From: Sphyrna mokarran | Taxonomy: Eukaryota | Length of the DNA: 64,000 nt | NCBI GenBank assembly: GCA_024679065.1 | Contig: JAGIQG010000009.1 | Coordinates: 91,636,001 to 91,700,000 of the forward strand | Direction: 5' to 3' | Shown: positions 1 through 64,000 of the stretch, piece by piece | Layout: each line of letters opens with the position of its first letter | How positions within the stretch are numbered: the first letter of the stretch is position 1 | Translations under genes and position numbers: made by a program | Notes under the pieces: model-generated | Seen by the model: the letters and a program-made list of their open reading frames with translations, nothing else | Told to the model about the DNA's origin: nothing | Databases searched by the model: none

Positions 1-660
1 TTATCCATATAACTATCCATTGACCATTTGAACACCCTTAAAGTTGGCGAGTCCACAACTGCTGCAGGCATGGCATTCTACACCCTTACTACCCTCTGAG
101 TAAAGAACCTGCCTCTAACATCCGTCCTATAATTATCACCCTTCAATTTAAAGCTATGTCCCCTCGTGTTAGACATCACCATCTGAGGAAAAAGGCTCTC
201 AGTCTCCACCCTATCTAACCCTCTGATCATCTTGTACGCCTCAATTAGGTCATCTCTTAGCCTTCTTCTCTCTAATGAAAATAAGCTCAAGTCCCTCAGC
301 CTTTCCTCAAAAGACCTTCCCACCATACCAGGCAACACCAGGGTAAACCTCCTCTGCAGTCTTTCCAATGCTTCCACATCTTTTTTTTAATGCGACGACC
401 AGAACAGTACGCAATAGCCCAAGTGTGGCTGCACCAGAGTTTTGTACAGTTGCAACATGATCTTGCAGCTCTGAAATTCAATCCCTCTACCAATAAAAGC
501 TAACACACTTCTTAACAACCTAACCAATCGAGGTGCCAACTTTCAGGGACCTATGCACATGTACACCGAGGTCTCTCTGCTCGTCGACACTACCAAGAGT
601 CCTTCCATTAGCCCTATATTCTGTACTCCTGTTCCTTTACCAAAGTGAATCACCTCACAC
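1..660 (-). mobile_element. CR1-type LINE, 3' part of ORF2 (degenerate fragment)
   Basis: Minus-strand ORF 78..377 ([50 protein letters not shown]) is the typical CR1 ORF2 C-terminus; frameshifted. Confidence 0.9.
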
Positions 661-995
661 TTTTCCAGAGCGTTTCGAAGACTTTAGACTCGGAGTGATG
701 AAGCTGTTTTGCTTCTCCCAATGGAAGTGAAAATTAGAATAGTCCATTTGAAGCATTTTCCATTTGTTCCAAGTTTCTCTGCTCTGGGTGTTTGTACATC
801 CTGCTGTCAGAAGAGCTGAACACCAATCCCATCAGAGTCTTCCACACTGTGCTGACTTCAATGGTGTCAAATATCAGGCTGGCTATATAATAATGTCTGA
901 GCAAACATCACCCTTTTCAAACTCTCACCAAAAGATTCAAATTCACCCCAGAGACAGAGAGACAGAGAAAATGGAAGGGTGAATTCTGTACTTAC

Positions 996-1047
996 CGGGA
1001 AAGGCCCAGGGAAAACACAGGGAGACGGAGAAAAGGATCAGCAATGT
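996..1047 (-). pseudogene. MHC class I leader exon of gene A with start codon mutated (ATG>ACA); gene body would lie left of the window
   Basis: Reads ACA TTG CTG ATC CTT TTC TCC GTC TCC CTG TGT TTT CCC TGG GCC TTT CCC G|gtaagt (52 nt, phase 1), colinear with ATG-bearing copies at 30393, 31116 and 54646. Confidence 0.75.
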
Positions 1048-1300
1048 TCTGGAAATCCACTGTCCCAATTCCAATCAGTGACTGGGAATTAAACATTCGA
1101 AGGAGGAAACTAATATTGTTTATTGTGATTGGAAAACACAAAAAAATGTTGATAAGGGCTCCAGTTTCCTGTCTTCATTAAAATATGATCAGTTCCCTGA
1201 CGTTAAACCACACAGCCATAGGGTGAATGGTAGATGAGTGTGGGAAAAAGAGCCAATGAAAAGGAAAGAATTTCTAATGTTCATTTATTTTTCACAACCA

Positions 1301-1400
1301 GGCTTACATTAATACTGCAATGAAGTTACTGTGAAAATCCCCCAGTTGCCACACTCCGGTACCTGTTCAGGTACACTGAGGGAGAATTTAGCATGGGTGA
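1301..1400 (-). mobile_element. HE1/V-SINE-type SINE 3' fragment (paralog at ~31671-31750)
   Basis: Reverse complement of the tail of the SINE at ~56400-56505. Confidence 0.7.
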
Positions 1401-2057
1401 TTCACCTATCCTCTCACCAGTTATCAGGAAATTGTCCATTTCCAGTTCCGACACTTCCATGTAAAGTTTCCTCCCCGTCAGGAATGGTCGCAAAAAAGGA
1501 GCTTGGAAATGATAAAGAAGCCACACTGCAAACAACCATCATTTTAGCTGCTGCAGGCTTTGGGCCCAGTCAGGCCACCTGCCCCCGCAAGGGTACAGAC
1601 TGTTAGACTTATTAAAAATCTTGTTAAACTGCAATTTTTCCAGTCCGCTTTAGGTTTTCCAATTTGAAATTGAGCAGACGAATGGTCTGGTGTGAGCACC
1701 CAGCAGTTGGCCAGGGAGGACAGTCCTCCCACAATCCCTTTCAGCTTGCTTGGCTGTAAGAGCAGACCCAGTTTGCCCTGTAGATGGACATTCCCCTCCC
1801 TCACCACACTCCCTCTCATCACATTCCCCCTCACCCCCATAATGGTGGCCTGGCTTCTTTCTTGGTTTATTTTGATGTTTTTCTGAAGTGACGAACATGG
1901 CCCTTCCTGTTGAAGCAGTTTCTCAGTTACACACTGGGTGTTTGCCGACAGCTGGAGGAATCCGGATTGGCTGTTGGGGAGCCTGCCCACCACTCTTAAT
2001 TGGAAGGAAAATGGTTTCTATGCCAATTGTAAATGTTCTCCCACAAAATATTCATGA

Positions 2058-3410
2058 AATCAGCAAGTTTGTAGATGACACGAAGATGACTGGACTTGCG
2101 GACAGTGAGGATCAGTGTCGAGCAATACAGCAGGACGTAGATAGGCTGGTAGCTTGGGCAGATAGATGGCAGATGGAATTTAATCCTGGTAAATGCGAGG
2201 TGATGCATTTTGGGAGAAAGAATGTAGGGGGGAGGTATATGATAAGGGGTAGACCTATTAAGAGTATAGAAACGCAAAATGATCTCAGGAGCAGGTACAC
2301 AAGTCTTTGAAGGTGGCAGAACAGGTGGAGAAGATTGTGAAGAAATTTTATAGCATGCTAGTCTTTATAGGAAGGGGTATAGAGTACAAGAGCTTGCATT
2401 TAATGTTGCAGTTGTACAGAACGTTGGTTAGACCTCATTTGGAATACTGCATCAGTTGTGGTCGTCTTACTACCAGAAGGATGTGGAGACTCTGGAGAGA
2501 GTGCAGAGAACGTTTACCAGGATGCTGCCTGGTATGGAAGGTCTGGGTTACAAGGAAAGGTTAGGCAAATTGGAGCTGTTTTCCTTCGAAAGACGAAGAC
2601 TGAGATGAGATCTAATAGAGGTGTACAAGATTATGAAGGGTAGAGTAAACAGTGGTAAACTTTTTCCTAGGTTGGAATCAAATATCACAAGAGGCCACGG
2701 GCTTAGGTTGAGGGGAGGGTAAGGAATAATTTGGATGCTCGAGGAGTTTTTTCACACAGAGAGTTGTAGGGGTATGGAACACACTGCCAAGTGGTGGAGG
2801 CAGGCACTCTGGAGTTATTTAAGGGATACTTAGGTAGGCACATGAGCGGAATAGGGATGGAGGGATATAGAAGACTATTTTACATAGGGATCATGAGCCT
2901 TGGGACGTTCCTGGGAATTGCATAAGATGTGCATGTTATTGACGTTTTTCTCTTTTGTCCTGCAGGTATTTCAGTCTGCCTTGTTGTCCAATAGGGGGCA
3001 GACATTCGATGGGTCGTGAGAGGCTGCTCTTGGATTTTTCGAGAGTAGCTTGGTACTTCACGTTGTTAAACTGGACCAACTGATGGGCAGCACGACAGCT
3101 CAGTGACTATCACTGTTTCCTGTGCAGATACATGGATTTGGTCCAGTGTCTCTGGGAGTTTGCGCATTCTCCCCGTGCTTTTGTGGGTTTTCTCCAGGTA
3201 TTCCGGTTTCCTCCCACACCCCAAAGGTGTGCTCTTAGGCTGATTGGCGAAACAAATTGTCCCTAAATTGTCTCTGCAATTTGGTTTCCAATGCAGGTTT
3301 CCATAAACATCGACAAGGGTCATGGGTGGAAGTGGGAAAGTTAAAATAGTGGCGCAGGATCGTTGGGCCGAAGGGCCTGTTTCCTATGCTGTGTTGTTCT
3401 TTGTTCTTTA
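2058..3410 (+). mobile_element. 5'-truncated CR1 LINE with a long 3' UTR containing a V-SINE-like core; specific to unit 1
   Basis: [27 protein letters not shown] motifs, ttgttcttt tail; empty site at ~32395-32405. Confidence 0.85.
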
Positions 3411-3434
3411 GAAAATCTTTAACTGTGACCTGTA

Positions 3435-3762
3435 TCTGTGTATATACACCTCTCTTTGCAGCTGTGAGTATGTATGTAAATGAGCATGTGTATGTATTTG
3501 TGTGCGTATATGAGCACGTGTGTGCTTATTTGCGCGCCAGTGCACGCGCATATCTGTGCGTGCATATGTATCTTTGTATCTGTGTTTTTGCATGTGTGCG
3601 TTTATTTATGTCTGTCCCTTTGTGTGTGNNNNNNNNNNNNNNNNNNNNNNNNNNNNNNNNNNNNNNNNNNNNNNNNNNNNNNNNNNNNNNNNNNNNNNNN
3701 NNNNNNNNNNNNNNNNNNNNNNNNNNNNNNNNNNNNNNNNNNNNNNNNNNNNNNNNNNNNNN
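3435..3762. repeat. Degenerate (TG)n microsatellite running into an assembly gap (134 N, 3629-3762); ungapped paralog at ~32420-32665
   Basis: Directly visible. Confidence 0.9.
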
Positions 3763-3963
3763 TGCTTACGTGAGGTTGTATGTGTATCCTCACTCCATAA
3801 CCCATTCAATTATCAATTACAATTTAAATGAAACAATTCTACAAACCCTGTAAGACTGTTGAATTATTCAATTTCTTTCCAGTTGCCTCTTTTTTAGTCT
3901 CAACAGGATGTGAAAATTACTGGCTAGGCCAGCATTTATTGCCCATTCCTAGTTGCCCTTCAC

Positions 3964-6900
3964 GCCTCAACGTGGCGTTACGCCTCAACGTGGCGTAGGA
4001 GTGACACTGGCCGAACATCAGCGAAGTACGGCGGAGATTCACTCTCTGACAGGCCTAACCAAGCTGTGAAGGTGATGTTCCTTCGGTATACGACTAGACT
4101 AGATTTGGTAGTAGGACCGTGGCTAGCTAAGTCAAGGAGGTAACTGAGGACGTCGGCAGCAGGGCGTCTGATGGTGTTTGTGGCAGATGAACCCAAAGGG
4201 TCAATGGTACAGTCACCTTGATGGCATGTGGAAGAACCAGAGTGCTGGTCAACAGATGAATCATTAGACTAGTTGTCACTGCGGGGCAGCTTTCTTATCC
4301 GCTAAGTATGTTATACTTCTGCGTACCACTTAGCATCAGATTTGGAAGCCCAGAGAGACTCTATGGTGGGGGCACGACACCGTCTGTCTTATTACTGTGC
4401 AAGGCGTGTTGGAAGTAAAGTTCCTGGATGACATTGAAAGCCCTTTGACGATGGAGTTAATGTGACGGCAGCAGGCTTGAGGAGCTGGAAGCTGCTAACT
4501 TGAGCTCTGCACATAGGCGGCTCACACAAGAAGGTCGCTACCTTGTTGAGTTTTCTGAGCAACAACAAGGTTGAGGCAGCTATGTGAGTGTCCGGGCAGC
4601 CCTTTTTAGGGACAGCACTGCCCGCCCTGGAAGGGGAAGCCCCTAGAAAAGGTGGGGTAAAGAGAGCTTGTTCAGATTTCACCTGGCTGGCTTACTGCGG
4701 CCAGCGGGTCTTCACCAAAGCGGTAAGAAATCAAAGAAAGTAAAACTGACTGTTGGCACATGGAATGTGAGAACAATGCTAGATAATGAATCAAGGCCAG
4801 AAAGGCGAACTGCTCTGATAGCTAAGGAATTGGCAAGATACAACATTGATATTGCTGCGCTCCAAGAAACAAGGATTGAAGGACAAAGACGGATTCAAGA
4901 AAATACTCACACCTTCTTCTGGATTGGAAAAACAGACGAAAGGAGAGATGCAGGTGTGGCCTTTGCCATTACCAACAAAATTGCTAGCAAACTGCCAATA
5001 CTTCCAATAGGAATATCTGAAAGGCTCATGAGACTACGTGTTCCCACCAAAAAGGATCGTTTCCTGAGCTTGATCAATGTACATGCACCAACTATGGCAT
5101 ACTCTGACAAAGACAAGGAGTCCTTCTATCAAGAACTGGCTGAAGTAACTGATAATGTTCCTAAGACAGATAAGTTGCTCATCTTGGGAGATTTCAATGC
5201 CAGGGTAGGCAATGATCGTAATACTTATGAAGGCATCATAGGAAAATTTGGTAAAGGCAAAAAAGAACACCAATGGTGACCTTATGCTAAACTTTTGCGC
5301 GCAGAGGGAATTTTGTGTTACCAACACTTTCTTTTGTCAGCCGGAGAAGAATTACTTCACTTGGATGCACCCTAGGTCAAAGCATCTCCATCTGCTTGAC
5401 TACATTGTGACCCGCAGAGCAGATATGCCGGAGGTTCTATCAACAAAAGCAATGCGTGGAGCAGAATGCTCAACTGATCACTACATGGTAAGATCACAAA
5501 TTAGACTGAAATTGGTACTGCCAAGGCGAAAAACACCCAGTGACGTACCCAAGAAATTGGATGTCAACAAGTTGGCAAAGGAGGAACATCGGAGGAGACT
5601 TGTCGCAGCCATGACACTATCTCTCCAAAAAGGTAAAGAACCTCTCAATGACCCAGCAAACATTGAAGAATGCTGGAAGCAGCTTAAGGAAACCATTCTT
5701 TCAACTGCAAGTAAGGTCCTTGGTCACCCTAAGAGAAGAACTCCTGACTGGTTTCAAGAACAAAATGAATCAATTCAAGAACTGCTAGAGTTGAAGCACA
5801 AGCTTTACATGTGTCACTTGAAAGAGAACTCTGAAAGAAGCAGTGCGGCATTTAAGGCCGTGAAAGCCAAAGTTCAAAAGGAGACCAGGGCTATGAAGAA
5901 CAAGTGGTGGAATAAGAAAGTGGAAGAACTGCAAGCAATGTCAGACAGGAAAGATTCCCATGGGCTCTTTTCAGGACTGAAAGCTATCTATGGTCCAAGA
6001 AGTAACACAATGGTTCCTGTGAAAACTGCAGATGGGAGCAAACTATGCACTAACAAGAAAGACATCATTGAGCGATGGAAGGAGCACTTTTGTAACCTTC
6101 TAAACCAGCAAGGTGCGGTTGATCGCAAAGCATGTCAGGGGCTCACAACTAGACCGGTAAAAGAGGAGCTAATGGAAACATCACGATGACAGAACTTGAT
6201 AAAGCTCTAAAAGATACCAGAAGTGGTAAGGCACCCGGGCAAGACGGTATTCCATCAGATGTGCTGAAACAAGGTGGTCCTGCTCTGAAAAGTGAACTGC
6301 TAAACATATACAATGCTTGTTGGCAAAACCAATGCCTCCCTCAGGACTACAAAGATGCGTTAATTGTCACAATCTATAAGAAGAAAGGCGACCGAAGTGA
6401 GTGCAAAAACCACCGAGGCATCGCGCTTCTTTCCGTAGCTGGCAAGATTATGGCGAAGATCCTGCTCAATCGACTCAAAATTATTTCAGAAAATGTCCTC
6501 CCTGAGAGCCAATGTGGCTTTAGGATTGGAAGAGCAACTACAGATATGATTTTTACCTTGAGGCAACTCCAGGAGAAGGCGGCAGAACAGCAACAACCAT
6601 TGTACATTGCCTTTGTCGATTTTTCACAAGCATTCGATACGGTGGATAGAGGAACCCTCTGGAGAGTGCTCAAAATTTATGAATGTCCAGATAGACTGCT
6701 CAAGATGATCAAACTATTTCATGAGAATATATATGGCAAAGTAACTATTGAAGGAGATATCAGCGAAGCCTTCAGCATCAACCACGGGGTAAAGCAGGGA
6801 TGTGTACTTGCTCCAACTTTGTTCACGCTATATCTTGCTGCAGTATTGGAAACAATGGACCAAAATCTGGACAAAGGTGTGTACATTAGGACTCGCTCAG

Positions 6901-7965
6901 ATGGAAAATTGTTCAACCTCTCAAGACTCAAAGCCTCAACCAAGATGAGAAAGATATGTGTCAGAGAACTTCTGTATGCAGATGATTTAGCCCTCGTTGC
7001 CACTGATCCAAATGTGATTCAAGAAATTGTAGACAACTTCTCATCTGCTGCCATTCTTTTTGGCCTAAGAATCAATGCCTCCAAAACCGAACTCCTGTAC
7101 CAACCTCCGCCTCTGTGTAATGAAACCCAATCACCAGTCATAAAGATAAGTGGGCTAGCGCTGAAAAACACTGAGTCCTTCACTTACTTAGGAAGCGCTG
7201 TAACCAGCACCAACATATCAGACCTGGAAATAGAAAGGAGGATTCAATCAGCAACAAAAGCTTTTGGTGCCTTGCAGAAGCGACTTTGGTCCCGCCATGA
7301 CATTAAAATGTCAACCAAGGTCAAAGTGTATAATACAGCCGTTCTACCATCTCTACTTTATTCAACAGAAACGATGACATTGTACCGGAAGCATATCAAG
7401 AAACTAACCAAGATACAACTCAGACACTTGTGACAAATATTAAACATCAATTGGCAAGAGATGGTTCCTGATGTGGAGGTATTCAAATGAGCTGGAACAG
7501 TCAGCGCAGAATCGCTCATCACAGCCTCTCAGTTGCGGTGGACTGGCCATGTCATAAGAATGAGCGACAATCATTTGCCCAAAGCCGTCTTCTATGGCGA
7601 GCTACATGAAGGAAATAGAAAACATGGTGGACAGAAGCTGCGTTACAAAGATGTGCTCAAGCGCCATATGAAGAACACTAACATGGACGTCAACACCTGG
7701 GAGAAGGATGCTTTGGACAGAAGAAGTTGGCAATGCATTGTCAAGAAGACAATCCCACTCATCGAGGAAAAAAAGGCAGGAAAAATATGAAGCAGACCAT
7801 GAACGCAGACATTTTGTTACAAATCAGACAAATCACAGTTGCCACCGAAGTGGGAGACAATGCCGATCCAATGCAGGCCTTATAACACACCAACGTGCCT
7901 GCAGAATCTAAACTTCTAACACAGTCAACATCGAAATCGATGGACGGCCGAAGAAGAGAAGAGAA
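3964..7965 (+). mobile_element. Near-full-length, young RTE-clade non-LTR retrotransposon
   Basis: Single APE+RT ORF in pieces: GTWNVRT..RPERRTALIAKELARYNIDIAALQETR, LGDFNARVG, STDH, ESQCGFR, GVKQGCVLAPTLF, RSDGKLFNLSRLKA, LLYADD, C-terminal Cys/His motif, (GAA/GAGAA) tail. Empty site at 32851-32875. Confidence 0.92.
4725..7911 (+). pseudogene. RTE endonuclease-reverse transcriptase ORF, disrupted
   Basis: Consecutive ORFs 4668..5279, 5248..6189, 6186..7433, 7533..7790 and 7708..7911, joined by about three frameshifts and two TGA stops. Confidence 0.88.
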
Positions 7966-10045
7966 GAGTGGGAGTTCCAGGGTTTTGACCCCGTGGTGGT
8001 GAAGGAACAACAGATATATTTCCAAGTTAGGGTGGTGTGTGGCTTGGAGTGGAACCTCCAGATTGTGTGTGTTCCCTGGTATCTGCTGTCCTTGTCCTTC
8101 AAGGTGCTAGTGGGTTTAAAAGGTGTTGCCCAAGGAGCCTTGGAAGGTTCCTGCAGTGAATCTTGCAGATGGTTCACACAGCTGCTACTGAGCATCAGTG
8201 GTGGAGGGCTTGAATCATAGAATCCTCCAATGCAGAAGGAGGCCGTTCAGCCCATCAAGTCTGTACTGACCGCAATCCTACACCATCCCCATTAACTCAT
8301 GCATTTAGCCGCACTAATCTCCATGACTCAAAGGGGTTATGTAGCCTGGCCACTCCCCAGCTTACCCACACATCTTTGGACTATGGGAGGAAACCAGAAC
8401 ACCCAGACAAAACACATGCAGACACAGGGAGAATGTGCAAACTTCACACAAACAGTGAACCAAGAAGTGTATCATACCCGGGTCCCTGGTGTTGTGAGGC
8501 AGCAGTGCTAACCACTATTCCACCCTGCTGTCCCTTGTGGAATGGGTAACAATGAAGTGAGCTGCTTTATCCTGAATAGAGTCTGTTGAGTTTCTTGAGT
8601 GTTTTTAGAGCTGTCCTTACCTCGGCAAGTGAAGAGAATTCCATTACATAGAAATATAGAAAACTGAAGCAGGAGTAGGTTATTCAACCCTTTGAGAGTT
8701 TTCACCATTCATTATGATCATGGCTGATCATCAAATTCAATATCCTGATCCCCTTTCCCCCATAACCCTTGATCCCAAAAGACCCAAAAGCTCCATCTAA
8801 TTTATTCTCAAAGTTAGACCATGTTTTTGCCTCACCGACTTTCTGCGATACTGAATTCCTCACACTCACCACTCTCTGAGGGAAGAAACTTCTCCTCACC
8901 TCAGTTCTTATCCTCAAACTATGACTCCTAGTTCTGGACTCCCCCACCATTTGGAACATTCTTTCTGAATTACCCTGTTTAATCCTGTTAGAATGAAATC
9001 TCCTTTCACTCTTCTAAACTCCAATGAATACAATCCTCACCCTCCTGACTTGTACCATGTAGGTGATGGACAGATTTTGGGATGTGATTATCCACTGCGG
9101 GATTCCTAACTTCTGATCTGCTCTTGTAACTACAGTATTTATATGGTGAATCCAGTTTTGTTTCTGGTCAATGGTAGGCCCCAGGATGTTGCTAATGGGG
9201 ATTCAGACATGATATTACCATTGAATGTCAAGGGATGGTGGTTAGATTCTCTCTTGTTGGGGATGATTGTTGCCTTGCACTTGTGTGGCCCAAATATTAC
9301 TTGGCACTTGTTAGTCCAAGCCTGGATATTGTTCAGGTCTTGCTGCATTGTGGACATGGACTGCTTCAATATCTGAGGAGACATAATGTAGCTGAACATT
9401 GTGCAATCGTCAGTGAACATCCCCACTTCTGACATTATCATAGAAGGCAGGTCATTGATGAAGTAGCTGAAGATGGTTGGGACTGGGACACAAATTCCCT
9501 GAGGAATTCATTGATGCCCAGAGACTGAGATAATTGACCTCCAACCAAACAACCACCATTTTTTGTGCTAGTTATGAGTCCAACCTGTGGAGAGATTTCC
9601 TCCTGATACCCATCGATTCTGGGTTTGTGAGGGGCCTTGATGCCATAACTCGGTCGAATGTGGCCTTAATGTCAAGAGCTCTCACTCTCATCTCACCTCT
9701 GGAACTCAGCTCTTTTTTTAGCATGTTTGAATCAAACCTGTAATGAGAACAGGAACTGAGTGACCCCGGACGAACCCAAACTGGGTGTCACTGAGCAGGT
9801 TATTGCTGAGTAAATGCTGCTTGGTGACACTGTTGATGACCCTTCATCACTTTACTGATGATTGACAGTAGACTGATTGGGCTGTAATTGCCTGGGTTAA
9901 ATTTGTCCTGATCCTCGTGTACAGCCCGTACCTGGGCAATTTTATACATTGCCATTCTTCTAGCTGCGCTGGAACAGCTTGGCGAGGGAAGCAGCAAGTT
10001 CTGGAGCGCAATTCTTCAACAGTATTTCCAGGATATTGTCCTTCC
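7966..10045 (-). mobile_element. Old CR1/L2-group LINE (distinct family) with nested SINE and CR1 pieces; its 3' tail is at 3900-3963, split off by the RTE
   Basis: MFTDDCT, NYSPISLLSIISKVM and, in the paralog at 59850..60038, QFGFLRGHSAPNFITALVQIWTKEL..ALDIRVAFD. Paralogs at ~32795-34950 and ~57480-60235. Confidence 0.8.
8215..8535 (-). mobile_element. HE1/V-SINE-type tRNA-derived SINE (paralog at ~33115-33435)
   Basis: Minus strand gtggttagcactgctgcctcaca..gggacccggg..gtttgcacattctccc..ggtttcctccca plus a CR1-derived tail. Confidence 0.85.
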
Positions 10046-10416
10046 ACACCAACACACTCACTTTGAGGTTCCCTACCCTTCTCATTACTGAGAAGCTGGT
10101 GAACCTTCACCTCCAGCTCACTGGGAAATGTGCTGAAGTTTGACTCTCTAAAGTTAGGACACAGCTTCCTCTCCTCTGTCTCTCACACTGACATCTTCTT
10201 TTCTGTTAACAAGTCAATCAATGCTAATGGAAAACAGTGAATGATGCTGACATTTAGTCTGAACTCAGTCAGTTCACTTTGGATTGAACTTCAACAACTG
10301 CCTATTCCAATCGTCACAAGCTGCTGAGTGAAATCAGTGATGAAGAATTCAGACAAGTCAAACACATGGGGGATTCTGTCACAGAATCAAAGAGTTATCA
10401 CAGAAACAAAGAGTTA

Positions 10417-10422
10417 TTTATT
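10417..10422 (-). terminator. Candidate polyadenylation signal (AATAAA) of gene B; conserved at 35300-35305 and 60585-60590
   Basis: AATAAA on the minus strand followed by GT/T-rich sequence in all three paralogs; no transcript evidence. Confidence 0.35.
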
Positions 10423-11078
10423 GATTACAATCCACAGTTATGGTGTTTCATTATGATCCTGATTATAGATTTTCCTCCATGAATGTGTTATATCATTAAA
10501 ATAAACAATCGGAGAACACATCAAATAAGATATTACATAAAGAGCAAAATGGACCAGTGTGTAATAATTTAAATTCTGACGTTCCGCAATGTGTCACTAC
10601 ACTCAGAGTTACAATTTAGATTGGCAATACTAATATCTCAGTAATATTCACACTGAGAAATTTGACGTTTTTCAGCCACTTCCTGAAACTATGAGTGTCT
10701 CCAGTAATTGTCCCAAGTTGTGTCGTGTCCCTCACCAGTATTCCTAGACCTTGCATTGTGACAATCTGAAACTCTCAGTCATGGAGAACCCTTTGCCCTG
10801 GAAGAGCTGTGAGTTTCAGGTTGATTTTCACTGAGTTGATGGTCCTCCAGCAGGAAATGGTGTTTATTTCAGTGTGTGTTCCTGGGAACAGCCTGTACAG
10901 CGTACAGTCCTGTATAAAGGAGCTGCTGGGTGAACGTTCTGTGACTGTGTGGAAATTCATTAGATCAAATTTCATTTTACTTCATCTCATACACCTTCTA
11001 AAGTGAAGTGGAAAACTGCCCAGCACCAGAAAAATGTTTCCAACATCCTGATTGTCATCTCCCTTATCAGATATATCA

Positions 11079-11180
11079 ATATGTCCCTATATTGGTCTCT
11101 ATATTTCATTAAGACGTTAGGACGGCGGCGCGGGCTCGTTGGGCCGAAGGGCCTGTTTCCCATGCTGTGTTGTTCTTTGT
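11079..11180 (+). mobile_element. Severely truncated CR1/SINE 3' tail insertion with 7-bp TSD (TATATCA) downstream of the gene B stop codon
   Basis: TSD at 11072-11078 and 11181-11187; empty site at ~35972-35978. Confidence 0.8.
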
Positions 11181-11322
11181 TATATCACATAATCTTTGAT
11201 ACGGTTCCAAAAAGTCTTCATCAAAATCCACAAACATTTAAAGACATTTAAAAATTTAAGCAATCAGAAAGTGAGAAAAGTGCACAAATTGTGAGTGTAT
11301 TTCATTCCCAACAATCTGTCCC

Positions 11323-11366
11323 TCAGTCACTCACTGGAGCTGTTGTGTACGTCCCACTTGGTGAAT
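11323..11366 (-). CDS. Gene B cytoplasmic exon ([14 protein letters not shown])
   Basis: Acceptor ttcacttctgcag; Tyr motif like class I exon 6. An internal gtgagt could act as an alternative donor. Confidence 0.7.
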
Positions 11367-14300
11367 CTGCAGAAGTGAAATAAATGTCAGTTAGAATGGG
11401 GAATAATCCATTCTCAGAGAGTGAGAACACAACAAGTGTGAGGGAATGGAGATTGTGTGAGAAATACTCATTCTCACACTCCCCTCCATCCTTACACTTT
11501 ATGGAGATCCTGTAGATCTCTTCCATTCCATCCATATTCAGTAGGTGAGGATGTGATTGTGTGCGGTGGCTTTAATGATCAATATTATACCTGGTCTGGG
11601 CTGTTCACACAAAGGAAAATCAGGCAGGGAACAAGATGTGTTTATACGTGTGTATCTGTGGATGGGAATTAAATCAGTTCATTCAACACAGTGTCCTGTA
11701 TTCCCAGTACTGGAGATTCCCCATACTCACTCTGTCCCCTCTGATTCTTACCTCTCCGCTGTCTTTTCCAGATGATTATTCCGAATATAACAACCAGTGC
11801 TGAGATCACTGATCCGATTATAATTCCAATATGGGACCATTCTCCACTGTTTCCCGGTATTTCTGAAACACATTTGAATAATATGAGGATTGTCTGTGTT
11901 CCCGGATCCATTCCCAATTCTATGTTCATTGGGGACAATTTGAACTGAAACCACCCCAGTCCAAATGGGATTGGTTGAAGCTTTGCTTTTACACTGGCCC
12001 CGTGGTGGATAAGGGAGTGTCTATGGATCTGCTCTGGATGGACTTCCAGAAGGTCATTGATAAAGTTCCACACAAGAGATTCTTGACAATAATCAGAGTG
12101 TTTGGAATTGAAGGGAATCTTTGTCAGGGGTGAAAATTGGTTGGCAGGAGAGAGACAGGGAATGGCGAGAATGGGAATGTGCTCCCATACAAACACATGC
12201 ACATATCCAGTACAGTTCCTTACCCCACTGATGGAGCTTGGGCTCTGCCAGGCTGCTGTGTTCAATTTGACAGGAGTATTGATCCTCATCCCCAGCATTT
12301 ATTTCAATCTCTTTCTGGATCTGATGGGTTCCATCGTGGCTTGGTCGAATCCCTGAGGATAGTGTCTCAGACATTACCTCTCCGTTCCTTAACCAGTTCA
12401 CCTCGATGTCTGCAGGATAAAAGCCAGTAACCAGGCAGAAGAGAGTGAGGAGCTTGTACTGACTATTGGGCTCACTTCTGGAGATGAACACTTCAGGCTG
12501 TACTGTAATGGGAAAGGGTGAAAACACAAACAATAAACCCACACTGAATGGAATGGGGGAACGGTTTGATAAATCAGTGAAGTTAGAGCAGAACATGGGC
12601 TCAGAACTGAAATCAGTACCTTTCCGTTCAAAATATTCCTTTCCAGCTTCCAAACATTCCTTCAAATGTCGAACAAATTCTCCCTGCAGATATTTTTCCC
12701 AGTAATTATTCCAGGATTGATCGGAATCCCATTTCTCTTTAGTCTTCACTGCGAAGTGATTGGATGCGACCCATCTCATTCTGTCTGGCTCTAAACTAAT
12801 ATAGTCCTTTCCATCGAATCCAAACCGCATCGATCTCTTAATGGAGCCGTCTTCAGTGACCTCGACAGACTGAATCCATTGGAAAATATGGATTCCTGTC
12901 AGAGAGCAAATGCTGATCAATATTCAGTGAACTGGAGGATTAGAAATATTGCTTTGTTAATCAATAAAGTGGAGAAATGATCTTTGTGATAGAATTGTCA
13001 GCAAAACTGAAATCCCTGGAATAAAATAAGCAGCATCAGAATGTAAACAAACTTGCCGAATGGATCGGAAACAGAGTGGCCAGGATTCTCCCAAAATAAT
13101 TCAACTGTCAAATTCGTTTGAAACCTGGAGTAAATCACGTTTGTTTTTACAGCGGGAGTTTCAAAATGAATCTCCCACAATCTGTACATTGCAGAGAGCA
13201 CGAGCAGGTTTCACACTGAAAAGCTGTCGGTGGGGCCTATTCCCGCTGGAGAGACTGACAGCAAAGTGCTGAGTGGGCCACTGCACATGTGCCAATCAGT
13301 CAGATTGGTGCATGCTCTGTCGCCCCTGTCTACCGGCCTCCCAATTTCCGGCTGGCTCGATCGCTGGTCAGTTCTGCAATTCCCACAACATTAGCCCCCC
13401 ACACAGCCCGATCTCTGGTCCCCTGAACATTCACGCACCATCTCCCATCCCTCCTGCCCTTCCAGCCCGCCCTAATCTCCAGTACCCTCTGATCCCACAT
13501 GCTCTTGACAATTACCCCTTCCCACAGTGCCAACCATTCCACACTCCGTAGTGCCAGCTCGCCCTCCCCCGTGTAAGGCAGCCCCACTACCCCCCACCCC
13601 CAGCGCGCTGACCCCACACCTACCCCGATGGCCAGCCCTGATCGTTGGCCTTCCTCCTTCCCCCATGATCCTCCATGGTGGCACAGTGGACAGTGAAGAA
13701 AGTTATCTCCAATTCGAATGGGATCTTGATCAATTGGGCCAGAGGGCTGACGAATGACAGATGGAGTTTAACTTAGGCAAATGTGAGGTGATGCATTTGA
13801 CCTCAACAGATCAAATCCACTGAAGAATGTGACTTCCTTCAGAAACTAAATAGGGATCAATAATCAATAGACAATCTTTTCAGTGGAGAAAGGGAATTTA
13901 GTCTGAGATAGAAATGGATGGAATCTTCCTCTGCCTTTAGAAATAAGAAGCTCAGCAGTGAGGTTACTAAATTAGATGGAGCCGGTGCTGGGAGACTGAG
14001 TTCAGTGTCCCAGGGGTCAGTGCTGGTGGGACTGAGTTCAGTGGCCCAGGGGTCAGTGCTGGGGGATGGACTGAGTTCAGTGTCCCAGGGGTCAGTGCGA
14101 GGGGACTGAGTTCAGTGTCCCAGGGGTCAGTGTTGGGGGACTGAGTTCAGTGGCCAGGGGTCAGTGCTGGGGGACTGAGTTCAGTGTTCCAGGGGTCAGT
14201 GCTGGGGGACTGAGTTCAGTGGCCCAGGGGTCAGTGCTGGGGGCTAAGTTCAGTGTCCCAGGGGTCAGTGCTGGTAGGACTGAGTTCAGTGGCCATGGGT

Positions 14301-17300
14301 CAGTGCTGGGGGACTGAGTTCAGTGTCCCAGGGGTCAGTGCGAGGGGACTGAGTTCAGTGTCCAGGGTCAGTGCTGGGGGACTGAGTTCAGTGGCCCAGG
14401 GGTCAGTGCTGGTAGGACTGAGTTCAGTGCCCAGAGGTCAGTGCTGGGGGACTGAGTTCAGTGGCCCAGGGGTCAGTGCGGGGGACTGAGTTCAGTGGCC
14501 AGGGGTCAGTGCTGGTAGGACTGAGTTCAGTGGCCCATGGGTCAGTGCTGGGGACTGAGTTCAGTGCCCAGGGGTCAGTGCTGGTAGGACTGAGTTCAGT
14601 GGCCCAGGGGTCAGTGCTGGGGGACTGAGTTCAGTGTCCCGGGGTCAGTGCTGGGGGACTGAGTTCAGTGGCCCAGGGGTCAGTGCTGGGGGACTGAGTT
14701 CAGTGGCCCAGGGGTCAGTGCTGGGGGACTGAGTTCAGTGGCCCAGGGGTCAGTGTTGGGGGACTGAGTTCAGTGTAAGGTTGTACATCAATACGCTGAT
14801 TCTCTCTGCCTGTTCTTACCGGATGTCTGGTTTGTGATCTTCAGCACTGTATTTAGATTCTCCTTTGCCGTGTCTGACCGTGAGTTCACCAGTTCTGTGA
14901 TATAATCCCAGAATTCAGATGTGATATTTTCAGCCATGAACCTCTGCCTGGGAATGCAGCGACGGATATTAGTGTCATGATATCGTACTTGGACACCATT
15001 GACCACTCCAATGCTTGTGACCTCAGGAAAATCTTCTATCCCAGAGACAACAGTGTATAACACTGTGAGTGTGTTAGTGTCTGTAAATGAAAGAGTTCAT
15101 AGGATTGGTTAATAAACACCGTCTGATCATTAGAACAGTCTCGCTGGACTTCAACATTCCTTCTCCCTCCCCACCCTGTCCCCAATCACTACCCCTACAG
15201 AGCCTCCCAAACACAATCCTTACTCCTGATCAACACCCCCTCTCCGAATCACTATCCTCTCTCCGATCACCAATTGTATCCCTTCCCCCTGATTACCCCA
15301 TTCCTTCCCTCAATTATCACCCCTTACCCTGATCACCACTTCCCTCACCAATCACCAACCCCCCCATCTGATCACCATCCTCTCTCCCATTACCACCCCC
15401 TCCCCGATTATCACCCCTTACTCCGATCACTACCCCCTCCGCCAATCACCAATCACAACCCCCTCCCCTAATCACCAACCCCTACACCCGATCACCATCC
15501 TCTTCCCGATTACCACCCTCCTTCTTAATTACCACCCACTCCCCAATCACCATCCCCTCCACCTCCTCCCAGTCACCACACCCTTTCACCCCGATCACCC
15601 CCCTTCCCAATCAACACCCCCTCAATCCACCCCCTCCTCTCAATCATCATCAGAGCCATTCCTCCTGAACACCACCCCAAATAGGCAGTGACATGGTCTG
15701 GAAGGCTGTGTAAGTGGTCGTCAGGCAGGAAGGGTCAGTGTCCATCCCATCCTGATATCGGTCCCGTCTGTTGCCCCTGCAATGTCGAGCCACCCGCCTG
15801 ACACTCTGCAGCCTCCCAGCACCCGGCCTCCAAGGATATTCCTCCAAACCCTCAGTCACCCCCACTCACAACCACAGACTGCCGAGGCACAGCCCTGATA
15901 AACCCACCCTATCACCTCACCCCCTACACCCTGTATCCTTCCAGCCATCAGATTTTCAATCCCTCCTTTATCCCCAAAGGATAAAGTGACCCATAAACAC
16001 CAGGATCATGTCAAGACTGCAGGTGGGGTTGCCGAGCTGCATCTCCTCACTATCTTTGAGGAGCACTATGGGGCTAGCAGGGAAGGGTGAGGAGGGAACG
16101 GTCACTGACAGCCAGGTCAGGGTTCATCATGGAAATGAGCATTTCCAAGACCCTCATTCAAATGACTCATTCCAGGTAAGTGGCATACTGCCCAGACACT
16201 TGTCCCTTTCTACTTTCCTTGTATTCTAATAGAATGCAAGGAAATTGGAAAGGAACTTCATCAAGGAATAAGGGGGGGCTAAAAGGGGTCACGCAAAAGC
16301 ACTGGCCAGCAGGATTAAGGAAAATCCCAAGGCTTTTCATACATATGTAAAGAGCAAGAGGTTAGCCAGGGAGAGGGTTGGCCCACTCAAGGACAAGGGA
16401 GGAAATGTATGTGTGGAGCCAGAGGAAATGGATGAGATATTAAATGAATACTTTGCATGAGTTTTCAACAAAGAGAATGACTTGGGGGATGATGAATCTG
16501 GGAAAGGATGTGTAGAAAATTTGAGTCATGTTGAGATCAAAAAGGAGGAGCTATTGGTTCTTGAGCGATATTAAGGTAGACAAGTCCCGAGGGCCTGATG
16601 GGATATACCCCAGAATACAGAGAGAGGCAAGGGAGGAAATTGCTGGGGCCTTGCGAGAAATCGTTGTATCCTCACCAGTTCCCCCCTCCCATCCTCCCTC
16701 ACTGGCTCCACACATACACAAAGGATTGGAGAATTGCCAATGTCGCTCCTTTGTTTAAGAAGGGTAGCAAGAATAATCCAGGTTATTACAGGCTGGATCA
16801 TCAGTGGCAGGGAAATTATTGGAGAGGATTCTTTGAGACAGGATTTATATCCACTTGGAAATAAGTAGACATATTAATGAGAGGCAACATGGTTTTGTGA
16901 AGGGGAGGTCATGTCTCACAAACTTGATTGAGTTTTTCAAGGAAGTGATGAAGATGATTGATGATATTGTAGCAAGAATAATCCAGGTTATTACAGGCTG
17001 GATCATCAGTGGCAGGGAAATTATTGGAGAGGATTCTTTGAGACAGGATTTATATCCACTTGGAAATAAGTAGACATATTAATGAGAGGCAACATGGTTT
17101 TGTGAAGGGGAGGTCATGTCTCACAAACTTGATTGAGTTTTTCAAGGAAGTGATGAAGATGATTGATGAGGGTAGGGCAGTGGATGTTGTCTACATGGAC
17201 TTCAGTAAGGCCCTTGACAGGATCTCACATGGCAGATTGGTGCAGAAGGTGAAGTCACATGGGATCAGAGATGAACTGGCAAGATGGATACAAAACTGGT

Positions 17301-20300
17301 TTGGTCAAAAACAGAGGGTAACAGTGGAAGGATGTGTTTCTGAATGGAGGGCTGTGACAAGTGCTGTTCCTCAGGGATCAGTGCTGGGATCTTTGCTGTT
17401 TGTAATATATATAAATGATTTGGAGGAAAAAGTAACTGGTTTGATTAGAAAGATTGCAGACGACATAAAGGTTGGTGGTTTTGAGGATAGTGATGAGGAA
17501 CATCAAAGGATACAGCAGGATATAGATCAGTTGGAGAATTGCACGGAGAAAAGGCAGATGGATTTTAATCTGGATAAATGTGAGGTAATACATTTTGGAA
17601 GGTCTAATACAGATAGGAAATATACAGTCAATGGCAGAACCTTTAAGAGTATTGACAGGCAAAGGGATCTGAATGTACAGGTACACAGGTCACTCACTGA
17701 AAGTGACAATAGAGATAGAGAAGGTGGTCAGGAAAGCAAATGATATGCTTGCCTTCACCGGACGTAGTATTGAGTTTAAAAACTTGCAAGTCATGTTGAC
17801 TATTTATAGAATCTTAGTTAGGCCGCACTTCAAATATAGTGTTCAATTCTGGTCACCACATTACCAGCAGGATGTGGAAGCTTTGGAGAGAGTACAGAAA
17901 AAATATACCAGGACGTTTCCAGATATAGAGGGCATTAGCTATGAGGGGAGATCGAGAAACTTGGTTTGTTCTCACTGGAACGACAGAGATTGAGGGGTGA
18001 CTTGATAGAAATGTACAAGATAATGAGAGGCATGGACTGAGTGGATAGTCAGAAGCTTTTTCCCAGGATGGAAGAGTCAATTACTAGAGGGCACAGGTTT
18101 AAGATGCAAGAGTTTAAAGGAAATGTATGAGGCAGATTTTTTTTTTTTACACACAGAGAGTAGTGGGAGCCTGGAACGTGTTGCTGGGGGAGGTAGTGGA
18201 AGGAGATATGTAGTAACTTTTAAGGGGCGTCTTGACAAGTATACGAATAGGATGGAAATAGAGGGATATGGTGTCGGAAACATAAGGGGTTTTAGTTCAG
18301 TCGGGCAGAATGATCAGTGCAGGCTTGGAGGGGCGAAGGGCCTGTTCCTATGCTCTAATTTTCTTTGTTCTCTTGACTGAACCTTGTGTTATCTGTTACA
18401 GGAAATGATCCAGATGCATTAAACCCTCCCACTCCGCTCCTCCTAAGATGCACAATGGCAGCTGGAAGAAAACCTCGGAGGAAGGCCCTGAGAAAATCGC
18501 CAAGCTCAGCATTTGTCAATTGACACCAGCTTCCACCACACAATCCACCAGCGCAGATACGATCAGCTCAGTGGGACAAGTTAGTGCTGAGGCTTCTGGG
18601 TCACTTACTGGTGGGGCACCACACAGTCTTTAATGTACATCGGGTGAAGGTGGGAATGTCGACGGTTCGGGCACACGGAGTTCTTCCAGAGCTAAGGATG
18701 CATCTGGCCCCAAGCCAAGTGCTAGGCCTCTGGGATCGGTCATCCCAAAACTGCTGGAGCTCCATCAGCAGCAACGGTGGAGGGACTGTCAGCAACACTG
18801 CATCAACTGTGAGGCTTTTGGAGGAATCTAACAGATTTCTGTCATAGGAGGTGGTACCGGTACAGTGTGGTACTCAGACTAACACTGCAAGGGTCGCATC
18901 CACAGTGGAAAGCCTGGGGTAAGGATTGGTCACCATGGTTGACAGGGTGCAGACCATCCTGGAGACACAGCCATGGCTGCGAGCCTCAACCTTGATCCAT
19001 TCTCAGGGGGCATCGCTGAGGGCTTGTACACCATGGGGCAGATGTAGTTGGGGATTCCAGGACTGACAGAGCCAGGTGATGCTGAGGCTTTTGGAGATGG
19101 CTCCAGCTGGCCCACCGTCCCATGGAGTATCCCCGGTACATATGGGCACACAGAGAGGAGGGAGGTTTGGAGCCCATGCTGGGGCCTTCCAGTCAGGAGA
19201 CATCGGACACTAGACCTTCTGATTGCATCTCCCACCCTTTCCTGACACTGGAGCATCTCACGGGCAGTGGGGTGAACAGGGTGGTATGGCTACACTAGTG
19301 TCATATGCAAGTCAGCCAGACACCTCCAGGTCTCAGCCTGCCCAGGGGTCTCCCACCAAGGGGATCACAGGCCACGGGGTGTGGAATGCAGTAGGATGTC
19401 TCCCCATCCAATGTGCATCCTGAGGAGTTACCCCGGTGCAGTAAAAGACCTTGTAAAATTCAGAAGTTCCAGTGTCATCAGGAGGGCGGAAGATAAGATT
19501 TGCTCTAGTCAGAAAAAGTTCACTCGACACTGTTTAGAATGACATACCCCTGTTATAGAACATAGAACATTACAGCGCAGAACAGGCCCTTCGATGCTGC
19601 GCCGACCAATTATGAAAAAAAAAGCAATGACCCTCCAAACTAAACCATTCCCTTCTCTTCCATAAACTTATCAACTTACTTCTTAAACGCCACCAAACTT
19701 GGCGCATCTACAACTGCCGCAGGCAGGGCATTCCACTCCCTAACCACCCTCTGGGTAAAGAGCCTACCTCTGATATCCGTCCTATAACTACCACCCCTTA
19801 ATTTAAAGCTGTGCCCCCTCGTGCTAGATTTCTCCATCCTAGGAAAAAGGCTATCACTGTCCACCCTATCTAAACCTCTAATCATCTTATATGTTTCAAT
19901 AAGATCCCCTCTTACCCACCTCCTTTCTAATGAAAACAACCTCAAATCCCTCAGCCTCTCCTCATAAGACCTGCCCTCCATACCAGGCAACATCCTGGTA
20001 AACCTCCTCTGTACCTCTCCAATGCCTCCACATCTTTCTTATAATGTGGGGACCAGAACTGCACACAATACTCCAAGTGCGGCCGCACTAGAGTTTTGTA
20101 CAGTTGCAACATGACATTGCGGCTCCGAAATTCAAACCCCCTACCACAATTATATCGCACAATTAAATATCATTCCTTCATGTTATTTGTACTGTTAGTT
20201 GCACCAAGAAATATTATTGCACCCCCAGCTGTGGCTAATCTTTCTGTGATTCCTGCCCTACAGGGATGACCGTATCCTGACCGCACACAAGGAGGGGCAG

Positions 20301-23300
20301 AACGTCATGCTGACGTTCTTTGGCCAGTAGGCACACTCAGCCTGCCCTGGTATCTCCAGCACCCACCGCACCCTGTGGCAAACTGCCCCCCTCTGCACCC
20401 ACAGGGTTTTGTTCCCCCCTGAACCCCACACAGCCCACTGACGGCACGTTTATATCCGAGACCCACACTCATCCGTGTGCCCAGGTGCCAGTATAAATAG
20501 AGAGGGCAGGTAGGATTCAGATGTGTGTGGCACCAGGGCAGCATCACAGCGCGCTGCAGAGTGAGTCATCATCACCCTCCTGCCTGGACCAAGGACTCAC
20601 GAGCATGCCCAGCCCACTCCCATCACCCTGGTGTGATGTCATTTGGATCCTTGTCCCCCACCAGCCATACCGGCAGCCTGAGCTGGTCCTCAAAGAGCCC
20701 CGGGAATGTCCGAACTCCAGAGGATGTACCTGTTGTACACACACTCCCTGGGTGTTGTACACACACGTACATGATATTCAGCCTGTGGTCACGGACAATC
20801 TGCACATTCAGGAAGTGGAACCCCTCCCTATTGATGAAGTGCAGTCCCTGATCATGTGGGATCCACTGGATAATGTGAATGCCATCTCCAGCCCTCTGCA
20901 CATGGGGCAGTGCTGTGATGGTGGTGAAACCTATAGTCCTTGCTTCCTGTTGGGCCTGATCCATGTTGAAGTGGATGTAATTGGCTGGATTCCTGGGAGG
21001 ATCTGGTGGTGTAGAAGTTGAGGGCACCGTGACCTTCACTGCCACCGGGAGCGGGTGCCTCGAGTTCCCAGGTCTGAGGAGCTGAAACAGGTGCCACACT
21101 GTCTCCTTACTGAGACGGAGCCTGCAGCATCATGTGGCTTCCATCATCCCTGCAAAGCATCTACAAGTCCAGTACACTCTGAGCCTCCACCTCCTCCTTC
21201 CCCTGCCCCCCTCCCCTGTGGCAGGATGTACTGCCATGTCCTGGCCCTGACCGGCAGCCCCCTGCCCTCCTGCTGTGGCTTCTGCCTTCTGGCCACGCAG
21301 GGAGGGAAGAGGAATGGGTTTGCCAGGCTACCCACTGCGGACCCTTGAGGCTTGGTTATGGGTGCTATCACTGCAGTACCGTCCTGGTACATGTTGCATT
21401 TCAGACAGTCGGGACAGGGGCAGCCTCGTGAATATCACAGGATGGGTTCCCATTGCAGACAGCAGTGCAGAGTCCAGGCAGTGTGAAGAACCATGTTAAC
21501 AACTGCACAGTTCCTGTGCTTGGAGCAGCAGCTGACAGAGCTGCTGTCTGTTACTGTTAGTCGGCCCTGGGATACAAGGTCTGGAGTCAGCCGCAGTGCC
21601 TGTCCAGCAGACAGACAGCAAAACAAACAGGTCAATATTTGTGGGTTAGAACATAGAACATAGAACATTACAGCACAGGACAGGCCCTTCGGCCTTCGAT
21701 GTTGTGCCGACCAAAATAAAAAGCAATGCCCCTCCAAACTAAACCATTCCCTTCTCTTCCATATACTTATCAACTAACCTCTTAACGCCACCAAACTTGG
21801 CGCATCTACAACTGCTGCAGGCAGGGCATTCCACTCCCGAACCACCCTTCGGGTAAAGGACCTACCTCTGATATCCGTCCTATAACTATCACCCCTTAAT
21901 TTAAAGCTGTGTCCCCTCGTGCTAGCTTTCTCCATCCTAGGAAAAAGGCTATCACTGTCCACCCTATCTAAACCTCTAATCATCTTACATGCTTCAATAA
22001 GATCCCCTCTTAGCCGCCTCCTTTCTAACGAAAACAACCTCAAATCCTTCAACCTCTCTTCATAGGACCTAGGTTGGTGATGAACATTATGTGACACCTT
22101 TCGGGGGTCTCTGTGTAGCCAGGGGAAATGTGTGCACCATGAACCTGCTGCAAATGGTGACTCCCAGCACTGGTCCCCCCGGGGGAGGAGGTGGTGAAGT
22201 GGACTTGTCCTGAGACTGAGGGAAATAATTTAGCACCTGGGTTCGAATCCCACCATGGCAAATGGTGAAATTCAAATTCAATAGAAGTCCGGAATTAAAA
22301 ATCTAATGGTGACCAGAAACTGTTATCTATTGTCACAAATACCCATCTGGCTCACTAATGTCCTTTAGGGAAGAAAATCTGCCATCCTTACCTGGTCTGG
22401 TCTACACGTGACTCCAGACCCACAGCAATGTGGTTGAGTCTTAAATGCTCTCAGGAATGGGTAATAAATGTTGGCCCAGCCAGTGACACCCACATTCCAG
22501 GAACAAATAAAAAAGCCCCCCACCCCACCCCAGAAACATTGCAGCCCCTGAGTATCCGGTGCCCCTTTCCCCTGAACTCCAGGGGAGTCACCAGTGATTC
22601 CTAGTTTGGAAAAGTCTAGGAATCACCAGGCAGGAATATTCCGATTTAAATTTCACTCCCAGCTGTGGCTGCCTGGAAACACTCTCACCTCTGACTCAGT
22701 ATGTTCTGGATTGAAGCTCCCATTCCAGAGACTGGGCTGCACACACAGTGTATTACTGACAGAATGCTGCACTGTCAGAGGATCAGTCCTGAGGGAGAAC
22801 TTTCCTCACAGATTAATGGAATAGATCCCAGGACAAAGCAGGATGATCAGAAACTGGATCAATACTAATCCCTGAGACAACATCATCCATGTAGATTGTC
22901 TAATCAGAGTTTCCTGCACCATAACAGTGAGGACACTAGAAAAGGTATTTCATTGTCTGGAAAGAGCTTTGGTGCATCCTGGTGTTGTGAAGTCTTTCTG
23001 TATCTGCTTTCTCTCTCACACCTTTTGTCAAAACACATAGTCAATTTTGGAATCTAACATCACTGCTCCCAAATCAAAGTAAGGATTTTAATTTATTAAG
23101 AACATAAGAACCAGGAGCAGGAGTCGGCCATCTGGACCCTCAAACCTGCTCCACCATTCAATAAGATCATGGCCGATCTTCTTGTAGACTCAGCTCCACT
23201 TACCCGCCCACTCACTGTAACCCTTAATTCCTTTACTGTTCAAAAATGTATTTATCCTTGCCTTAAAAACATTCAGTGAGGTAGCCTCGACTACTTCACT

Positions 23301-26300
23301 GGGTAGGGAATTCCAGAGATTCACAACCCTTTGTGTGAAGAAGTTCCTCCTCAACTCAGTCCTAAATCTGCTTCCCCTTATTTTAAGGCTATGCCGCCAA
23401 GTTCTAGTTTCACCCGTCGGTGGAAACAACTTTCCTGCTTCTATCTTATCTGTTCCCTTCATAATGTTAGATGTTTCTATAAGATCTCCTGTCAGTCTTC
23501 TGAACACCAAAGAGTATAGCTCTAGTCTACTCAATCTTTTCTCATAAGCCAACCCTCTCAACTGTGAATCTCCTCTGCACCCCTTCCAGTGCCAGTATAT
23601 CCTTCCTCAAATAAGGAATCCAAAACTGGTGAGGTATAGCCTCAGCAGCACCTTATACAGCTGCAACATAATCTCACTGTTTTTAAACTCCATCCCTCTG
23701 GCAATGAAGAACAAAATCCCATTTGCCTTTTTAATTACCTGCTGCACCTGTAACCCAACACTTTGAGATTCCTGCACAAGGACACCGCCTCCGTCTGCAC
23801 AGCAGCATGCTGCAACTTTTTATCATTCAAATAATAGTCCATTTTGCTTTATTCTGACCAAAATAATTGACCTCACATTTAACAACATGGTGCTCCATCT
23901 GCCAGATCCTTGCCCATCACTTCGTTTATATATATCCCTTTGCAGACTTTCAGCATCCTCTGCACACTTTACTCTTCCACCCATCTTATTGTCATCTGTG
24001 AATTTTGACACACTACACTTGGTCTCCAACTCCAAATCATCCATGTAAATTGTAATCAATTGTGATCGCAACATTGATCCCTGAGGCACACCACTAGTCA
24101 CTGATCACCAGAAAAACATCCATTCAGCCCCACTCTTTGCTTTCTGTTAGTTAAACAATCTAGGGTGTTAGAAGGGCAAAAAGGGGGCATGAAATGATTT
24201 TGGCAGATAGGATTAAGGAAAATCCAAAGGCTTTTTATTCCTATGTTAGGTATAAAAGGGTGGTCAGAGGAAAAATCAGACCTCTTAGGGACAGAGGAGG
24301 GGAACTGTGCTGAGAGCCCGAGGGAATGGCGGAGATCCTGAATGAATACTTTGCATTGGTATTCACGAAGGCAAGGGGCTTATTGACAGCTCCTGTCTCT
24401 GAGGGAGCTGTGGACCAGTTGAGGGAAATATCCATACTGAGAGAGGAAGTGTTCGAGCTTCTAGATAGCATTAAAACTGATAAATCTCCAGGGCCTGATG
24501 GCATTTATCCCAGGCTGTTTAGGGAGGTGCGAGGTGAAATTGCTGGGCCTCTGACACTTGTCTCTTCTTTGGACACAGGTGAGGTCCCAGAGGTCTAGAG
24601 AATAGCTAATGTTGTAAAGTTGTTTCAAAAGGGTAGTAGGGATAACACTGGAAATTATAAGCTGAAGAGTTTGACGTCAGTGGTATGGAAGTTGTTGGAT
24701 GGGATTCTTAGAGATAGGATGTATAGGCACTTAGAGCGTTGCAATCTGATTAGGGATACGCAGCATGGATTTGTTAAGGGGACGTTGTGCCTTACGAGTC
24801 TGATCGAATTTTTTGAGGTGGTGATGAAAACGGTCGACAAAGGGCGAGCCGATGATGTCATCAATATGGACTTCAGTGAGGCGTTTGACAAAGTTCCTCA
24901 TGGGAGGTTAGTTGAGAAGGTCAAGGCTAAGGGGATACAGGGACAGGTAACTGCATAGATAAGTAACTGGCTTGGTAATAGGAGACAGAGAGTAATACTG
25001 GAAGGGTGTTTTTCCAGCTGGAGGTCGGTCACTAGTAGTGTGCCGCAGGGCTCGGTACTGGGACCTCTTCTATTTGTAATATATATAAATGGCTTGGAAG
25101 AGGGAGTAAGTGGAGTGATCAGCAAGTTTGCAGACGATACAAAGATGGCTGGACTTGCAGATAGTGAGGAGCATTGTCAGGCGATGCAGCAAGACATAGA
25201 TAGGCTGGTAACTTGGGCAGATAGATGGCAGATGGAATTCAATCCTGATAAATGCGAGGTGATGCATTTCGGGAGAAAGAATATAGGGGGGAGGTATATG
25301 ATAAAGGGTAGACCTATTAAGATTATAGAACTGCAGAGGGACCTGGGGGTGCAGGTGCACAATTCTCTGAAGGTGGCAGAGCAAGTGGAGAAGTTTGTGA
25401 AGAAAGCATATAGTATGCTAGCCTTTATAGGAAGGGGGATAGAGTACAAGAGCTGGCCTTTAATATTGCAATTGTATAAAACGTTGGTTAGACCTCATTT
25501 GGAATACTACGTCCAGTTCTGGTCGCCCTACTACCGGAAGGACATGGAGACTCTGGAGAGAGTGCAGAGGAGGTTTACCAGGATGCTGCCTGGTATGGAA
25601 GGTCTGAGTTACGAGGAGAGGTTAGGCAAATTGGGACTGTTTTCCTTAGAAAAACATAGACTTAGAGGAGATCTAATAGAGGTGTACAAGATTATGAGGG
25701 GTATAGATAGAGTAAACAGGGTTAAGCTATTTCCTAGGATGGACTCAAATAGCACAAGGGGTCATGAGCTTAGGGTGAGGGGGGTAAGGTATAATTTGGA
25801 TGCTAGAGGGAGTTTTTTCACACAGAGGGTAATGGGGGTGTGGAATGCACTGCCAAGTAAAGTGGTGGAGACAGGTACTCTGGAGTTATTTAAGAAATAC
25901 TTAGATGGGCACATGAACAGAATGGGAATGGAGAGGTATAGAAAACTGATTTAAAATAGGGATCATGAGCTTTGGGAGTCCATGGGAAGTGTGTAAATAG
26001 ATGATGATATTGATGTGCTTGTTTTTATCCTACAGGTGCTTTGGTTCACCTTGTTGGAGGGGCATAACGCGATGGGTCATGGGAGGGCTGCTCTTGGATT
26101 TTTTTCAAGAGTATCCTAGTGCTTCACGTCGTTAGTGTACGCTTGACCTGGACCATTTGATGGGCAACTTGGCAGCTCAGTGACTATCGTTGTGCCGTTC
26201 AGATACATCGATTTGGGCCTGTGTCTGTGGGAGTTTGCGCATTCTCCCAGTGCTTGCGTGGGTTTTCTCCAGGTGCTCCGGTTTCCTCCCACATCCCAAT

Positions 26301-29300
26301 TAGCTCTTCGGTTAATTGGCAAAACAAATTCTCCCTAAATTGTTTCAAATTTGGTTTTTAATCCATAGAACTATAAACATACACAGGGATCACAGGTAGA
26401 AGTGGGAACATCGGGGTGGCGGCGTGGGCTCGTTGGGCCGAAGAGCCTGTTTCCCGTGCTGTTTTATTCTTTGTTCAATCCTCTATCCATGTTAATACCC
26501 ATAACACTGTACATCTTTATCTTATGGAGCAGTTTTTGGTGCGGCATCTTGTCAAATATCTTCTGGAAATACAGATACATCACATCCACAGGTTCCCCAT
26601 TGTCCATTGCACATGTAATGTTCTCGAAGAATTCCACCAAATTCATCAAATATGACCTGCCCTTCATGAACCCATGCTGTGTCTAACCAATGAGGCAATT
26701 TATATCCAGATGTGTTGCTATTCCTTCCTTTGTGATAACTTCTGTAGCATGAAAAAATGCTTGAATCTAAGTTTACCAGCCTATAGTTACCTGCCTTTTG
26801 TCTACCTCCTTTTTGAACAATGGTGTCACATTTGCTGTGTTCCAATCTCTAGGAACCACCCCAGAGTCCTGCGAATTTTGGTAAACTACCATTCGTGGAA
26901 TTGCTATTTCTCTCGCCATCTCTTCTAGTATCCTGAGTTGCATTCCATCAGGACCAGGAAATTTGTCTATCTTTAGCCCCATTAACTTGACCAATTTTAC
27001 ATCTTTCATGATAATGATTGTTTCTGGGTTCTCACCTCCAAAGCTTTCTTCCCACAGCCTTTTTGGCATGTTATTTCTGTCTTCCACTGTGAAGACCCAC
27101 ACAAAATACCACTCAATGCCTCAGTCTTTTTCTCATTTCCAGTTATTACATATCTCTTCTCATCCTCTAAAGGATTCATGTTTACTTTCACCACTCTTTT
27201 TCATTTTTATATTGAGAGAAACGTTTGCTCTCTGTTTTTAATATTCTGAGCTAGTTTACCCTCATTCTCCATATTACCTTTCTTTAGCTTTTCTCATGGC
27301 TTTCTGTTGACCTTTAAAGATTTCTCCATCCTCCAGTTTCTCAGTAATCTTTGCCATTTTGTATGCATTTTCTTCCAATTTGATTCCCTCTTTTATTTCC
27401 TCAGATATCCATGGCTGATTATCTCTTTTTCTCCAGTCCTTCTTTATCACTGGTGTATACTTTTGCTGAATACTGTGAAAGATTGCTTTGAAAGTCTTCC
27501 TCACGCTCCATCTATACTTTAAATTCAATAATACTGTGATCACTTCTTCCAAGAGGATCCCCTAAGTACGAGATTATTCATTATTCCCGACTCATTCCCC
27601 AGGATAACTTGCTCCCTCATCGGTTCCATTCCATATTGTTCAAGGAAGCTATCGTGGATTCATTCTATGAACTCCTCCTAAAGGCTGCCTTGACCGACCT
27701 AGTTTGACCAATTGATACTGAGATTAAAATCCCCCATGATAATTGCTGTACCATTTTTACATCCATCAGTTATTTCTTTGTTTATTTCTCGCCCCACAAT
27801 TATTTGCTGGTTTATAGACTACGCCAATCAGTGACTTTTTCTCCTTCCTATTTCTAATTTCCACCCAAATGGATTCAACCTTTTTTCTATTAAGCCTATT
27901 TCATTTTTCACTATCACTCTGATATCATCCTTAAATATCAGAGTTACACCACTTCCCTTACCTTCTTGTCGATCCCTCCAAACAGTTTGATACCCCTCAA
28001 TATTCAACACCCAGTTGTGACCATTCTGGAACTCTCTCTGTAACGGCTACAAAATCATACTTGTTCACAATGATTTGTGCTGTCAATTCATTTACCTTGT
28101 TTTGAATGCTGCTGGCATTCAGATAAAGTGGCTTTATGCTTGTTTTTGTATCTTCTTTTTGAATTCTAACACTTCCATTAATAACATCTCCTCAGTTCTT
28201 CTTCCTTTAACTTTATTCCTGATTTTTGATGCAGTTGGATCTTTCTCCCCACATTTTCTTCCTTGCTCCTCCTTCTCGGACTCCTTACACAGGTTCCCAT
28301 CCCCTGGCATTATTAGTTTAAACCCTCCCCAACTCTCCAGCAAACCCTGGACATCAATCCCAGTCCTGCCCAGATGTAACCTGTCCAATTTATACAGGTC
28401 CCACTTCCCGCAGAACCGTCCCAATGCCCCAGGAATCTGAAACCCTTTCCCTGATACCACCTCTTCAGCCATGTATTTATCTGATATTTCCTCTCATTTC
28501 TAATCTGAGTAACGCGCAGCACCGCTAATAATCCTGAAATCACTACCTTTCAGATCCGATTTCTTAACTTTCTTCCTAGCTCCTTATATTCTGCTTTTAG
28601 GACCTCATACTTTTTTTTAATCTGTGTCGCTTGTACCAACATGTGCTACAACCATGGGGTGTTCACCCTCCCCCTTCACAATGTCCTGCAGCCGCTCCAA
28701 GACATCCTCGACCCTAACACCAGGGAGGCAATATACTATCTTGAAGTCTCGTTTGCAGACACAGAAATGCCTGTCTATTGCCCTTACAATTGAATCCCCT
28801 ATATCTATTGCACTTGCACACTTTTTACCCCTCCCCTCTGCAACAGAACCAACCTTGGTGCAACGAGTTTAGCTGCTGCTGCTTCCCCTAGAGAGATCAT
28901 TCTCCTCAACAGTATCCAAAGCGGTATATATGTTTTGCAGGGGAATGGTCACTGGAGATTCCTGCACTACCTGCCTATCTCTCTTGCTCTGTCTGATGGT
29001 CACCCATTCTTTTCCTGCCTGCAGTGTGACCAACTCTCTCTACCTGTTATCCACAATACTCTCTGACTCACGGATGCTCCACAGTGTCTCCATCCACCGC
29101 TCCAGTTCTGAAACTTGAGCTTCCAGGAGCTGTAGCTGGAGACATTTCCCCTACACATACTGACTCAGGAGACTGGAACTGTCCCCAGCCTGTCACATGG
29201 AGCAAGAGGAACAAACCACTGCTTGGAGCTCTCCTGTCATGTCTTACCCCTTTCAATTAACCTTTTGAAAGATCTTTTGTTTCAGATATATACAATTTTC

Positions 29301-30444
29301 TTTCTTTCCTGCTCCTTGTTACTACCGTGTATAACCTTTTCAAACTACAAACCACAGAAATTAACAGAAACGCTATAATAGTGTACACCAACTACAATGC
29401 CAAGAGCAAAAAGAAAAAATATTTCCCAATCAGCACTCCTGCTTGTAGCCTCTGCTGCCTGTTTCACCTAACTCCCTGTGTCCATCCAACTCCCAAAACA
29501 CTCCTCACAGTCAGATAGCACTCTGTGCAGGAAAAATATGATGTGAAGATGCCGGCGCTCGACTGGGTTAAACACAGTAAGAAGTCTCACAAAACCAGTT
29601 TGAAGTCTAACAGATTTATTTGATAGTAAACGTCACTAGCTTTTGGAAAGTTGTTCCTTCGTCAGGTGATTGCAGAATTCTGAGTGGAGAACTCTCCATT
29701 CACCTGACAAAAGAAGTGTTCAGAAAGCTAGTGGCGTTTATTATCAAATAAACCTGTTGGATTTTAACCTTGTGTTGTGAGACTTCTTACAGGAAAAATG
29801 TAACAGTGAGCCAGCCAGAAGCTGAACTTGGAATGTTCTGATCTTGTTTTCTGCTGCTAATATTTTATCTTTTCCTCTTTGGTACTACAAAGTACTTGGT
29901 TACTAAATCTCCTGTGTTATCTACAGCTCTGCCTGTCAATCTTTAATGGTTCCATATCTCACAGAATCACTCATTTACTGTTAATATATTACTATAAACT
30001 TTTACATTTTCACAATGTCTTTTATGTCAATTTAATCTTTCTGTCCCTCCATTCTTCTCTCTGTTTCTGGACATTTCCATTTTAATTGCTTCAAGCTTCT
30101 CTGATCAGCGTGTTTTCAACATACAAACATGGAGCAGGAGGAGGCCATTCGGCCCCTCGGTTCTGCTCTGTTATTCTGTGGCTGATGTGATTGTGATCTG
30201 AACTCTACTTTCCTCTCAATCTCTCTGTACACTTTCACTCCCTTGTCAGTCATGATGTTATCTAACATTTATATCTGACAGATACACAATAACGTCTGAG
30301 TGAACATCACCCATTTCAAACTCTCACCAAAATATTCAAATTCACCCCAGAGAGAGAGAGAGTGAGAATGGGAGAGTGAATTCTGTACTTACCGGGAGAG
30401 ACCCAGGAAAAACACAGGGAGATGGAGAAAAGGATCAGCAACAT
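11323..30444 (-). CDS. Non-classical MHC class I heavy chain, gene B (340 aa): exons 30444-30393, 15080-14820, 12895-12620, 12502-12224, 11862-11752, 11366-11323
   Basis: Leader, alpha1 (NQT sequon at the N86 position), alpha2 (H93, Q96, FDGKDYI, TKEKW), alpha3 Ig-C1 ([19 protein letters not shown]), TM and tail. All introns are GT-AG phase 1 and the spliced frame is open. Confidence 0.9.
11752..11862 (-). CDS. Gene B connecting peptide/transmembrane exon
   Basis: [37 protein letters not shown]; tttcag acceptor, gtaag donor. Confidence 0.9.
12224..12502 (-). CDS. Gene B alpha3 (Ig C1) exon
   Basis: 279 nt; [44 protein letters not shown]. Confidence 0.95.
12620..12895 (-). CDS. Gene B alpha2 exon
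   Basis: 276 nt; [54 protein letters not shown]. Confidence 0.95.
13985..14775. repeat. 35-bp G-rich minisatellite (~22 units) in intron 2 of gene B
   Basis: Unit ggggactgagttcagtg(t/g)cccaggggtcagtgctg. Confidence 0.95.
14820..15080 (-). CDS. Gene B alpha1 exon
   Basis: 261 nt; [49 protein letters not shown]; tttacag acceptor, gtaag donor. Confidence 0.93.
15160..15650. repeat. C-rich degenerate tandem repeat (ccgatcaccaccc-like); paralog at ~39930-40420 includes a 29-C run
   Basis: Directly visible low-complexity tract. Confidence 0.85.
16230..18375 (+). mobile_element. 5'-truncated CR1 LINE nested in the Harbinger fossil (paralog at ~41430-43340)
   Basis: [39 protein letters not shown] motifs. 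Confidence 0.9.
19558..20149 (-). mobile_element. Young CR1 3' fragment with (TAGAACA)n tail, specific to unit 1
   Basis: TTATA direct repeats flank it; empty site at ~44479-44485. Confidence 0.88.
20560..21500 (-). pseudogene. Harbinger (HARBI1-like) transposase remnant
   Basis: ORFs 20623..21099 and 20852..21097 carry degenerate DDE-family motifs, with frameshifts and an internal deletion. Confidence 0.8.
21648..22071 (-). mobile_element. Young CR1 3' fragment with (TAGAACA)n tail, specific to unit 1
   Basis: GGTT direct repeats; empty site at ~45990-45996. Confidence 0.88.
22180..22514 (+). mobile_element. tRNA-derived SINE sharing its 3' tail with the old LINE at 3900-3963 (paralog at ~46100-46433)
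   Basis: B box GGTTCGAATCC at ~22240; tail gggtaataaatgttggcccagccagt..cacat, A-rich end. Confidence 0.8.
22670..22992 (+). mobile_element. Old SacSINE1/DeuSINE-like SINE (paralog at ~46590-46912)
   Basis: cactctcacctctgactcag..ccagagact..tgctgcactgtcagagg and tail aacagtga..ttcattg..gagctttgg..tcctgg..gtgaag resemble that family, recalled from memory. Confidence 0.6.
23100..29300 (-). mobile_element. Near-full-length degenerate CR1 LINE (ORF1 plus EN/RT ORF2), split by a nested + strand CR1
   Basis: ORF1 SGNH-like pieces ([13 protein letters not shown]; DGLHL-like), EN pieces (LNIEGY), RT pieces (SGVPQGS, FTDD), aagaacataagaa tail near 23100. Confidence 0.88.
24161..26475 (+). mobile_element. 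Nested CR1 LINE with 304-aa open RT C-terminal ORF and V-SINE-containing 3' UTR; TSD CAATC
   Basis: ORF 25040..25954 ([12 protein letters not shown]); caatc at 24156-24160 and 26476-26480. Confidence 0.92.
29538..29789. mobile_element. Penelope-like pLTR-derived inverted repeat with 10-bp flanking direct repeat CAGGAAAAAT
   Basis: The arms of 29577-29790 are reverse complements; degenerate CTGAnGA..GAAA cores. Paralog at 53773-54026. Confidence 0.75.
30393..30444 (-). CDS. Gene B leader exon (proximal), [17 protein letters not shown]
   Basis: ATG, hydrophobic signal peptide and G|gtaagt phase-1 donor, in frame with alpha1. Confidence 0.88.
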
Positions 30445-30610
30445 TCTGGGAATCCACTGTCTCAATTCCAATCAGTGACTGGGAATTAAACATTCCGAGG
30501 GTGAAACAACTTGATAAACTGGGGGAAAAACACGAAAAAACAAAAACTTTCTCCAGACTTCATTTTCCTGTCTAAATCGAGCATTTCCTTCTTGTAGAAC
30601 CAGAGGGTGA

Positions 30611-30701
30611 CTGATTGGTTAGTCTCAGAAAATTAACCAATGAAAGAGATAAACAGCCAGCCTGTCACTAGTTACCAGGAAGATCAAACTCACTCAGGTT
30701 C
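30611..30701 (-). promoter_or_regulatory. MHC S-X1-X2-Y module plus downstream CCAAT box of gene B
   Basis: Minus strand GAACCT-16 nt-CCTGGTAACTAGTGACAG..TTCATTGGTT..AACCAATCAG; order and spacing as in MHC enhanceosome promoters. Confidence 0.8.
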
Positions 30702-31027
30702 AGTCGGGAAGGCTTGCGAAAACTATACAAGGCACCAGTTAGACCACATCTGGAAAACTGTCCCCTTTAGTCCCCTTATCTAAGAGAAAATATACTAGCA
30801 TTGGAAGCAGTGCAGAGAAGATTCACTAGATTGAGCCCAGGTGTGGAGGGATTTTCTTATGAGGAGAGGTTGAGTAGATTGGGCCCGTACTCATTGGAGT
30901 TTAGAAGAATGAGAGTGAACCGATTCAAATGTATAAAATTCCCAGAGGGTTTGACAGTGTAGATGCTGAGAGGATGTTTCCCCCTGTGGGAAAGTCTAGG
31001 ACCAGACAGTAGAATCTCAGAGTAAGG
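30702..31027 (+). mobile_element. CR1 ORF2 internal fragment between the two leader exons
   Basis: LYKAPVRPHLENC..LEAVQRRFTRL..YEERLSRLG..SLEFRRMR. Confidence 0.85.
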
Positions 31028-31115
31028 TGTCACCCATTTCAAACTCTCACCAAAAGATTCAAATTCACCCCAGAGAGAGAGAGACTGAGAATGTCAGAGT
31101 GAATTCTGTACTTAC

Positions 31116-31167
31116 CGGGAGAGACCCAGGAAAAACACAGGGAGATGGAGAAAAGGATCAGCAACAT
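31116..31167 (-). CDS. Second (distal) intact leader exon upstream of gene B; orphan or alternative first exon
   Basis: Same 52-nt coding sequence and donor as 30393-30444, but upstream flank is of the gene A type. Confidence 0.65.
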
Positions 31168-31336
31168 TCTGGGAATCCACTGTCCCAATTCCAATCAGTG
31201 ACTGGGAATTAAACATTGGAAGGAGGAAACTAATATTGTTTATTGTGATCGGAAAACATAAAAAAAATGTTGATAAGGGCTCCAGTTGCCTGTCTTCATT
31301 AAAATGTGATCAGTTCCCTGATGTTAAGCCACACAG

Positions 31337-31558
31337 TAAGAATTTAGCAACACCAATTTTAAATCCAACCGATTTATTTGATAGTAAAATTGCGAGCTTT
31401 CAACACTCTGTTCTTCCTCAGGCAAATGCAGTGTTCTGCTCTGCAAGAGCACACATCAGCACAGACAGTCAGAGATTGCTGATTAGAATGCGAATCCTCA
31501 CATCTAACCTGCTATTCAAGTGTTAAAGTATGATGTATGATGATACGTCATACTTTAC
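31337..31558 (-). mobile_element. Penelope-like 3' fragment with hammerhead-like core, 14-bp TSD GTTAAGCCACACAG
   Basis: TSD at 31323-31336 and 31559-31572; empty site at 1202-1215; minus strand CTGAGGA-agaacagagtgtt-GAAA at 31421-31398. Confidence 0.78.
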
Positions 31559-34500
31559 GTTAAGCCACACAGCCACAGGGAGAATAATTCATTGCTGTCA
31601 GAAAAAGAGCCAATGAAAGGAAAGAATTTCAAATGTCTAATTTTCACAACTAGGCTTACATTCATAGTGTAATGAAGTTACTGTGAAAATCCTCGAGTTG
31701 CGACACTCCAGCACCTGTTCAGGTACACTGAGGGAGAATTTAACATGGGTGATTCACCTATCCTGTCTCCAGTTATCAGGAAATTGTCCATTTCCAGTTC
31801 CGACACTTCCATGTTAAGTTTCCTCCTCCATCAGGAATAGACACAAAAATAGGGCTTGAAAATGATAAAGAAGCCACACTACAAACAACCATCATTTTAG
31901 CTGCTGGAAGCTTTGGGCCCAGTCAGGCCACCTGCCCCCACAAGGGTACAGATTGTTAGACTAATTAAAAATCTTGTTACACTGCAATTTTTCCAGTCCG
32001 CTTTAGGTTTTCCAATTTGAAATTCAGCAGATGAATGGTCTGGTCTGAGCACACAGCAGTTGGCCAGGGAGGACAGTCCTCCCACAATCCCTTTCAGCTT
32101 GCCTGGCTGGAGGAGCAGACACAGTTTGCCCTGTAGATGGACATTCCCCTTCCCTCACCACACTCCCCCTCACCCCCATAATGGTGGCCTGGCTTCTTTC
32201 TTGGTTTATTTTGATGGTTTTCTGAAGTGACTAACAAGGACTTTCCTGTTGAAGCAGTTTCTCAGTTACACACCCTGTACTGTAGCTGGGTGCTTGTCGA
32301 AAGCTGGAGGAATCTGGATTGGTTATTGGGGAGCCTGCCCACTGTTCTTAATTGTGAGGGAAATGGTTTCCATGCCAATTATAAATGTTCCCCCACAGAA
32401 AATCCTTAACTGTGACCTGTATCTTTGTGTTTATACCTCTCTTTATTTCTGTGAGTGTGTGTGTACATGAGCATGTGTGTATACTTATGTGGGTATGTGA
32501 GCATGTGTATGTGTATTTGCACGCCAGTGTGTGCTCGTAGCTGTGTGTGTGTATGGATCTTTGTGTCTGTGTGTTTGCATGTGTGTTCACTTATCTCAGT
32601 TTGTATCTGTATGTGTGTGTGCGCACGCTGGTATATATGTGCGTGCTTATGTGAGGCTGTATGTGCATCTTCACTCCATAACCCATTCAATTATCAATTA
32701 CAATTTAAAATGAAAAACTTCCAACAATTCTACAAAGTAAGACTGTAAGACTGTTAAATTATTCAATTTATTTCCAGTTGCCTCTTTTTTAATCTCAACA
32801 GGATGTGAAAATTCCTGGCTAGGCCAGCATTTATTGCCCATCCCTAGTTGCCCTTCACAATGCTGTTAGAGTGGGAGTTCTAGGGTTTTGACCCAGTGAT
32901 AGTGAAGGAACAACAGATATATTTCCAAGTTAGAGTGATGTGTGGCTTGGAGTGGAACCTCCAGGTAGTGTGTGTTCCCAAGTATCTGCTGTCCTTATCC
33001 TTCAAGGTGCTTGTGGGTTTTGAAGATGCTGCCCAAGGAGCCTTGGTGAGTTCCTGCAGTGAATCTTGTAGATGGTTCACACAGCTGCCACTGACCATCA
33101 GTGGTGGAGGGCTTGAATCATAGAATCCTCCAGTGCAGGAGAAGGCCACTCAGCCCATCAAGTCTGCACCAACCGTAATCCTACACCATCCCCATTAACT
33201 CATGCATTTAGCTGTGCTAATCCCAAGACACAAATGGGTTATTTAGCCTGACCAGTTCAGCTCACCCGCACATCTTTAGACCATGGGAGGAAACCAGAAC
33301 ACTCTGAGGAAACACACACAGGCACGTGGAGAATGTGCAAACTTCACATAGACCGTGACCCAAGAAGGGAATCATACCCGGGTCCCTGGTGTTGTGAGGC
33401 AGCAGTGCTAACCACTATTCCACCAGGCTGTCCCTTGTGGAATGGGTAGCAATGAAATGAGCTGCTTTATCCTGAATAGAGTCTGTTGAGTTTCTTGAGT
33501 GTTTTTAGAGCTGTCCTTACCTCGGCAAGTGGAGAGAATTCCATTACATAGAAACATAGAAAACAGAAGCAGGAGTAGGTTATTCAACTCTTTGAGAGTT
33601 TTCACCATTCATTATGATCATGGTTGATCATCAAATTCAATATCATAATCCTCTTTACCCCATTAACCTTGATCCCAAAAGGCCCAAAAGCTCCATCTAA
33701 TTTATTCTCGAAGTCAGACCATGTTTTGGCCTCACCTACTTTCTGTGGTACTGAATTCCTCACACTCACCACTCACTGGATGAAGAAACTTCTCCTCACC
33801 TCAGTTCTTATCCTCAAACTATGACTCCTAGTTCTGGACTCCCTCATTGTTTGGAACATTCTTTCTGAATTACCCTGTCTAATCCTATTAGATTTCTTAA
33901 GTCTCAATGAGACCCCCTCTCACTCTTCTAAACTCCAATGAATACAATCCTCACACTCCTGACTTGTGCCATGTAGATAGTGGACAGGTTCTGGGGAGTC
34001 AGGAAGTGGTTACCCACTGCAGGATTCCTAACCTCTGACCTGCTCTTGTAACTACAGTATATGGCTAATGGCGAATCCAGTTTTGTTTCTGGTCAATGAA
34101 AGGCCCCAGGATGTTGCTAATGGAGGATTCAGACATGATAATACCATTGAATTCAAGGGATGGTGGTTAGATTCTCTCTTGTTAGGGATGATTGTTGCCT
34201 TGCACTTGTGTGGCCCAAATATTACTTGGCACTTGTTAGTCCAAGCCTGGATATTGTTCAGGTCTTGCTGCATTTTGGACACAGACTGCTTCGACATCTG
34301 AGGAGATATCATGTAGCTGAACATCAGTGAACATCCCCACTTCTGACTTATCATAGAAGGCAGGTCATTGATAAAGCAGCTGAAGATGGTTGGGATTGGG
34401 ACACAAATTCCCTGAGGAATTCACTGATGCCCAGAGACTGAGATAATTGACTTCCAACCAAACAACCACCATTTTTTGTGTTAGTTATGATTCCAACCAG

Positions 34501-36114
34501 TGGAAAATTTTCCCCTGATACCCATTACACTGGTTTTACGAGGGCTCCTTGATGCCAAAACTCGGTTGAATGCGGCCTTGATGTCAAAAGCTCTCACTCT
34601 CATCTTACCCCTGGAACTCAGCTCTTTTGTTCATGTTTAAATCAAACCTGTAATGAGATCAGGGGCTGAGTGACCCCAGAGGAACCCAAACTGGGTGTCA
34701 CTGAGCAGGTTATTGCTGAGTAAATGCCGCTTGATGGCACTGTTGATGAACTTTCATCACTTTACTGATGATTGACAGTAGACTGACTGGGCTGTAATTG
34801 CCTGGGTTAAATTTGTCCTGATCCTAGTGTACAGCACATACCTGGGCAATTTTATACATTCCCATTCTTCTCACTGTACTGGAATAGCTTGGCGAGGGAA
34901 GCAGCGAGTTCTGGAGCACAAGTCTTCAACACTATTCCCAGGATGTTGTCCTTCCACACCAACACACTCACTTTGAGGTTCCCTACACTTCTCATTACTG
35001 AGAAGCTGGTGAGCCTTCACCTCCAGCTCACTGGGAAATGTGCTGAAGTTTGATTCTCTAAAGTTAGGACATGGCTTCCTCTCCTCTGTCTCTCACACTG
35101 ACATCTTCAGTTAACAAGTCAATCAATGCTAATGGAAAATAGTGAATGATGCTGACATTTGGTCTGAACTCAGCCAGTTCACATTGGATTGAACTTCAAC
35201 AACTGCCCATTCCAATCGTCACAAGCTGCTGAGTGAATGAATTAAACCCTTCCTGTGAAATCAGTGATGAAGAATTCAGACAAATCAAACACAGAGTTAT
35301 TTATTGATTACAATCCACAGTTATCGATGTTTCATTATGATCCTGATTATAGATTTTACTCCATGAATGTGTTATAATATTAAAATAAACAACCGTAGAA
35401 CACATCAGATATAATATTATATAAAGAACAAAATGTGCCACTGTGTAATAATTTAAATTCTGACATTCTGTCATGTCTCAGAGTTACAATTTAGATTGGC
35501 AATATTAATATCTCAGCAATATTCACACTGAGAAATTTGACATGTTTTTCAGCCACTCCCTGTAATTATGATGGGAGGTCTTCCCCCATTGAGTGTCTCC
35601 AGTAACTGTCCCAAGCTGTATCGTGTCCCTCACCAGTATTCCTGGACCTTGCATTGTGACAATCTGAAACTCTCAGTCATGGAGAACCCTTTTCCCTGGA
35701 AAAGCTGTGAGTTTCAGGCGGATTTTCACTGAGTTGATGGTCCTCCAGCAGGAAATTGTGTTTATTTCAGTGTGTGTTTCTGGGAACAGCCTGTACAGCG
35801 TACAGTCCTGTATAAAGGAGCTACTGGGATGAACATTGTGTGACTGTGTGGGAATTCATCAGATCAAATTTCGTTTTACTTCATTTCATATAACTTAGAA
35901 AGTGAAGCGGGAAAACTGCCCAGCACCAGAAAAATGTTTCCAACATCCCGATTGTCATCTCCCTTATCAGATATATCACATAATCTTTGATACGGATTCC
36001 AAAAAGTCTTCATCAAAATCCGCAAACATTTAAAGACATTTAAAAATTTAAGCAATCAGAAAGTGAGAAAAGTGCACAAACTGTGAATGTATTTCATTCC
36101 CAACAATCTGTCCC

Positions 36115-36158
36115 TCAGTCACTCACTGGAGCTGTTGTGTACGTCCCACTTGGTGAAT
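36115..36158 (-). CDS. Gene C cytoplasmic exon
   Basis: Identical to the gene B exon. Confidence 0.7.
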
Positions 36159-39100
36159 CTGCAGAAGTGAAATAAATGTCAGTTAGAATGGGGAATAATC
36201 CATTCTCAGAGAGTGAGAACACAACAAGTGTGAGGGAATGGAGATTGTGTGAGAAATACTCATTCTCACACTCCCCTCCATCCTTACACTTTATGGAGAT
36301 CCTGTAGATCTCTTCCATTCCATCCATATTCAGTAGGTGAGGATGTGAGTGTGTGCGGTGGCTTTAATGATCAATATTATACCTGGTCTGGGCTGATCAC
36401 ACAAAGGAAAATCAGACAGGGAACAAGAGGTGTTTATACGTGTGTATCTGTGGATGGGAATTAAATCAGTTCATTCAACACAGTGTCCTGAATTCCCAGT
36501 ACTGGAGATTCCCCACACTCACTCTGTCCCCTCAGTTCTACATTCCCCTCTCTCTGATTCTTACCTCTCCGCTGTCTTTTCCAGATGACTATTCCGATTA
36601 TCCCAAATATAACAGCCAGTGCAGGGATCACTGTTCCGATTATAATTCCTAAATTGAAATTTCCTCCACAGTTTTCTGGTATTTCTGAAAAACATTTGAA
36701 TAATATGAGGATTGTTTCTCTGTTCCCGGGTCCATTCGCAGTTTTCTGTTCACTGGGGACAATTGGAACTGAATCTGCCCATTGAGAATTGATGGGATTT
36801 TCTGAAACACTGGTTTTATACTTGCCCCATTTCACCCTCCAGTGAAGTGACGAAAGATTCCCATTGATGGTGATGTCAAAGCCGTGTTATTCCCAAACCC
36901 ATGGGATATCATCACAGCCAGTTCAGTTCTAATTCTCTCCAATGTCCGTGTGTCCTGTCTTTATTCAATCCCCAGGGTTAAATTGTATGTCCCAGGAGGC
37001 AGCATCACTGATGGTTTTCACATCAAACACACACATACACACAGAACAGTTTGACAGTTCCTTACCCAACTGATAGAGCTTGGGCTCTGCCAGACTGCTG
37101 TGTTCAATTCGACAGGAGTATTGATCCTCATCCCCAGCATTTATTTCAATCTCTTTCTGGATCTGATGGCTCCCATCGTGGTTCGGTCGAATCCCCGAGG
37201 ATAGTGTCTCAGACATTACCTCTCCATTCCTTAACCAGTTCACCTCGATGTCTACAGGATAAAAGCCAGTAACCAGGCAGGAGAGAGTGAGGGGCTTGTA
37301 CTGACTATTGGGCTCTCTTCTGGAGATGAAGACTTCAGGCTGAACTGTAATGGGAAAGGGTGAAAACACAAACAATAAACCCACACTGAATGGAATGGGA
37401 GAACAGTTTGATAAATCAGTGAAGTTAGAGCAGAACATGGATTGAAAACTGAAATCAATACCTTTCCGTCCAAAATATTCCTTTCCAGCTTCCAAATATT
37501 TGTGTAAATGTTGAACAAATTCTCCATGCAGATGTTGTTCCCAGTAATTATTCCAGGATTGATCAGAATCCCATTTCTCTTTAGTCTTCACTGCAAAGTG
37601 ATTGGATGCGACCCATCTCATTCTGTCTGGCTCTAAACTAATATAGTCCTTTCCATCGAATCCAAACTGCATCGATCTCTTAATGGAGCCGTCTTCAGTG
37701 ACATCGGCAGACATTATCCATTGGAAAATATGGATTCCTGTCAGAGAGCAAATGATGATCAATATTCAGTGAACTGGAAGATTGGAAATATTGCTTTGTT
37801 AATCAATAAATTGGAGAAATGATCTTTGTGATAGAATTGTCAGCAAAACTGAAATCCCTGGAATAAAATAAGCAGCATCAGAATGTAAACAAACTTGCCG
37901 AATGGATCGGAAACAGAGTGGCCAGGATTCTCCCAAAATAATTCAACTGTCAAATTCGTTTGAAACCTGGAGTAAATCACGTTTGTTTTTACAGCGGGAG
38001 TACATTGCAATCAGTATATTGCAGAGAGCACGAGCAGGTTTCACACTGAAAAGCTGTCGGTGGGGCCTATTCCCGCTGGAGAGACTGACAGCAAAGTGCT
38101 GAGTGGGCCACTGCACATGTGCCAATCAGTCAGATTGGTGCATGCTCTGTCGCCCCTGTCTACCGGCCTCCCAATTTCCGGCTGGCTCGATCGCTGGTCA
38201 GTTCTGCAATTCCCACAACATTAGCCCCCCACACAGCCCGATCTCTGGTCCCCTGAACATTCACGCACCATCTCCCATCCCTCCTGCCCTTCCAGCCCGC
38301 CCTAATCTCCAGTACCCTCTGATCCCACATGCTCTTGACAATTACCCCTTCCCACAGTGCCAACCATTCCACACTCCGTAGTGCCAGCTCGCCCTCCCCC
38401 GTGTAAGGCAGCCCCACTACCCCGCACCTCCAGTGCGCTGACCCCACACCCACCCCGATGGCCACCCCTGATCGTTGGCCTTCCTCCCTCCCCCATGATC
38501 CTCCATGGTGGCACAGTGGACAGTGAAGAAAGTTATCTCCAATTGCAACGGGATCTTGATCAATTGGGCCAAAGGGCTGACGAATGGCAGATGGAGTTTA
38601 ACTTAGGCAAATGCGAGGTGATGCATTTGACCTCAACAGATCAAAATGTGACTTCCTGTCAGAAATTAAACAAGGATCAATCATCATCAGACTATCTTTT
38701 CAGTGGAGAAAGGGAATTTAGTCTGAGATAGAAATGGATGGAATCTTCCTCTGTCATTAGAAATAGGAAGCTGAGCAGTGAGATTACTAAATTAGATGGA
38801 GCCAGTGCTGGGGGACTGAGCTCAGTGTCCCAGGGGTCAGTGCTGGGGGACTGAGTTCAGTGTCCCAGGGGTTAGTGCTGGGAGACTGAGCTCAGTGTCC
38901 CAGGGGTCAGCGCTGGGGGACTGAGTTCAGTGTCCCAGGGGTCAGTGCTGGGGGACTGAGTTCAGTGTCCCAGGGGTCAGTGCTGGGGGACTGAGATCAG
39001 TGTCCCAGGGGTCAGTGCTGGGGGACTGAGTTCAGTGTCCCAGGGGTCAGTGCTGGGGGACTGAGTTCAGTGTCCAAGGGTCAGTGCTGGGGGACTGAGT

Positions 39101-42100
39101 TCAGTGTCCCAGGGGTCAGTGCTGGGGGACTGAGCTCAGTGTCCCAGGGGTCAGTGCTGGGGGACTGAGTTCAGTGTCCCAGGGGTCAGTGCTGGGGGAC
39201 TGAGTTCAGTGTCCCAGGGGTCAGTGCTGGGGGACTGAGTTCAGTGTCCCAGGGGTCAGTGCTGGGGGACTGAGCTCAGTGCCCCAGGGGGACTGACTTC
39301 AGTGTCCAAAGGGTCAGTGCTGGGGGGACTGAGCTCAGTGTCCCAGGGGTCAGTGCTGGGGGGACTGAGCTCAGTGTCCCAGGGGTCAGTGCTGGGGGGA
39401 CTGAGCTCAGTGTCCCAGGGGTCAGTGCTGGGGGGGACTGAGCTCAGTGTCCCAGGGGTCAGTGCCGGGGGACTAAGTTCAGTGTCCCAGGGGTCAGTGC
39501 TGGGGGACTGAGTTCAGTGTCCCAGGGGTCAGTGCTGGGGGACTGAGTTCAGTGTAAGGTTGTACATCAACACGCTGATTCTCTCTGCCTGTTCTTACCG
39601 AATGTCTGGTTTGTGATCTTCAGCACTGTATTCAGAGTCTCCTTTGCCGTGTTTGACTGTGAGTTCACCGTTTCTGTGATATAATCCAAGAATTCAGGGG
39701 TGATATTTTCAGCAATGAACCTCTGCCTGGGAGTGCAGCGACGGATGTTACTGTCATAATATCCTATTTGGACACCATTGACTATTGCAATGCTTGTGAC
39801 CTCAGGAAAATCTTCTATCCCAGAGACAACATTACGCATCACCATGAGTGTGTTAGTGTCTGTAAAAGAAACAGTTAAAGGGACGGGTCAATAAACATCT
39901 CTGATCATCAGAACAATCTCACAGGACTTCACCATCCCCTCTCCTCCCGTCCCCAATGACTATCCCTACAGAGCCCCTAAACACAATCCCCTACTCCCGA
40001 TCACCATCCTCTCCCCGATCACCACCCTGTCCCCGAAAACCACCCTGTCCCCGAAAACCAACCTATCCCCGAGCACCATCCTCTCCCCGAGCACCACCAC
40101 CTATCCCGATTATCACCCCTTACCCCGATCACTAATCCCTCCCGCAATCATCAATTCCTACATTCGATCACCATCCTCTCTCCTGATTACTACTCCCTCG
40201 TTCCCTCTCTCTTAATTACCACTCACTCCCCAATCATCATTTCCCCCCCAATCACTACCCCTACGTCCCAATAACCATTCTCTCCTCCCGATTACCACAC
40301 CCTCTCTTCCCGATCACCCACCCCTCCCCTGGTCACCACCCCCTCCTCTCAATCACCATTAGAGGCATAACCACCCCCCCCCCCCCCCCCCCCCCCCCCC
40401 CCACCAACCACCACCACCACTGCCGCCGAACACCACCCCGAATGCGCCAGTAACACAGTCTGGGAGGCTGTGTAATCGGCCATCAGTGTCCGCGTCCTGC
40501 TACAGAGGACCGGGGAACCAGTGTCAGAAGAGGATGAATAACCTTCTTTGGGCAGGAAGGGTCAGGGTCCATCCCATCCTGATATCGGTCCCATCTGTTG
40601 CCCCTGCAATGTCGAGTCATCCGCCTGACACTCTGCAGCCTCCCAGCACCCGGCCTCCAAGGATATTCCTCCAACCCCTCAGTCACCCCCACTTACAACC
40701 ACAGACTGCCCAGGCACAGCCCCGATAAACCCACCCCCTACACCCTGTGTCCTTACAGCCATCAGGTTTTCAATCCCTCCTTTCTCTCCATGGGATGAAG
40801 TTGACCATAAGCACCAGGATCATGCAAAACTGGAGGTAGGGTCCCCGAGCTGCATCTCCTCACTACCTTTGAGGATGGCTATGGAGTCAACAGGGAAAGA
40901 TGAGGAGAATGGAATATAAAAGTAGGGAAAGCTTGCGAAAATTATACAAGACACCAGTTAGACCACATCTGGAAAACTGTGATCAGTTTTATTCTCCTTA
41001 TCTCAGGGAAAATATACTGGCATTGGAAGCAGTCCGGAGAAGGTTCACCAGGTTGATACTGAGTATGGAGGGATTTTCTTATGAGGAGAGGTTGAGTAGA
41101 TTGCGCCTGTACTCATTGGAGTTGAGCAGAATGAGAGGTGACCTTATTGAGACATATCGGATTCTCAGGGGTTTGACAGGGTAGACATTGAGAGGTTGTT
41201 TCTCCCTGTGGAAGAATTCCAAGACTGGGGATGGGGTCCCCGAGCTGCATCTCCTCAATGCCTCTGAGGAGCACTATGGGGCTAGCAGGGAAGGGTGAGG
41301 AGGGAATGGTCACTGATGGTCAGGTCGGGGTTCACCATGATAGTGAGCATTTCCAAAACCCGAGTTCAAATGGCTCAATCCAGGTAATGGCATACTGCCC
41401 AGACACTTGTCCCTTTCTACTTTCCTTGTATTCTTCTGGAATACGAAGAATGTGGAAAGAAAGTTAAGCAAGGAGTAAGGAGGGATAAAAAAGATCATAT
41501 AAAAACACTGGCCAGCAGGATTAAGGAAAATGCCAGGGCTTTTTATACATAAGTAAAGAGCAAGAGGGTAGCCATGGAAAGGATTGGCCCACTCAAGGAC
41601 AAGGGAGGGAATGTATGTGTGGAGTCAGAGGCAATGGGCAAAATATTAAATAAATAGTTTGCATCGGTATTCACCAAAGAGAATGACTTGGTGGATGATG
41701 AGTCTAGGAAAAGATGGGTAGATAGTTTGAATGATGTTGAGATCAAAAAGGAGAGATATTGGGGTTCTTGAGAGACATTAAGGTAGAGAAGTCCCCAGGG
41801 CCTAATGGGATATACCCCAGAATACTGAGAGAGACAAGGGAGGAAATTGCTGAGGCCTTGAGAGAAATCTTTGTATCTTCACTGGCTCCAGGGGAGGTCC
41901 CAAAGGATTGAAGAATAGCCAATGTTGTTCCTTTGTTTAAGAAGGATAGCAAGAATAATCCAGGTTATTGCAGGCTGGATCATCAGTGGTAGGGAAAATT
42001 ATTGGAGAGGATTCTTCGAGACAGGATTTGTTCCCACTTGGAAATAAGTAGACATATTAGAGGCAACATGGTTTTGTGAAGGGGAGATCATGTCTCACAA

Positions 42101-45100
42101 ACTTCATCGAGTTTTTCAAGAAAGTGATGAAGATGATTAATGAGGGTAGGGCAGTGGATGTTGTCTACATGGACTTCAGTAAGGCCCTTGACAGGATCCC
42201 TCATGACAGACTGATGTAAAAGGTAAAGTCACATGGTATCAGAGATGAGCTGGCAAAGTGGATATAAAACTCGCTCGGTCAAAGAAGACAGAGGGTAGCA
42301 GTGGAAGGATGCACTTCTGAACAGAGGGCTGTGACTAGTGCTGTTCCTCAGGGATCAGTGCTGAGATCGTCGCTGTTTGTAATATATATAAATGATTTGC
42401 AGGAAAATGTAACTGATTCGATTAGAAAGTTTGCAGATGACACAAATGTTGGCGGTTTTGATGATAGCAATGATGAACATCAAAGGATACAGCAGGATAT
42501 AGATCAGTTGGAGAATTGCAGATGGGGTTTAATCCAGACAAATGTGAGGTAATACATTTTGGAAGGTCTAATACGGATAGAAAATGTACAGTAAATGGCA
42601 GAATCCTTTAGAGTATTGACAGGCAAAGGGATCTGAATGTACAGGTACACAGGTCACTCACTGAAAGTGACAATAGAGGTAGAGAAAGTGGTCAGGAAAG
42701 CAAATGATATGCTTGCCTTCATTGGACGGGCGATTGAGTTTTAAAATTTACAAGTCATGTTGACGCTTTATACAATCTTAGTCAGGCCGCACTTGGAATG
42801 TAGTGTTCAATTCTGGTCACCACATTACCAGCAGGATGTGGAAGCTTTGGAGAAAGTACAGAAAAAATATACCAGGACGTTTCCAGGTATGGAGGGCATT
42901 AGCTATGAGGAGAGATTGGAGAAACTTGGTTTGTTCTCACTGGAACCACAAAGATTGAGGGGTGACTTAACAGAAGTCTACAAGATAATAAGAGGCATGG
43001 ACTGAGTGGATAGTCAGAAGCTTTTTCCCAGGATGGAAGAGTCATTTACTAGAGGGCACAGGTTTAAGATGCAAGAGTTTAAAGGAAATGTATGAGGCAG
43101 ATTTTTTTACACCACAAGTATTGGGAGCCTGGAACGTGTTGCTGGGGGAGGTAGTGGAAGCAGAGACTGTGCTGACTTTTAAGGGGCGTCTTGACAAGTA
43201 TACGAATAGGACGGGAATAGAGGGATTTGGTCCTGGAAAGATAGGGGGTTTTAGTCCAGTGAGGCAGCATGGTCAGTGCAGGCTTGGAGGGTCAAAGGGC
43301 CTGTTCCTGTGGTATAATTTTCTTTGTTCTTTGTTCTCTTGCACTGAACCTTGTGTTATCTGTTACAGGAAATGATCCAGATGCATTAAACCCTCCCACT
43401 CCGCTCCTCCTAAGATGCACAATGGCAGCTGGAAGAAAACCTCGGAGGAAGGCCCTGAGGAAATCGCCAAGCTCAGCATTTGTCAATTGACACCAGCTTC
43501 CACCACACAATCCACCAGCGCAGATACGATCAGCTCAGTGGGACAAGTTAGTGCTGAGGCTTCTGGGTCACTTACTGGTGGGGCACCACACAGTCTTTAA
43601 TCTACATCGGGTGAAGGTGGGAATGTCGACGGTTCGGGCACACGGAGTTCTTCCAGAGCTAAGGATGCATCTGGCCCCAAGCCAAGTGCTAGGCCTCTGG
43701 GATCGGTCATCCCAAAACTGCTGGAGCTCCATCAGCAGCAACGGTGGAGGGACTGTCAGTAACACTGCATCAACTGTGAGGCTTTTGGAGGAATCTAACA
43801 GATTTCTGTCACAGGAGGTGGTACCGGTACAGTGTGGTACTCAGACTAACACTGCAAGGGTCGCATCCACAGTGGAAAGCCTGGGGTAAGGATTGGTCAC
43901 CATGGTTGACAGGGTGCAGACCATCCTAGAGACACAAACTTGATCCAGTCTCAGGGGGCATCGCTGAGGGCTTGTACACCATGGGGCAGATGTAGTTGGC
44001 GATTCCAGGACTGACAGAGCCACATGATGCTGAGGCTTTTGACTTCAGCTGGTCCACCGTCCCATGGAGTATACCTGATAGATATGGGCACACGGAGAAA
44101 GGAGGGAGGTTTGGAGCCCATGCTGGGGCCTTCCCCAGACACCAGACATCCCTAAATCTTCTGATTCCACCTCCCACCCTTTCCTGACACCAGAGCATCT
44201 CACGGGCAGTGGGATGAACAGGGTGGTATGGCTAAACTAGTGTCATACGCAAGTCAGCCAGACACCTCCAGGTCTCAGCCCACCCAGGGGTCTCTCACCA
44301 AGGGGATCACAGGCCATGGGGTGTGGAATGCAATAGGGTGTCTCCCCATCCAATGTGTATCCTGAGGGGTCACCCTGGTGCAGTAAAAGAAATTGTAAAA
44401 TTCAGAAGTTCCAGTGTCATCAGGATGGCACGAGTCAGAAAAAGGACAATAGATACTGTTTAGAATGACATACCCCTGTTATATTGCACAATTAAATATC
44501 ATCCCTTCATGTTATTTGTACTGTTAGTTGCACCAAGAAATATTATTGCACCCCCAGCTGTGACTAATCTTTCTGTGATTCCTGCCCGACAGGGATGACC
44601 GTATCCTGACTGCACACAAAGAGGCGCAGAACGTCAAGCTGTGTGACAGAGGCCCTTCGGCCAGTAGGCACAGACAGCCTGCCCTGGTATCTCCAGCATC
44701 CACTGCACCCTGTGGCAAACTGCCCCCCTCTGCACCCACAGGGTTTTGTTCCCACCTTAAACCCACACAGACCACTGACTGCACGTTTATATCTGAGCCG
44801 CACATTCATATGTGTTCCCAGGTACCAGTGTAAACAGAGAGGGCAAGTAGGATTCAGATTTGTGTGGTATCAGGGCAGCATCACAGTGTGTCGCAGAGTG
44901 AGTCATCATCACCCTCCTGCCTGGACCAAGGACTCACTAGCATGCCCAGCCCACTCCCATCACCCTGGTGTGATGCCATTTGGATCTTTGTACCCCACCA
45001 GCCAACGGGGCAACCTGAGCTGCTCCTCAAAGAGCCCCGGGAATGTCCGAACTCCAGAGGATGTAGCTGTTGTGCACACACTCCCTGGGTGTTGTACACA

Positions 45101-48100
45101 CACGTACATGACATTCAGCCTGTGGTCACGGACAATCTGTACATTCAGGAAGTGCAACCCCTTCCTACTGATGAAGTGCAGTCCCTGATCATGTGGGATC
45201 CACTGGATAATGTGAATGCCATCTCCAGCCCTCTGCACATGGGGCAGTGCAGTGATGGTGGTGAAACCTGTAGTCCTTGCTTCCTGTTGGACCTGATCCA
45301 TGTTGAAGTGGATGTAATTGGCTGGATTCCTGGGAGGATCTGGTGGTGTAGAAGTTGAGGGCACCGTGACCTTCACTGCCACCGGGAGTGGGTGTCCTCC
45401 TGTGCCTCGAGTTACCAGGTCTGAGGAGATGAAACAGGTGCCACACTGTCTCCTTACTGAGACGGAGCCTGCAGCATCATGTGGCTTCCATCATCCCTGC
45501 AAAGCATCTACAAGTCCTGTACACACTGAGCCTCCACCTCCTCCTTCCCCTGCCCCCCTCCCCTGTGGCAGGATGTACTGCCATGTTCTGGCCCTGACCG
45601 GCAGCCCCCTGCCCTCCTGCTGTGGCTTCTGCCTTCTGGCCACGCAGGGAGAGAAGAGGAGTGGGTTTGCCAGGCTACCCATTGCGGACCCTTGAGGCCT
45701 GGGTATGGGTGTTATCACCGCAGTACCTTCCAGGTACATGTGGCATTTCAGACATTCGGGACAGGAGCAGCCTCATGACTATCACAGGATGGGTTCCCAT
45801 CGCAGGCAGCAGTGCAGAGTCCAGGCAATGTGAAGAACCATGTTAACAACGGCACAACTCCTGTGCTTGGAGCAGCAGCTGACAGAACTGCTGTCTGTTA
45901 CTATTAGTGGGGCCTGGGATACAAGGTCTGGAGTCAGCCGCAGTGTCTGTCCAGCAGACAGACAGCAAAACAAACAGGTCAATATTTGTGGGTTGGTGAT
46001 GAACATTATGTGGCACCTTTCGGGGGTCTCTGTGTAGCCTGGGGAAATGTGTGCACCATGAACCTGCTGCAAGTGGTGACTCCCAGCACTGGGCCCCCCG
46101 GGGGAGGTGGTGGTGAAGTGGACTTGTCCTGAGACTGAGGGAAATAATCTGGCACCTGGGTTCGATTCCCACCATGGCAAATGGTGAAATTTGAATTCAA
46201 TAGCAGTCCAGAATTAAAAATCTAATGGTGACCAGAAACTGTTATCTATTGTCACAAATACCCATCTGGCTCACTAATGTCCTTTAGGGAAGAAAATCTG
46301 CCATCCTTACCTGGTCTGGTCTACACGTGACTCCAGACCCACAGCAATGTGGTTGAGTCTTAAATGCTCTCAGGAATGGGTAATAAATGCTGGCCCAGCC
46401 AGTGACACCCACATCTCAGGAACAAATAAAAAAGACCTCCATCCCACCCCAGCAATATTGCAGCCCCTGAGTATCTGGTGCCCCCTTTCCCTTGAACTCC
46501 AGGGGAGTCACCAGTGATTCCTAGTTTGGAAAAGTCTAGGAATCACTTGGCAGGAATATTCCGATTTAAATTTCACTCCCAGCTGTGGCTGCCTGGAAAC
46601 ACTCTCACCTCTGACTCAGTATGTTCTGGATTGAAGCTCCCATTCCAGAGACTGGGCTGCACACACAGTGTATTACTGACAGAATGCTGCACTGTCAGAG
46701 GATCAGTCCTGAGGGAGAACTTTCCTCACAGATTAATGGAATAGATCCCGGGACAGAGCAGGATGATCAGAAACTGGATCAATACTGATCCCTGAGACAA
46801 CATCATCCATGTAGATTGTCTAATCAGAGTTTCCTGCACCATAACAGTGAGGACACTAGAAAAGGTATTTCATTGGCTGGAAAGAGCTTTGGTGCATCCT
46901 GGTGTTGTGAAGTCTTTCTGTATCTGCTTTCTCTCTCACACCTTTTGTCAAAATACTTTGGTAACTTTGGAACCGAACATCACTGCTCCCAAATCAAAGT
47001 ACGGATTTTAATTTATTAAGAACATAAGAACCAGGAGCAGGAGTCGGCCATTTGGACCCTCAAACCTGCTCCACCATTCAATAAGGTCATGGCCGATCTT
47101 CTTGTAGACTCAGCTCCACTTACCTGCCCACTCACCGTAACCCTTAATTCCTTTACTATTCAAAAATGTATCTATCCTTGCCTTAAATCATTCAGTTGGA
47201 AGCCTCAACTACTTCACTGGGTAGGAAATTCCACAGATTCACAACCCTTTGTGTGAAGACTTAACTCAGTCCGAAATCTGCTTTTCCTTATTTTGAGGCC
47301 ATGCCCCCAAGTTCTAGTTTCACCCACCGGTGGAAACAACTTTCCTGCTTCTATCTTATCTGTTCCCTTCATAATGTTAGATGTTTTTATAAGATCTCCT
47401 GTCATTCTTCTGAACACCAAAGAGTATAGCTCCAGTCTATTCAGTCTTTTCTCATAAGCCAACCCTCTCAACTGTGAATCTCCTCTGCACCCCTTCCAGT
47501 GTCAGTATATCCTTTCTCAAATAAGGAATCCAAAACTGGTTCGGTATATCCTCAGCAGCACCTTATACAGCTGCAACATAATCTCACTGTTTTTAAACTC
47601 CATCCCTCTGGCAATGAAGAACAAAATCCCATTTGCCTTTTTAATTACCTGCTGCACCTGTAAACCAACACTTTGAGATTCCTGCACAAGGACACCGGCT
47701 CTGTCTGCACAGCAGCACGCTGCAACTTTTTATCATTCAAATCATAGTCTATTTTGCTGATATTCTGACCAAAATAATTGACCTCACATTTACCAACATG
47801 GTGCTCCATCTGCCAGATCCTTGCCCATCAGTTTATTTATATTCCTTTGCAGACTTTCAGCATCCTCTGCACACTTTACTCTTCCACCCATCTTATTGTC
47901 ATCTGCGAATTTTGACACACTACACTTGGTCTCCAACTCCAAATCATCCATGTAAACTGTATTCAATTGCGGTCGCAACATTGATCCCTGAGGCACACCA
48001 CTATCACTAATCACCAGAAAAACATCCATTCAGCCCCACTCTTTGCTTTCTGTTAGTTAAACAATCTGGGGAGTTAGAAGGGCAAAAAGAGGGCATGAAA

Positions 48101-51100
48101 TGATTTTAGCAGATAGGATTAAGGAAAATCCAAAGGCTTTTTAGAACATAGAACATAGAACAATACAGCACAGAACAGGCCCTTCGGCCTTCGATGTTGT
48201 GCCGACCAAAATAAAAGCAATGCCCCTCCTAACTAAACCATTCCCTTCTCATCCATATACTTATCAACTAACCTCTTAAACGCCACCAAACTTGGCGCAT
48301 CTACAACAGCTGCAGGCAGGGCATTCCACTCCCTAATCACTCTTTGAGTAAAGAACCTACCTCTGATATCCGTCCTATAACTCATACCCCTTAATTTAAT
48401 TTTATCCCTATGTTAGGAATAAAGGGTGGTTAGAGGAAAAATCGGACCTCTTAGGGACAGAGGAGGGGAACTGTGCTGAGAGCCCGAGGGAATGGCGGAG
48501 ATCCTGAATGAATACTTTGCGTCGGTATTCACGAAGGCAAGGGGCTTATTGACAGCTCCTGTCTTTGAGGGAGCTGTGGACCAGTTGAGGGAAATATCCA
48601 TACTGAGGGAGGAAGTGTTCGAGCTTCTAGGTAGCATTAAAACTGATAAATCTCCAGGGCCTGATGGCATTTATCCCAGGCTGCTTAGGAAGATGCGAGG
48701 TGAAATTGCTGGGCCTCTGACACTTGTCTCTTCTTTGGACACAGGTGAGGTCCCAGAGGTCTAGAGAATAGCTAATGTTGTAAAGTTGTTTCAAAAGGGT
48801 AGTAGGGATAACCCTGGAAATTATAGGCCGAAGAGTTTGACGTCAGTGGTAGGGAAGCTGTTGGAGGGGATTTTTAGAGATAGGATGTATAGGCACTTAG
48901 AGCGTTGCGATCTGATTCGGGATACGCAGCATGGATTTGTTAAGGGGAAGTCGTGCCTTAGGAATCTGGTAGGATTTTTTGAGGAGGTGATGAAAACAGT
49001 CGATGAAGGGCGAGCCGATGATGTCGTCTATATGGATTTCAGTGAGGCGTTTGACAAAGTCCCTCATGGGAGGTTAGTCGAGAAGCTCAAGGCTAATGGG
49101 ATACAGGGACAGGTAGCTGCATAGATAAGTAACTGGCTTAGTAATAGGAGACAGAGAGTAATAGTGGAAGGGTGTTTTTCTAGCTGGAGGTCGGTCGCTA
49201 GTAGTGTGCCGCAGGGCTCGGTACTGGGACCTCTTCTATTTGTAATATATATAAATGACTTGGAAGAGAGAGTAAGTGGAGTGATCAGCAAGTTTGCAGA
49301 CGATACAAAGATGGCTGGACTTGAGGATAGTGAGGAACATTGTCAGGCGATGCAGCAGGACATAGATAGGCTGGTAGCTTGGGCAGACATATGGCAGATG
49401 GAATTCAATCCTGATAAATGCGAGGTGATGCATTTTGGAAGAAAGAATGCAGAGGGGAGGTATATGATAAAGGGTAGACCTATTAAGATTATAGAACCGC
49501 AGAGGGACCTGGGGGTGCAGGTGCACAAGCCTCTGAAGGTGGCAGAGCAAGTGGCGAAGGTTGTGAAGAAAGCTGGCCTTTATGTACTTTATAGTATGCT
49601 GGCCTTTATAGGAAGGGGTATAAGAGTACAAGAGCTGACCTTTAATGTTGCAATTGTATAAAACGTTGGTTAGACCTCATTTGGAATACTGCGTCCAGTT
49701 CTGGTTGCCTTACTGCCGGAAGGACGTGGAGACTCTGGACAGAGTGCAGAAGAGGTTTACCAGAATGCTGCCTGGTATGGAAGGTCTGAGTTACGAGGAG
49801 AGGTTAGGCAAATTGGGGCTGTTTTCCTTAGAAAGATATAGACTTAGAGGAGAACTAATAGAGGTGTACAAGATTATGAGGGGTATAGATAAAGTAAACA
49901 GGGTTAAGCTTTTTCCTAGGATAGACTCAAATAGCACGAGTTTAGGGTGAGGGGGGTAAGATATAATTTGGGTGCGAGAGGGACTTTTTTCACACAGAGG
50001 GTGGTGGGGATATGGAATGCGCTGCCAAGTAAAGTGGTGGAGACAGGTACTCTGGAGTTATTTAAGAAATACTTAGATGGGCACATGAACAGAATGGGAA
50101 TGGAGGAGTATAGAAAACTGATTTAAAATAGGGATCATGAGCTTTGGGAGTCCCTTGGAAGTGTGTAAATAGATGATGATATTGATGTGCTTGTTATTAT
50201 CCTACAGGTGCTTTGGTTCACCTTGTTGGAGGGGCATACACGCGATGGGTCGTGACAGCCTTTTTGGCATGTTATTTGTGTCTTCTACTGTGAAGACCCA
50301 CACAAAATACCACTCGATTTTTTTCGAGAGTATCCTAGTGCTTCACGTCGTTAGTGTTCGCTTGACCTGGACCATTTGATGGACAACTTGGCAGCTCAGT
50401 GACTATCGCTGTGCTGTGCAGATACATGGATTTGGGCCTGTGTCTTTGGGAGTTTTCACATTCTCCCTGTGCTTGCGTGGGTTTTCTCCGGGTGCTCCGG
50501 TTTCCTCTCACATCCCAATTCGCTCTTCGGTTAATTGGCAAAACAAATTCTCCATAAATTGTTTCAAATTTGGTTTTTAATCCATAGAACTATAAACATA
50601 CACAGGGATCACAGGTAGAAGTGGGAACATCGGGGTGGCGGCATGGGCTCATTGGGCCGAAGAGCCTGTTTCCCGTGCTGTTTTATTCTTTGTTCAATCC
50701 TCTATCCATGCTAATACCCGTAACACTGTACAGCTTTATCTTATGGAGCAGTCTTTGGTGCGGCATCTTGTCAAATATCTTCTGGAAATACAGATACATC
50801 ACATCCACAGGTTCCCCATTGTCCATTGCACATGTAATGTTCTCGAAGAATTCCACCAAATTCATCAAACATGACCTGCCCTTCATGAACCCATGCTGTG
50901 TCTTACCAATGAGGCAATTTATATCCAGATGTGTTGCTATTCCTTCCTTTGTGATAGATTCAAGCATTTTTCATGCTACAGAAGTTAAGTTTACCAGCCT
51001 ATAGTTTCCTGCCTTTTATCCACCTCCTTTTTGAACAATGGTGTCACATTTGATGTGTTCCAATCTCTAGGAACCACCCCAGAGTGCTGCGAATGTTGGT

Positions 51101-54100
51101 AAATTACCACTCGTGGAATTGCTATTTCTCTCGCCATCTCTTCTAGTATCCTGAGATGCATTCCATCAGGACCAGGAAATTTGTCTATCTTTAGCCCTAT
51201 TAACTTGACCAATTTTACATCTTTCATGATAATGATAGTTTCTAGGTTCTCACCTCCAAAGCTTTCTTCCCACAGCCTTTTTGGCATGTTATTTGTGTCT
51301 TCCAGTGTGAAGACCCACACAAAATACCACTCAATGCCTCAGTCTTTTTCTCATTTCCAGTTATTACATATCTCTTCTCATCCTCTAAAGGATTCATGTT
51401 TACTTTCACCACTCTTTTTCATTTTTATACTGAGAGAAACTTTTGCTCTCTGTTTTTAATATTCTGAGCTAGTTTACCCTCATTCTCCATATTACCTTTC
51501 TTTAGCTTTTCTCATGGCTTTCTGTTGACCTTTAAAGATTTTTCCATCCTCCAGTTTCTCACTAATCTTTGCCATTTTGTATGCATTTTCTTTCAATTTG
51601 ATTCCCTCTTTTATTTCCTCAGATATCCATGGCTGATTATCTCTTTTTCTACAGTCCTTCCTTATCACTGGTGTATACTTTTGCTGAATACTGTGAAAGA
51701 TTGCTTTGAAAGTCTTCCTCACGCTCCATCTATACTTTAAATTCAACAATACTATGATCACTTCTTCCAAGAAGATCCCCCAAGTACGAGATTATTCATT
51801 ATACCCAGCTCGTTCCCCAGGATAGTTTGCTCCCTCATCGGTCCCATTCCATAGTGTTCAAGGAAGCTATCGTGGATACATTCTATGAACTCCTCCTCAA
51901 GGCTGCCTTGACCGACCTGGTTTGACCAATTGATACTGAGATTAAAATCCCCCATGATAATTGCTGTACCATTTTTACATCCATCAGTTATTTCTTTGTT
52001 TATTTCTCGCCCCACAATTATTTGCTGGTTTATAGACTCCGCCAATCAGTGACTTTTTCTCCTTACTATTTCTAATTTCCACCCAAATGGATTCAACCTT
52101 TTTTCCATACAGCCTATTTCATTTTTCACTATCGCTCTGATATCATCCTTAAATATCAGAGTTACACCACTTCCCTTACCTTCCTGTCGGTCCCTCCAAA
52201 CAGTTTGATACCCCTCAATATTCAACTCCCAGTCGTGACCATCCTGGAACTCTATCTCTGTAACAGCCACCAAATCATACTCGTTCACAATGATTTGTGC
52301 TGTCAATTCACTTACCTTGTTTCGAATGCTGCTGGCATTCGGATAAAGTGGCTTTATGCTTGTTTTTGTACCTTTTTTTTGAATTCTAACACTTCCATTG
52401 ATATCATCTCCTCAGTTCTTCTTCCTTTAACTTTATTCCTGATTTTTGATGTAGTTGGATCTTTCTCCCCACATTTTGTTCTTGCTCCTCCTTCTCGGAC
52501 TCCTTACATAGGTTCCCATTCCCTGGCATTATTAGTTTAAACCCTCCCCAACTCTCTCGCAAACCCTTGGACATCAATCCCAGTCCTGCCCAGATGTAAC
52601 CTGTCCAATTTATACAGGTCCCACTTCCCCCAGAAATGGTCCCAATGCCCCAGGAAACTGAAACCCTTTCCCTGATACCATCTCTTCAGCTATGTATTTA
52701 TCCGATATTTCCTCTCATTTCTACTCTGACTAACGCACAGCACCGCTAACAATCCTGAAATCACTCCCTTTCAGATCCGATTTCTTAACTTTCTTCCAAG
52801 CTCCCTATATTCTGCTTTTAGGACCTCATACTTTTTTTTAACCTGTGTCACTTGTACCAACATGTGCTACAACCATGGGGTGTTCACCCTCCCCCTTCAC
52901 AATGTCCTGCAGCCGCTCCGAGACATCCTTGACCCTAACACCACGGAGGCAACATACAATCTTGAAGTCTCGTTTGCAGCCATAGGAATGCCTGTCTATT
53001 GCCCTTACAATTGAATCCACGATATCTATTGCACTGGCACACTTTTTACCACTCCCCTTGCAACAGAATCAATCTTGGTGCAATGAGTTTCGATGCTGCT
53101 GCTTTCCCTAGAGAGGTCATTCCCCTCAACAGTATTCAAAGCGGTATATCTGTTTTACAGGGGAATGGTCACTGGAGATTCCTGCACTACCTGCCTATCT
53201 CTCTTGCTCTGTCTGATGGTCACCCATTCTTTTCCTGCCTGTGGAGTCTGAGCCTGCGGTGTGACCAACTCCCTGTACCTGCTATCCACAATACTCTCTG
53301 ACTCACGGATGCTCCACAGTGTCTCCATCCACCGCTCCAGTTCTGAAACTCGAGCTTCCAGGACCTGTAGCTGGAGACATTTCCCTACACATACTGACCC
53401 AGGAGACTGGAACTGTCCCCAGCCTGTCACATGGAGCAAGAGGAGTAAACCACTGCTTGGAGCTCTCCTGTCATGTCTTACCCCTTTCAATTAAACTTTT
53501 GAAAGATCTTTTGTTTCAGATATATACAATTTTCTTTCTTTCCTGCTCCTTGTTACTACCGAATACAACCTTTTCAAACTATAAACCACAGAAATTACAC
53601 AGAAACACAATAATAGTGTACACCAACTACAATGCCAAGAGCAAAAAGAAAAAATATTTCCCAATCAGCACTCTCGCTTGTAGCCACTGCTGCCTGTTTC
53701 ATCTAACTCCCTGTGTCCATCCAACTCCCAAAGCACTCCTCACAGTCAGATAGCACTCTGTGCAGGAAAAATACGATATGAAGATGCCGGCGCTCGACTG
53801 GGTTAAACACAGTAAGAAGTCTCACAAAACCAGTTTGAAGTCTAACAGATTTATTTGATAGTAAACATCACCAGCTTTTGGAAAGTTGTTCGTTTGTCAG
53901 GTGATTGCAGAATTCTGAGTGGAGAACTCTCCATTCACCTGACAAAAGAATAGTGTTCAGAAAGCTTGTGGCGTTTACTATCAAATAAACCTGTTGGATT
54001 TTAACCTTGTGTTGTGAGACTTCTTACAGGAAAAATGTAACAGCCAGAAGCTGAACCTGGAATGTTCTGATCTTGTTTTCTGCTGTTAATATTTTATCTT

Positions 54101-54697
54101 TTCCTCTTTGGTACTACAAAGTACTTGGTTACAAAATCTCCTGTGTTATCTACAGCTCTGCCTGTCAATCTTTAATGGTTCCATATCTCCCAGAGTCACT
54201 CATTTACTGTTAATATATTTCTGTAAACTTTTACCATTGGTCTTTATATTACCTACACATTTTCACTGTGTCCTTTACCTCAATTTAATCTTTCTGTTCC
54301 TCCATCCTCCCCTCTGTTTCGGGACATTTCCACTTTAATTGCTCCAAGCTTTTCTGATCTGGGTATTTTGAACATACAAACATGGAGCAGGAGTAGGCCA
54401 TTCGGCCCCTCGAGTCTGCTCCGTTATTCTGTGGCTGATGTGATTGTGATCTGAACTCTACTTTCCTCTCAATCTCTCTGTACACTTTCACTCCCGTGTC
54501 AGTCATGATGTTATCTAACATTTATATCTGACAGATACATAATAACGTCTGAGTGAACATCACCCATTTCAAACTCTCACCAAAATATTCAAATTCACCC
54601 CAGAGAGAGAGAGAGTGAGAATGGGAGAGTGAATTCTGTACTTACCGGGAGAGACCCAGGAAAAACACAGGGAGATGGAGAAAAGGATCAGCAACAT
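36115..54697 (-). CDS. Non-classical MHC class I heavy chain, gene C (343 aa): exons 54697-54646, 39859-39599, 37737-37462, 37344-37066, 36684-36565, 36158-36115
   Basis: Same architecture as gene B; GT-AG phase-1 introns and an open spliced frame. Confidence 0.9.
36565..36684 (-). CDS. Gene C connecting peptide/transmembrane exon
   Basis: EIPENCGGNFNLGIIIGTVIPALAVIFGIIGIVIWKRQRR. Confidence 0.9.
37066..37344 (-). CDS. Gene C alpha3 (Ig C1) exon
   Basis: 279 nt; [27 protein letters not shown]. Confidence 0.95.
37462..37737 (-). CDS. Gene C alpha2 exon
   Basis: 276 nt; [46 protein letters not shown]. Confidence 0.95.
38803..39555. repeat. 35-bp G-rich minisatellite (~21 units) in intron 2 of gene C
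   Basis: Unit ggggactgag(t/c)tcagtgtcccaggggtcagtgctg. Confidence 0.95.
39599..39859 (-). CDS. Gene C alpha1 exon
   Basis: 261 nt; [46 protein letters not shown]. Confidence 0.93.
40430..46090. mobile_element. PIF/Harbinger fossil (unit 2 copy) with nested CR1 fragments
   Basis: Plus strand Myb/SANT-like TVWEAV..QRTG..QCQKRMNNLLWAGR at ~40455-40560; minus strand transposase remnant (ORF 44960..45382). Confidence 0.78.
47020..53500 (-). mobile_element. Near-full-length degenerate CR1 (unit 2 copy) with nested + strand CR1 (48067-50695), itself carrying a young CR1 tail (~48143-48400)
   Basis: Colinear with 23100-29300; ORFs 50683..50967, 52046..52306, 52838..53020 and 49164..49661. Confidence 0.88.
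53773..54026. mobile_element. Penelope-like pLTR-derived inverted repeat (unit 2 copy)
   Basis: Arms 53812-54027; CAGGAAAAAT direct repeats. Confidence 0.75.
54646..54697 (-). CDS. Gene C leader exon, [17 protein letters not shown]
   Basis: ATG, signal peptide and G|gtaagt donor. Confidence 0.88.
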
Positions 54698-54763
54698 TCT
54701 GGGAATCCACTGTCCCAATTCCAATCAGTGACTGGGAATTAAACACTCTGAGGGTGAAACAAC

Positions 54764-55010
54764 TTTATAAACTGGAGGAAATACATGTAAAAACAAAAAC
54801 TTTATCCAAACTCCATTTTCCAGTCTGAATCCACCATTTTCTTCTCGCAGAACCAGAGGGTGACTGATTGGTTAATCTTCTGAGACGATCCAATGAAAGA
54901 GATAAACAGCCGGCCTGTCACTAGTTACCAGGAGGATCAAACTCAGACAGGATCAAGTTCAGGCTGAAAAAAATCTAATCTTTCTCCAGCACCTTTCACA
55001 AAGTGAAACC
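54764..55010 (-). promoter_or_regulatory. Gene C promoter: ISRE-like, X1-X2, Y, CCAAT, TATA
   Basis: Minus strand GGTTTCACTTT (55010-55000), CCTGGTAACTAGTG (54932-54919), ATTGG (54894-54890), CCAAT (54871-54867), TATAAA (54769-54764). Confidence 0.78.
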
Positions 55011-55339
55011 TCCCCAAGGACAGCTTTATAAAGCAAAGATTGACCCAGAGACACACACAGCTCATTGCATAAAAACTGTCTCCAAATTCCAGGGTTGAAG
55101 GAGTGTTTTAAAGAGAGGCTGCAGAGAGGTGTAGGGAGGGATTGCAGAGTGAAGGACCGAGGTTACTGAAGGCACAGTCCCCAGTGTGGGGGAGATTCTA
55201 ATCCCTGAGACTGGAGATATCAGAATGAGAGGAACAGAGAGATCTCACCGAGTTTGTGAAACTGGAGGAGATTACAGAAATAGGATGGTGTGAGGACATG
55301 GAGAGATTTCAATTTTAAAATCCGGGCAGAGGGAATGGT

Positions 55340-55930
55340 GCCTTTAATTCAAAGAGAATGGAATATAAAAGGAGGGAAAACTATACAAGGCACCAGTTCG
55401 ACCACATCTGGAAAACTGTGGTCAGTTTTCGTCCCCTCATCTCAGGGAAAATATATTGGCATTAGAAGCAGTCCAGAGGAGGTTTACCAGGTTGACCCCA
55501 GGCATGGAGGCATTTTCTTTTGGGGAGAGGTTGAGTAGGTTGGGTCTGTACTTATTGGAGTTTAGAAGAATGACAGGTGACCTTATTGGGATATGTCAGA
55601 TTCTCAGGGGGTTTGACAGTGTAGATGATGAGAGGGTGTTTCTTCCTGTGGGAAAGTCTAAGACCAGAGAGCAGGATCTCAGAGTAAGGAGAGTTTCTTC
55701 TCTCAGTGTGTTAGTGTCTTTCTGCAATTCTTTACTGCAGAGGGCTGTAGAGGCTGGATCATTCAGTATGTTCAAGGTTGAGATAGATTGTTAATGAGTT
55801 AGTGAACGGGGGGTTATGGGGATAAGGTGGGAAAGTGGAGCTGAGTATTATCATATCAGGATCAGTCATGATCTCATTCAATGGTAGAGGTGACCTGATG
55901 GGCTGAATGGACTCCACCTGTTCCTATATC
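55340..55930 (+). mobile_element. CR1 3' fragment
   Basis: ORF 55456..55794 LEAVQRRFTRL..LEFRRMTGDLI. Confidence 0.85.
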
Positions 55931-56227
55931 TTCTATTTTATAGGTTGCTTGACTGGGAACTTACAGGTCAGTGAGCACAAATGTACCCAAGGAACACAGA
56001 GCCCAGTGTGAGGGTTCATAGTGTGAGCTATAAGAGCCTGAGGGATATTGACAGGATGGATGTGGAAAGGATGTATCCTCTTGTGGGAGAATCTAAAAAT
56101 CAGGGTCAGTATTTAAAATAAGGGGTTTCCTGTTTAAGACAGAGATGAGGAGAAATGTTTTCTCTGAGAGAGTCATAAAGCTCTGAAACTCTTTTCCTCC
56201 AGAGGCAATGGAAGCTTTGAATATTTG

Positions 56228-56515
56228 GCACAGTTGGTAGCACTGCTGCCTCACAGAGCCAGGGACCTGGGTTTGGGTTTCCCAGTTTGGGTCACTGTCT
56301 GTGTGGAGTTTGCAGATTCTCCCAGTGTTTGTGAGGCTTCCCTCTGTATGCTCTAGTTTCCTACCACAGTCCAAAAGATGTGCTGGTTGGGTGCAGTGAC
56401 CCCATGCTAAATTCTCCCTCAGTGCACCTGAACAGGCACTGGAATGCGGCGACTTAGGGCATTTTCAGAATAATTTCATTGCATTGTTAATGTAAGCCTA
56501 CTTGTGACAGTAAGT
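56228..56515 (+). mobile_element. HE1/V-SINE-type SINE
   Basis: ggcacagttggtagcactgctgcctcacag..gggacctgggtt..gtgtggagtttgca..ttctccc..ccatgctaaatt. Confidence 0.88.
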
Positions 56516-57110
56516 AAACTAACTTTTCTTTGGGAGAAGAAATTATATCTCAAATCTGTGTTAAATGATCATCCCCTTATTCTGTGACTCTGCTCTCTGA
56601 TTCTACACTCTCCCACGAGTGGAAACATTCTCTCAACATTTACCCTGTCTAACCCCCTCAGACTCTTAAATGTTTCAATCATATCACCGCTCATTCCTCG
56701 GAACTCCAAAGAGCACAGACACAATCTGTTTAATCTTTCCTCATATGGCAGTCCCTCTGTACCCAGGATCATCCTAGTAAACCTCCTCTGTACTGCATCC
56801 AGTGACAATATATTTCCTTAAATAAGGAGACCAAAACTGTGTGCAATATTGTAACTGTGGCCTCACTAATAGCTTGTATCTTGAAGGGGATGGGAGGTGC
56901 TGCTGAGGGAGGGTGGATGGCAGTGAGGGTGTTTAACTGGCTGCCCGGGGCTGGGATTTACAGGTGTGCACCTCCAATTCCAGCCCCGTCCCCGTGACAG
57001 CCACTCAGGCTCGCACTTCCTCACATGCTGACTCCCAAACGTGAGGCACCAACTGCTGCTGCGCGTGGCAGAACGACATCAGGCATTACGGGCTGGGTCT
57101 CCCCTTTATA

Positions 57111-57454
57111 GTAAGAAGTCTGACAACACCAGTTTTAAATCCAACCGATTTATTTGATAGTAAACTTGTAAGCTTTTGGCTCTATGGCCTTCACCTGACG
57201 AATACACATCTCTCTAACCTCAGTGCTCAGTGTTCCTTGCACTCACATTGTTAGCCACTTAAAGACTTGAATAGCAGGTTAGGTGTAAGGATTCGCATTC
57301 TAATCAGCAATCTGTAAACTGTCTGTGCTGATATGTGTGCTTTTGGAGACCAGAACACCTCATTCGTCTGACGAAGGCACAAACACCAAAAGCTAGCAGA
57401 TTTACTATCAAATAAATTGGTTGGATTTAAAATTGGTGTTGCCTGACCTCTTAC
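57111..57454. mobile_element. Penelope-like element fragment with inverted termini
   Basis: gtaagaagtc..aacaccagttttaaatccaaccgatttatttgatagtaaa at the left end and its reverse complement at the right end; same family as 31337-31558. Confidence 0.75.
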
Positions 57455-57514
57455 TGTTAGGCTTCTTTTTAGTCATGAAGGGGATGTGAAAATTACTGGC
57501 TAGGCCAGCATTTA

Positions 57515-57931
57515 GAACATAGAACATTACCGCGCAGAACAGGCCCTTCGGCCTTCAATGTTGCGCTGACCAATTAGGAAAAAGCAATGACCCTCCAAAC
57601 TAAACCATTCCCTTCTCGTCCATAAACTTATCTACTAACCTCTTAAATGCCACCAAACTTGGCGCTTCTACAACTGCCACAGGCAGGGCATTCCATACCC
57701 TAACCACCCTCTGGATAAAGAACCTACCTCTGATATCTATGCTATAACTACCACCTCTTAATTTAAAGCTATGTCCCCTGGTGCTAGCTTTCTCCATCCT
57801 AGGAAAAAGGCTATCATGTCCACCCTATCTAAACCTCTAATCATCTTATATATTTCAATAAGGTCTCCTTTAAGCCGCCTTCTTTCTAACGAAAACAACC
57901 TCAAATCCTTCAGCCTCTCCTCATAAAACCT
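57515..57931 (-). mobile_element. Young CR1 3' fragment with (TAGAACA)n tail, TSD GCATTTA
   Basis: Same subfamily as 19558 and 21648; direct repeats on both sides. Confidence 0.88.
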
Positions 57932-58834
57932 GCATTTATTGCCCCTCCTTCGTTGCCCTTTGCAATGCTGTTAGAGTGGGAGTTCCAAGATTTTGACCTA
58001 GTGACGGTGAAGGAACAACAGATATATTTCCAAGTTAAGGTGGTGTGTGGTGTTGAGTGGAACCTCCAGGTGTTCCCAAGTATCTGCTGTCCTTGTCCTT
58101 TAAGATGCTAGTGGGTTTGAAAGGTGCTGCCTGAGGAGCCTTGTGAGTTTGTGCAGTTAATCTTGTAGATGGTTTGCATGGTTGTCAGTGTGCATCAGTG
58201 TTGAAGGACTTGAATGCTTCTAGAAGGAGTCGCAATCAAGCAGACTGCTTTATCTTGAGTGGTGTCTGTTGGATTTCTTCAGTATCTTTGAAGTTACATT
58301 TATTCAAGCAAGTGGAGAGTATTCCATCACATAGAAACGTAGAAAGCAGAAGCTGGGGTAGGTTATTCAGCTACTCAAGATTGTTCTGCCATTGATTATG
58401 ATAAGGGCTGATCATCAAATTCAATATTTCTATCTCCCTTACCCCCCCATAATCCCTTGATCTCTTTAGCCCCAAAAGCTCCATTGAATTTTCTTGAAGT
58501 CAGACCACATTTTGGCCTCAACTACTTTCTGTGGTACCGAATTCCTCACATTCACCACTCTCTGGGTGAGAAATTTCTCCACACCTCAGTTCTTATCCTC
58601 AAACTATGACCTCTACTTATGGACTCTCCCACCATTTGGAACATTCTTTTTGAATCGACCCTGTTAGAATTTTATAAGTCTCAATGAGATCTCCTCTCTC
58701 CCTTCTAAGCTCCAGTGAATACAACCCTCACACTCCTGACTTGTGCCATGTAGATGGTGGACAGGTTTTGGGGAGTCAGGAGGTGAGTTACTCACTGCAG
58801 GATTCCTAACCTCTGAGCTGCTCTTGTAACGATG

Positions 58835-59380
58835 TGGAGATGCCGTTGTTGGTTTTGGGTAAAACACAAAAAAATCCCACAACACCAGTTGAAAGTCCAA
58901 ACAGGTTTATTTGTAGCAAAAGCCTCAAGCTTTCGGGACAGCCTGACCCTTCATCATGTGGCTGAGAGTTCTGATCGTAAAAATGACACAAAGTCACAAA
59001 CTCAATTTACATGCATAATGATTGGAATGTAAGGCTTTACAGCTGATCAATTCTTAAAGGTACAGACAATGTGAGTGGAGAGAGCTTTAAGCACTAGTTA
59101 AAGAGATGTGTATTGTTTCCCAGATAGGGAAGTTAGTGAAATTTTGTAAGTCCAGCCAAGTTGTAGGGGTTACAGATAGTGCGACATGAACCCAAGATCC
59201 CAGTTGAAGCTGTTCTCATATGTGCGGAGCTTGGCTAGCAGTTTCTGCTCAGCAACTCTGCGCCGTCTTATGTCATAAAGGCCACCTTGGAGAACGCCCA
59301 CCCAAAGATCAGAGGCCGAATGCCCATGACCACTGAAGTGTTCCCCAACAGGAAGAGAACAATCTTGTCTGGTAATTATC
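58835..59380 (-). mobile_element. Penelope-like element 3' end (GIY-YIG C-terminus plus pLTR with hammerhead-like core)
   Basis: Minus strand ..SLPVGEHFSGHGHSASDL..VLQGGL..RRRVAEQKLLAKLRT..DLGFMSHY; ATGATGA-agggtcaggctgtccc-GAAA near 58930-58958. Confidence 0.82.
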
Positions 59381-60844
59381 AGGCTTACCTCCTTTGGGGG
59401 ATAAAATTAAAGTCATAAAGGAAGTACCACAGCCAAAAAAATGTTTTGGAGTTAAAATTGTGCCCTGGAATGTGAATTGTTATGGCAGATTCATACAAAA
59501 CCAGGTGTTGAAGAATTGTTAGTCCAAGCCTGGATATTGTTCAGGTCTTGCTGCATTTTGGACATGGACTGCTTCAATATCTGAGAGACATAATGTAGCT
59601 GAACATTGTGCAATCATCAGTGAACATCCCCACTTCTGACATTATCATAGAAGGCAGGTCATTGATAAAACAAGTGAAGATGGTTGGGATTGGGATGCTA
59701 CCCCTGAGGAATTCCTGCAGTGATGCCCAGAGACTGAGATACTTGGCCTCCAACAACACAACCATCATTTTTTATGCTAGTTATGATTCCAACCAGTGAA
59801 AAGTTTTCTCTCAATACCCATTGTCTCCAGTTCTACTCTGGTGTCAGACTCAGTCAAATGCCACCCTGATGTCAAGTGCTATCACTCTCATCTCACCTCT
59901 GGAACTCAGCTCTTTTGTCCATATTTGAACCAAAGCTGTAATGAAGTTAGGAGCTGAGTGACCCCGGAGGAACCCAAACTGGGTGTCACTGAGCAAGTTA
60001 TTGCTAAATAAGTGCCTATTGATGGCCCCTTCCATCACTTTACTGATGATTAATTATAAACGGATGGGGCAATTATTGGTTAGGTTAAATTTATCCTGTT
60101 TTTAGTGTACAGCATATACCTGAGCAAATTTATACATTGTTGGGGAGTTGCCAGTGTTTTTGCTGAGACAGCTTGGCTAGGAGAGCAGCAAGTTCTGGAG
60201 CACAAGTCTTCAACGTTATTGCCAGATATTGTCCTTCCACACCAATACACTCACTTTGAGGTTCCCTACACTTCTCATTACTGAGAAGCTGGTGAGCCTT
60301 CACCTCCCGCTCACTGGGAAATGTGCTGAAGTTTGATTCTCTAAAGTTAGGACATGGCTTCCTCTCCTCTGTCTCTCACACTGACATCTTCAGTTAAGAA
60401 GTCAATCAATGCTAATGGAAAACAGTGAATGATGCTGACATTTAATCTGAACTCAGCCAGTTCACATTGGATTGAACATCAACAGCTGCCAATTCCAATC
60501 ATCACAAACTGCTGAGTGAATGAATTAAACCTTTCTTGTGAAATCAGTGAAGACAAATTCAGATAAATCAAACACAAAGAGTTATTTATTGATTACAATC
60601 CACAGTAATCAGGGTCACAGTGAAACATTGATTAAAGACTTCTCTCCATTAATAAATTATAGCTTAAAGCTTATTTATTTGGGTCACAAGAAAGCTTATA
60701 TTAACACAGCAATGAAGTTACTGTTAAAATCCCCCAGTTGCCACATTCCAGTACCTGTTTCTTTATACCGAGGGAGAACTTAGCATGGCCAAGTGCACCT
60801 GAGCAGCACGTCTTTTGGACTGTGGGAGGAAACCAGAGCACCAG

Positions 60845-61295
60845 GAGTCATAGACTCAGAGGTTCACAGCATGGAAACAGACCCTTCAGCACAACTTGTT
60901 CACACACCCAGTTTTTACTATTAAGCTAGTTTAGTCCATAGCCCTTGATACCAATCTTATTCTTGTAATGTCTAAGTGCTTTTTAAAAAACAAAATTGTA
61001 CTTGCCTCTATTACTTTTGGCAGCTGGTTCCAGCCACTCACTACCCTGTGTGTGAAAACATTGCCTCTCTCAATCCTTTTGTAACTTTCCCCTCTCATCT
61101 TAAACCTATGTCCCCTAGTCTTAGACTTCCTTACTTTTAGTAAAAGGACCATCTACATTATCTATGCCCCTCATTATTTTTACAGACTTCTGTAAGATCA
61201 TTCCTAAGCCTCCTATACTCCAGCGAAAAAAGTCCCAGTCTATCCAACCACTCCTTGTCACTCAAACCATCAAATCGCAGTAGCATCATAGTAAG
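60845..61295 (-). mobile_element. CR1 3' fragment nested in a V-SINE (~60690-61345)
   Basis: ORF 60931..61152 KTRGHRFK..FTHRVVSGWNQLP; SINE tail on the left, SINE head on the right. Confidence 0.75.
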
Positions 61296-62075
61296 TTCCT
61301 ATAGTCACACAGTAGTTAGCATTGCTGCCTCACAGCGCCAGGCAAAAGTGCATTTTTGAACACATCAAATATACGTATCAAAGTAAAGTGGACTGGTGTC
61401 TATCAATATAAAATCTGACATTCTATCGTGTTTGACTATACTCAGAATTACAATTTATATTAAAATTAATTTTTCAGCAGTCATTCACACTGAGAAATTT
61501 GATATGTTTTTCAGCCACTCCCTGTAACTATGATGGGAGGTCTTTCCCTATTGAGTGTCTCCAGTAACTGTCCCAAGCTGTGTCGTGTCCCTCACCAGTA
61601 TTCCTGGAACTTGCATTGTGACAATCTGAAACCCTCAGTCATGGAGAACCTTTTGCCCTGGAAGATCTGTTAGTTTCAGGCGGATTTTCATAGAGTTGAT
61701 GGTCCTCCAGCAGGAAGTGGTGTTTATCTCAGTGTGTGTTTCTGGGAATAGCCTGTACAGCATACAGTCCTGTATAAAGGAGCTGCTGGGATGAACATTC
61801 TGCGACTCCGTGGGAATTCATCAGATCAATATTCACTTTCCTTCATCCCACACAACTTAATAAGTGAAATGGAAAACTGCCCAGCACCAGAAAGATCTTG
61901 TCAATATTCTCATTGTCTTCTCCATTATTGGATTGCTCACAGAGTCTTTTACACTGAGTCCAAAAAGTCTTGATCAAAATCCGCAAACATTTCAAGATAT
62001 TTAAAACTCTGAATAATCAGAAAGTGAGAAAAGTGCACAAATTGTGAGTGTATTTCATTCCCAACAATCTGTCCC

Positions 62076-62636
62076 TCAGTCACTCACTGGAGCTGTTGTG
62101 TACGTCCCACTTGGTGAATCTGCAGAAGTGAAATAAATGTCAGTTAGAATGGGGAATAATCCATTCTCAGAGAGTGAGAACACAACAAGTGTGAGGGAAT
62201 GGAGATTGTGTGAGAAATACTCATTCTCACACTCCCCTCCATCCTTACACTTTATGGAGATCCTGTAGATCTCTTCCATTCCATCCATATTCAGTAGGTG
62301 AGGATGTGAGTGTGTGCGGTGGCTTTAATGATCAATATTATACCTGGTCTGGGCTGATCACACAAAGGAAAATCAGACAGGGAACAAGATGTGTTTATAC
62401 GTGTGTATCTGTGTGTGGGAATTAAATCAGTTTATTCAATACAATGCCCCGTATTCCCAGTACTGGAGATTCCTCACACTCACTCTGTCCCCTCAGTTCT
62501 ACATTCCCCTCTCTCTCATTCTTACCTCTCCTTTGACTTTTCCAGATGATTATTCCGAATATAACAGCCAGTGCTGAGATCACTGATCCGATTATAATTC
62601 CAAGATGGGAACGTCCCCCACTGTTTCCTGGGATTT
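62076..62636 (-). CDS. Non-classical MHC class I gene D, partial: TM exon 62636-62526 and cytoplasmic exon 62119-62076; upstream exons beyond the window
   Basis: [37 protein letters not shown] plus [14 protein letters not shown]; splice sites intact. Confidence 0.82.
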
Positions 62637-62769
62637 CTGAAACACATTTGAATAATATGAGGATCGTCACTGTTCTCGGATCCATTCCCAGTTCTCTGTT
62701 CACTGGGGACAATTTGAACTGAAACCACCCCAGTCCAAATGGGATTGATTGAAGCTCTGCTTTTACACT

Positions 62770-64000
62770 GGCCCCATGGTGGATAAGGGAGTGTCTACGG
62801 ACCTGCTCTGGATGGACTTCTAGAAGGTCATTGATAAAGTTCACATGAGGATTCTTGATAATAACCAGAGTGTTTGGAATTGAAGGGAATCTTTGTCATG
62901 GGATGAAAATTGGTTGGGAGGGAGGAGACAAGGAATGGGGAGAACAGGAATGTGCTCCCATCGGCACAATGTGATAATTCTCCAAGCAGCTGTACTGGGA
63001 TCTCAACTTCACGATCCATATTAATGACTTGGTTAAAGGAATACAGACTTGTGTATCCAACTTTACAGAGGGGACTATATTAGAAGACACAGTGAAGGGA
63101 CATTCACAGATTAAATTATTGAATTCCATCTACTATAGATTTCCCCAGTGTGGGGAAATATAGGATTATCCACATTAAATCTAATGAAGAAACATTAAAT
63201 TATTTAACATGGGCAGTGGAAATCTGGAACCGTCTGCCTAAAAGGCTGTGGATGCCGGGATGGAGAGGATTTTGTTGGGTCAGGAGGGATGGTATGGTAG
63301 AGGGGATAGAAAGGGTAACAAAGTAGAAGTATACAGTAGTGCTGCAAAGCAGCTATTTAGGTAATAATACCCAGACTGTGACAGGAAGTGACACAGTGAA
63401 CAAACATTAAAAAAAAGGAACAAATTGGGTCAAAGAGGGAAAAGTGATAAAGACAAATAAATGGTTCTTTACCCAAATGTACCTAGTATCTGGCAAAAAG
63501 TCAATGAATTAACAACACAAGTTGAGGTTAATATGCATGATCTGAGCCATAGTTACAAGGAGAACAAATAAATATTGAGGGTTATGTGACTTTTTGTACA
63601 GTCTGACAGAAAGGAAAGGATGGTGAGGAAGTTTTGTTGATGCGAGTGGAATAAATATAATAGTAAGAAATGGTCCTGGATTGGAAGATGTAGAATCCAT
63701 GTGGTGCATTTCCAAAATAACAAGGGGTTGAGTGTAGCCCTTAACAGTAGCTACACTATAGGAGAGTGAATAAGTCAGGAGATAATGAGGACATGTAAAA
63801 AAGGCAGTATGTTATTCAGGGGTGACTTGAATCTTCATGTTGATTGGGAAAATCAATTTGGGGAGATAGCTATGAGGAAGGATTCATAGCATGTATTTGG
63901 GAGTTTCCTAGAACAATATGTTATGGATGCAACAGGAATCAGGATATTTTGGATCTGGTCATGTATAATCAGGCAGGTTTAGTAAACAATCTCAGAATTA
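62770..64000 (+). mobile_element. Old degenerate CR1 fragments in intron 4 of gene D
   Basis: Degenerate RT (gacttctagaaggtcattgataaagtt) and endonuclease (GDLNLHVDW, ILDLVMYN) remnants. Confidence 0.7.

Follow-up and report, generated by a model that had tools for sequence, protein, structure and literature searches.

Does a class I gene that has lost the disulfide bond of its alpha2 domain and most of its peptide anchors encode a maintained molecule, and to which lineage does it belong? The question is raised by a 64,000-nt stretch of the Sphyrna mokarran genome (assembly GCA_024679065.1, contig JAGIQG010000009.1, positions 91,636,001-91,700,000 of the forward strand; hereafter, the window), on whose minus strand lie two class I genes that are complete (B and C), the 3' end of another (D) and a leader-like exon of yet another (A). 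The exons of the window were analysed singly, and for full-length searches, structure modelling and tree building, database proteins (P0001 and others) served as stand-ins. Our overall reading, to which we assign a probability of roughly 0.78, is that the tandem copies in the window belong to a nonclassical class I family that is specific to sharks, expressed and devoid of the alpha2 disulfide, most likely UEA.

Two complete class I genes in a tandem array

Genes B and C share a one-domain-per-exon plan (leader, alpha1, alpha2, alpha3, transmembrane, short tail) with phase 1 introns, the first of about 15 kb. In gene B, the leader exon (30393..30444, minus strand, as are all exons below) begins with an ATG at 30444-30442, ends at a GT donor in phase 1 and matches P0001 by tblastn at 94% over 17 amino acids; an identical second copy of this exon lies at 31116-31167. 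The alpha1 exon (14820..15080, 261 nt) aligns with Pfam MHC_I positions 4-90 (E 5.8e-07), the alpha2 exon (12620..12895, 276 nt) contains a 91-residue MHC_I domain (PF00129, E 1.5e-16), and the alpha3 exon (12224..12502, 279 nt) contains a C1-set domain (E 9.7e-17) with both of its cysteines. These are followed by an exon for the connecting peptide and transmembrane segment (11752..11862; tblastn, 86% to P0001 residues 290-325) and a cytoplasmic exon (11323..11366; tblastn) closing with TGA at 11325-11323. The corresponding exons of gene C are a leader (54646..54697; tblastn, donor checked), alpha1 (39599..39859; tblastn, 73% to P0001), alpha2 (37462..37737) and alpha3 (37066..37344), both with Pfam domains, a 120-nt transmembrane exon three codons longer than that of gene B (36565..36684; tblastn) and a cytoplasmic exon with the stop codon (36115..36158; tblastn). 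Matches to PF00129 on alpha1 and alpha2 (the latter down to E 8.4e-19) and to PF07654 on alpha3 (E ~1e-16) identify both as class I heavy chains. Every exon boundary has AG/GT in phase 1, all 10 splice junctions are intact, and the exon sums (1023 nt in B, 1032 nt in C) are multiples of 3 that end in TGA, with no frameshift or premature stop; both genes are thus intact, as an earlier, sequence-only reading of the window had held.

That reading had also described a tandem family, and the genes do lie in direct repeats (11205..62257) with a unit of 24.2-25.0 kb. Identity between copies is 94-99% in the best 300-nt blocks, and for the introns that lie from alpha1 to alpha3 it is 91-94%. With two complete and two partial copies in the window, the family is multigene. 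The leader-like exon of gene A (997..1044, minus strand; tblastn) has ACA in place of the ATG of the other copies, and the remaining exons of this gene would fall before the window start. Gene D is present as its 3' part only (62076..62636, minus strand), with a transmembrane exon at 62636-62526 and a cytoplasmic exon at 62119-62076, and its likeness to gene B ends at 62961, just ahead of the expected alpha3 site. The long introns also contain six repeat-like ORFs, none of which matched a Pfam family. Short matches to 'IHIIQWI' (20860-20880 and 45197-45217) and 'DTAWDSYW' (10701, 35536 and 61498) were also recorded, which may be due to chance (E in the range 1.6-5.9).

The leader of gene A without its ATG and the interrupted homology of gene D suggest a different explanation for the whole array: the copies might be young pseudogenes or decaying duplicates, in which the loss of cysteines and the anchor changes represent damage, not design. 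However, neither B nor C bears the stops, frameshifts or broken junctions of a decaying gene, and transcription provides further evidence against decay.

Spliced transcripts

Four public runs from three studies, which we presume to be RNA, yielded contigs that cross the junctions of gene B, a check that the sequence-only reading had proposed. The joint between the cytoplasmic and transmembrane exons (11366>11752) is present in contigs of all four runs, that between alpha3 and alpha2 (12502>12620) in three (X1, X3 and X4), and that between alpha2 and alpha1 (12894>14819) also in three (X1, X2 and X3); joints between the transmembrane and alpha3 exons of gene B every time end at 12224. The joint ends match the predicted splice sites of three gene B introns (plus-strand CT..AC, hence GT..AG in the direction of the gene). 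Contigs with a likeness of 90-95% could derive from paralogues or other species, and run X1 contains pieces without a single mismatch on gene B alpha2 (12620-12753) and alpha1 (14824-15038). Because contigs skip gene B introns at the predicted splice sites, spliced transcripts exist, and their mismatch-free pieces count against the copies being defunct.

Loss of the alpha2 disulfide and of peptide anchors

In gene B, the position of C101 is occupied by Val (codon 12866-12864) and that of C164 by Phe (codon 12677-12675): In a HMMER alignment with PDB class I chains, 'gce' faces 'sve' and 'tci' faces 'efv'. In gene C the two residues are Ala and Phe, so the substitutions previously read from the window hold in both genes, with Phe in C as well. 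Both genes retain the alpha3 Cys pair, the N86 sequon (N-Q-T), H93, Q96, D119, D122, T143, K146 and W147.

Classical class I molecules hold the peptide termini with Y7, Y59, Y/R84, T143, K146, W147, Y159, W167 and Y171. A hand alignment to HLA numbering gave the same substitutions in B and C as had been listed before (Y7>V, Y59>F, 84>I and W167>H, with Y in B and H in C at 159, and C in B and Y in C at 171); the retained residues named above, the WNNYW motif of the alpha2 helix and W97 had likewise been read correctly.

The same features recur across the family. Among the 232 of 322 proteins with 240 or more of the 272 ectodomain positions covered, Cys at 101 occurs in 0 of 69 family ectodomains, and both alpha2 cysteines occur in 162 of the 163 class I ectodomains from outside the family, the lone exception being an alignment gap at position 164. 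The bond is therefore near-invariant outside the family, as had been assumed, and with such a partition its loss is not a matter of chance. Judged from these alignments, the loss of the cysteines is a lineage-wide synapomorphy and not peculiar to the copies in the window. Other positions are fixed or nearly so within the family (M114, W147 and W156 in 69/69, W152 in 68/69), and the residues of the A pocket are dismantled: position 7 is V in 44/69, R84 is kept in 15/69, Y59 in 27/69 and Y171 in 47/69. T143, K146 and W147 are retained. The complete anchor set of classical UAA-type molecules is thus absent from B, from C and from the family at large, as is the disulfide. Residues that contact beta2-microglobulin are conserved among homologues that nearly fully cover the respective exon (78/83 for alpha1, 80/94 for alpha2 and 83/89 for alpha3): Q96 in 80/80, D119 in 78/80, D122 in 79/80 and W60 in 78/78.

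Selection on the paralogues

The coding differences between B and C are unevenly distributed, with dN/dS values of 0.29 in alpha3, 0.77 in alpha2 and 1.24 in alpha1. A value near 1 in alpha3 had been named as a sign of pseudogenes, and the value obtained argues against decay: By this pairwise measure, alpha3 is under purifying selection, and alpha1 and alpha2 are diverging between the paralogues. The values for alpha1 and alpha2 are those on which the case for decay draws, together with a Leu in gene C alpha1 at the position of W60, which is Trp in all 78 homologues; this Leu and the alpha1 dN/dS above 1 could reflect decay instead of diversification. However, the cysteine loss is common to 69/69 family ectodomains, from species of both shark superorders, and because it is common to all of them, it is old and maintained. 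We therefore consider it highly improbable that the copies are simply decaying, and favour an expressed and maintained family.

A deep, shark-only lineage

Our homologue search returned 94 matches, of which 93 are named and come exclusively from sharks (13 species), with one unnamed JGI match lacking a species. No family member from rays or chimaeras was among the 93 named matches in the databases searched; their class I proteins fall in other clades. The 13 species each have 1-16 clusters at 90% identity (isoforms counted), and identity is 55-88% within the family vs 26-42% for the next full-length proteins listed (query P0001). All family rows form one clade with support of 100, whose stem measures some 0.6-0.7 substitutions per site, both in a FastTree tree (69/69 rows; 161 of 238 proteins, selected with the coverage minimum given above) and in a quick IQ-TREE tree (30/30 rows; 70 rows chosen by hand, 30 from the family and 40 others). 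This clade is apart from UDA-like, UAA/UBA-like and 9CH4-like lineages, and the UAA/UBA-like proteins, which retain both alpha2 cysteines, form a clade of their own (support 99-100). The labels 'bony1-8' in the IQ-TREE tree are guesses, and P0096, P0132 and P0146 among them fell inside the UAA-like clade.

The proposal of an expanding nonclassical lineage is therefore borne out by a deep, shark-only and multicopy clade, in trees built on database stand-ins. Its novelty fared less well: the sequence-only reading had conceded that a sublineage already known to lack these cysteines would remove it, and the loss is in fact shared by all of a lineage for which 13 shark genomes already carry annotations. 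The genes in the window are real but not of a new kind; they are two more paralogues of an annotated lineage.

Assignment to UEA

The abstract that described UEA reportedly presents it as a shark-only lineage with three sublineages, related to UCA, with a hydrophobic groove and with all nine peptide-terminus residues not conserved; UEA is also said to have been described in part from nurse shark. The restriction to sharks reported for UEA holds for 93/93 named matches here. Passages on sharks in PMC12562908 report two expanded MHC-Ib families and derive UBA from UAA; those on UEA there and in PMC10751288 describe it as multicopy, older than UBA and grouped beside the adaptive MHC with UDA, a single-copy gene. 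In the same passages, genome-wide searches name only UDA, UEA, UBA and UFA, with UGA added in a later review (PMC12562908, PMC10751288). Since the published searches list only these, a family with up to 16 clusters per genome is not one that they would have missed.

Two observations connect the family with UDA. Its leader peptide is identical to the UDA-like leader, and family members and the UDA-like gene occur on contigs of equal size in Mustelus, Chiloscyllium punctatum, Heterodontus and Hemiscyllium, which we read as the same chromosome in these four species. Other named lineages fit poorly. UBA was rejected because family and UAA/UBA-like proteins group in distinct clades (support 100 and 99) and identity outside the family is 26-42%. 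CD1-like UFA/UGA are described as single or low copy, present in sharks and rays, and lipid-binding with a very hydrophobic groove (personal communication in the passages of PMC12562908 on them); we rejected these as well, the family being multicopy, shark-only, of low groove index (0.24, see below) and apart from the 9CH4-like clade, which we suspect, as a guess, to be UFA or UGA.

By elimination, the family (multicopy, shark-only, ancient and sharing its leader with UDA) most likely corresponds to UEA as described in publications; no protein named UEA was among the database matches. It might instead be UBA or a lineage that is annotated but was never described, in keeping with the generic names of its RefSeq and UniRef entries ('F10 alpha chain-like'), none of which is a lineage name, and with the absence of nurse shark family members from the homologue search, even though the same database holds a nurse shark UDA-like entry. 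We regard this as unlikely: UBA derives from UAA (PMC12562908, in its account of UBA) and the UAA/UBA-like clade keeps the cysteines that the family lacks, full-length proteins outside the family are too distant, and the leader shared with UDA, like the chromosome as read from contigs in four species, is as expected of UEA. Of the two placements previously offered, UEA/UCA-type or a distinct sublineage, the UEA part thus stands as the most likely and an unpublished sublineage is disfavoured. A literature search on UEA features and the C101/C164 disulfide found no statement of a shark lineage without alpha2 cysteines; the 'UEA' of PMC9138301 is a lectin.

Fold, groove and possible ligands

An AF2 model of the relative P0001 (pLDDT 84.8) has a TMt of about 0.9 to class I structures. 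Because Foldseek did not tell classical neighbours of this model from MR1 and YF1 ones, the fold is uninformative on the ligand. Without the disulfide, the alpha2 helix may be joined to the sheet by hydrophobic packing, for which V101 against L/F/Y164 are candidates; M114, W152 and W156, all invariant in the lineage, and W97, which is common, are possible partners. Since Q96, D119, D122 and W60 are kept, beta2-microglobulin is predicted still to be bound.

The N-terminal anchor network would be gone, through Y7>V and the loss in most members of Y159, W167 and R84, and the C-terminal triad T143/K146/W147 would remain, so that presentation of ordinary 8-10-mer peptides in the classical mode is improbable. 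Peptide binding as such is still possible because the triad, often Y171 and sometimes Y59 are kept. The ligand may have an N-terminal end that is modified or free of anchoring, or it may not be a peptide, or the molecules may directly be receptor ligands; paralogues may have been tuned differently through duplication and helix divergence. The loss of the A pocket across the family with the triad kept is consistent with the remodelled groove and probably non-canonical ligand that had been proposed from the window.

Lipid or lipopeptide presentation, as by CD1 or chicken YF1*7.1, is one such option, with an acyl chain held on the remodelled hydrophobic A-pocket side. Y7>V, Y59>F, the lost Y159 and W167, the invariant M114, W152 and W156 and the frequent L/I/V/M along the alpha1 helix would suit it, and YF1*7.1 lipid complexes appear at Foldseek ranks 31-48 (TMt ~0.9). 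However, two classical molecules, BF2 of chicken and UAA of shark, rank equally or better, and no canonical YXX-hydrophobic sorting motif was read in the tail. A crude hydropathy index of the groove (from a hand alignment and a list of pocket positions, with 152-156 uncertain by one residue) is 0.24 for the family, 0.15 for UAA-like and 0.83 for 9CH4-like proteins; because the family lies slightly above the former and below the latter, a strongly hydrophobic groove is not evident, and lipid presentation seems distinctly unlikely. Within the non-canonical groove that we favour, we offer one speculation, as a long shot: V101, L/F164, M114, W152 and W156 might form a staple in a disulfide-free platform hundreds of millions of years old, whose folding would be independent of redox and of tapasin/TAPBPR control, and whose groove, with T143/K146/W147 but no A pocket, would bind N-terminally extended or N-acylated ligands, one per paralogue.

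Implications and comparison with known systems

Quality control by tapasin/TAPBPR in mammals needs C101-C164. In human HLA-A2, mutating this bond abolishes TAPBPR binding, according to the passages of PMC6926029 that treat it. A lineage without the alpha2 bond since before the split of the shark superorders implies that the class I fold can be stabilised otherwise, and allows chaperone-independent folding, and the ligands of nonclassical class I in the oldest jawed vertebrates, to be approached by comparison. The practical yield of the window is an exact gene model, evidence of expression (from runs presumed to be RNA) and the placement of two paralogues.

The closest likeness is to UEA (Almeida et al. 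2021, J Immunol 207:824), which is also multicopy, ancient and found in sharks, with most peptide-terminus residues reportedly not conserved; its place in an MHC-Ib cluster with UDA (as outlined in parts of PMC10751288 and PMC12562908) may be shared too, to judge from equal-sized contigs in four other species. T143, K146 and W147 are conserved in the family, against the nine residues reportedly not conserved in UEA, and otherwise we found nothing contradictory. UDA-like proteins (P0115; P0259, the latter an nr entry named 'nonclassical MHC class I antigen [Ginglymostoma cirratum]' within that lineage) resemble the family in their identical leader, nonclassical nature and, as read in four species, chromosome. 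However, UDA-like genes are essentially single-copy, occur in sharks, rays and a chimaera, retain the alpha2 cysteine pair as well as an alpha1 of the GSHSLRYYYT type, and are 34-37% identical to P0001. Among solved structures in the PDB, none is a close match for the family: chicken BF2 scores best (E 7e-50), and shark UAA (6LUP) has E 5.5e-41 and 31% identity. With these classical molecules the family shares its fold (TMt 0.88-0.92), exon plan, N86 sequon, beta2-microglobulin contact residues and T143/K146/W147 triad, but it lacks the alpha2 disulfide, has lost Y7, R84, Y159 and W167, and is tandem and multicopy. In this last respect it is like Xenopus XNC (mhc1-uba), another large, tandem and oligomorphic MHC-Ib family with divergent grooves (as sketched in the relevant part of PMC12562908), although the two lineages are unrelated.

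Two complete genes without an alpha2 disulfide

The sequence-only reading had proposed that genes B and C, the two complete class I genes of the window, lack the C101-C164 disulfide of alpha2 (HLA numbering) along with several conserved groove residues, and every part of this reading was confirmed; the feature is genuine and was well described. Pfam assigns the alpha1 and alpha2 exons to MHC_I and alpha3 to C1-set. When alpha2 of B was aligned to solved class I chains with HMMER (residues 93-181 of the HLA-A68 chain 1hsb_A pairing with alpha2 exon residues 2-90), 'sve' stood opposite 'gce' and 'efv' opposite 'tci', replacing C101 by Val (12866-12864) and C164 by Phe (12677-12675); the corresponding residues of C are Ala and Phe. 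The alpha3 cysteines, an N-Q-T sequon, H93, Q96, D119, D122, T143, K146 and W147 are kept. A hand alignment to HLA numbering, which required a single deletion ahead of residue 116 and a single insertion in the 147-159 interval, recovered Y7>V, Y59>F, Ile at 84, W167>H, Tyr or His at 159 and Cys or Tyr at 171, as well as W97 and the WNNYW motif. Residue 42 of B alpha1 (14955-14957) is a lone Cys aligned to HLA residue 45 and is also Cys in C; this column holds Cys in 27, Thr in 15, Met in 13 and Ile in 10 of 78 family sequences, such that Cys is common there but not fixed.

Gene models and tandem duplication

All class I exons of the window (G+C 41-56%, with a single N run at 3629-3762) lie on the minus strand, and the region is a tandem duplicon whose direct repeats recur at a spacing of 24.2-25.0 kb with 94-99% identity in 300-nt blocks. 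Exons were located by tblastn with two kinds of query, the alpha2 and alpha3 translations of the window itself and P0001, a Mustelus family protein, after which their boundaries were read. Gene B comprises a leader (30444-30393), alpha1 (15080-14820), alpha2 (12895-12620), alpha3 (12502-12224), TM (11862-11752) and a tail ending in TGA (11366-11323), and gene C a single leader (54697-54646), alpha1 (39859-39599), alpha2 (37737-37462), alpha3 (37344-37066), TM (36684-36565) and tail (36158-36115). AG and GT flank each internal exon of both genes, and all junctions are in phase 1. Exon lengths sum to 1023 nt in B and 1032 nt in C, both multiples of three, a reading-frame check made on length sums only, with exons handled singly and without a joined protein. 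Gene B has a second, identical leader at 31167-31116, 723 bp from the first, and both have ATG and a GT donor.

Two further copies are partial. Gene D is represented by its TM (62636-62526) and tail (62119-62076) exons only, both on the minus strand; its likeness to B ends at 62961, just before the expected alpha3 site, and the sequence from there to the window end at 64000 is unique. In the leader-like exon of gene A (997-1044, minus strand), which is 75% identical to the family leader, ACA replaces ATG; this exon would come from a copy that otherwise lies ahead of the window start.

Between alpha1 and alpha3, the introns of B and C are 91-94% identical. The alpha1-alpha2 introns of both genes (13780-13870 in B, 38610-38686 in C) contain a decayed partial alpha2 copy, made up of the acceptor and ~15 initial codons and containing an in-frame stop; because it is present in both introns and is 74% identical to 12857-12926, it is older than the B/C duplication. 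Just downstream of B alpha1, this intron of B holds a minisatellite (13985-14775; 35-bp unit, 22.7 copies, 89% matches). The first introns, of ~15 kb (15100-30390 and 39900-54640), are full of repeat-like open frames, and no Pfam family was detected in the six of these that were scanned.

Transcription and selection

Seven sequencing runs were listed, five of them containing part of the sequence, and none is recorded as RNA. Logan contigs of four of these five, from three studies, which we only guess to be RNA, were mapped to 11300-15100, a stretch that runs from alpha1 to the tail, with the leader-alpha1 junction outside it. Contig depth was high over the five exon blocks and fell to low values or zero across introns. 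Contigs skip 11366>11752 in four of four runs and both 12502>12620 and 12894>14819 in three of four, and the skipped ends, CT..AC on the plus strand and hence GT..AG on the gene strand, match the predicted junctions exactly. Joints between TM and alpha3 all end at 12224, where the alpha3 boundary was predicted, and vary on the TM side, as expected if paralogues with differing connecting peptides were assembled. Contigs at 90-95% likeness may stem from paralogues or other species. One public run (X1) yielded mismatch-free pieces on B alpha2 (12620-12753) and alpha1 (14824-15038), which makes it most likely that the transcripts include B itself or a copy identical to it. Between 13586 and 13839 all four runs show contig depths in the hundreds to thousands and numerous loose ends, and this segment is probably an expressed interspersed repeat in the intron, outside the gene proper.

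Substitutions between B and C, counted by the Nei-Gojobori method, differ by domain: alpha3 has 8.0 nonsynonymous and 7.0 synonymous differences (dN/dS 0.29), alpha2 has 14.0 and 4.0 (0.77), and alpha1 has 22.5 and 5.5 (1.24). The low ratio in alpha3 against the higher ratios in alpha1 and alpha2 indicates that the Ig domain is constrained and that the platform is diversifying or under relaxed constraint, states that a pair of genes cannot separate. Gene C itself could be on its way out: its alpha1 (39599-39859) has Leu at the HLA W60 position, which is Trp in gene B and in 78 of 78 homologues, and the alpha1 dN/dS exceeds 1.

A shark-wide family

We searched for relatives with a word-indexed search that scored the alpha2 exon only, inside a 276-codon frame (12096-12923) that lets full-length proteins pass the length filter. 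It returned 94 proteins, the closest from Mustelus asterias (89%). All 93 with a species name are from sharks (besides Mustelus asterias, these are Carcharodon, Cetorhinus, two Scyliorhinus species, Stegostoma, two Chiloscyllium species, Rhincodon, Hemiscyllium, Heptranchias, Heterodontus and Pristiophorus) and the remaining one is an unnamed JGI protein; there were 1-16 clusters per species, isoforms counted. No ray or chimaera member appeared among the 94, nor did a nurse-shark member, though nurse-shark UDA is in the database. Across 80 alpha2 homologues the C101 column holds Val in 74 and Ala, Ile and Leu in two each, with no Cys, and the C164 column Leu in 27, Phe in 20, Tyr in eight and Cys in eight. 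The alpha3 cysteines are kept in 83 of 83 and 81 of 83 homologues, and the alpha1 sequon in 78 of 78.

Identity to P0001 falls from 55-88% within the family to 26-42% in the next full-length proteins (exhaustive HMMER search, 1.84 billion representatives), and in an alignment of 232 ectodomains, both alpha2 cysteines are present in 162 of 163 non-family sequences, the exception being a gap at 164. FastTree (161 rows) recovered the family as one clade with support of 100 and a stem of 0.6-0.7, as did an IQ-TREE quick search with a mixture model on 70 chosen rows. Trees of the single exons place B and C nearest or near-nearest to each other, beside the Mustelus proteins P0001 and P0002, which makes a carcharhiniform shark other than M. 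asterias the probable source. In the 70-row tree, some sublineages contain Heptranchias and Pristiophorus sequences side by side with those of galeomorph sharks, which belong to a different superorder; on this assignment, the lineage and its loss of the cysteines are older than the divergence of the two superorders. Disulfide loss is common to the whole family (Cys at 101 in 0 of 69 ectodomains). What interest remains attaches to a platform that lacks the disulfide, provided that earlier literature has not covered it.

A remodeled groove

Compared with the 163 non-family ectodomains, the 69 family ectodomains mostly lack several of the residues that hold the peptide termini. Position 7 is Val in 44 (Tyr in 122 non-family sequences), R84 is kept in 15 (131), Y159 in 14 (131), Y59 in 27 (122) and Y171 in 47 (89), and W167 is replaced by His in 19, Arg in 18 and Tyr in 11 (Trp in 131). 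T143 is present in 52 (118), K146 in 62 (116) and W147 in all 69 (146). M114 is invariant in the family (Asp, Arg or Leu elsewhere), as is W156 (19 of the non-family sequences), and W152 occurs in 68 (Leu, Met or Asp elsewhere), with positions 152-156 uncertain by one residue.

We propose that V101, Leu, Phe or Tyr at 164, and a cluster of invariant Met and Trp residues beneath the alpha2 helix would stand in for the disulfide in holding helix to sheet, and that beta2m binding is predicted to be retained. At the A-pocket end the clamp on a free peptide N-terminus would be gone; the C-terminal clamp may still function, and variable helix positions could give each paralogue its own ligand or receptor specificity. 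Retention of T143, K146 and W147, often with Y171 and Y59, would leave room for peptide binding. In human HLA-A2, mutation of C101-C164 is reported to abolish TAPBPR binding (PMC6926029), and by analogy, and speculatively, the bond-less family may fold outside that editing route.

A confident AF2 model of P0001 has a class I fold (pLDDT 84.8, >90 for 250 residues). Its Foldseek neighbors include chicken BF2 (TMt ~0.9), shark UAA (6LUP, rank 22), YF1*7.1 and MR1, at about the same level for classical BF2 and UAA, lipid-binding YF1*7.1 and MR1, so the fold does not tell ligand types apart. Scored by a crude hydropathy index at 35 mapped positions of the groove, the family (0.24) is not strikingly hydrophobic; UAA-like proteins score 0.15, UDA-like -0.68 and 9CH4-like, the most hydrophobic, 0.83.

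Placement among shark class I lineages

Beside the family, our trees contain three other class I clades of cartilaginous fish. The UDA-like clade, found in sharks, rays and Callorhinchus, is essentially single-copy in each species, keeps its cysteines, and includes P0259, an nr entry named 'nonclassical MHC class I antigen [Ginglymostoma cirratum]'. The UAA/UBA-like clade, which holds Squalus acanthias Q8HWH7, has a GSHSLRYF-type alpha1 and likewise keeps its cysteines. The Pristiophorus member of the third, P0140, matches PDB 9CH4 ('Ig-like domain-containing protein') at E 1e-138, and we guess that this lineage may be a CD1-like UFA/UGA lineage. UDA-like proteins (P0115, P0118, P0259) have a 17-residue leader peptide identical to that of the family, paired with a classical-looking alpha1 and an intact alpha2 disulfide; the common leader suggests that exons are shared or converted among Ib-cluster genes, or that some gene models took their leader from a neighboring gene. 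Family and UDA-like genes lie on equal-sized contigs, which we read as the same chromosome, in Mustelus, Chiloscyllium punctatum, Heterodontus and Hemiscyllium.

Elasmobranch MHC-Ib genes are reported to map to the MHC in all cases, with a separate cluster holding UBA alone, in multiple copies (PMC10751288). Two expanded shark families have been described, the older UEA and UBA, which derives from UAA, with UDA, UFA and UGA being single-copy in sharks (PMC12562908). No protein named UEA turned up in any database search made, and the family is placed by elimination: deep, multicopy, shark-only, sharing leader and chromosome with UDA and far from UAA, it is most likely UEA. The disulfide loss is a lineage-wide trait of a described and widely annotated shark MHC-Ib family, not a peculiarity of this locus.

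What the first reader, a model, noticed from the sequence alone, without database searches (positions are those of the whole stretch)
14956..14958. Lone alpha1 cysteine at the position of MR1's ligand-bonding Lys43
Seen: [10 protein letters not shown] (B) and DSNIRRCTPR (C, codon 39735-39737). In gene C this is the only Cys in alpha1+alpha2, and gene C also has Arg at position 9. Established: the segment aligns without gaps to MR1 DSVTRQKEPR, whose K43 forms a Schiff base with metabolite ligands and works with R9; the HLA equivalent (residue 45) faces the B pocket. Inference: a groove-facing free thiol could capture electrophilic or thiol ligands covalently, or sense redox state, analogously rather than orthologously to MR1. 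This is speculative.
Basis: partly seen in the sequence, partly recalled or inferred. Interest (0 to 1): 0.7.

Follow-up and report, generated by a model that had tools for sequence, protein, structure and literature searches.

The report
Shark MHC subfamily's fixed pocket cysteine
These two intact shark immune-display genes, most likely of the known UEA family, carry an unpaired cysteine that marks an old multi-species subgroup and sits at the same place as the ligand-bonding lysine of human MR1, but it more likely just shapes the floor of the binding pocket than bonds to ligands as MR1 does.

Summary
Codons 14956-14958 (gene B) and 39735-39737 (gene C) are TGC on the minus strand: Cys42 of the alpha1 domain in two intact shark nonclassical class I genes. 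Synteny and shark-only homologs place them in the UEA lineage. Cys42 aligns with HLA residue 45 (B pocket) and MR1 Lys43. It is not a one-off: it marks one supported clade from three shark orders (39 of 43 rows; losses Ser, Ser, Ser/Asn), is absent from the other 43 family rows, and is rare elsewhere (1 of 178 class I domains). It is 'lone' mainly because the whole family lacks the alpha2 disulfide (0 of 86). The MR1 analogy is otherwise weak: Arg9 occurs in 2 of 86 rows, the Tyr7/Tyr62/Trp69/Arg94/Trp156 cradle is missing, and a short neutral residue resembles MR1-K43A, which loses the switch. Other subgroups put Met, Thr, Ile or Ser there, and its size trades off with residue 65 above it. 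Best reading: a pocket-floor residue (0.5). A reactive thiol stays open (0.2), because Cys42 stays fixed while its neighbours vary. Side-chain exposure could not be measured.

The parts
14956..14958 (-). Cys42 codon (TGC) of gene B; equals HLA 45 / MR1 Lys43
14820..15080 (-). Gene B alpha1 exon (261 nt)
   Evidence: AG/GT ends; a 215-nt contig of run X1 matches 14824-15038 with no differences, and contigs run on into leader and alpha2 sequence at the exon edges
12620..12895 (-). Gene B alpha2 exon; lacks the canonical Cys101/Cys164 pair (Val98, Phe161); has Cys168
12224..12502 (-). Gene B alpha3 exon (Ig C1, Cys202/Cys257), after a 117-nt in-frame intron
   Evidence: joint 12502/12620 in contigs of X1 and X2
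11752..11862 (-). Gene B connecting peptide and transmembrane exon
11335..11366 (-). Gene B first cytoplasmic exon (3' end approximate)
   Evidence: joint 11366/11752 in contigs
30393..30444 (-). Gene B leader exon (an identical copy lies at 31116-31167)
39735..39737 (-). Cys42 codon (TGC) of gene C; only Cys in alpha1+alpha2
39834..39836 (-). Arg9 codon (CGT) of gene C; shared only with paralog L004
39599..39859 (-). Gene C alpha1 exon
37462..37737 (-). Gene C alpha2 exon, no Cys
37066..37344 (-). Gene C alpha3 exon
36565..36684 (-). Gene C connecting peptide and transmembrane exon, with an extra extracellular Cys278
36127..36158 (-). Gene C first cytoplasmic exon (3' end approximate)
54646..54697 (-). 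Gene C leader exon

Best explanation
Cys42 is a fixed marker of one expanded, multi-order subgroup of shark nonclassical class I genes (likely UEA), and it likely acts as a small, unpaired residue lining the floor of the B pocket that helps set pocket size rather than bonding to ligand. Shown: the residue, its position, its clade-wide retention, and the family-wide loss of the alpha2 disulfide that leaves it alone. Inferred: it points up under the alpha1 helix next to residue 65 (HLA 67), as HLA 45 does. The subgroup swapped the common large 42 / Gly65 pair for Cys42 / Val65 and often gained Gly33, reshaping the N-terminal end of the groove, while the invariant Met110/Trp143/Trp149/Trp153 patch and Thr139/Lys142 would hold the family's shared ligand features non-covalently.
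For: Outside the clade the same position is Met 15, Thr 11, Ile 9, Ser 4, Val 2, Ala 1 and Leu 1 of 43: a small or hydrophobic slot. The 3 parsimony losses in the clade give Ser (3 rows) and Asn (1 row). Volumes at 42 and 65 are anticorrelated over 86 rows (rho -0.52; kin are not independent), and their summed mean is similar in and out of the clade (236 vs 226 cubic A). Across 178 non-UEA alpha1 domains the site takes 15 residues, mostly Ala, Met, Leu, Thr, Val. Residue 45 lines the B pocket in HLA-B27 and Mamu-B*098 (passages). A homolog model has a normal class I groove at pLDDT about 80-94 without the alpha2 disulfide, 2.0 A from HLA alpha1/alpha2. The MR1 cradle and Arg9 do not travel with the Cys.
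Against: Cys42 changes 3 times in the clade against 11 times at the same site outside (one-sided p 0.038; only 8th of 119 sites). Its pocket neighbours 23, 33 and 35 change 16, 11 and 16 times in the clade against 3, 4 and 4 outside. A purely steric residue would be expected to vary with its neighbours. It is the most clade-diagnostic residue (0.91 vs 0), and Cys is rare at this site elsewhere (1 of 178). Val7 and Gly33 (26 of 43) would open the pocket around it.
Confidence: 0.5

Rival explanations
1. Reactive pocket thiol: Cys42 sits at the bottom of an opened B pocket and captures electrophiles, aldehydes or thiol-bearing ligands covalently, in analogy to MR1 Lys43.
For: Same position as Lys43. 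Retained in 39 of 43 rows across three shark orders while neighbours 23/33/35 vary. No partner Cys in 24 of 39 carriers. Gly33, His68 and Val65 are co-diagnostic. A B-pocket Cys can be chemically reactive (HLA-B27 Cys67; passages and a reference title).
Against: Arg9 in 2 of 86 rows. Of MR1's Tyr7, Tyr62, Trp69, Arg94, Tyr152, Gln153 and Trp156, only Tyr152 is matched. The Cys side chain is about 3.5 A shorter than Lys (general chemistry), so it would sit deeper. MR1's switch needs a charge, and K43A is ligand-independent. Genes B and C both lack the clade's His68, and B fills the pocket with Arg33 and Arg68. Ser is tolerated.
Confidence: 0.2
2. Folding or oligomer role: the unpaired Cys forms transient mixed disulfides with ER oxidoreductases or heavy-chain dimers (as proposed for HLA-B27 Cys67 and HLA-G), or pairs with Cys35 in the few paralogs that have it.
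For: The family has lost the alpha2 disulfide (0 of 86). Four rows have Cys35, all with Cys42; 35 and 42 lie on the two strands of one hairpin in the model. Cys67-linked HLA-B27 dimers are described.
Against: 47 of 86 family rows manage without Cys42, so it does not replace the lost disulfide. Cys35 is absent from genes B and C and is one transition from Tyr at a highly variable site. HLA-G's dimer Cys42 is three residues earlier in HLA numbering, in the exposed loop (recalled); the shared number is a coincidence.
Confidence: 0.13
3. Founder residue without special role: Cys arose once in the ancestor of an expanding subgroup and persists because buried Cys changes slowly.
For: One gain explains all carriers (4 changes in all). 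21 of 86 alpha1 sites are as conserved or more. The slowdown is modest. Gene conversion among tandem copies could preserve it (inference).
Against: Among alpha1 groove-facing sites it is the least variable in the clade (3 changes; others 5-16). Cys at most other alpha1/alpha2 sites in this family appears in only 1-8 rows.
Confidence: 0.12
4. Metal site: Cys42 with His68 (and His164) binds a metal ion in the groove.
For: His68 is in 37 of 43 clade rows against 13 of 43 outside.
Against: Genes B and C have Arg68 and Gln68 yet keep Cys42. HLA 45 and 70 are not in direct contact (recalled).
Confidence: 0.05

Closest known systems
Shark nonclassical class I lineage UEA (Almeida et al. 2021, J Immunol 207:824; seen only as a citation; described in passages of PMC10751288 and PMC12562908)
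   Same: Multicopy, in the class Ib cluster between a BET-domain gene (90.78 Mb) and a ZIP transporter (93.68 Mb), beside UDA-, UFA- and UGA-like genes. Every named homolog is from a shark. A nurse shark reference of this family (labelled UCA in the PMC10751288 supplement) has the same alpha2 without the Cys pair.
   Different: That reference has Met at position 42; genes B and C belong to the Cys42 subgroup. Whether the UEA paper already notes this Cys could not be checked.
MR1 (human; Lys43 Schiff base; PMC3804952, PMC12058573 passages)
   Same: Class I fold; Cys42 at the Lys43 position; Ser at 24 and Tyr152 equivalents; Arg9 in gene C only; aromatic-rich groove.
   Different: Cys, not Lys. 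No Tyr7, Tyr62, Trp69, Arg94 or Trp156 equivalents. No alpha2 disulfide. Large multigene family, not a near-monomorphic gene. The invariant aromatics lie towards the middle and F end of the groove. Orthology to MR1 was not tested on a tree; the MR1 match (24 bits) is below that of classical fish and bird class I.
HLA-B27 (unpaired B-pocket Cys67)
   Same: An unpaired Cys in the B pocket of a class I heavy chain.
   Different: Cys67 is on the helix in a classical allele that keeps its disulfides; here the Cys is on the floor strand (HLA 45) and fixed across species.
Mamu-B*098 (N-myristoylated lipopeptide in an enlarged B pocket; PMC4735555 passages)
   Same: Residue 45 lines a B pocket reshaped by small residues; Thr143/Lys146 equivalents are retained at the F end.
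   Different: In B*098 residues 9, 70, 97 and 99 are small; here they are mostly bulky (Tyr9, His/Arg68, Trp94, Arg/Trp/Gln96), so the same acyl pocket is not predicted.

Membership tests
Shark UEA class Ib lineage | Multicopy genes in the class Ib cluster between brd2/b2m and slc39a7/rxrb, with UDA and UFA (PMC10751288) | tested here: met
   Cluster at 90.98-91.73 Mb of contig C1548; BET domain at 90.78, ZIP at 93.68; UDA-like L021, UFA-like L023, UGA-like L019 adjacent; the UBA-like cluster is separate at 95.6-95.8 Mb, before a TED-domain gene at 96.36. Flanking genes are identified by domain only.
Shark UEA class Ib lineage | Present in sharks, not in rays or chimaeras (recalled from the abstract of Almeida 2021) | tested here: met
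   75 of 76 hits carry a shark name, 1 is unnamed; none names a ray or chimaera. A word-seeded search is weak evidence of absence.
Shark UEA class Ib lineage | Loss of the classical peptide-terminus residues | tested here: met
   Val7, Phe57 (59), Ile61 (63), Ile82 (84), His164 (167) in B and C; Tyr119, Thr139, Lys142, Trp143 are retained.
Shark UEA class Ib lineage | Clusters with sequences named UEA in the original paper; sublineage assignment | not testable with these tools
   Paper not held. The supplement of PMC10751288 has no 'UEA' label; its family member is labelled UCA and was compared by eye only.
MR1 | Lys43 able to form a Schiff base | tested here: not met
   Cys in B and C; Lys in 0 of 86 family rows.
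MR1 | Arg9 and Arg94 ligand contacts | tested here: not met
   Arg9 in 2 of 86 rows (gene C yes, gene B no); position 94 is Trp in B and C.
MR1 | Aromatic cradle Tyr7, Tyr62, Trp69, Trp156 (plus Tyr152) | tested here: not met
   Val7, Ile61, Arg/Gln68, Tyr/His156; only Tyr152 matches.
MR1 | Ligand-gated ER exit; covalent metabolite ligand | not testable with these tools
   Needs expression and MS.
Classical class Ia (shark UAA) | Alpha2 Cys101-Cys164 disulfide and A-pocket tyrosines | tested here: not met
   0 of 86 family rows have the pair; the UAA-like gene L017/L043 of this genome has it.
Groove-facing free thiol | Sulfur exposed to the groove in the folded protein | not testable with these tools
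   The structure tool gives confidence and secondary structure but no coordinates; orientation is inferred from HLA 45 and MR1 43.

The most novel reading that the evidence does not exclude
A subgroup of shark UEA molecules, kept across three shark orders, evolved independently of MR1 a covalent ligand trap at the same pocket-floor position, using a thiol instead of an amine. It would present electrophilic or thiol-containing metabolites, and paralogs would vary the pocket walls (23, 33, 35, 9, 96) around a fixed Cys. Loss of the alpha2 disulfide would leave it free of competing cysteines.
Probability: 0.2. Interest if true: 0.85.

Novelty: new variant of a known kind. Interest (0 to 1): 0.4.

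Why it matters
No ligand is known for shark UEA molecules in the papers I could read. A single residue that marks the largest subgroup sampled here (43 of 86 rows) gives a cheap, sharp experiment (Cys42Ser, thiol labelling, intact mass) in a system where related shark proteins (UAA 6LUP, UFA 8GM8, UGA 9CH4) have already been crystallised. If the thiol carries ligand, covalent antigen capture arose twice at one position of the class I fold and would extend to thiol chemistry. If not, it is a useful subgroup marker and a caution that matching MR1's Lys43 position does not imply MR1 chemistry.

Tried and rejected
1) Measuring the Cys orientation: two AlphaFold models of homologs (P0004, mean pLDDT 60.9; P0006, 71.4) give no coordinates, so exposure was not measured. 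The spliced window proteins themselves were not folded. No support for MR1 kinship either way. 3) Diversifying selection among 7 Cys42 paralogs of this genome: dN/dS 0.81 at 41 groove codons vs 0.65 elsewhere, not above 1; all 8 Cys codons are TGC, so they say nothing on selection. 4) Cys42 as a replacement for the lost alpha2 disulfide: rejected, 47 of 86 rows lack both. 5) HLA-G-type dimer Cys: rejected on register (HLA 45, not 42). 6) Expression: no holder is on record as RNA; runs X1-X3 are guessed RNA, so the contigs show spliced forms but not level or tissue; X4 laid nothing. 7) The UEA and UDA papers could not be read. Searches turned up no paper whose listing or passages mention this Cys; that is weak, because the main paper is not in the library. 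8) HLA labels for alpha2 positions 111-144 were off by one and were corrected; gene C exon offsets were wrong and were corrected. The L012 row was a pattern mis-hit (Leu42).

Full report
Observation. They are residue 42 of the mature alpha1 domain in two tandem MHC class I genes. Both genes have leader, alpha1, alpha2, alpha3, transmembrane and first cytoplasmic exons with AG/GT ends and no stop (337 and 340 codons as modelled). Gene C's cysteines are 42, 202, 257 and 278, so Cys42 is alone in alpha1+alpha2; gene B also has Cys168. Gene C has Arg9, gene B Tyr9. In run X1 (guessed RNA) a 215-nt contig is identical to gene B 14824-15038, which covers the Cys codon. Contigs of X1, X2 and X3 leave the exon at its edges into leader and alpha2 sequence, and contigs of X1 and X2 skip the 117-nt and 385-nt introns. 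Spliced forms of this family therefore exist; level and tissue are unknown.

Position. The alpha1 exon matches human MR1 over ranges of equal length (63 vs 63 residues; 32 vs 32). The MR1 alignment was not printed, but chain 4lcw_A, titled MR1-K43A, scores 1.3 bits above wild-type MR1 in both searches, which fits Cys42 facing residue 43. In the published alignment of PMC10751288 (supplement part 97) the same column holds HLA-A2 Met45, and none of its 26 reference alpha1 rows has Cys there. Residue 45 is listed as lining the B pocket in HLA-B27 (PMC3087312 passages) and Mamu-B*098 (PMC4735555 passages). In models of two homologs, residue 42 is at the start of the short fourth strand, across a hairpin from residue 35. 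The better model has pLDDT about 80-94 over alpha1/alpha2 and lies 2.0 A from the HLA groove domains. No coordinates are returned, so the sulfur's exposure is inferred, not measured.

What the genes are. The genome holds 17 alpha1 exons of this family among 23 matches, most in a tandem array at 91.05-91.73 Mb of contig C1548. The array lies between a BET-domain gene (90.78 Mb) and a ZIP transporter (93.68 Mb), next to single genes that match UDA, UFA and UGA references. A second multicopy class I cluster with the normal alpha2 disulfide lies at 95.6-95.8 Mb before a complement TED-domain gene. PMC10751288 (passages) places UDA, UEA and UFA in the first setting and UBA in the second. Of 76 homologs of the groove domains, 75 carry a shark name and one is unnamed. 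I therefore read these as UEA. The original UEA paper could not be read, and the supplement labels its nurse shark member of this family 'UCA', so the name rests on synteny and distribution.

Why the Cys is lone. The canonical Cys101-Cys164 pair is absent in 86 of 86 family rows, and also in the published nurse shark and dogfish references. Any alpha1 Cys is therefore unpaired by default. Cys42 is the only alpha1+alpha2 Cys in 24 of 39 carriers.

Conservation. I aligned 94 rows: 72 of the 76 hits (four with 39-51% coverage left out), two fused proteins split in two, genes B and C, and 16 other genes of this genome. For the tree I dropped six more (four duplicates, one truncated, one alpha1-only); two of the remaining 88 are outgroups. 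Cys42 falls in one clade (support 98/90): 39 of 43 rows, with one gain and three losses, to Ser (3 rows) and Asn (1 row). It includes catsharks and houndsharks, basking and white sharks, and bamboo, epaulette and whale sharks. It was not seen in horn shark (0 of 3), sevengill (0 of 3), sawshark (0 of 2) or zebra shark (0 of 3) rows. Outside the clade the site is Met, Thr, Ile, Ser, Val, Ala or Leu, never Cys (0 of 43). Among 178 non-UEA alpha1 domains from the best 150 cluster representatives, Cys occurs once and Lys 16 times.

Against the MR1 analogy. Arg9 is in 2 of 86 rows, gene C and its nearest paralog, so it is a recent change unrelated to the Cys. MR1's ligand site uses Tyr7, Arg9, Lys43, Tyr62, Trp69, Arg94, Tyr152, Gln153 and Trp156 (PMC12058573 passages). 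Genes B and C have Val7, Tyr/Arg9, Cys42, Ile61, Arg/Gln68, Trp94, Tyr152, Trp153 and Tyr/His156. MR1's switch works by neutralising the charge of Lys43, and K43A refolds empty and reaches the surface without ligand. A short neutral Cys resembles that mutant, so the MR1 switch as such cannot be copied. The residues invariant across the whole family, Met110, Trp143, Trp149 and Trp153 (HLA 114, 147, 152, 156), lie at the middle and far end of the groove, away from Cys42.

For a steric role. Residue 42 and residue 65 (HLA 67, above it) trade volume: Cys/Val 27 rows, Met/Gly 12, Cys/Ala 8, Ile/Gly 8, Thr/Gly 6 (rho -0.52 over 86 related rows), with similar summed volume inside and outside the clade. 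The losses are to residues of similar size.

For a thiol-specific role. Within the clade the site changes 3 times, against 11 outside on a tree of similar length (one-sided p 0.038; 8th of 119 sites). Its neighbours 23, 33 and 35 change 16, 11 and 16 times in the clade, against 3, 4 and 4 outside. A fixed Cys amid varying walls is what a ligand anchor would look like, and Gly33 (26 of 43) with Val7 would open the pocket. But 21 of 86 alpha1 sites are as conserved, no diversifying selection shows among this genome's seven Cys42 paralogs (dN/dS 0.81), and gene B fills the pocket with Arg33 and Arg68.

Verdict. A real, lineage-conserved feature of a known family. Most likely a pocket-floor residue (0.5); covalent capture 0.2; folding or dimer role 0.13; founder effect 0.12; metal site 0.05. 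It works like HLA residue 45; it is not MR1. Searches found no paper mentioning it, but the paper most likely to show it is not in the library, and its alignments and supplements may already display this Cys. Papers seen: PMC10751288 (passages; supplement parts 1, 97, 98), PMC12562908, PMC3804952, PMC12058573, PMC3087312, PMC5355494, PMC8236899, PMC4735555 (passages only); Almeida 2020 and 2021 (citations only; content recalled). Interest 0.4.

Noticed in passing
L007 alpha1 exon (G000:C1548:91435888-91436145); proteins P0003, P0001 second half, P0040: Cys35 together with Cys42, on the two strands of one hairpin; a possible small intradomain disulfide in these paralogs. All 4 rows with Cys35 have Cys42.
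   Followed up: partly
window 36565-36684 (-): Gene C has an extra Cys (278) in the connecting peptide, a candidate for disulfide-linked dimers; gene B lacks it.
   Followed up: no
window 12620-12895 (-): Gene B has Cys168 at the HLA Tyr171 position, near the A pocket; 2 of 86 rows.
   Followed up: partly
window 31116-31167 and 30393-30444 (-): Gene B has two identical leader exons about 720 bases apart.
   Followed up: no
window about 996-1047 (-); L012, L040, L050: The leader of the next gene downstream starts with ACA instead of ATG and its alpha2 exon is split across two frames: likely a pseudogene.
   Followed up: partly
family-wide alpha2 exons, e.g. window 12620-12895: Met110, Trp143, Trp149 and Trp153 are invariant in 86 of 86 rows, and alpha2 is more uniform across paralogs than alpha1: the family's shared ligand or receptor surface likely lies here.
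   Followed up: partly
window 12503-12619 and 37345-37461: The alpha2-alpha3 intron is 117 bases, in frame and stop-free in both genes; contigs show it spliced out, with low cover inside it.
   Followed up: partly
window 13985-14776 and 38803-39555: A tandem repeat of about 35 bases fills much of the alpha1-alpha2 intron in both genes.
   Followed up: no
L025 (G000:C1548:91489027-91489299); L015: Paralog L003/L025 keeps Cys42 but has a stop in alpha2; L015 is an inverted, broken alpha1 fragment with Cys42.
   Followed up: no
P0080, P0084, P0094 and others: Lys at the MR1 43 position occurs in 16 of 178 non-UEA class I domains, including ones resembling the teleost Z-lineage reference.
   Followed up: no
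window 62527-62640 and 62088-62120 (-): Transmembrane and cytoplasmic exons of a further family gene whose alpha1 (L013, Thr42) lies beyond the window.
   Followed up: partly
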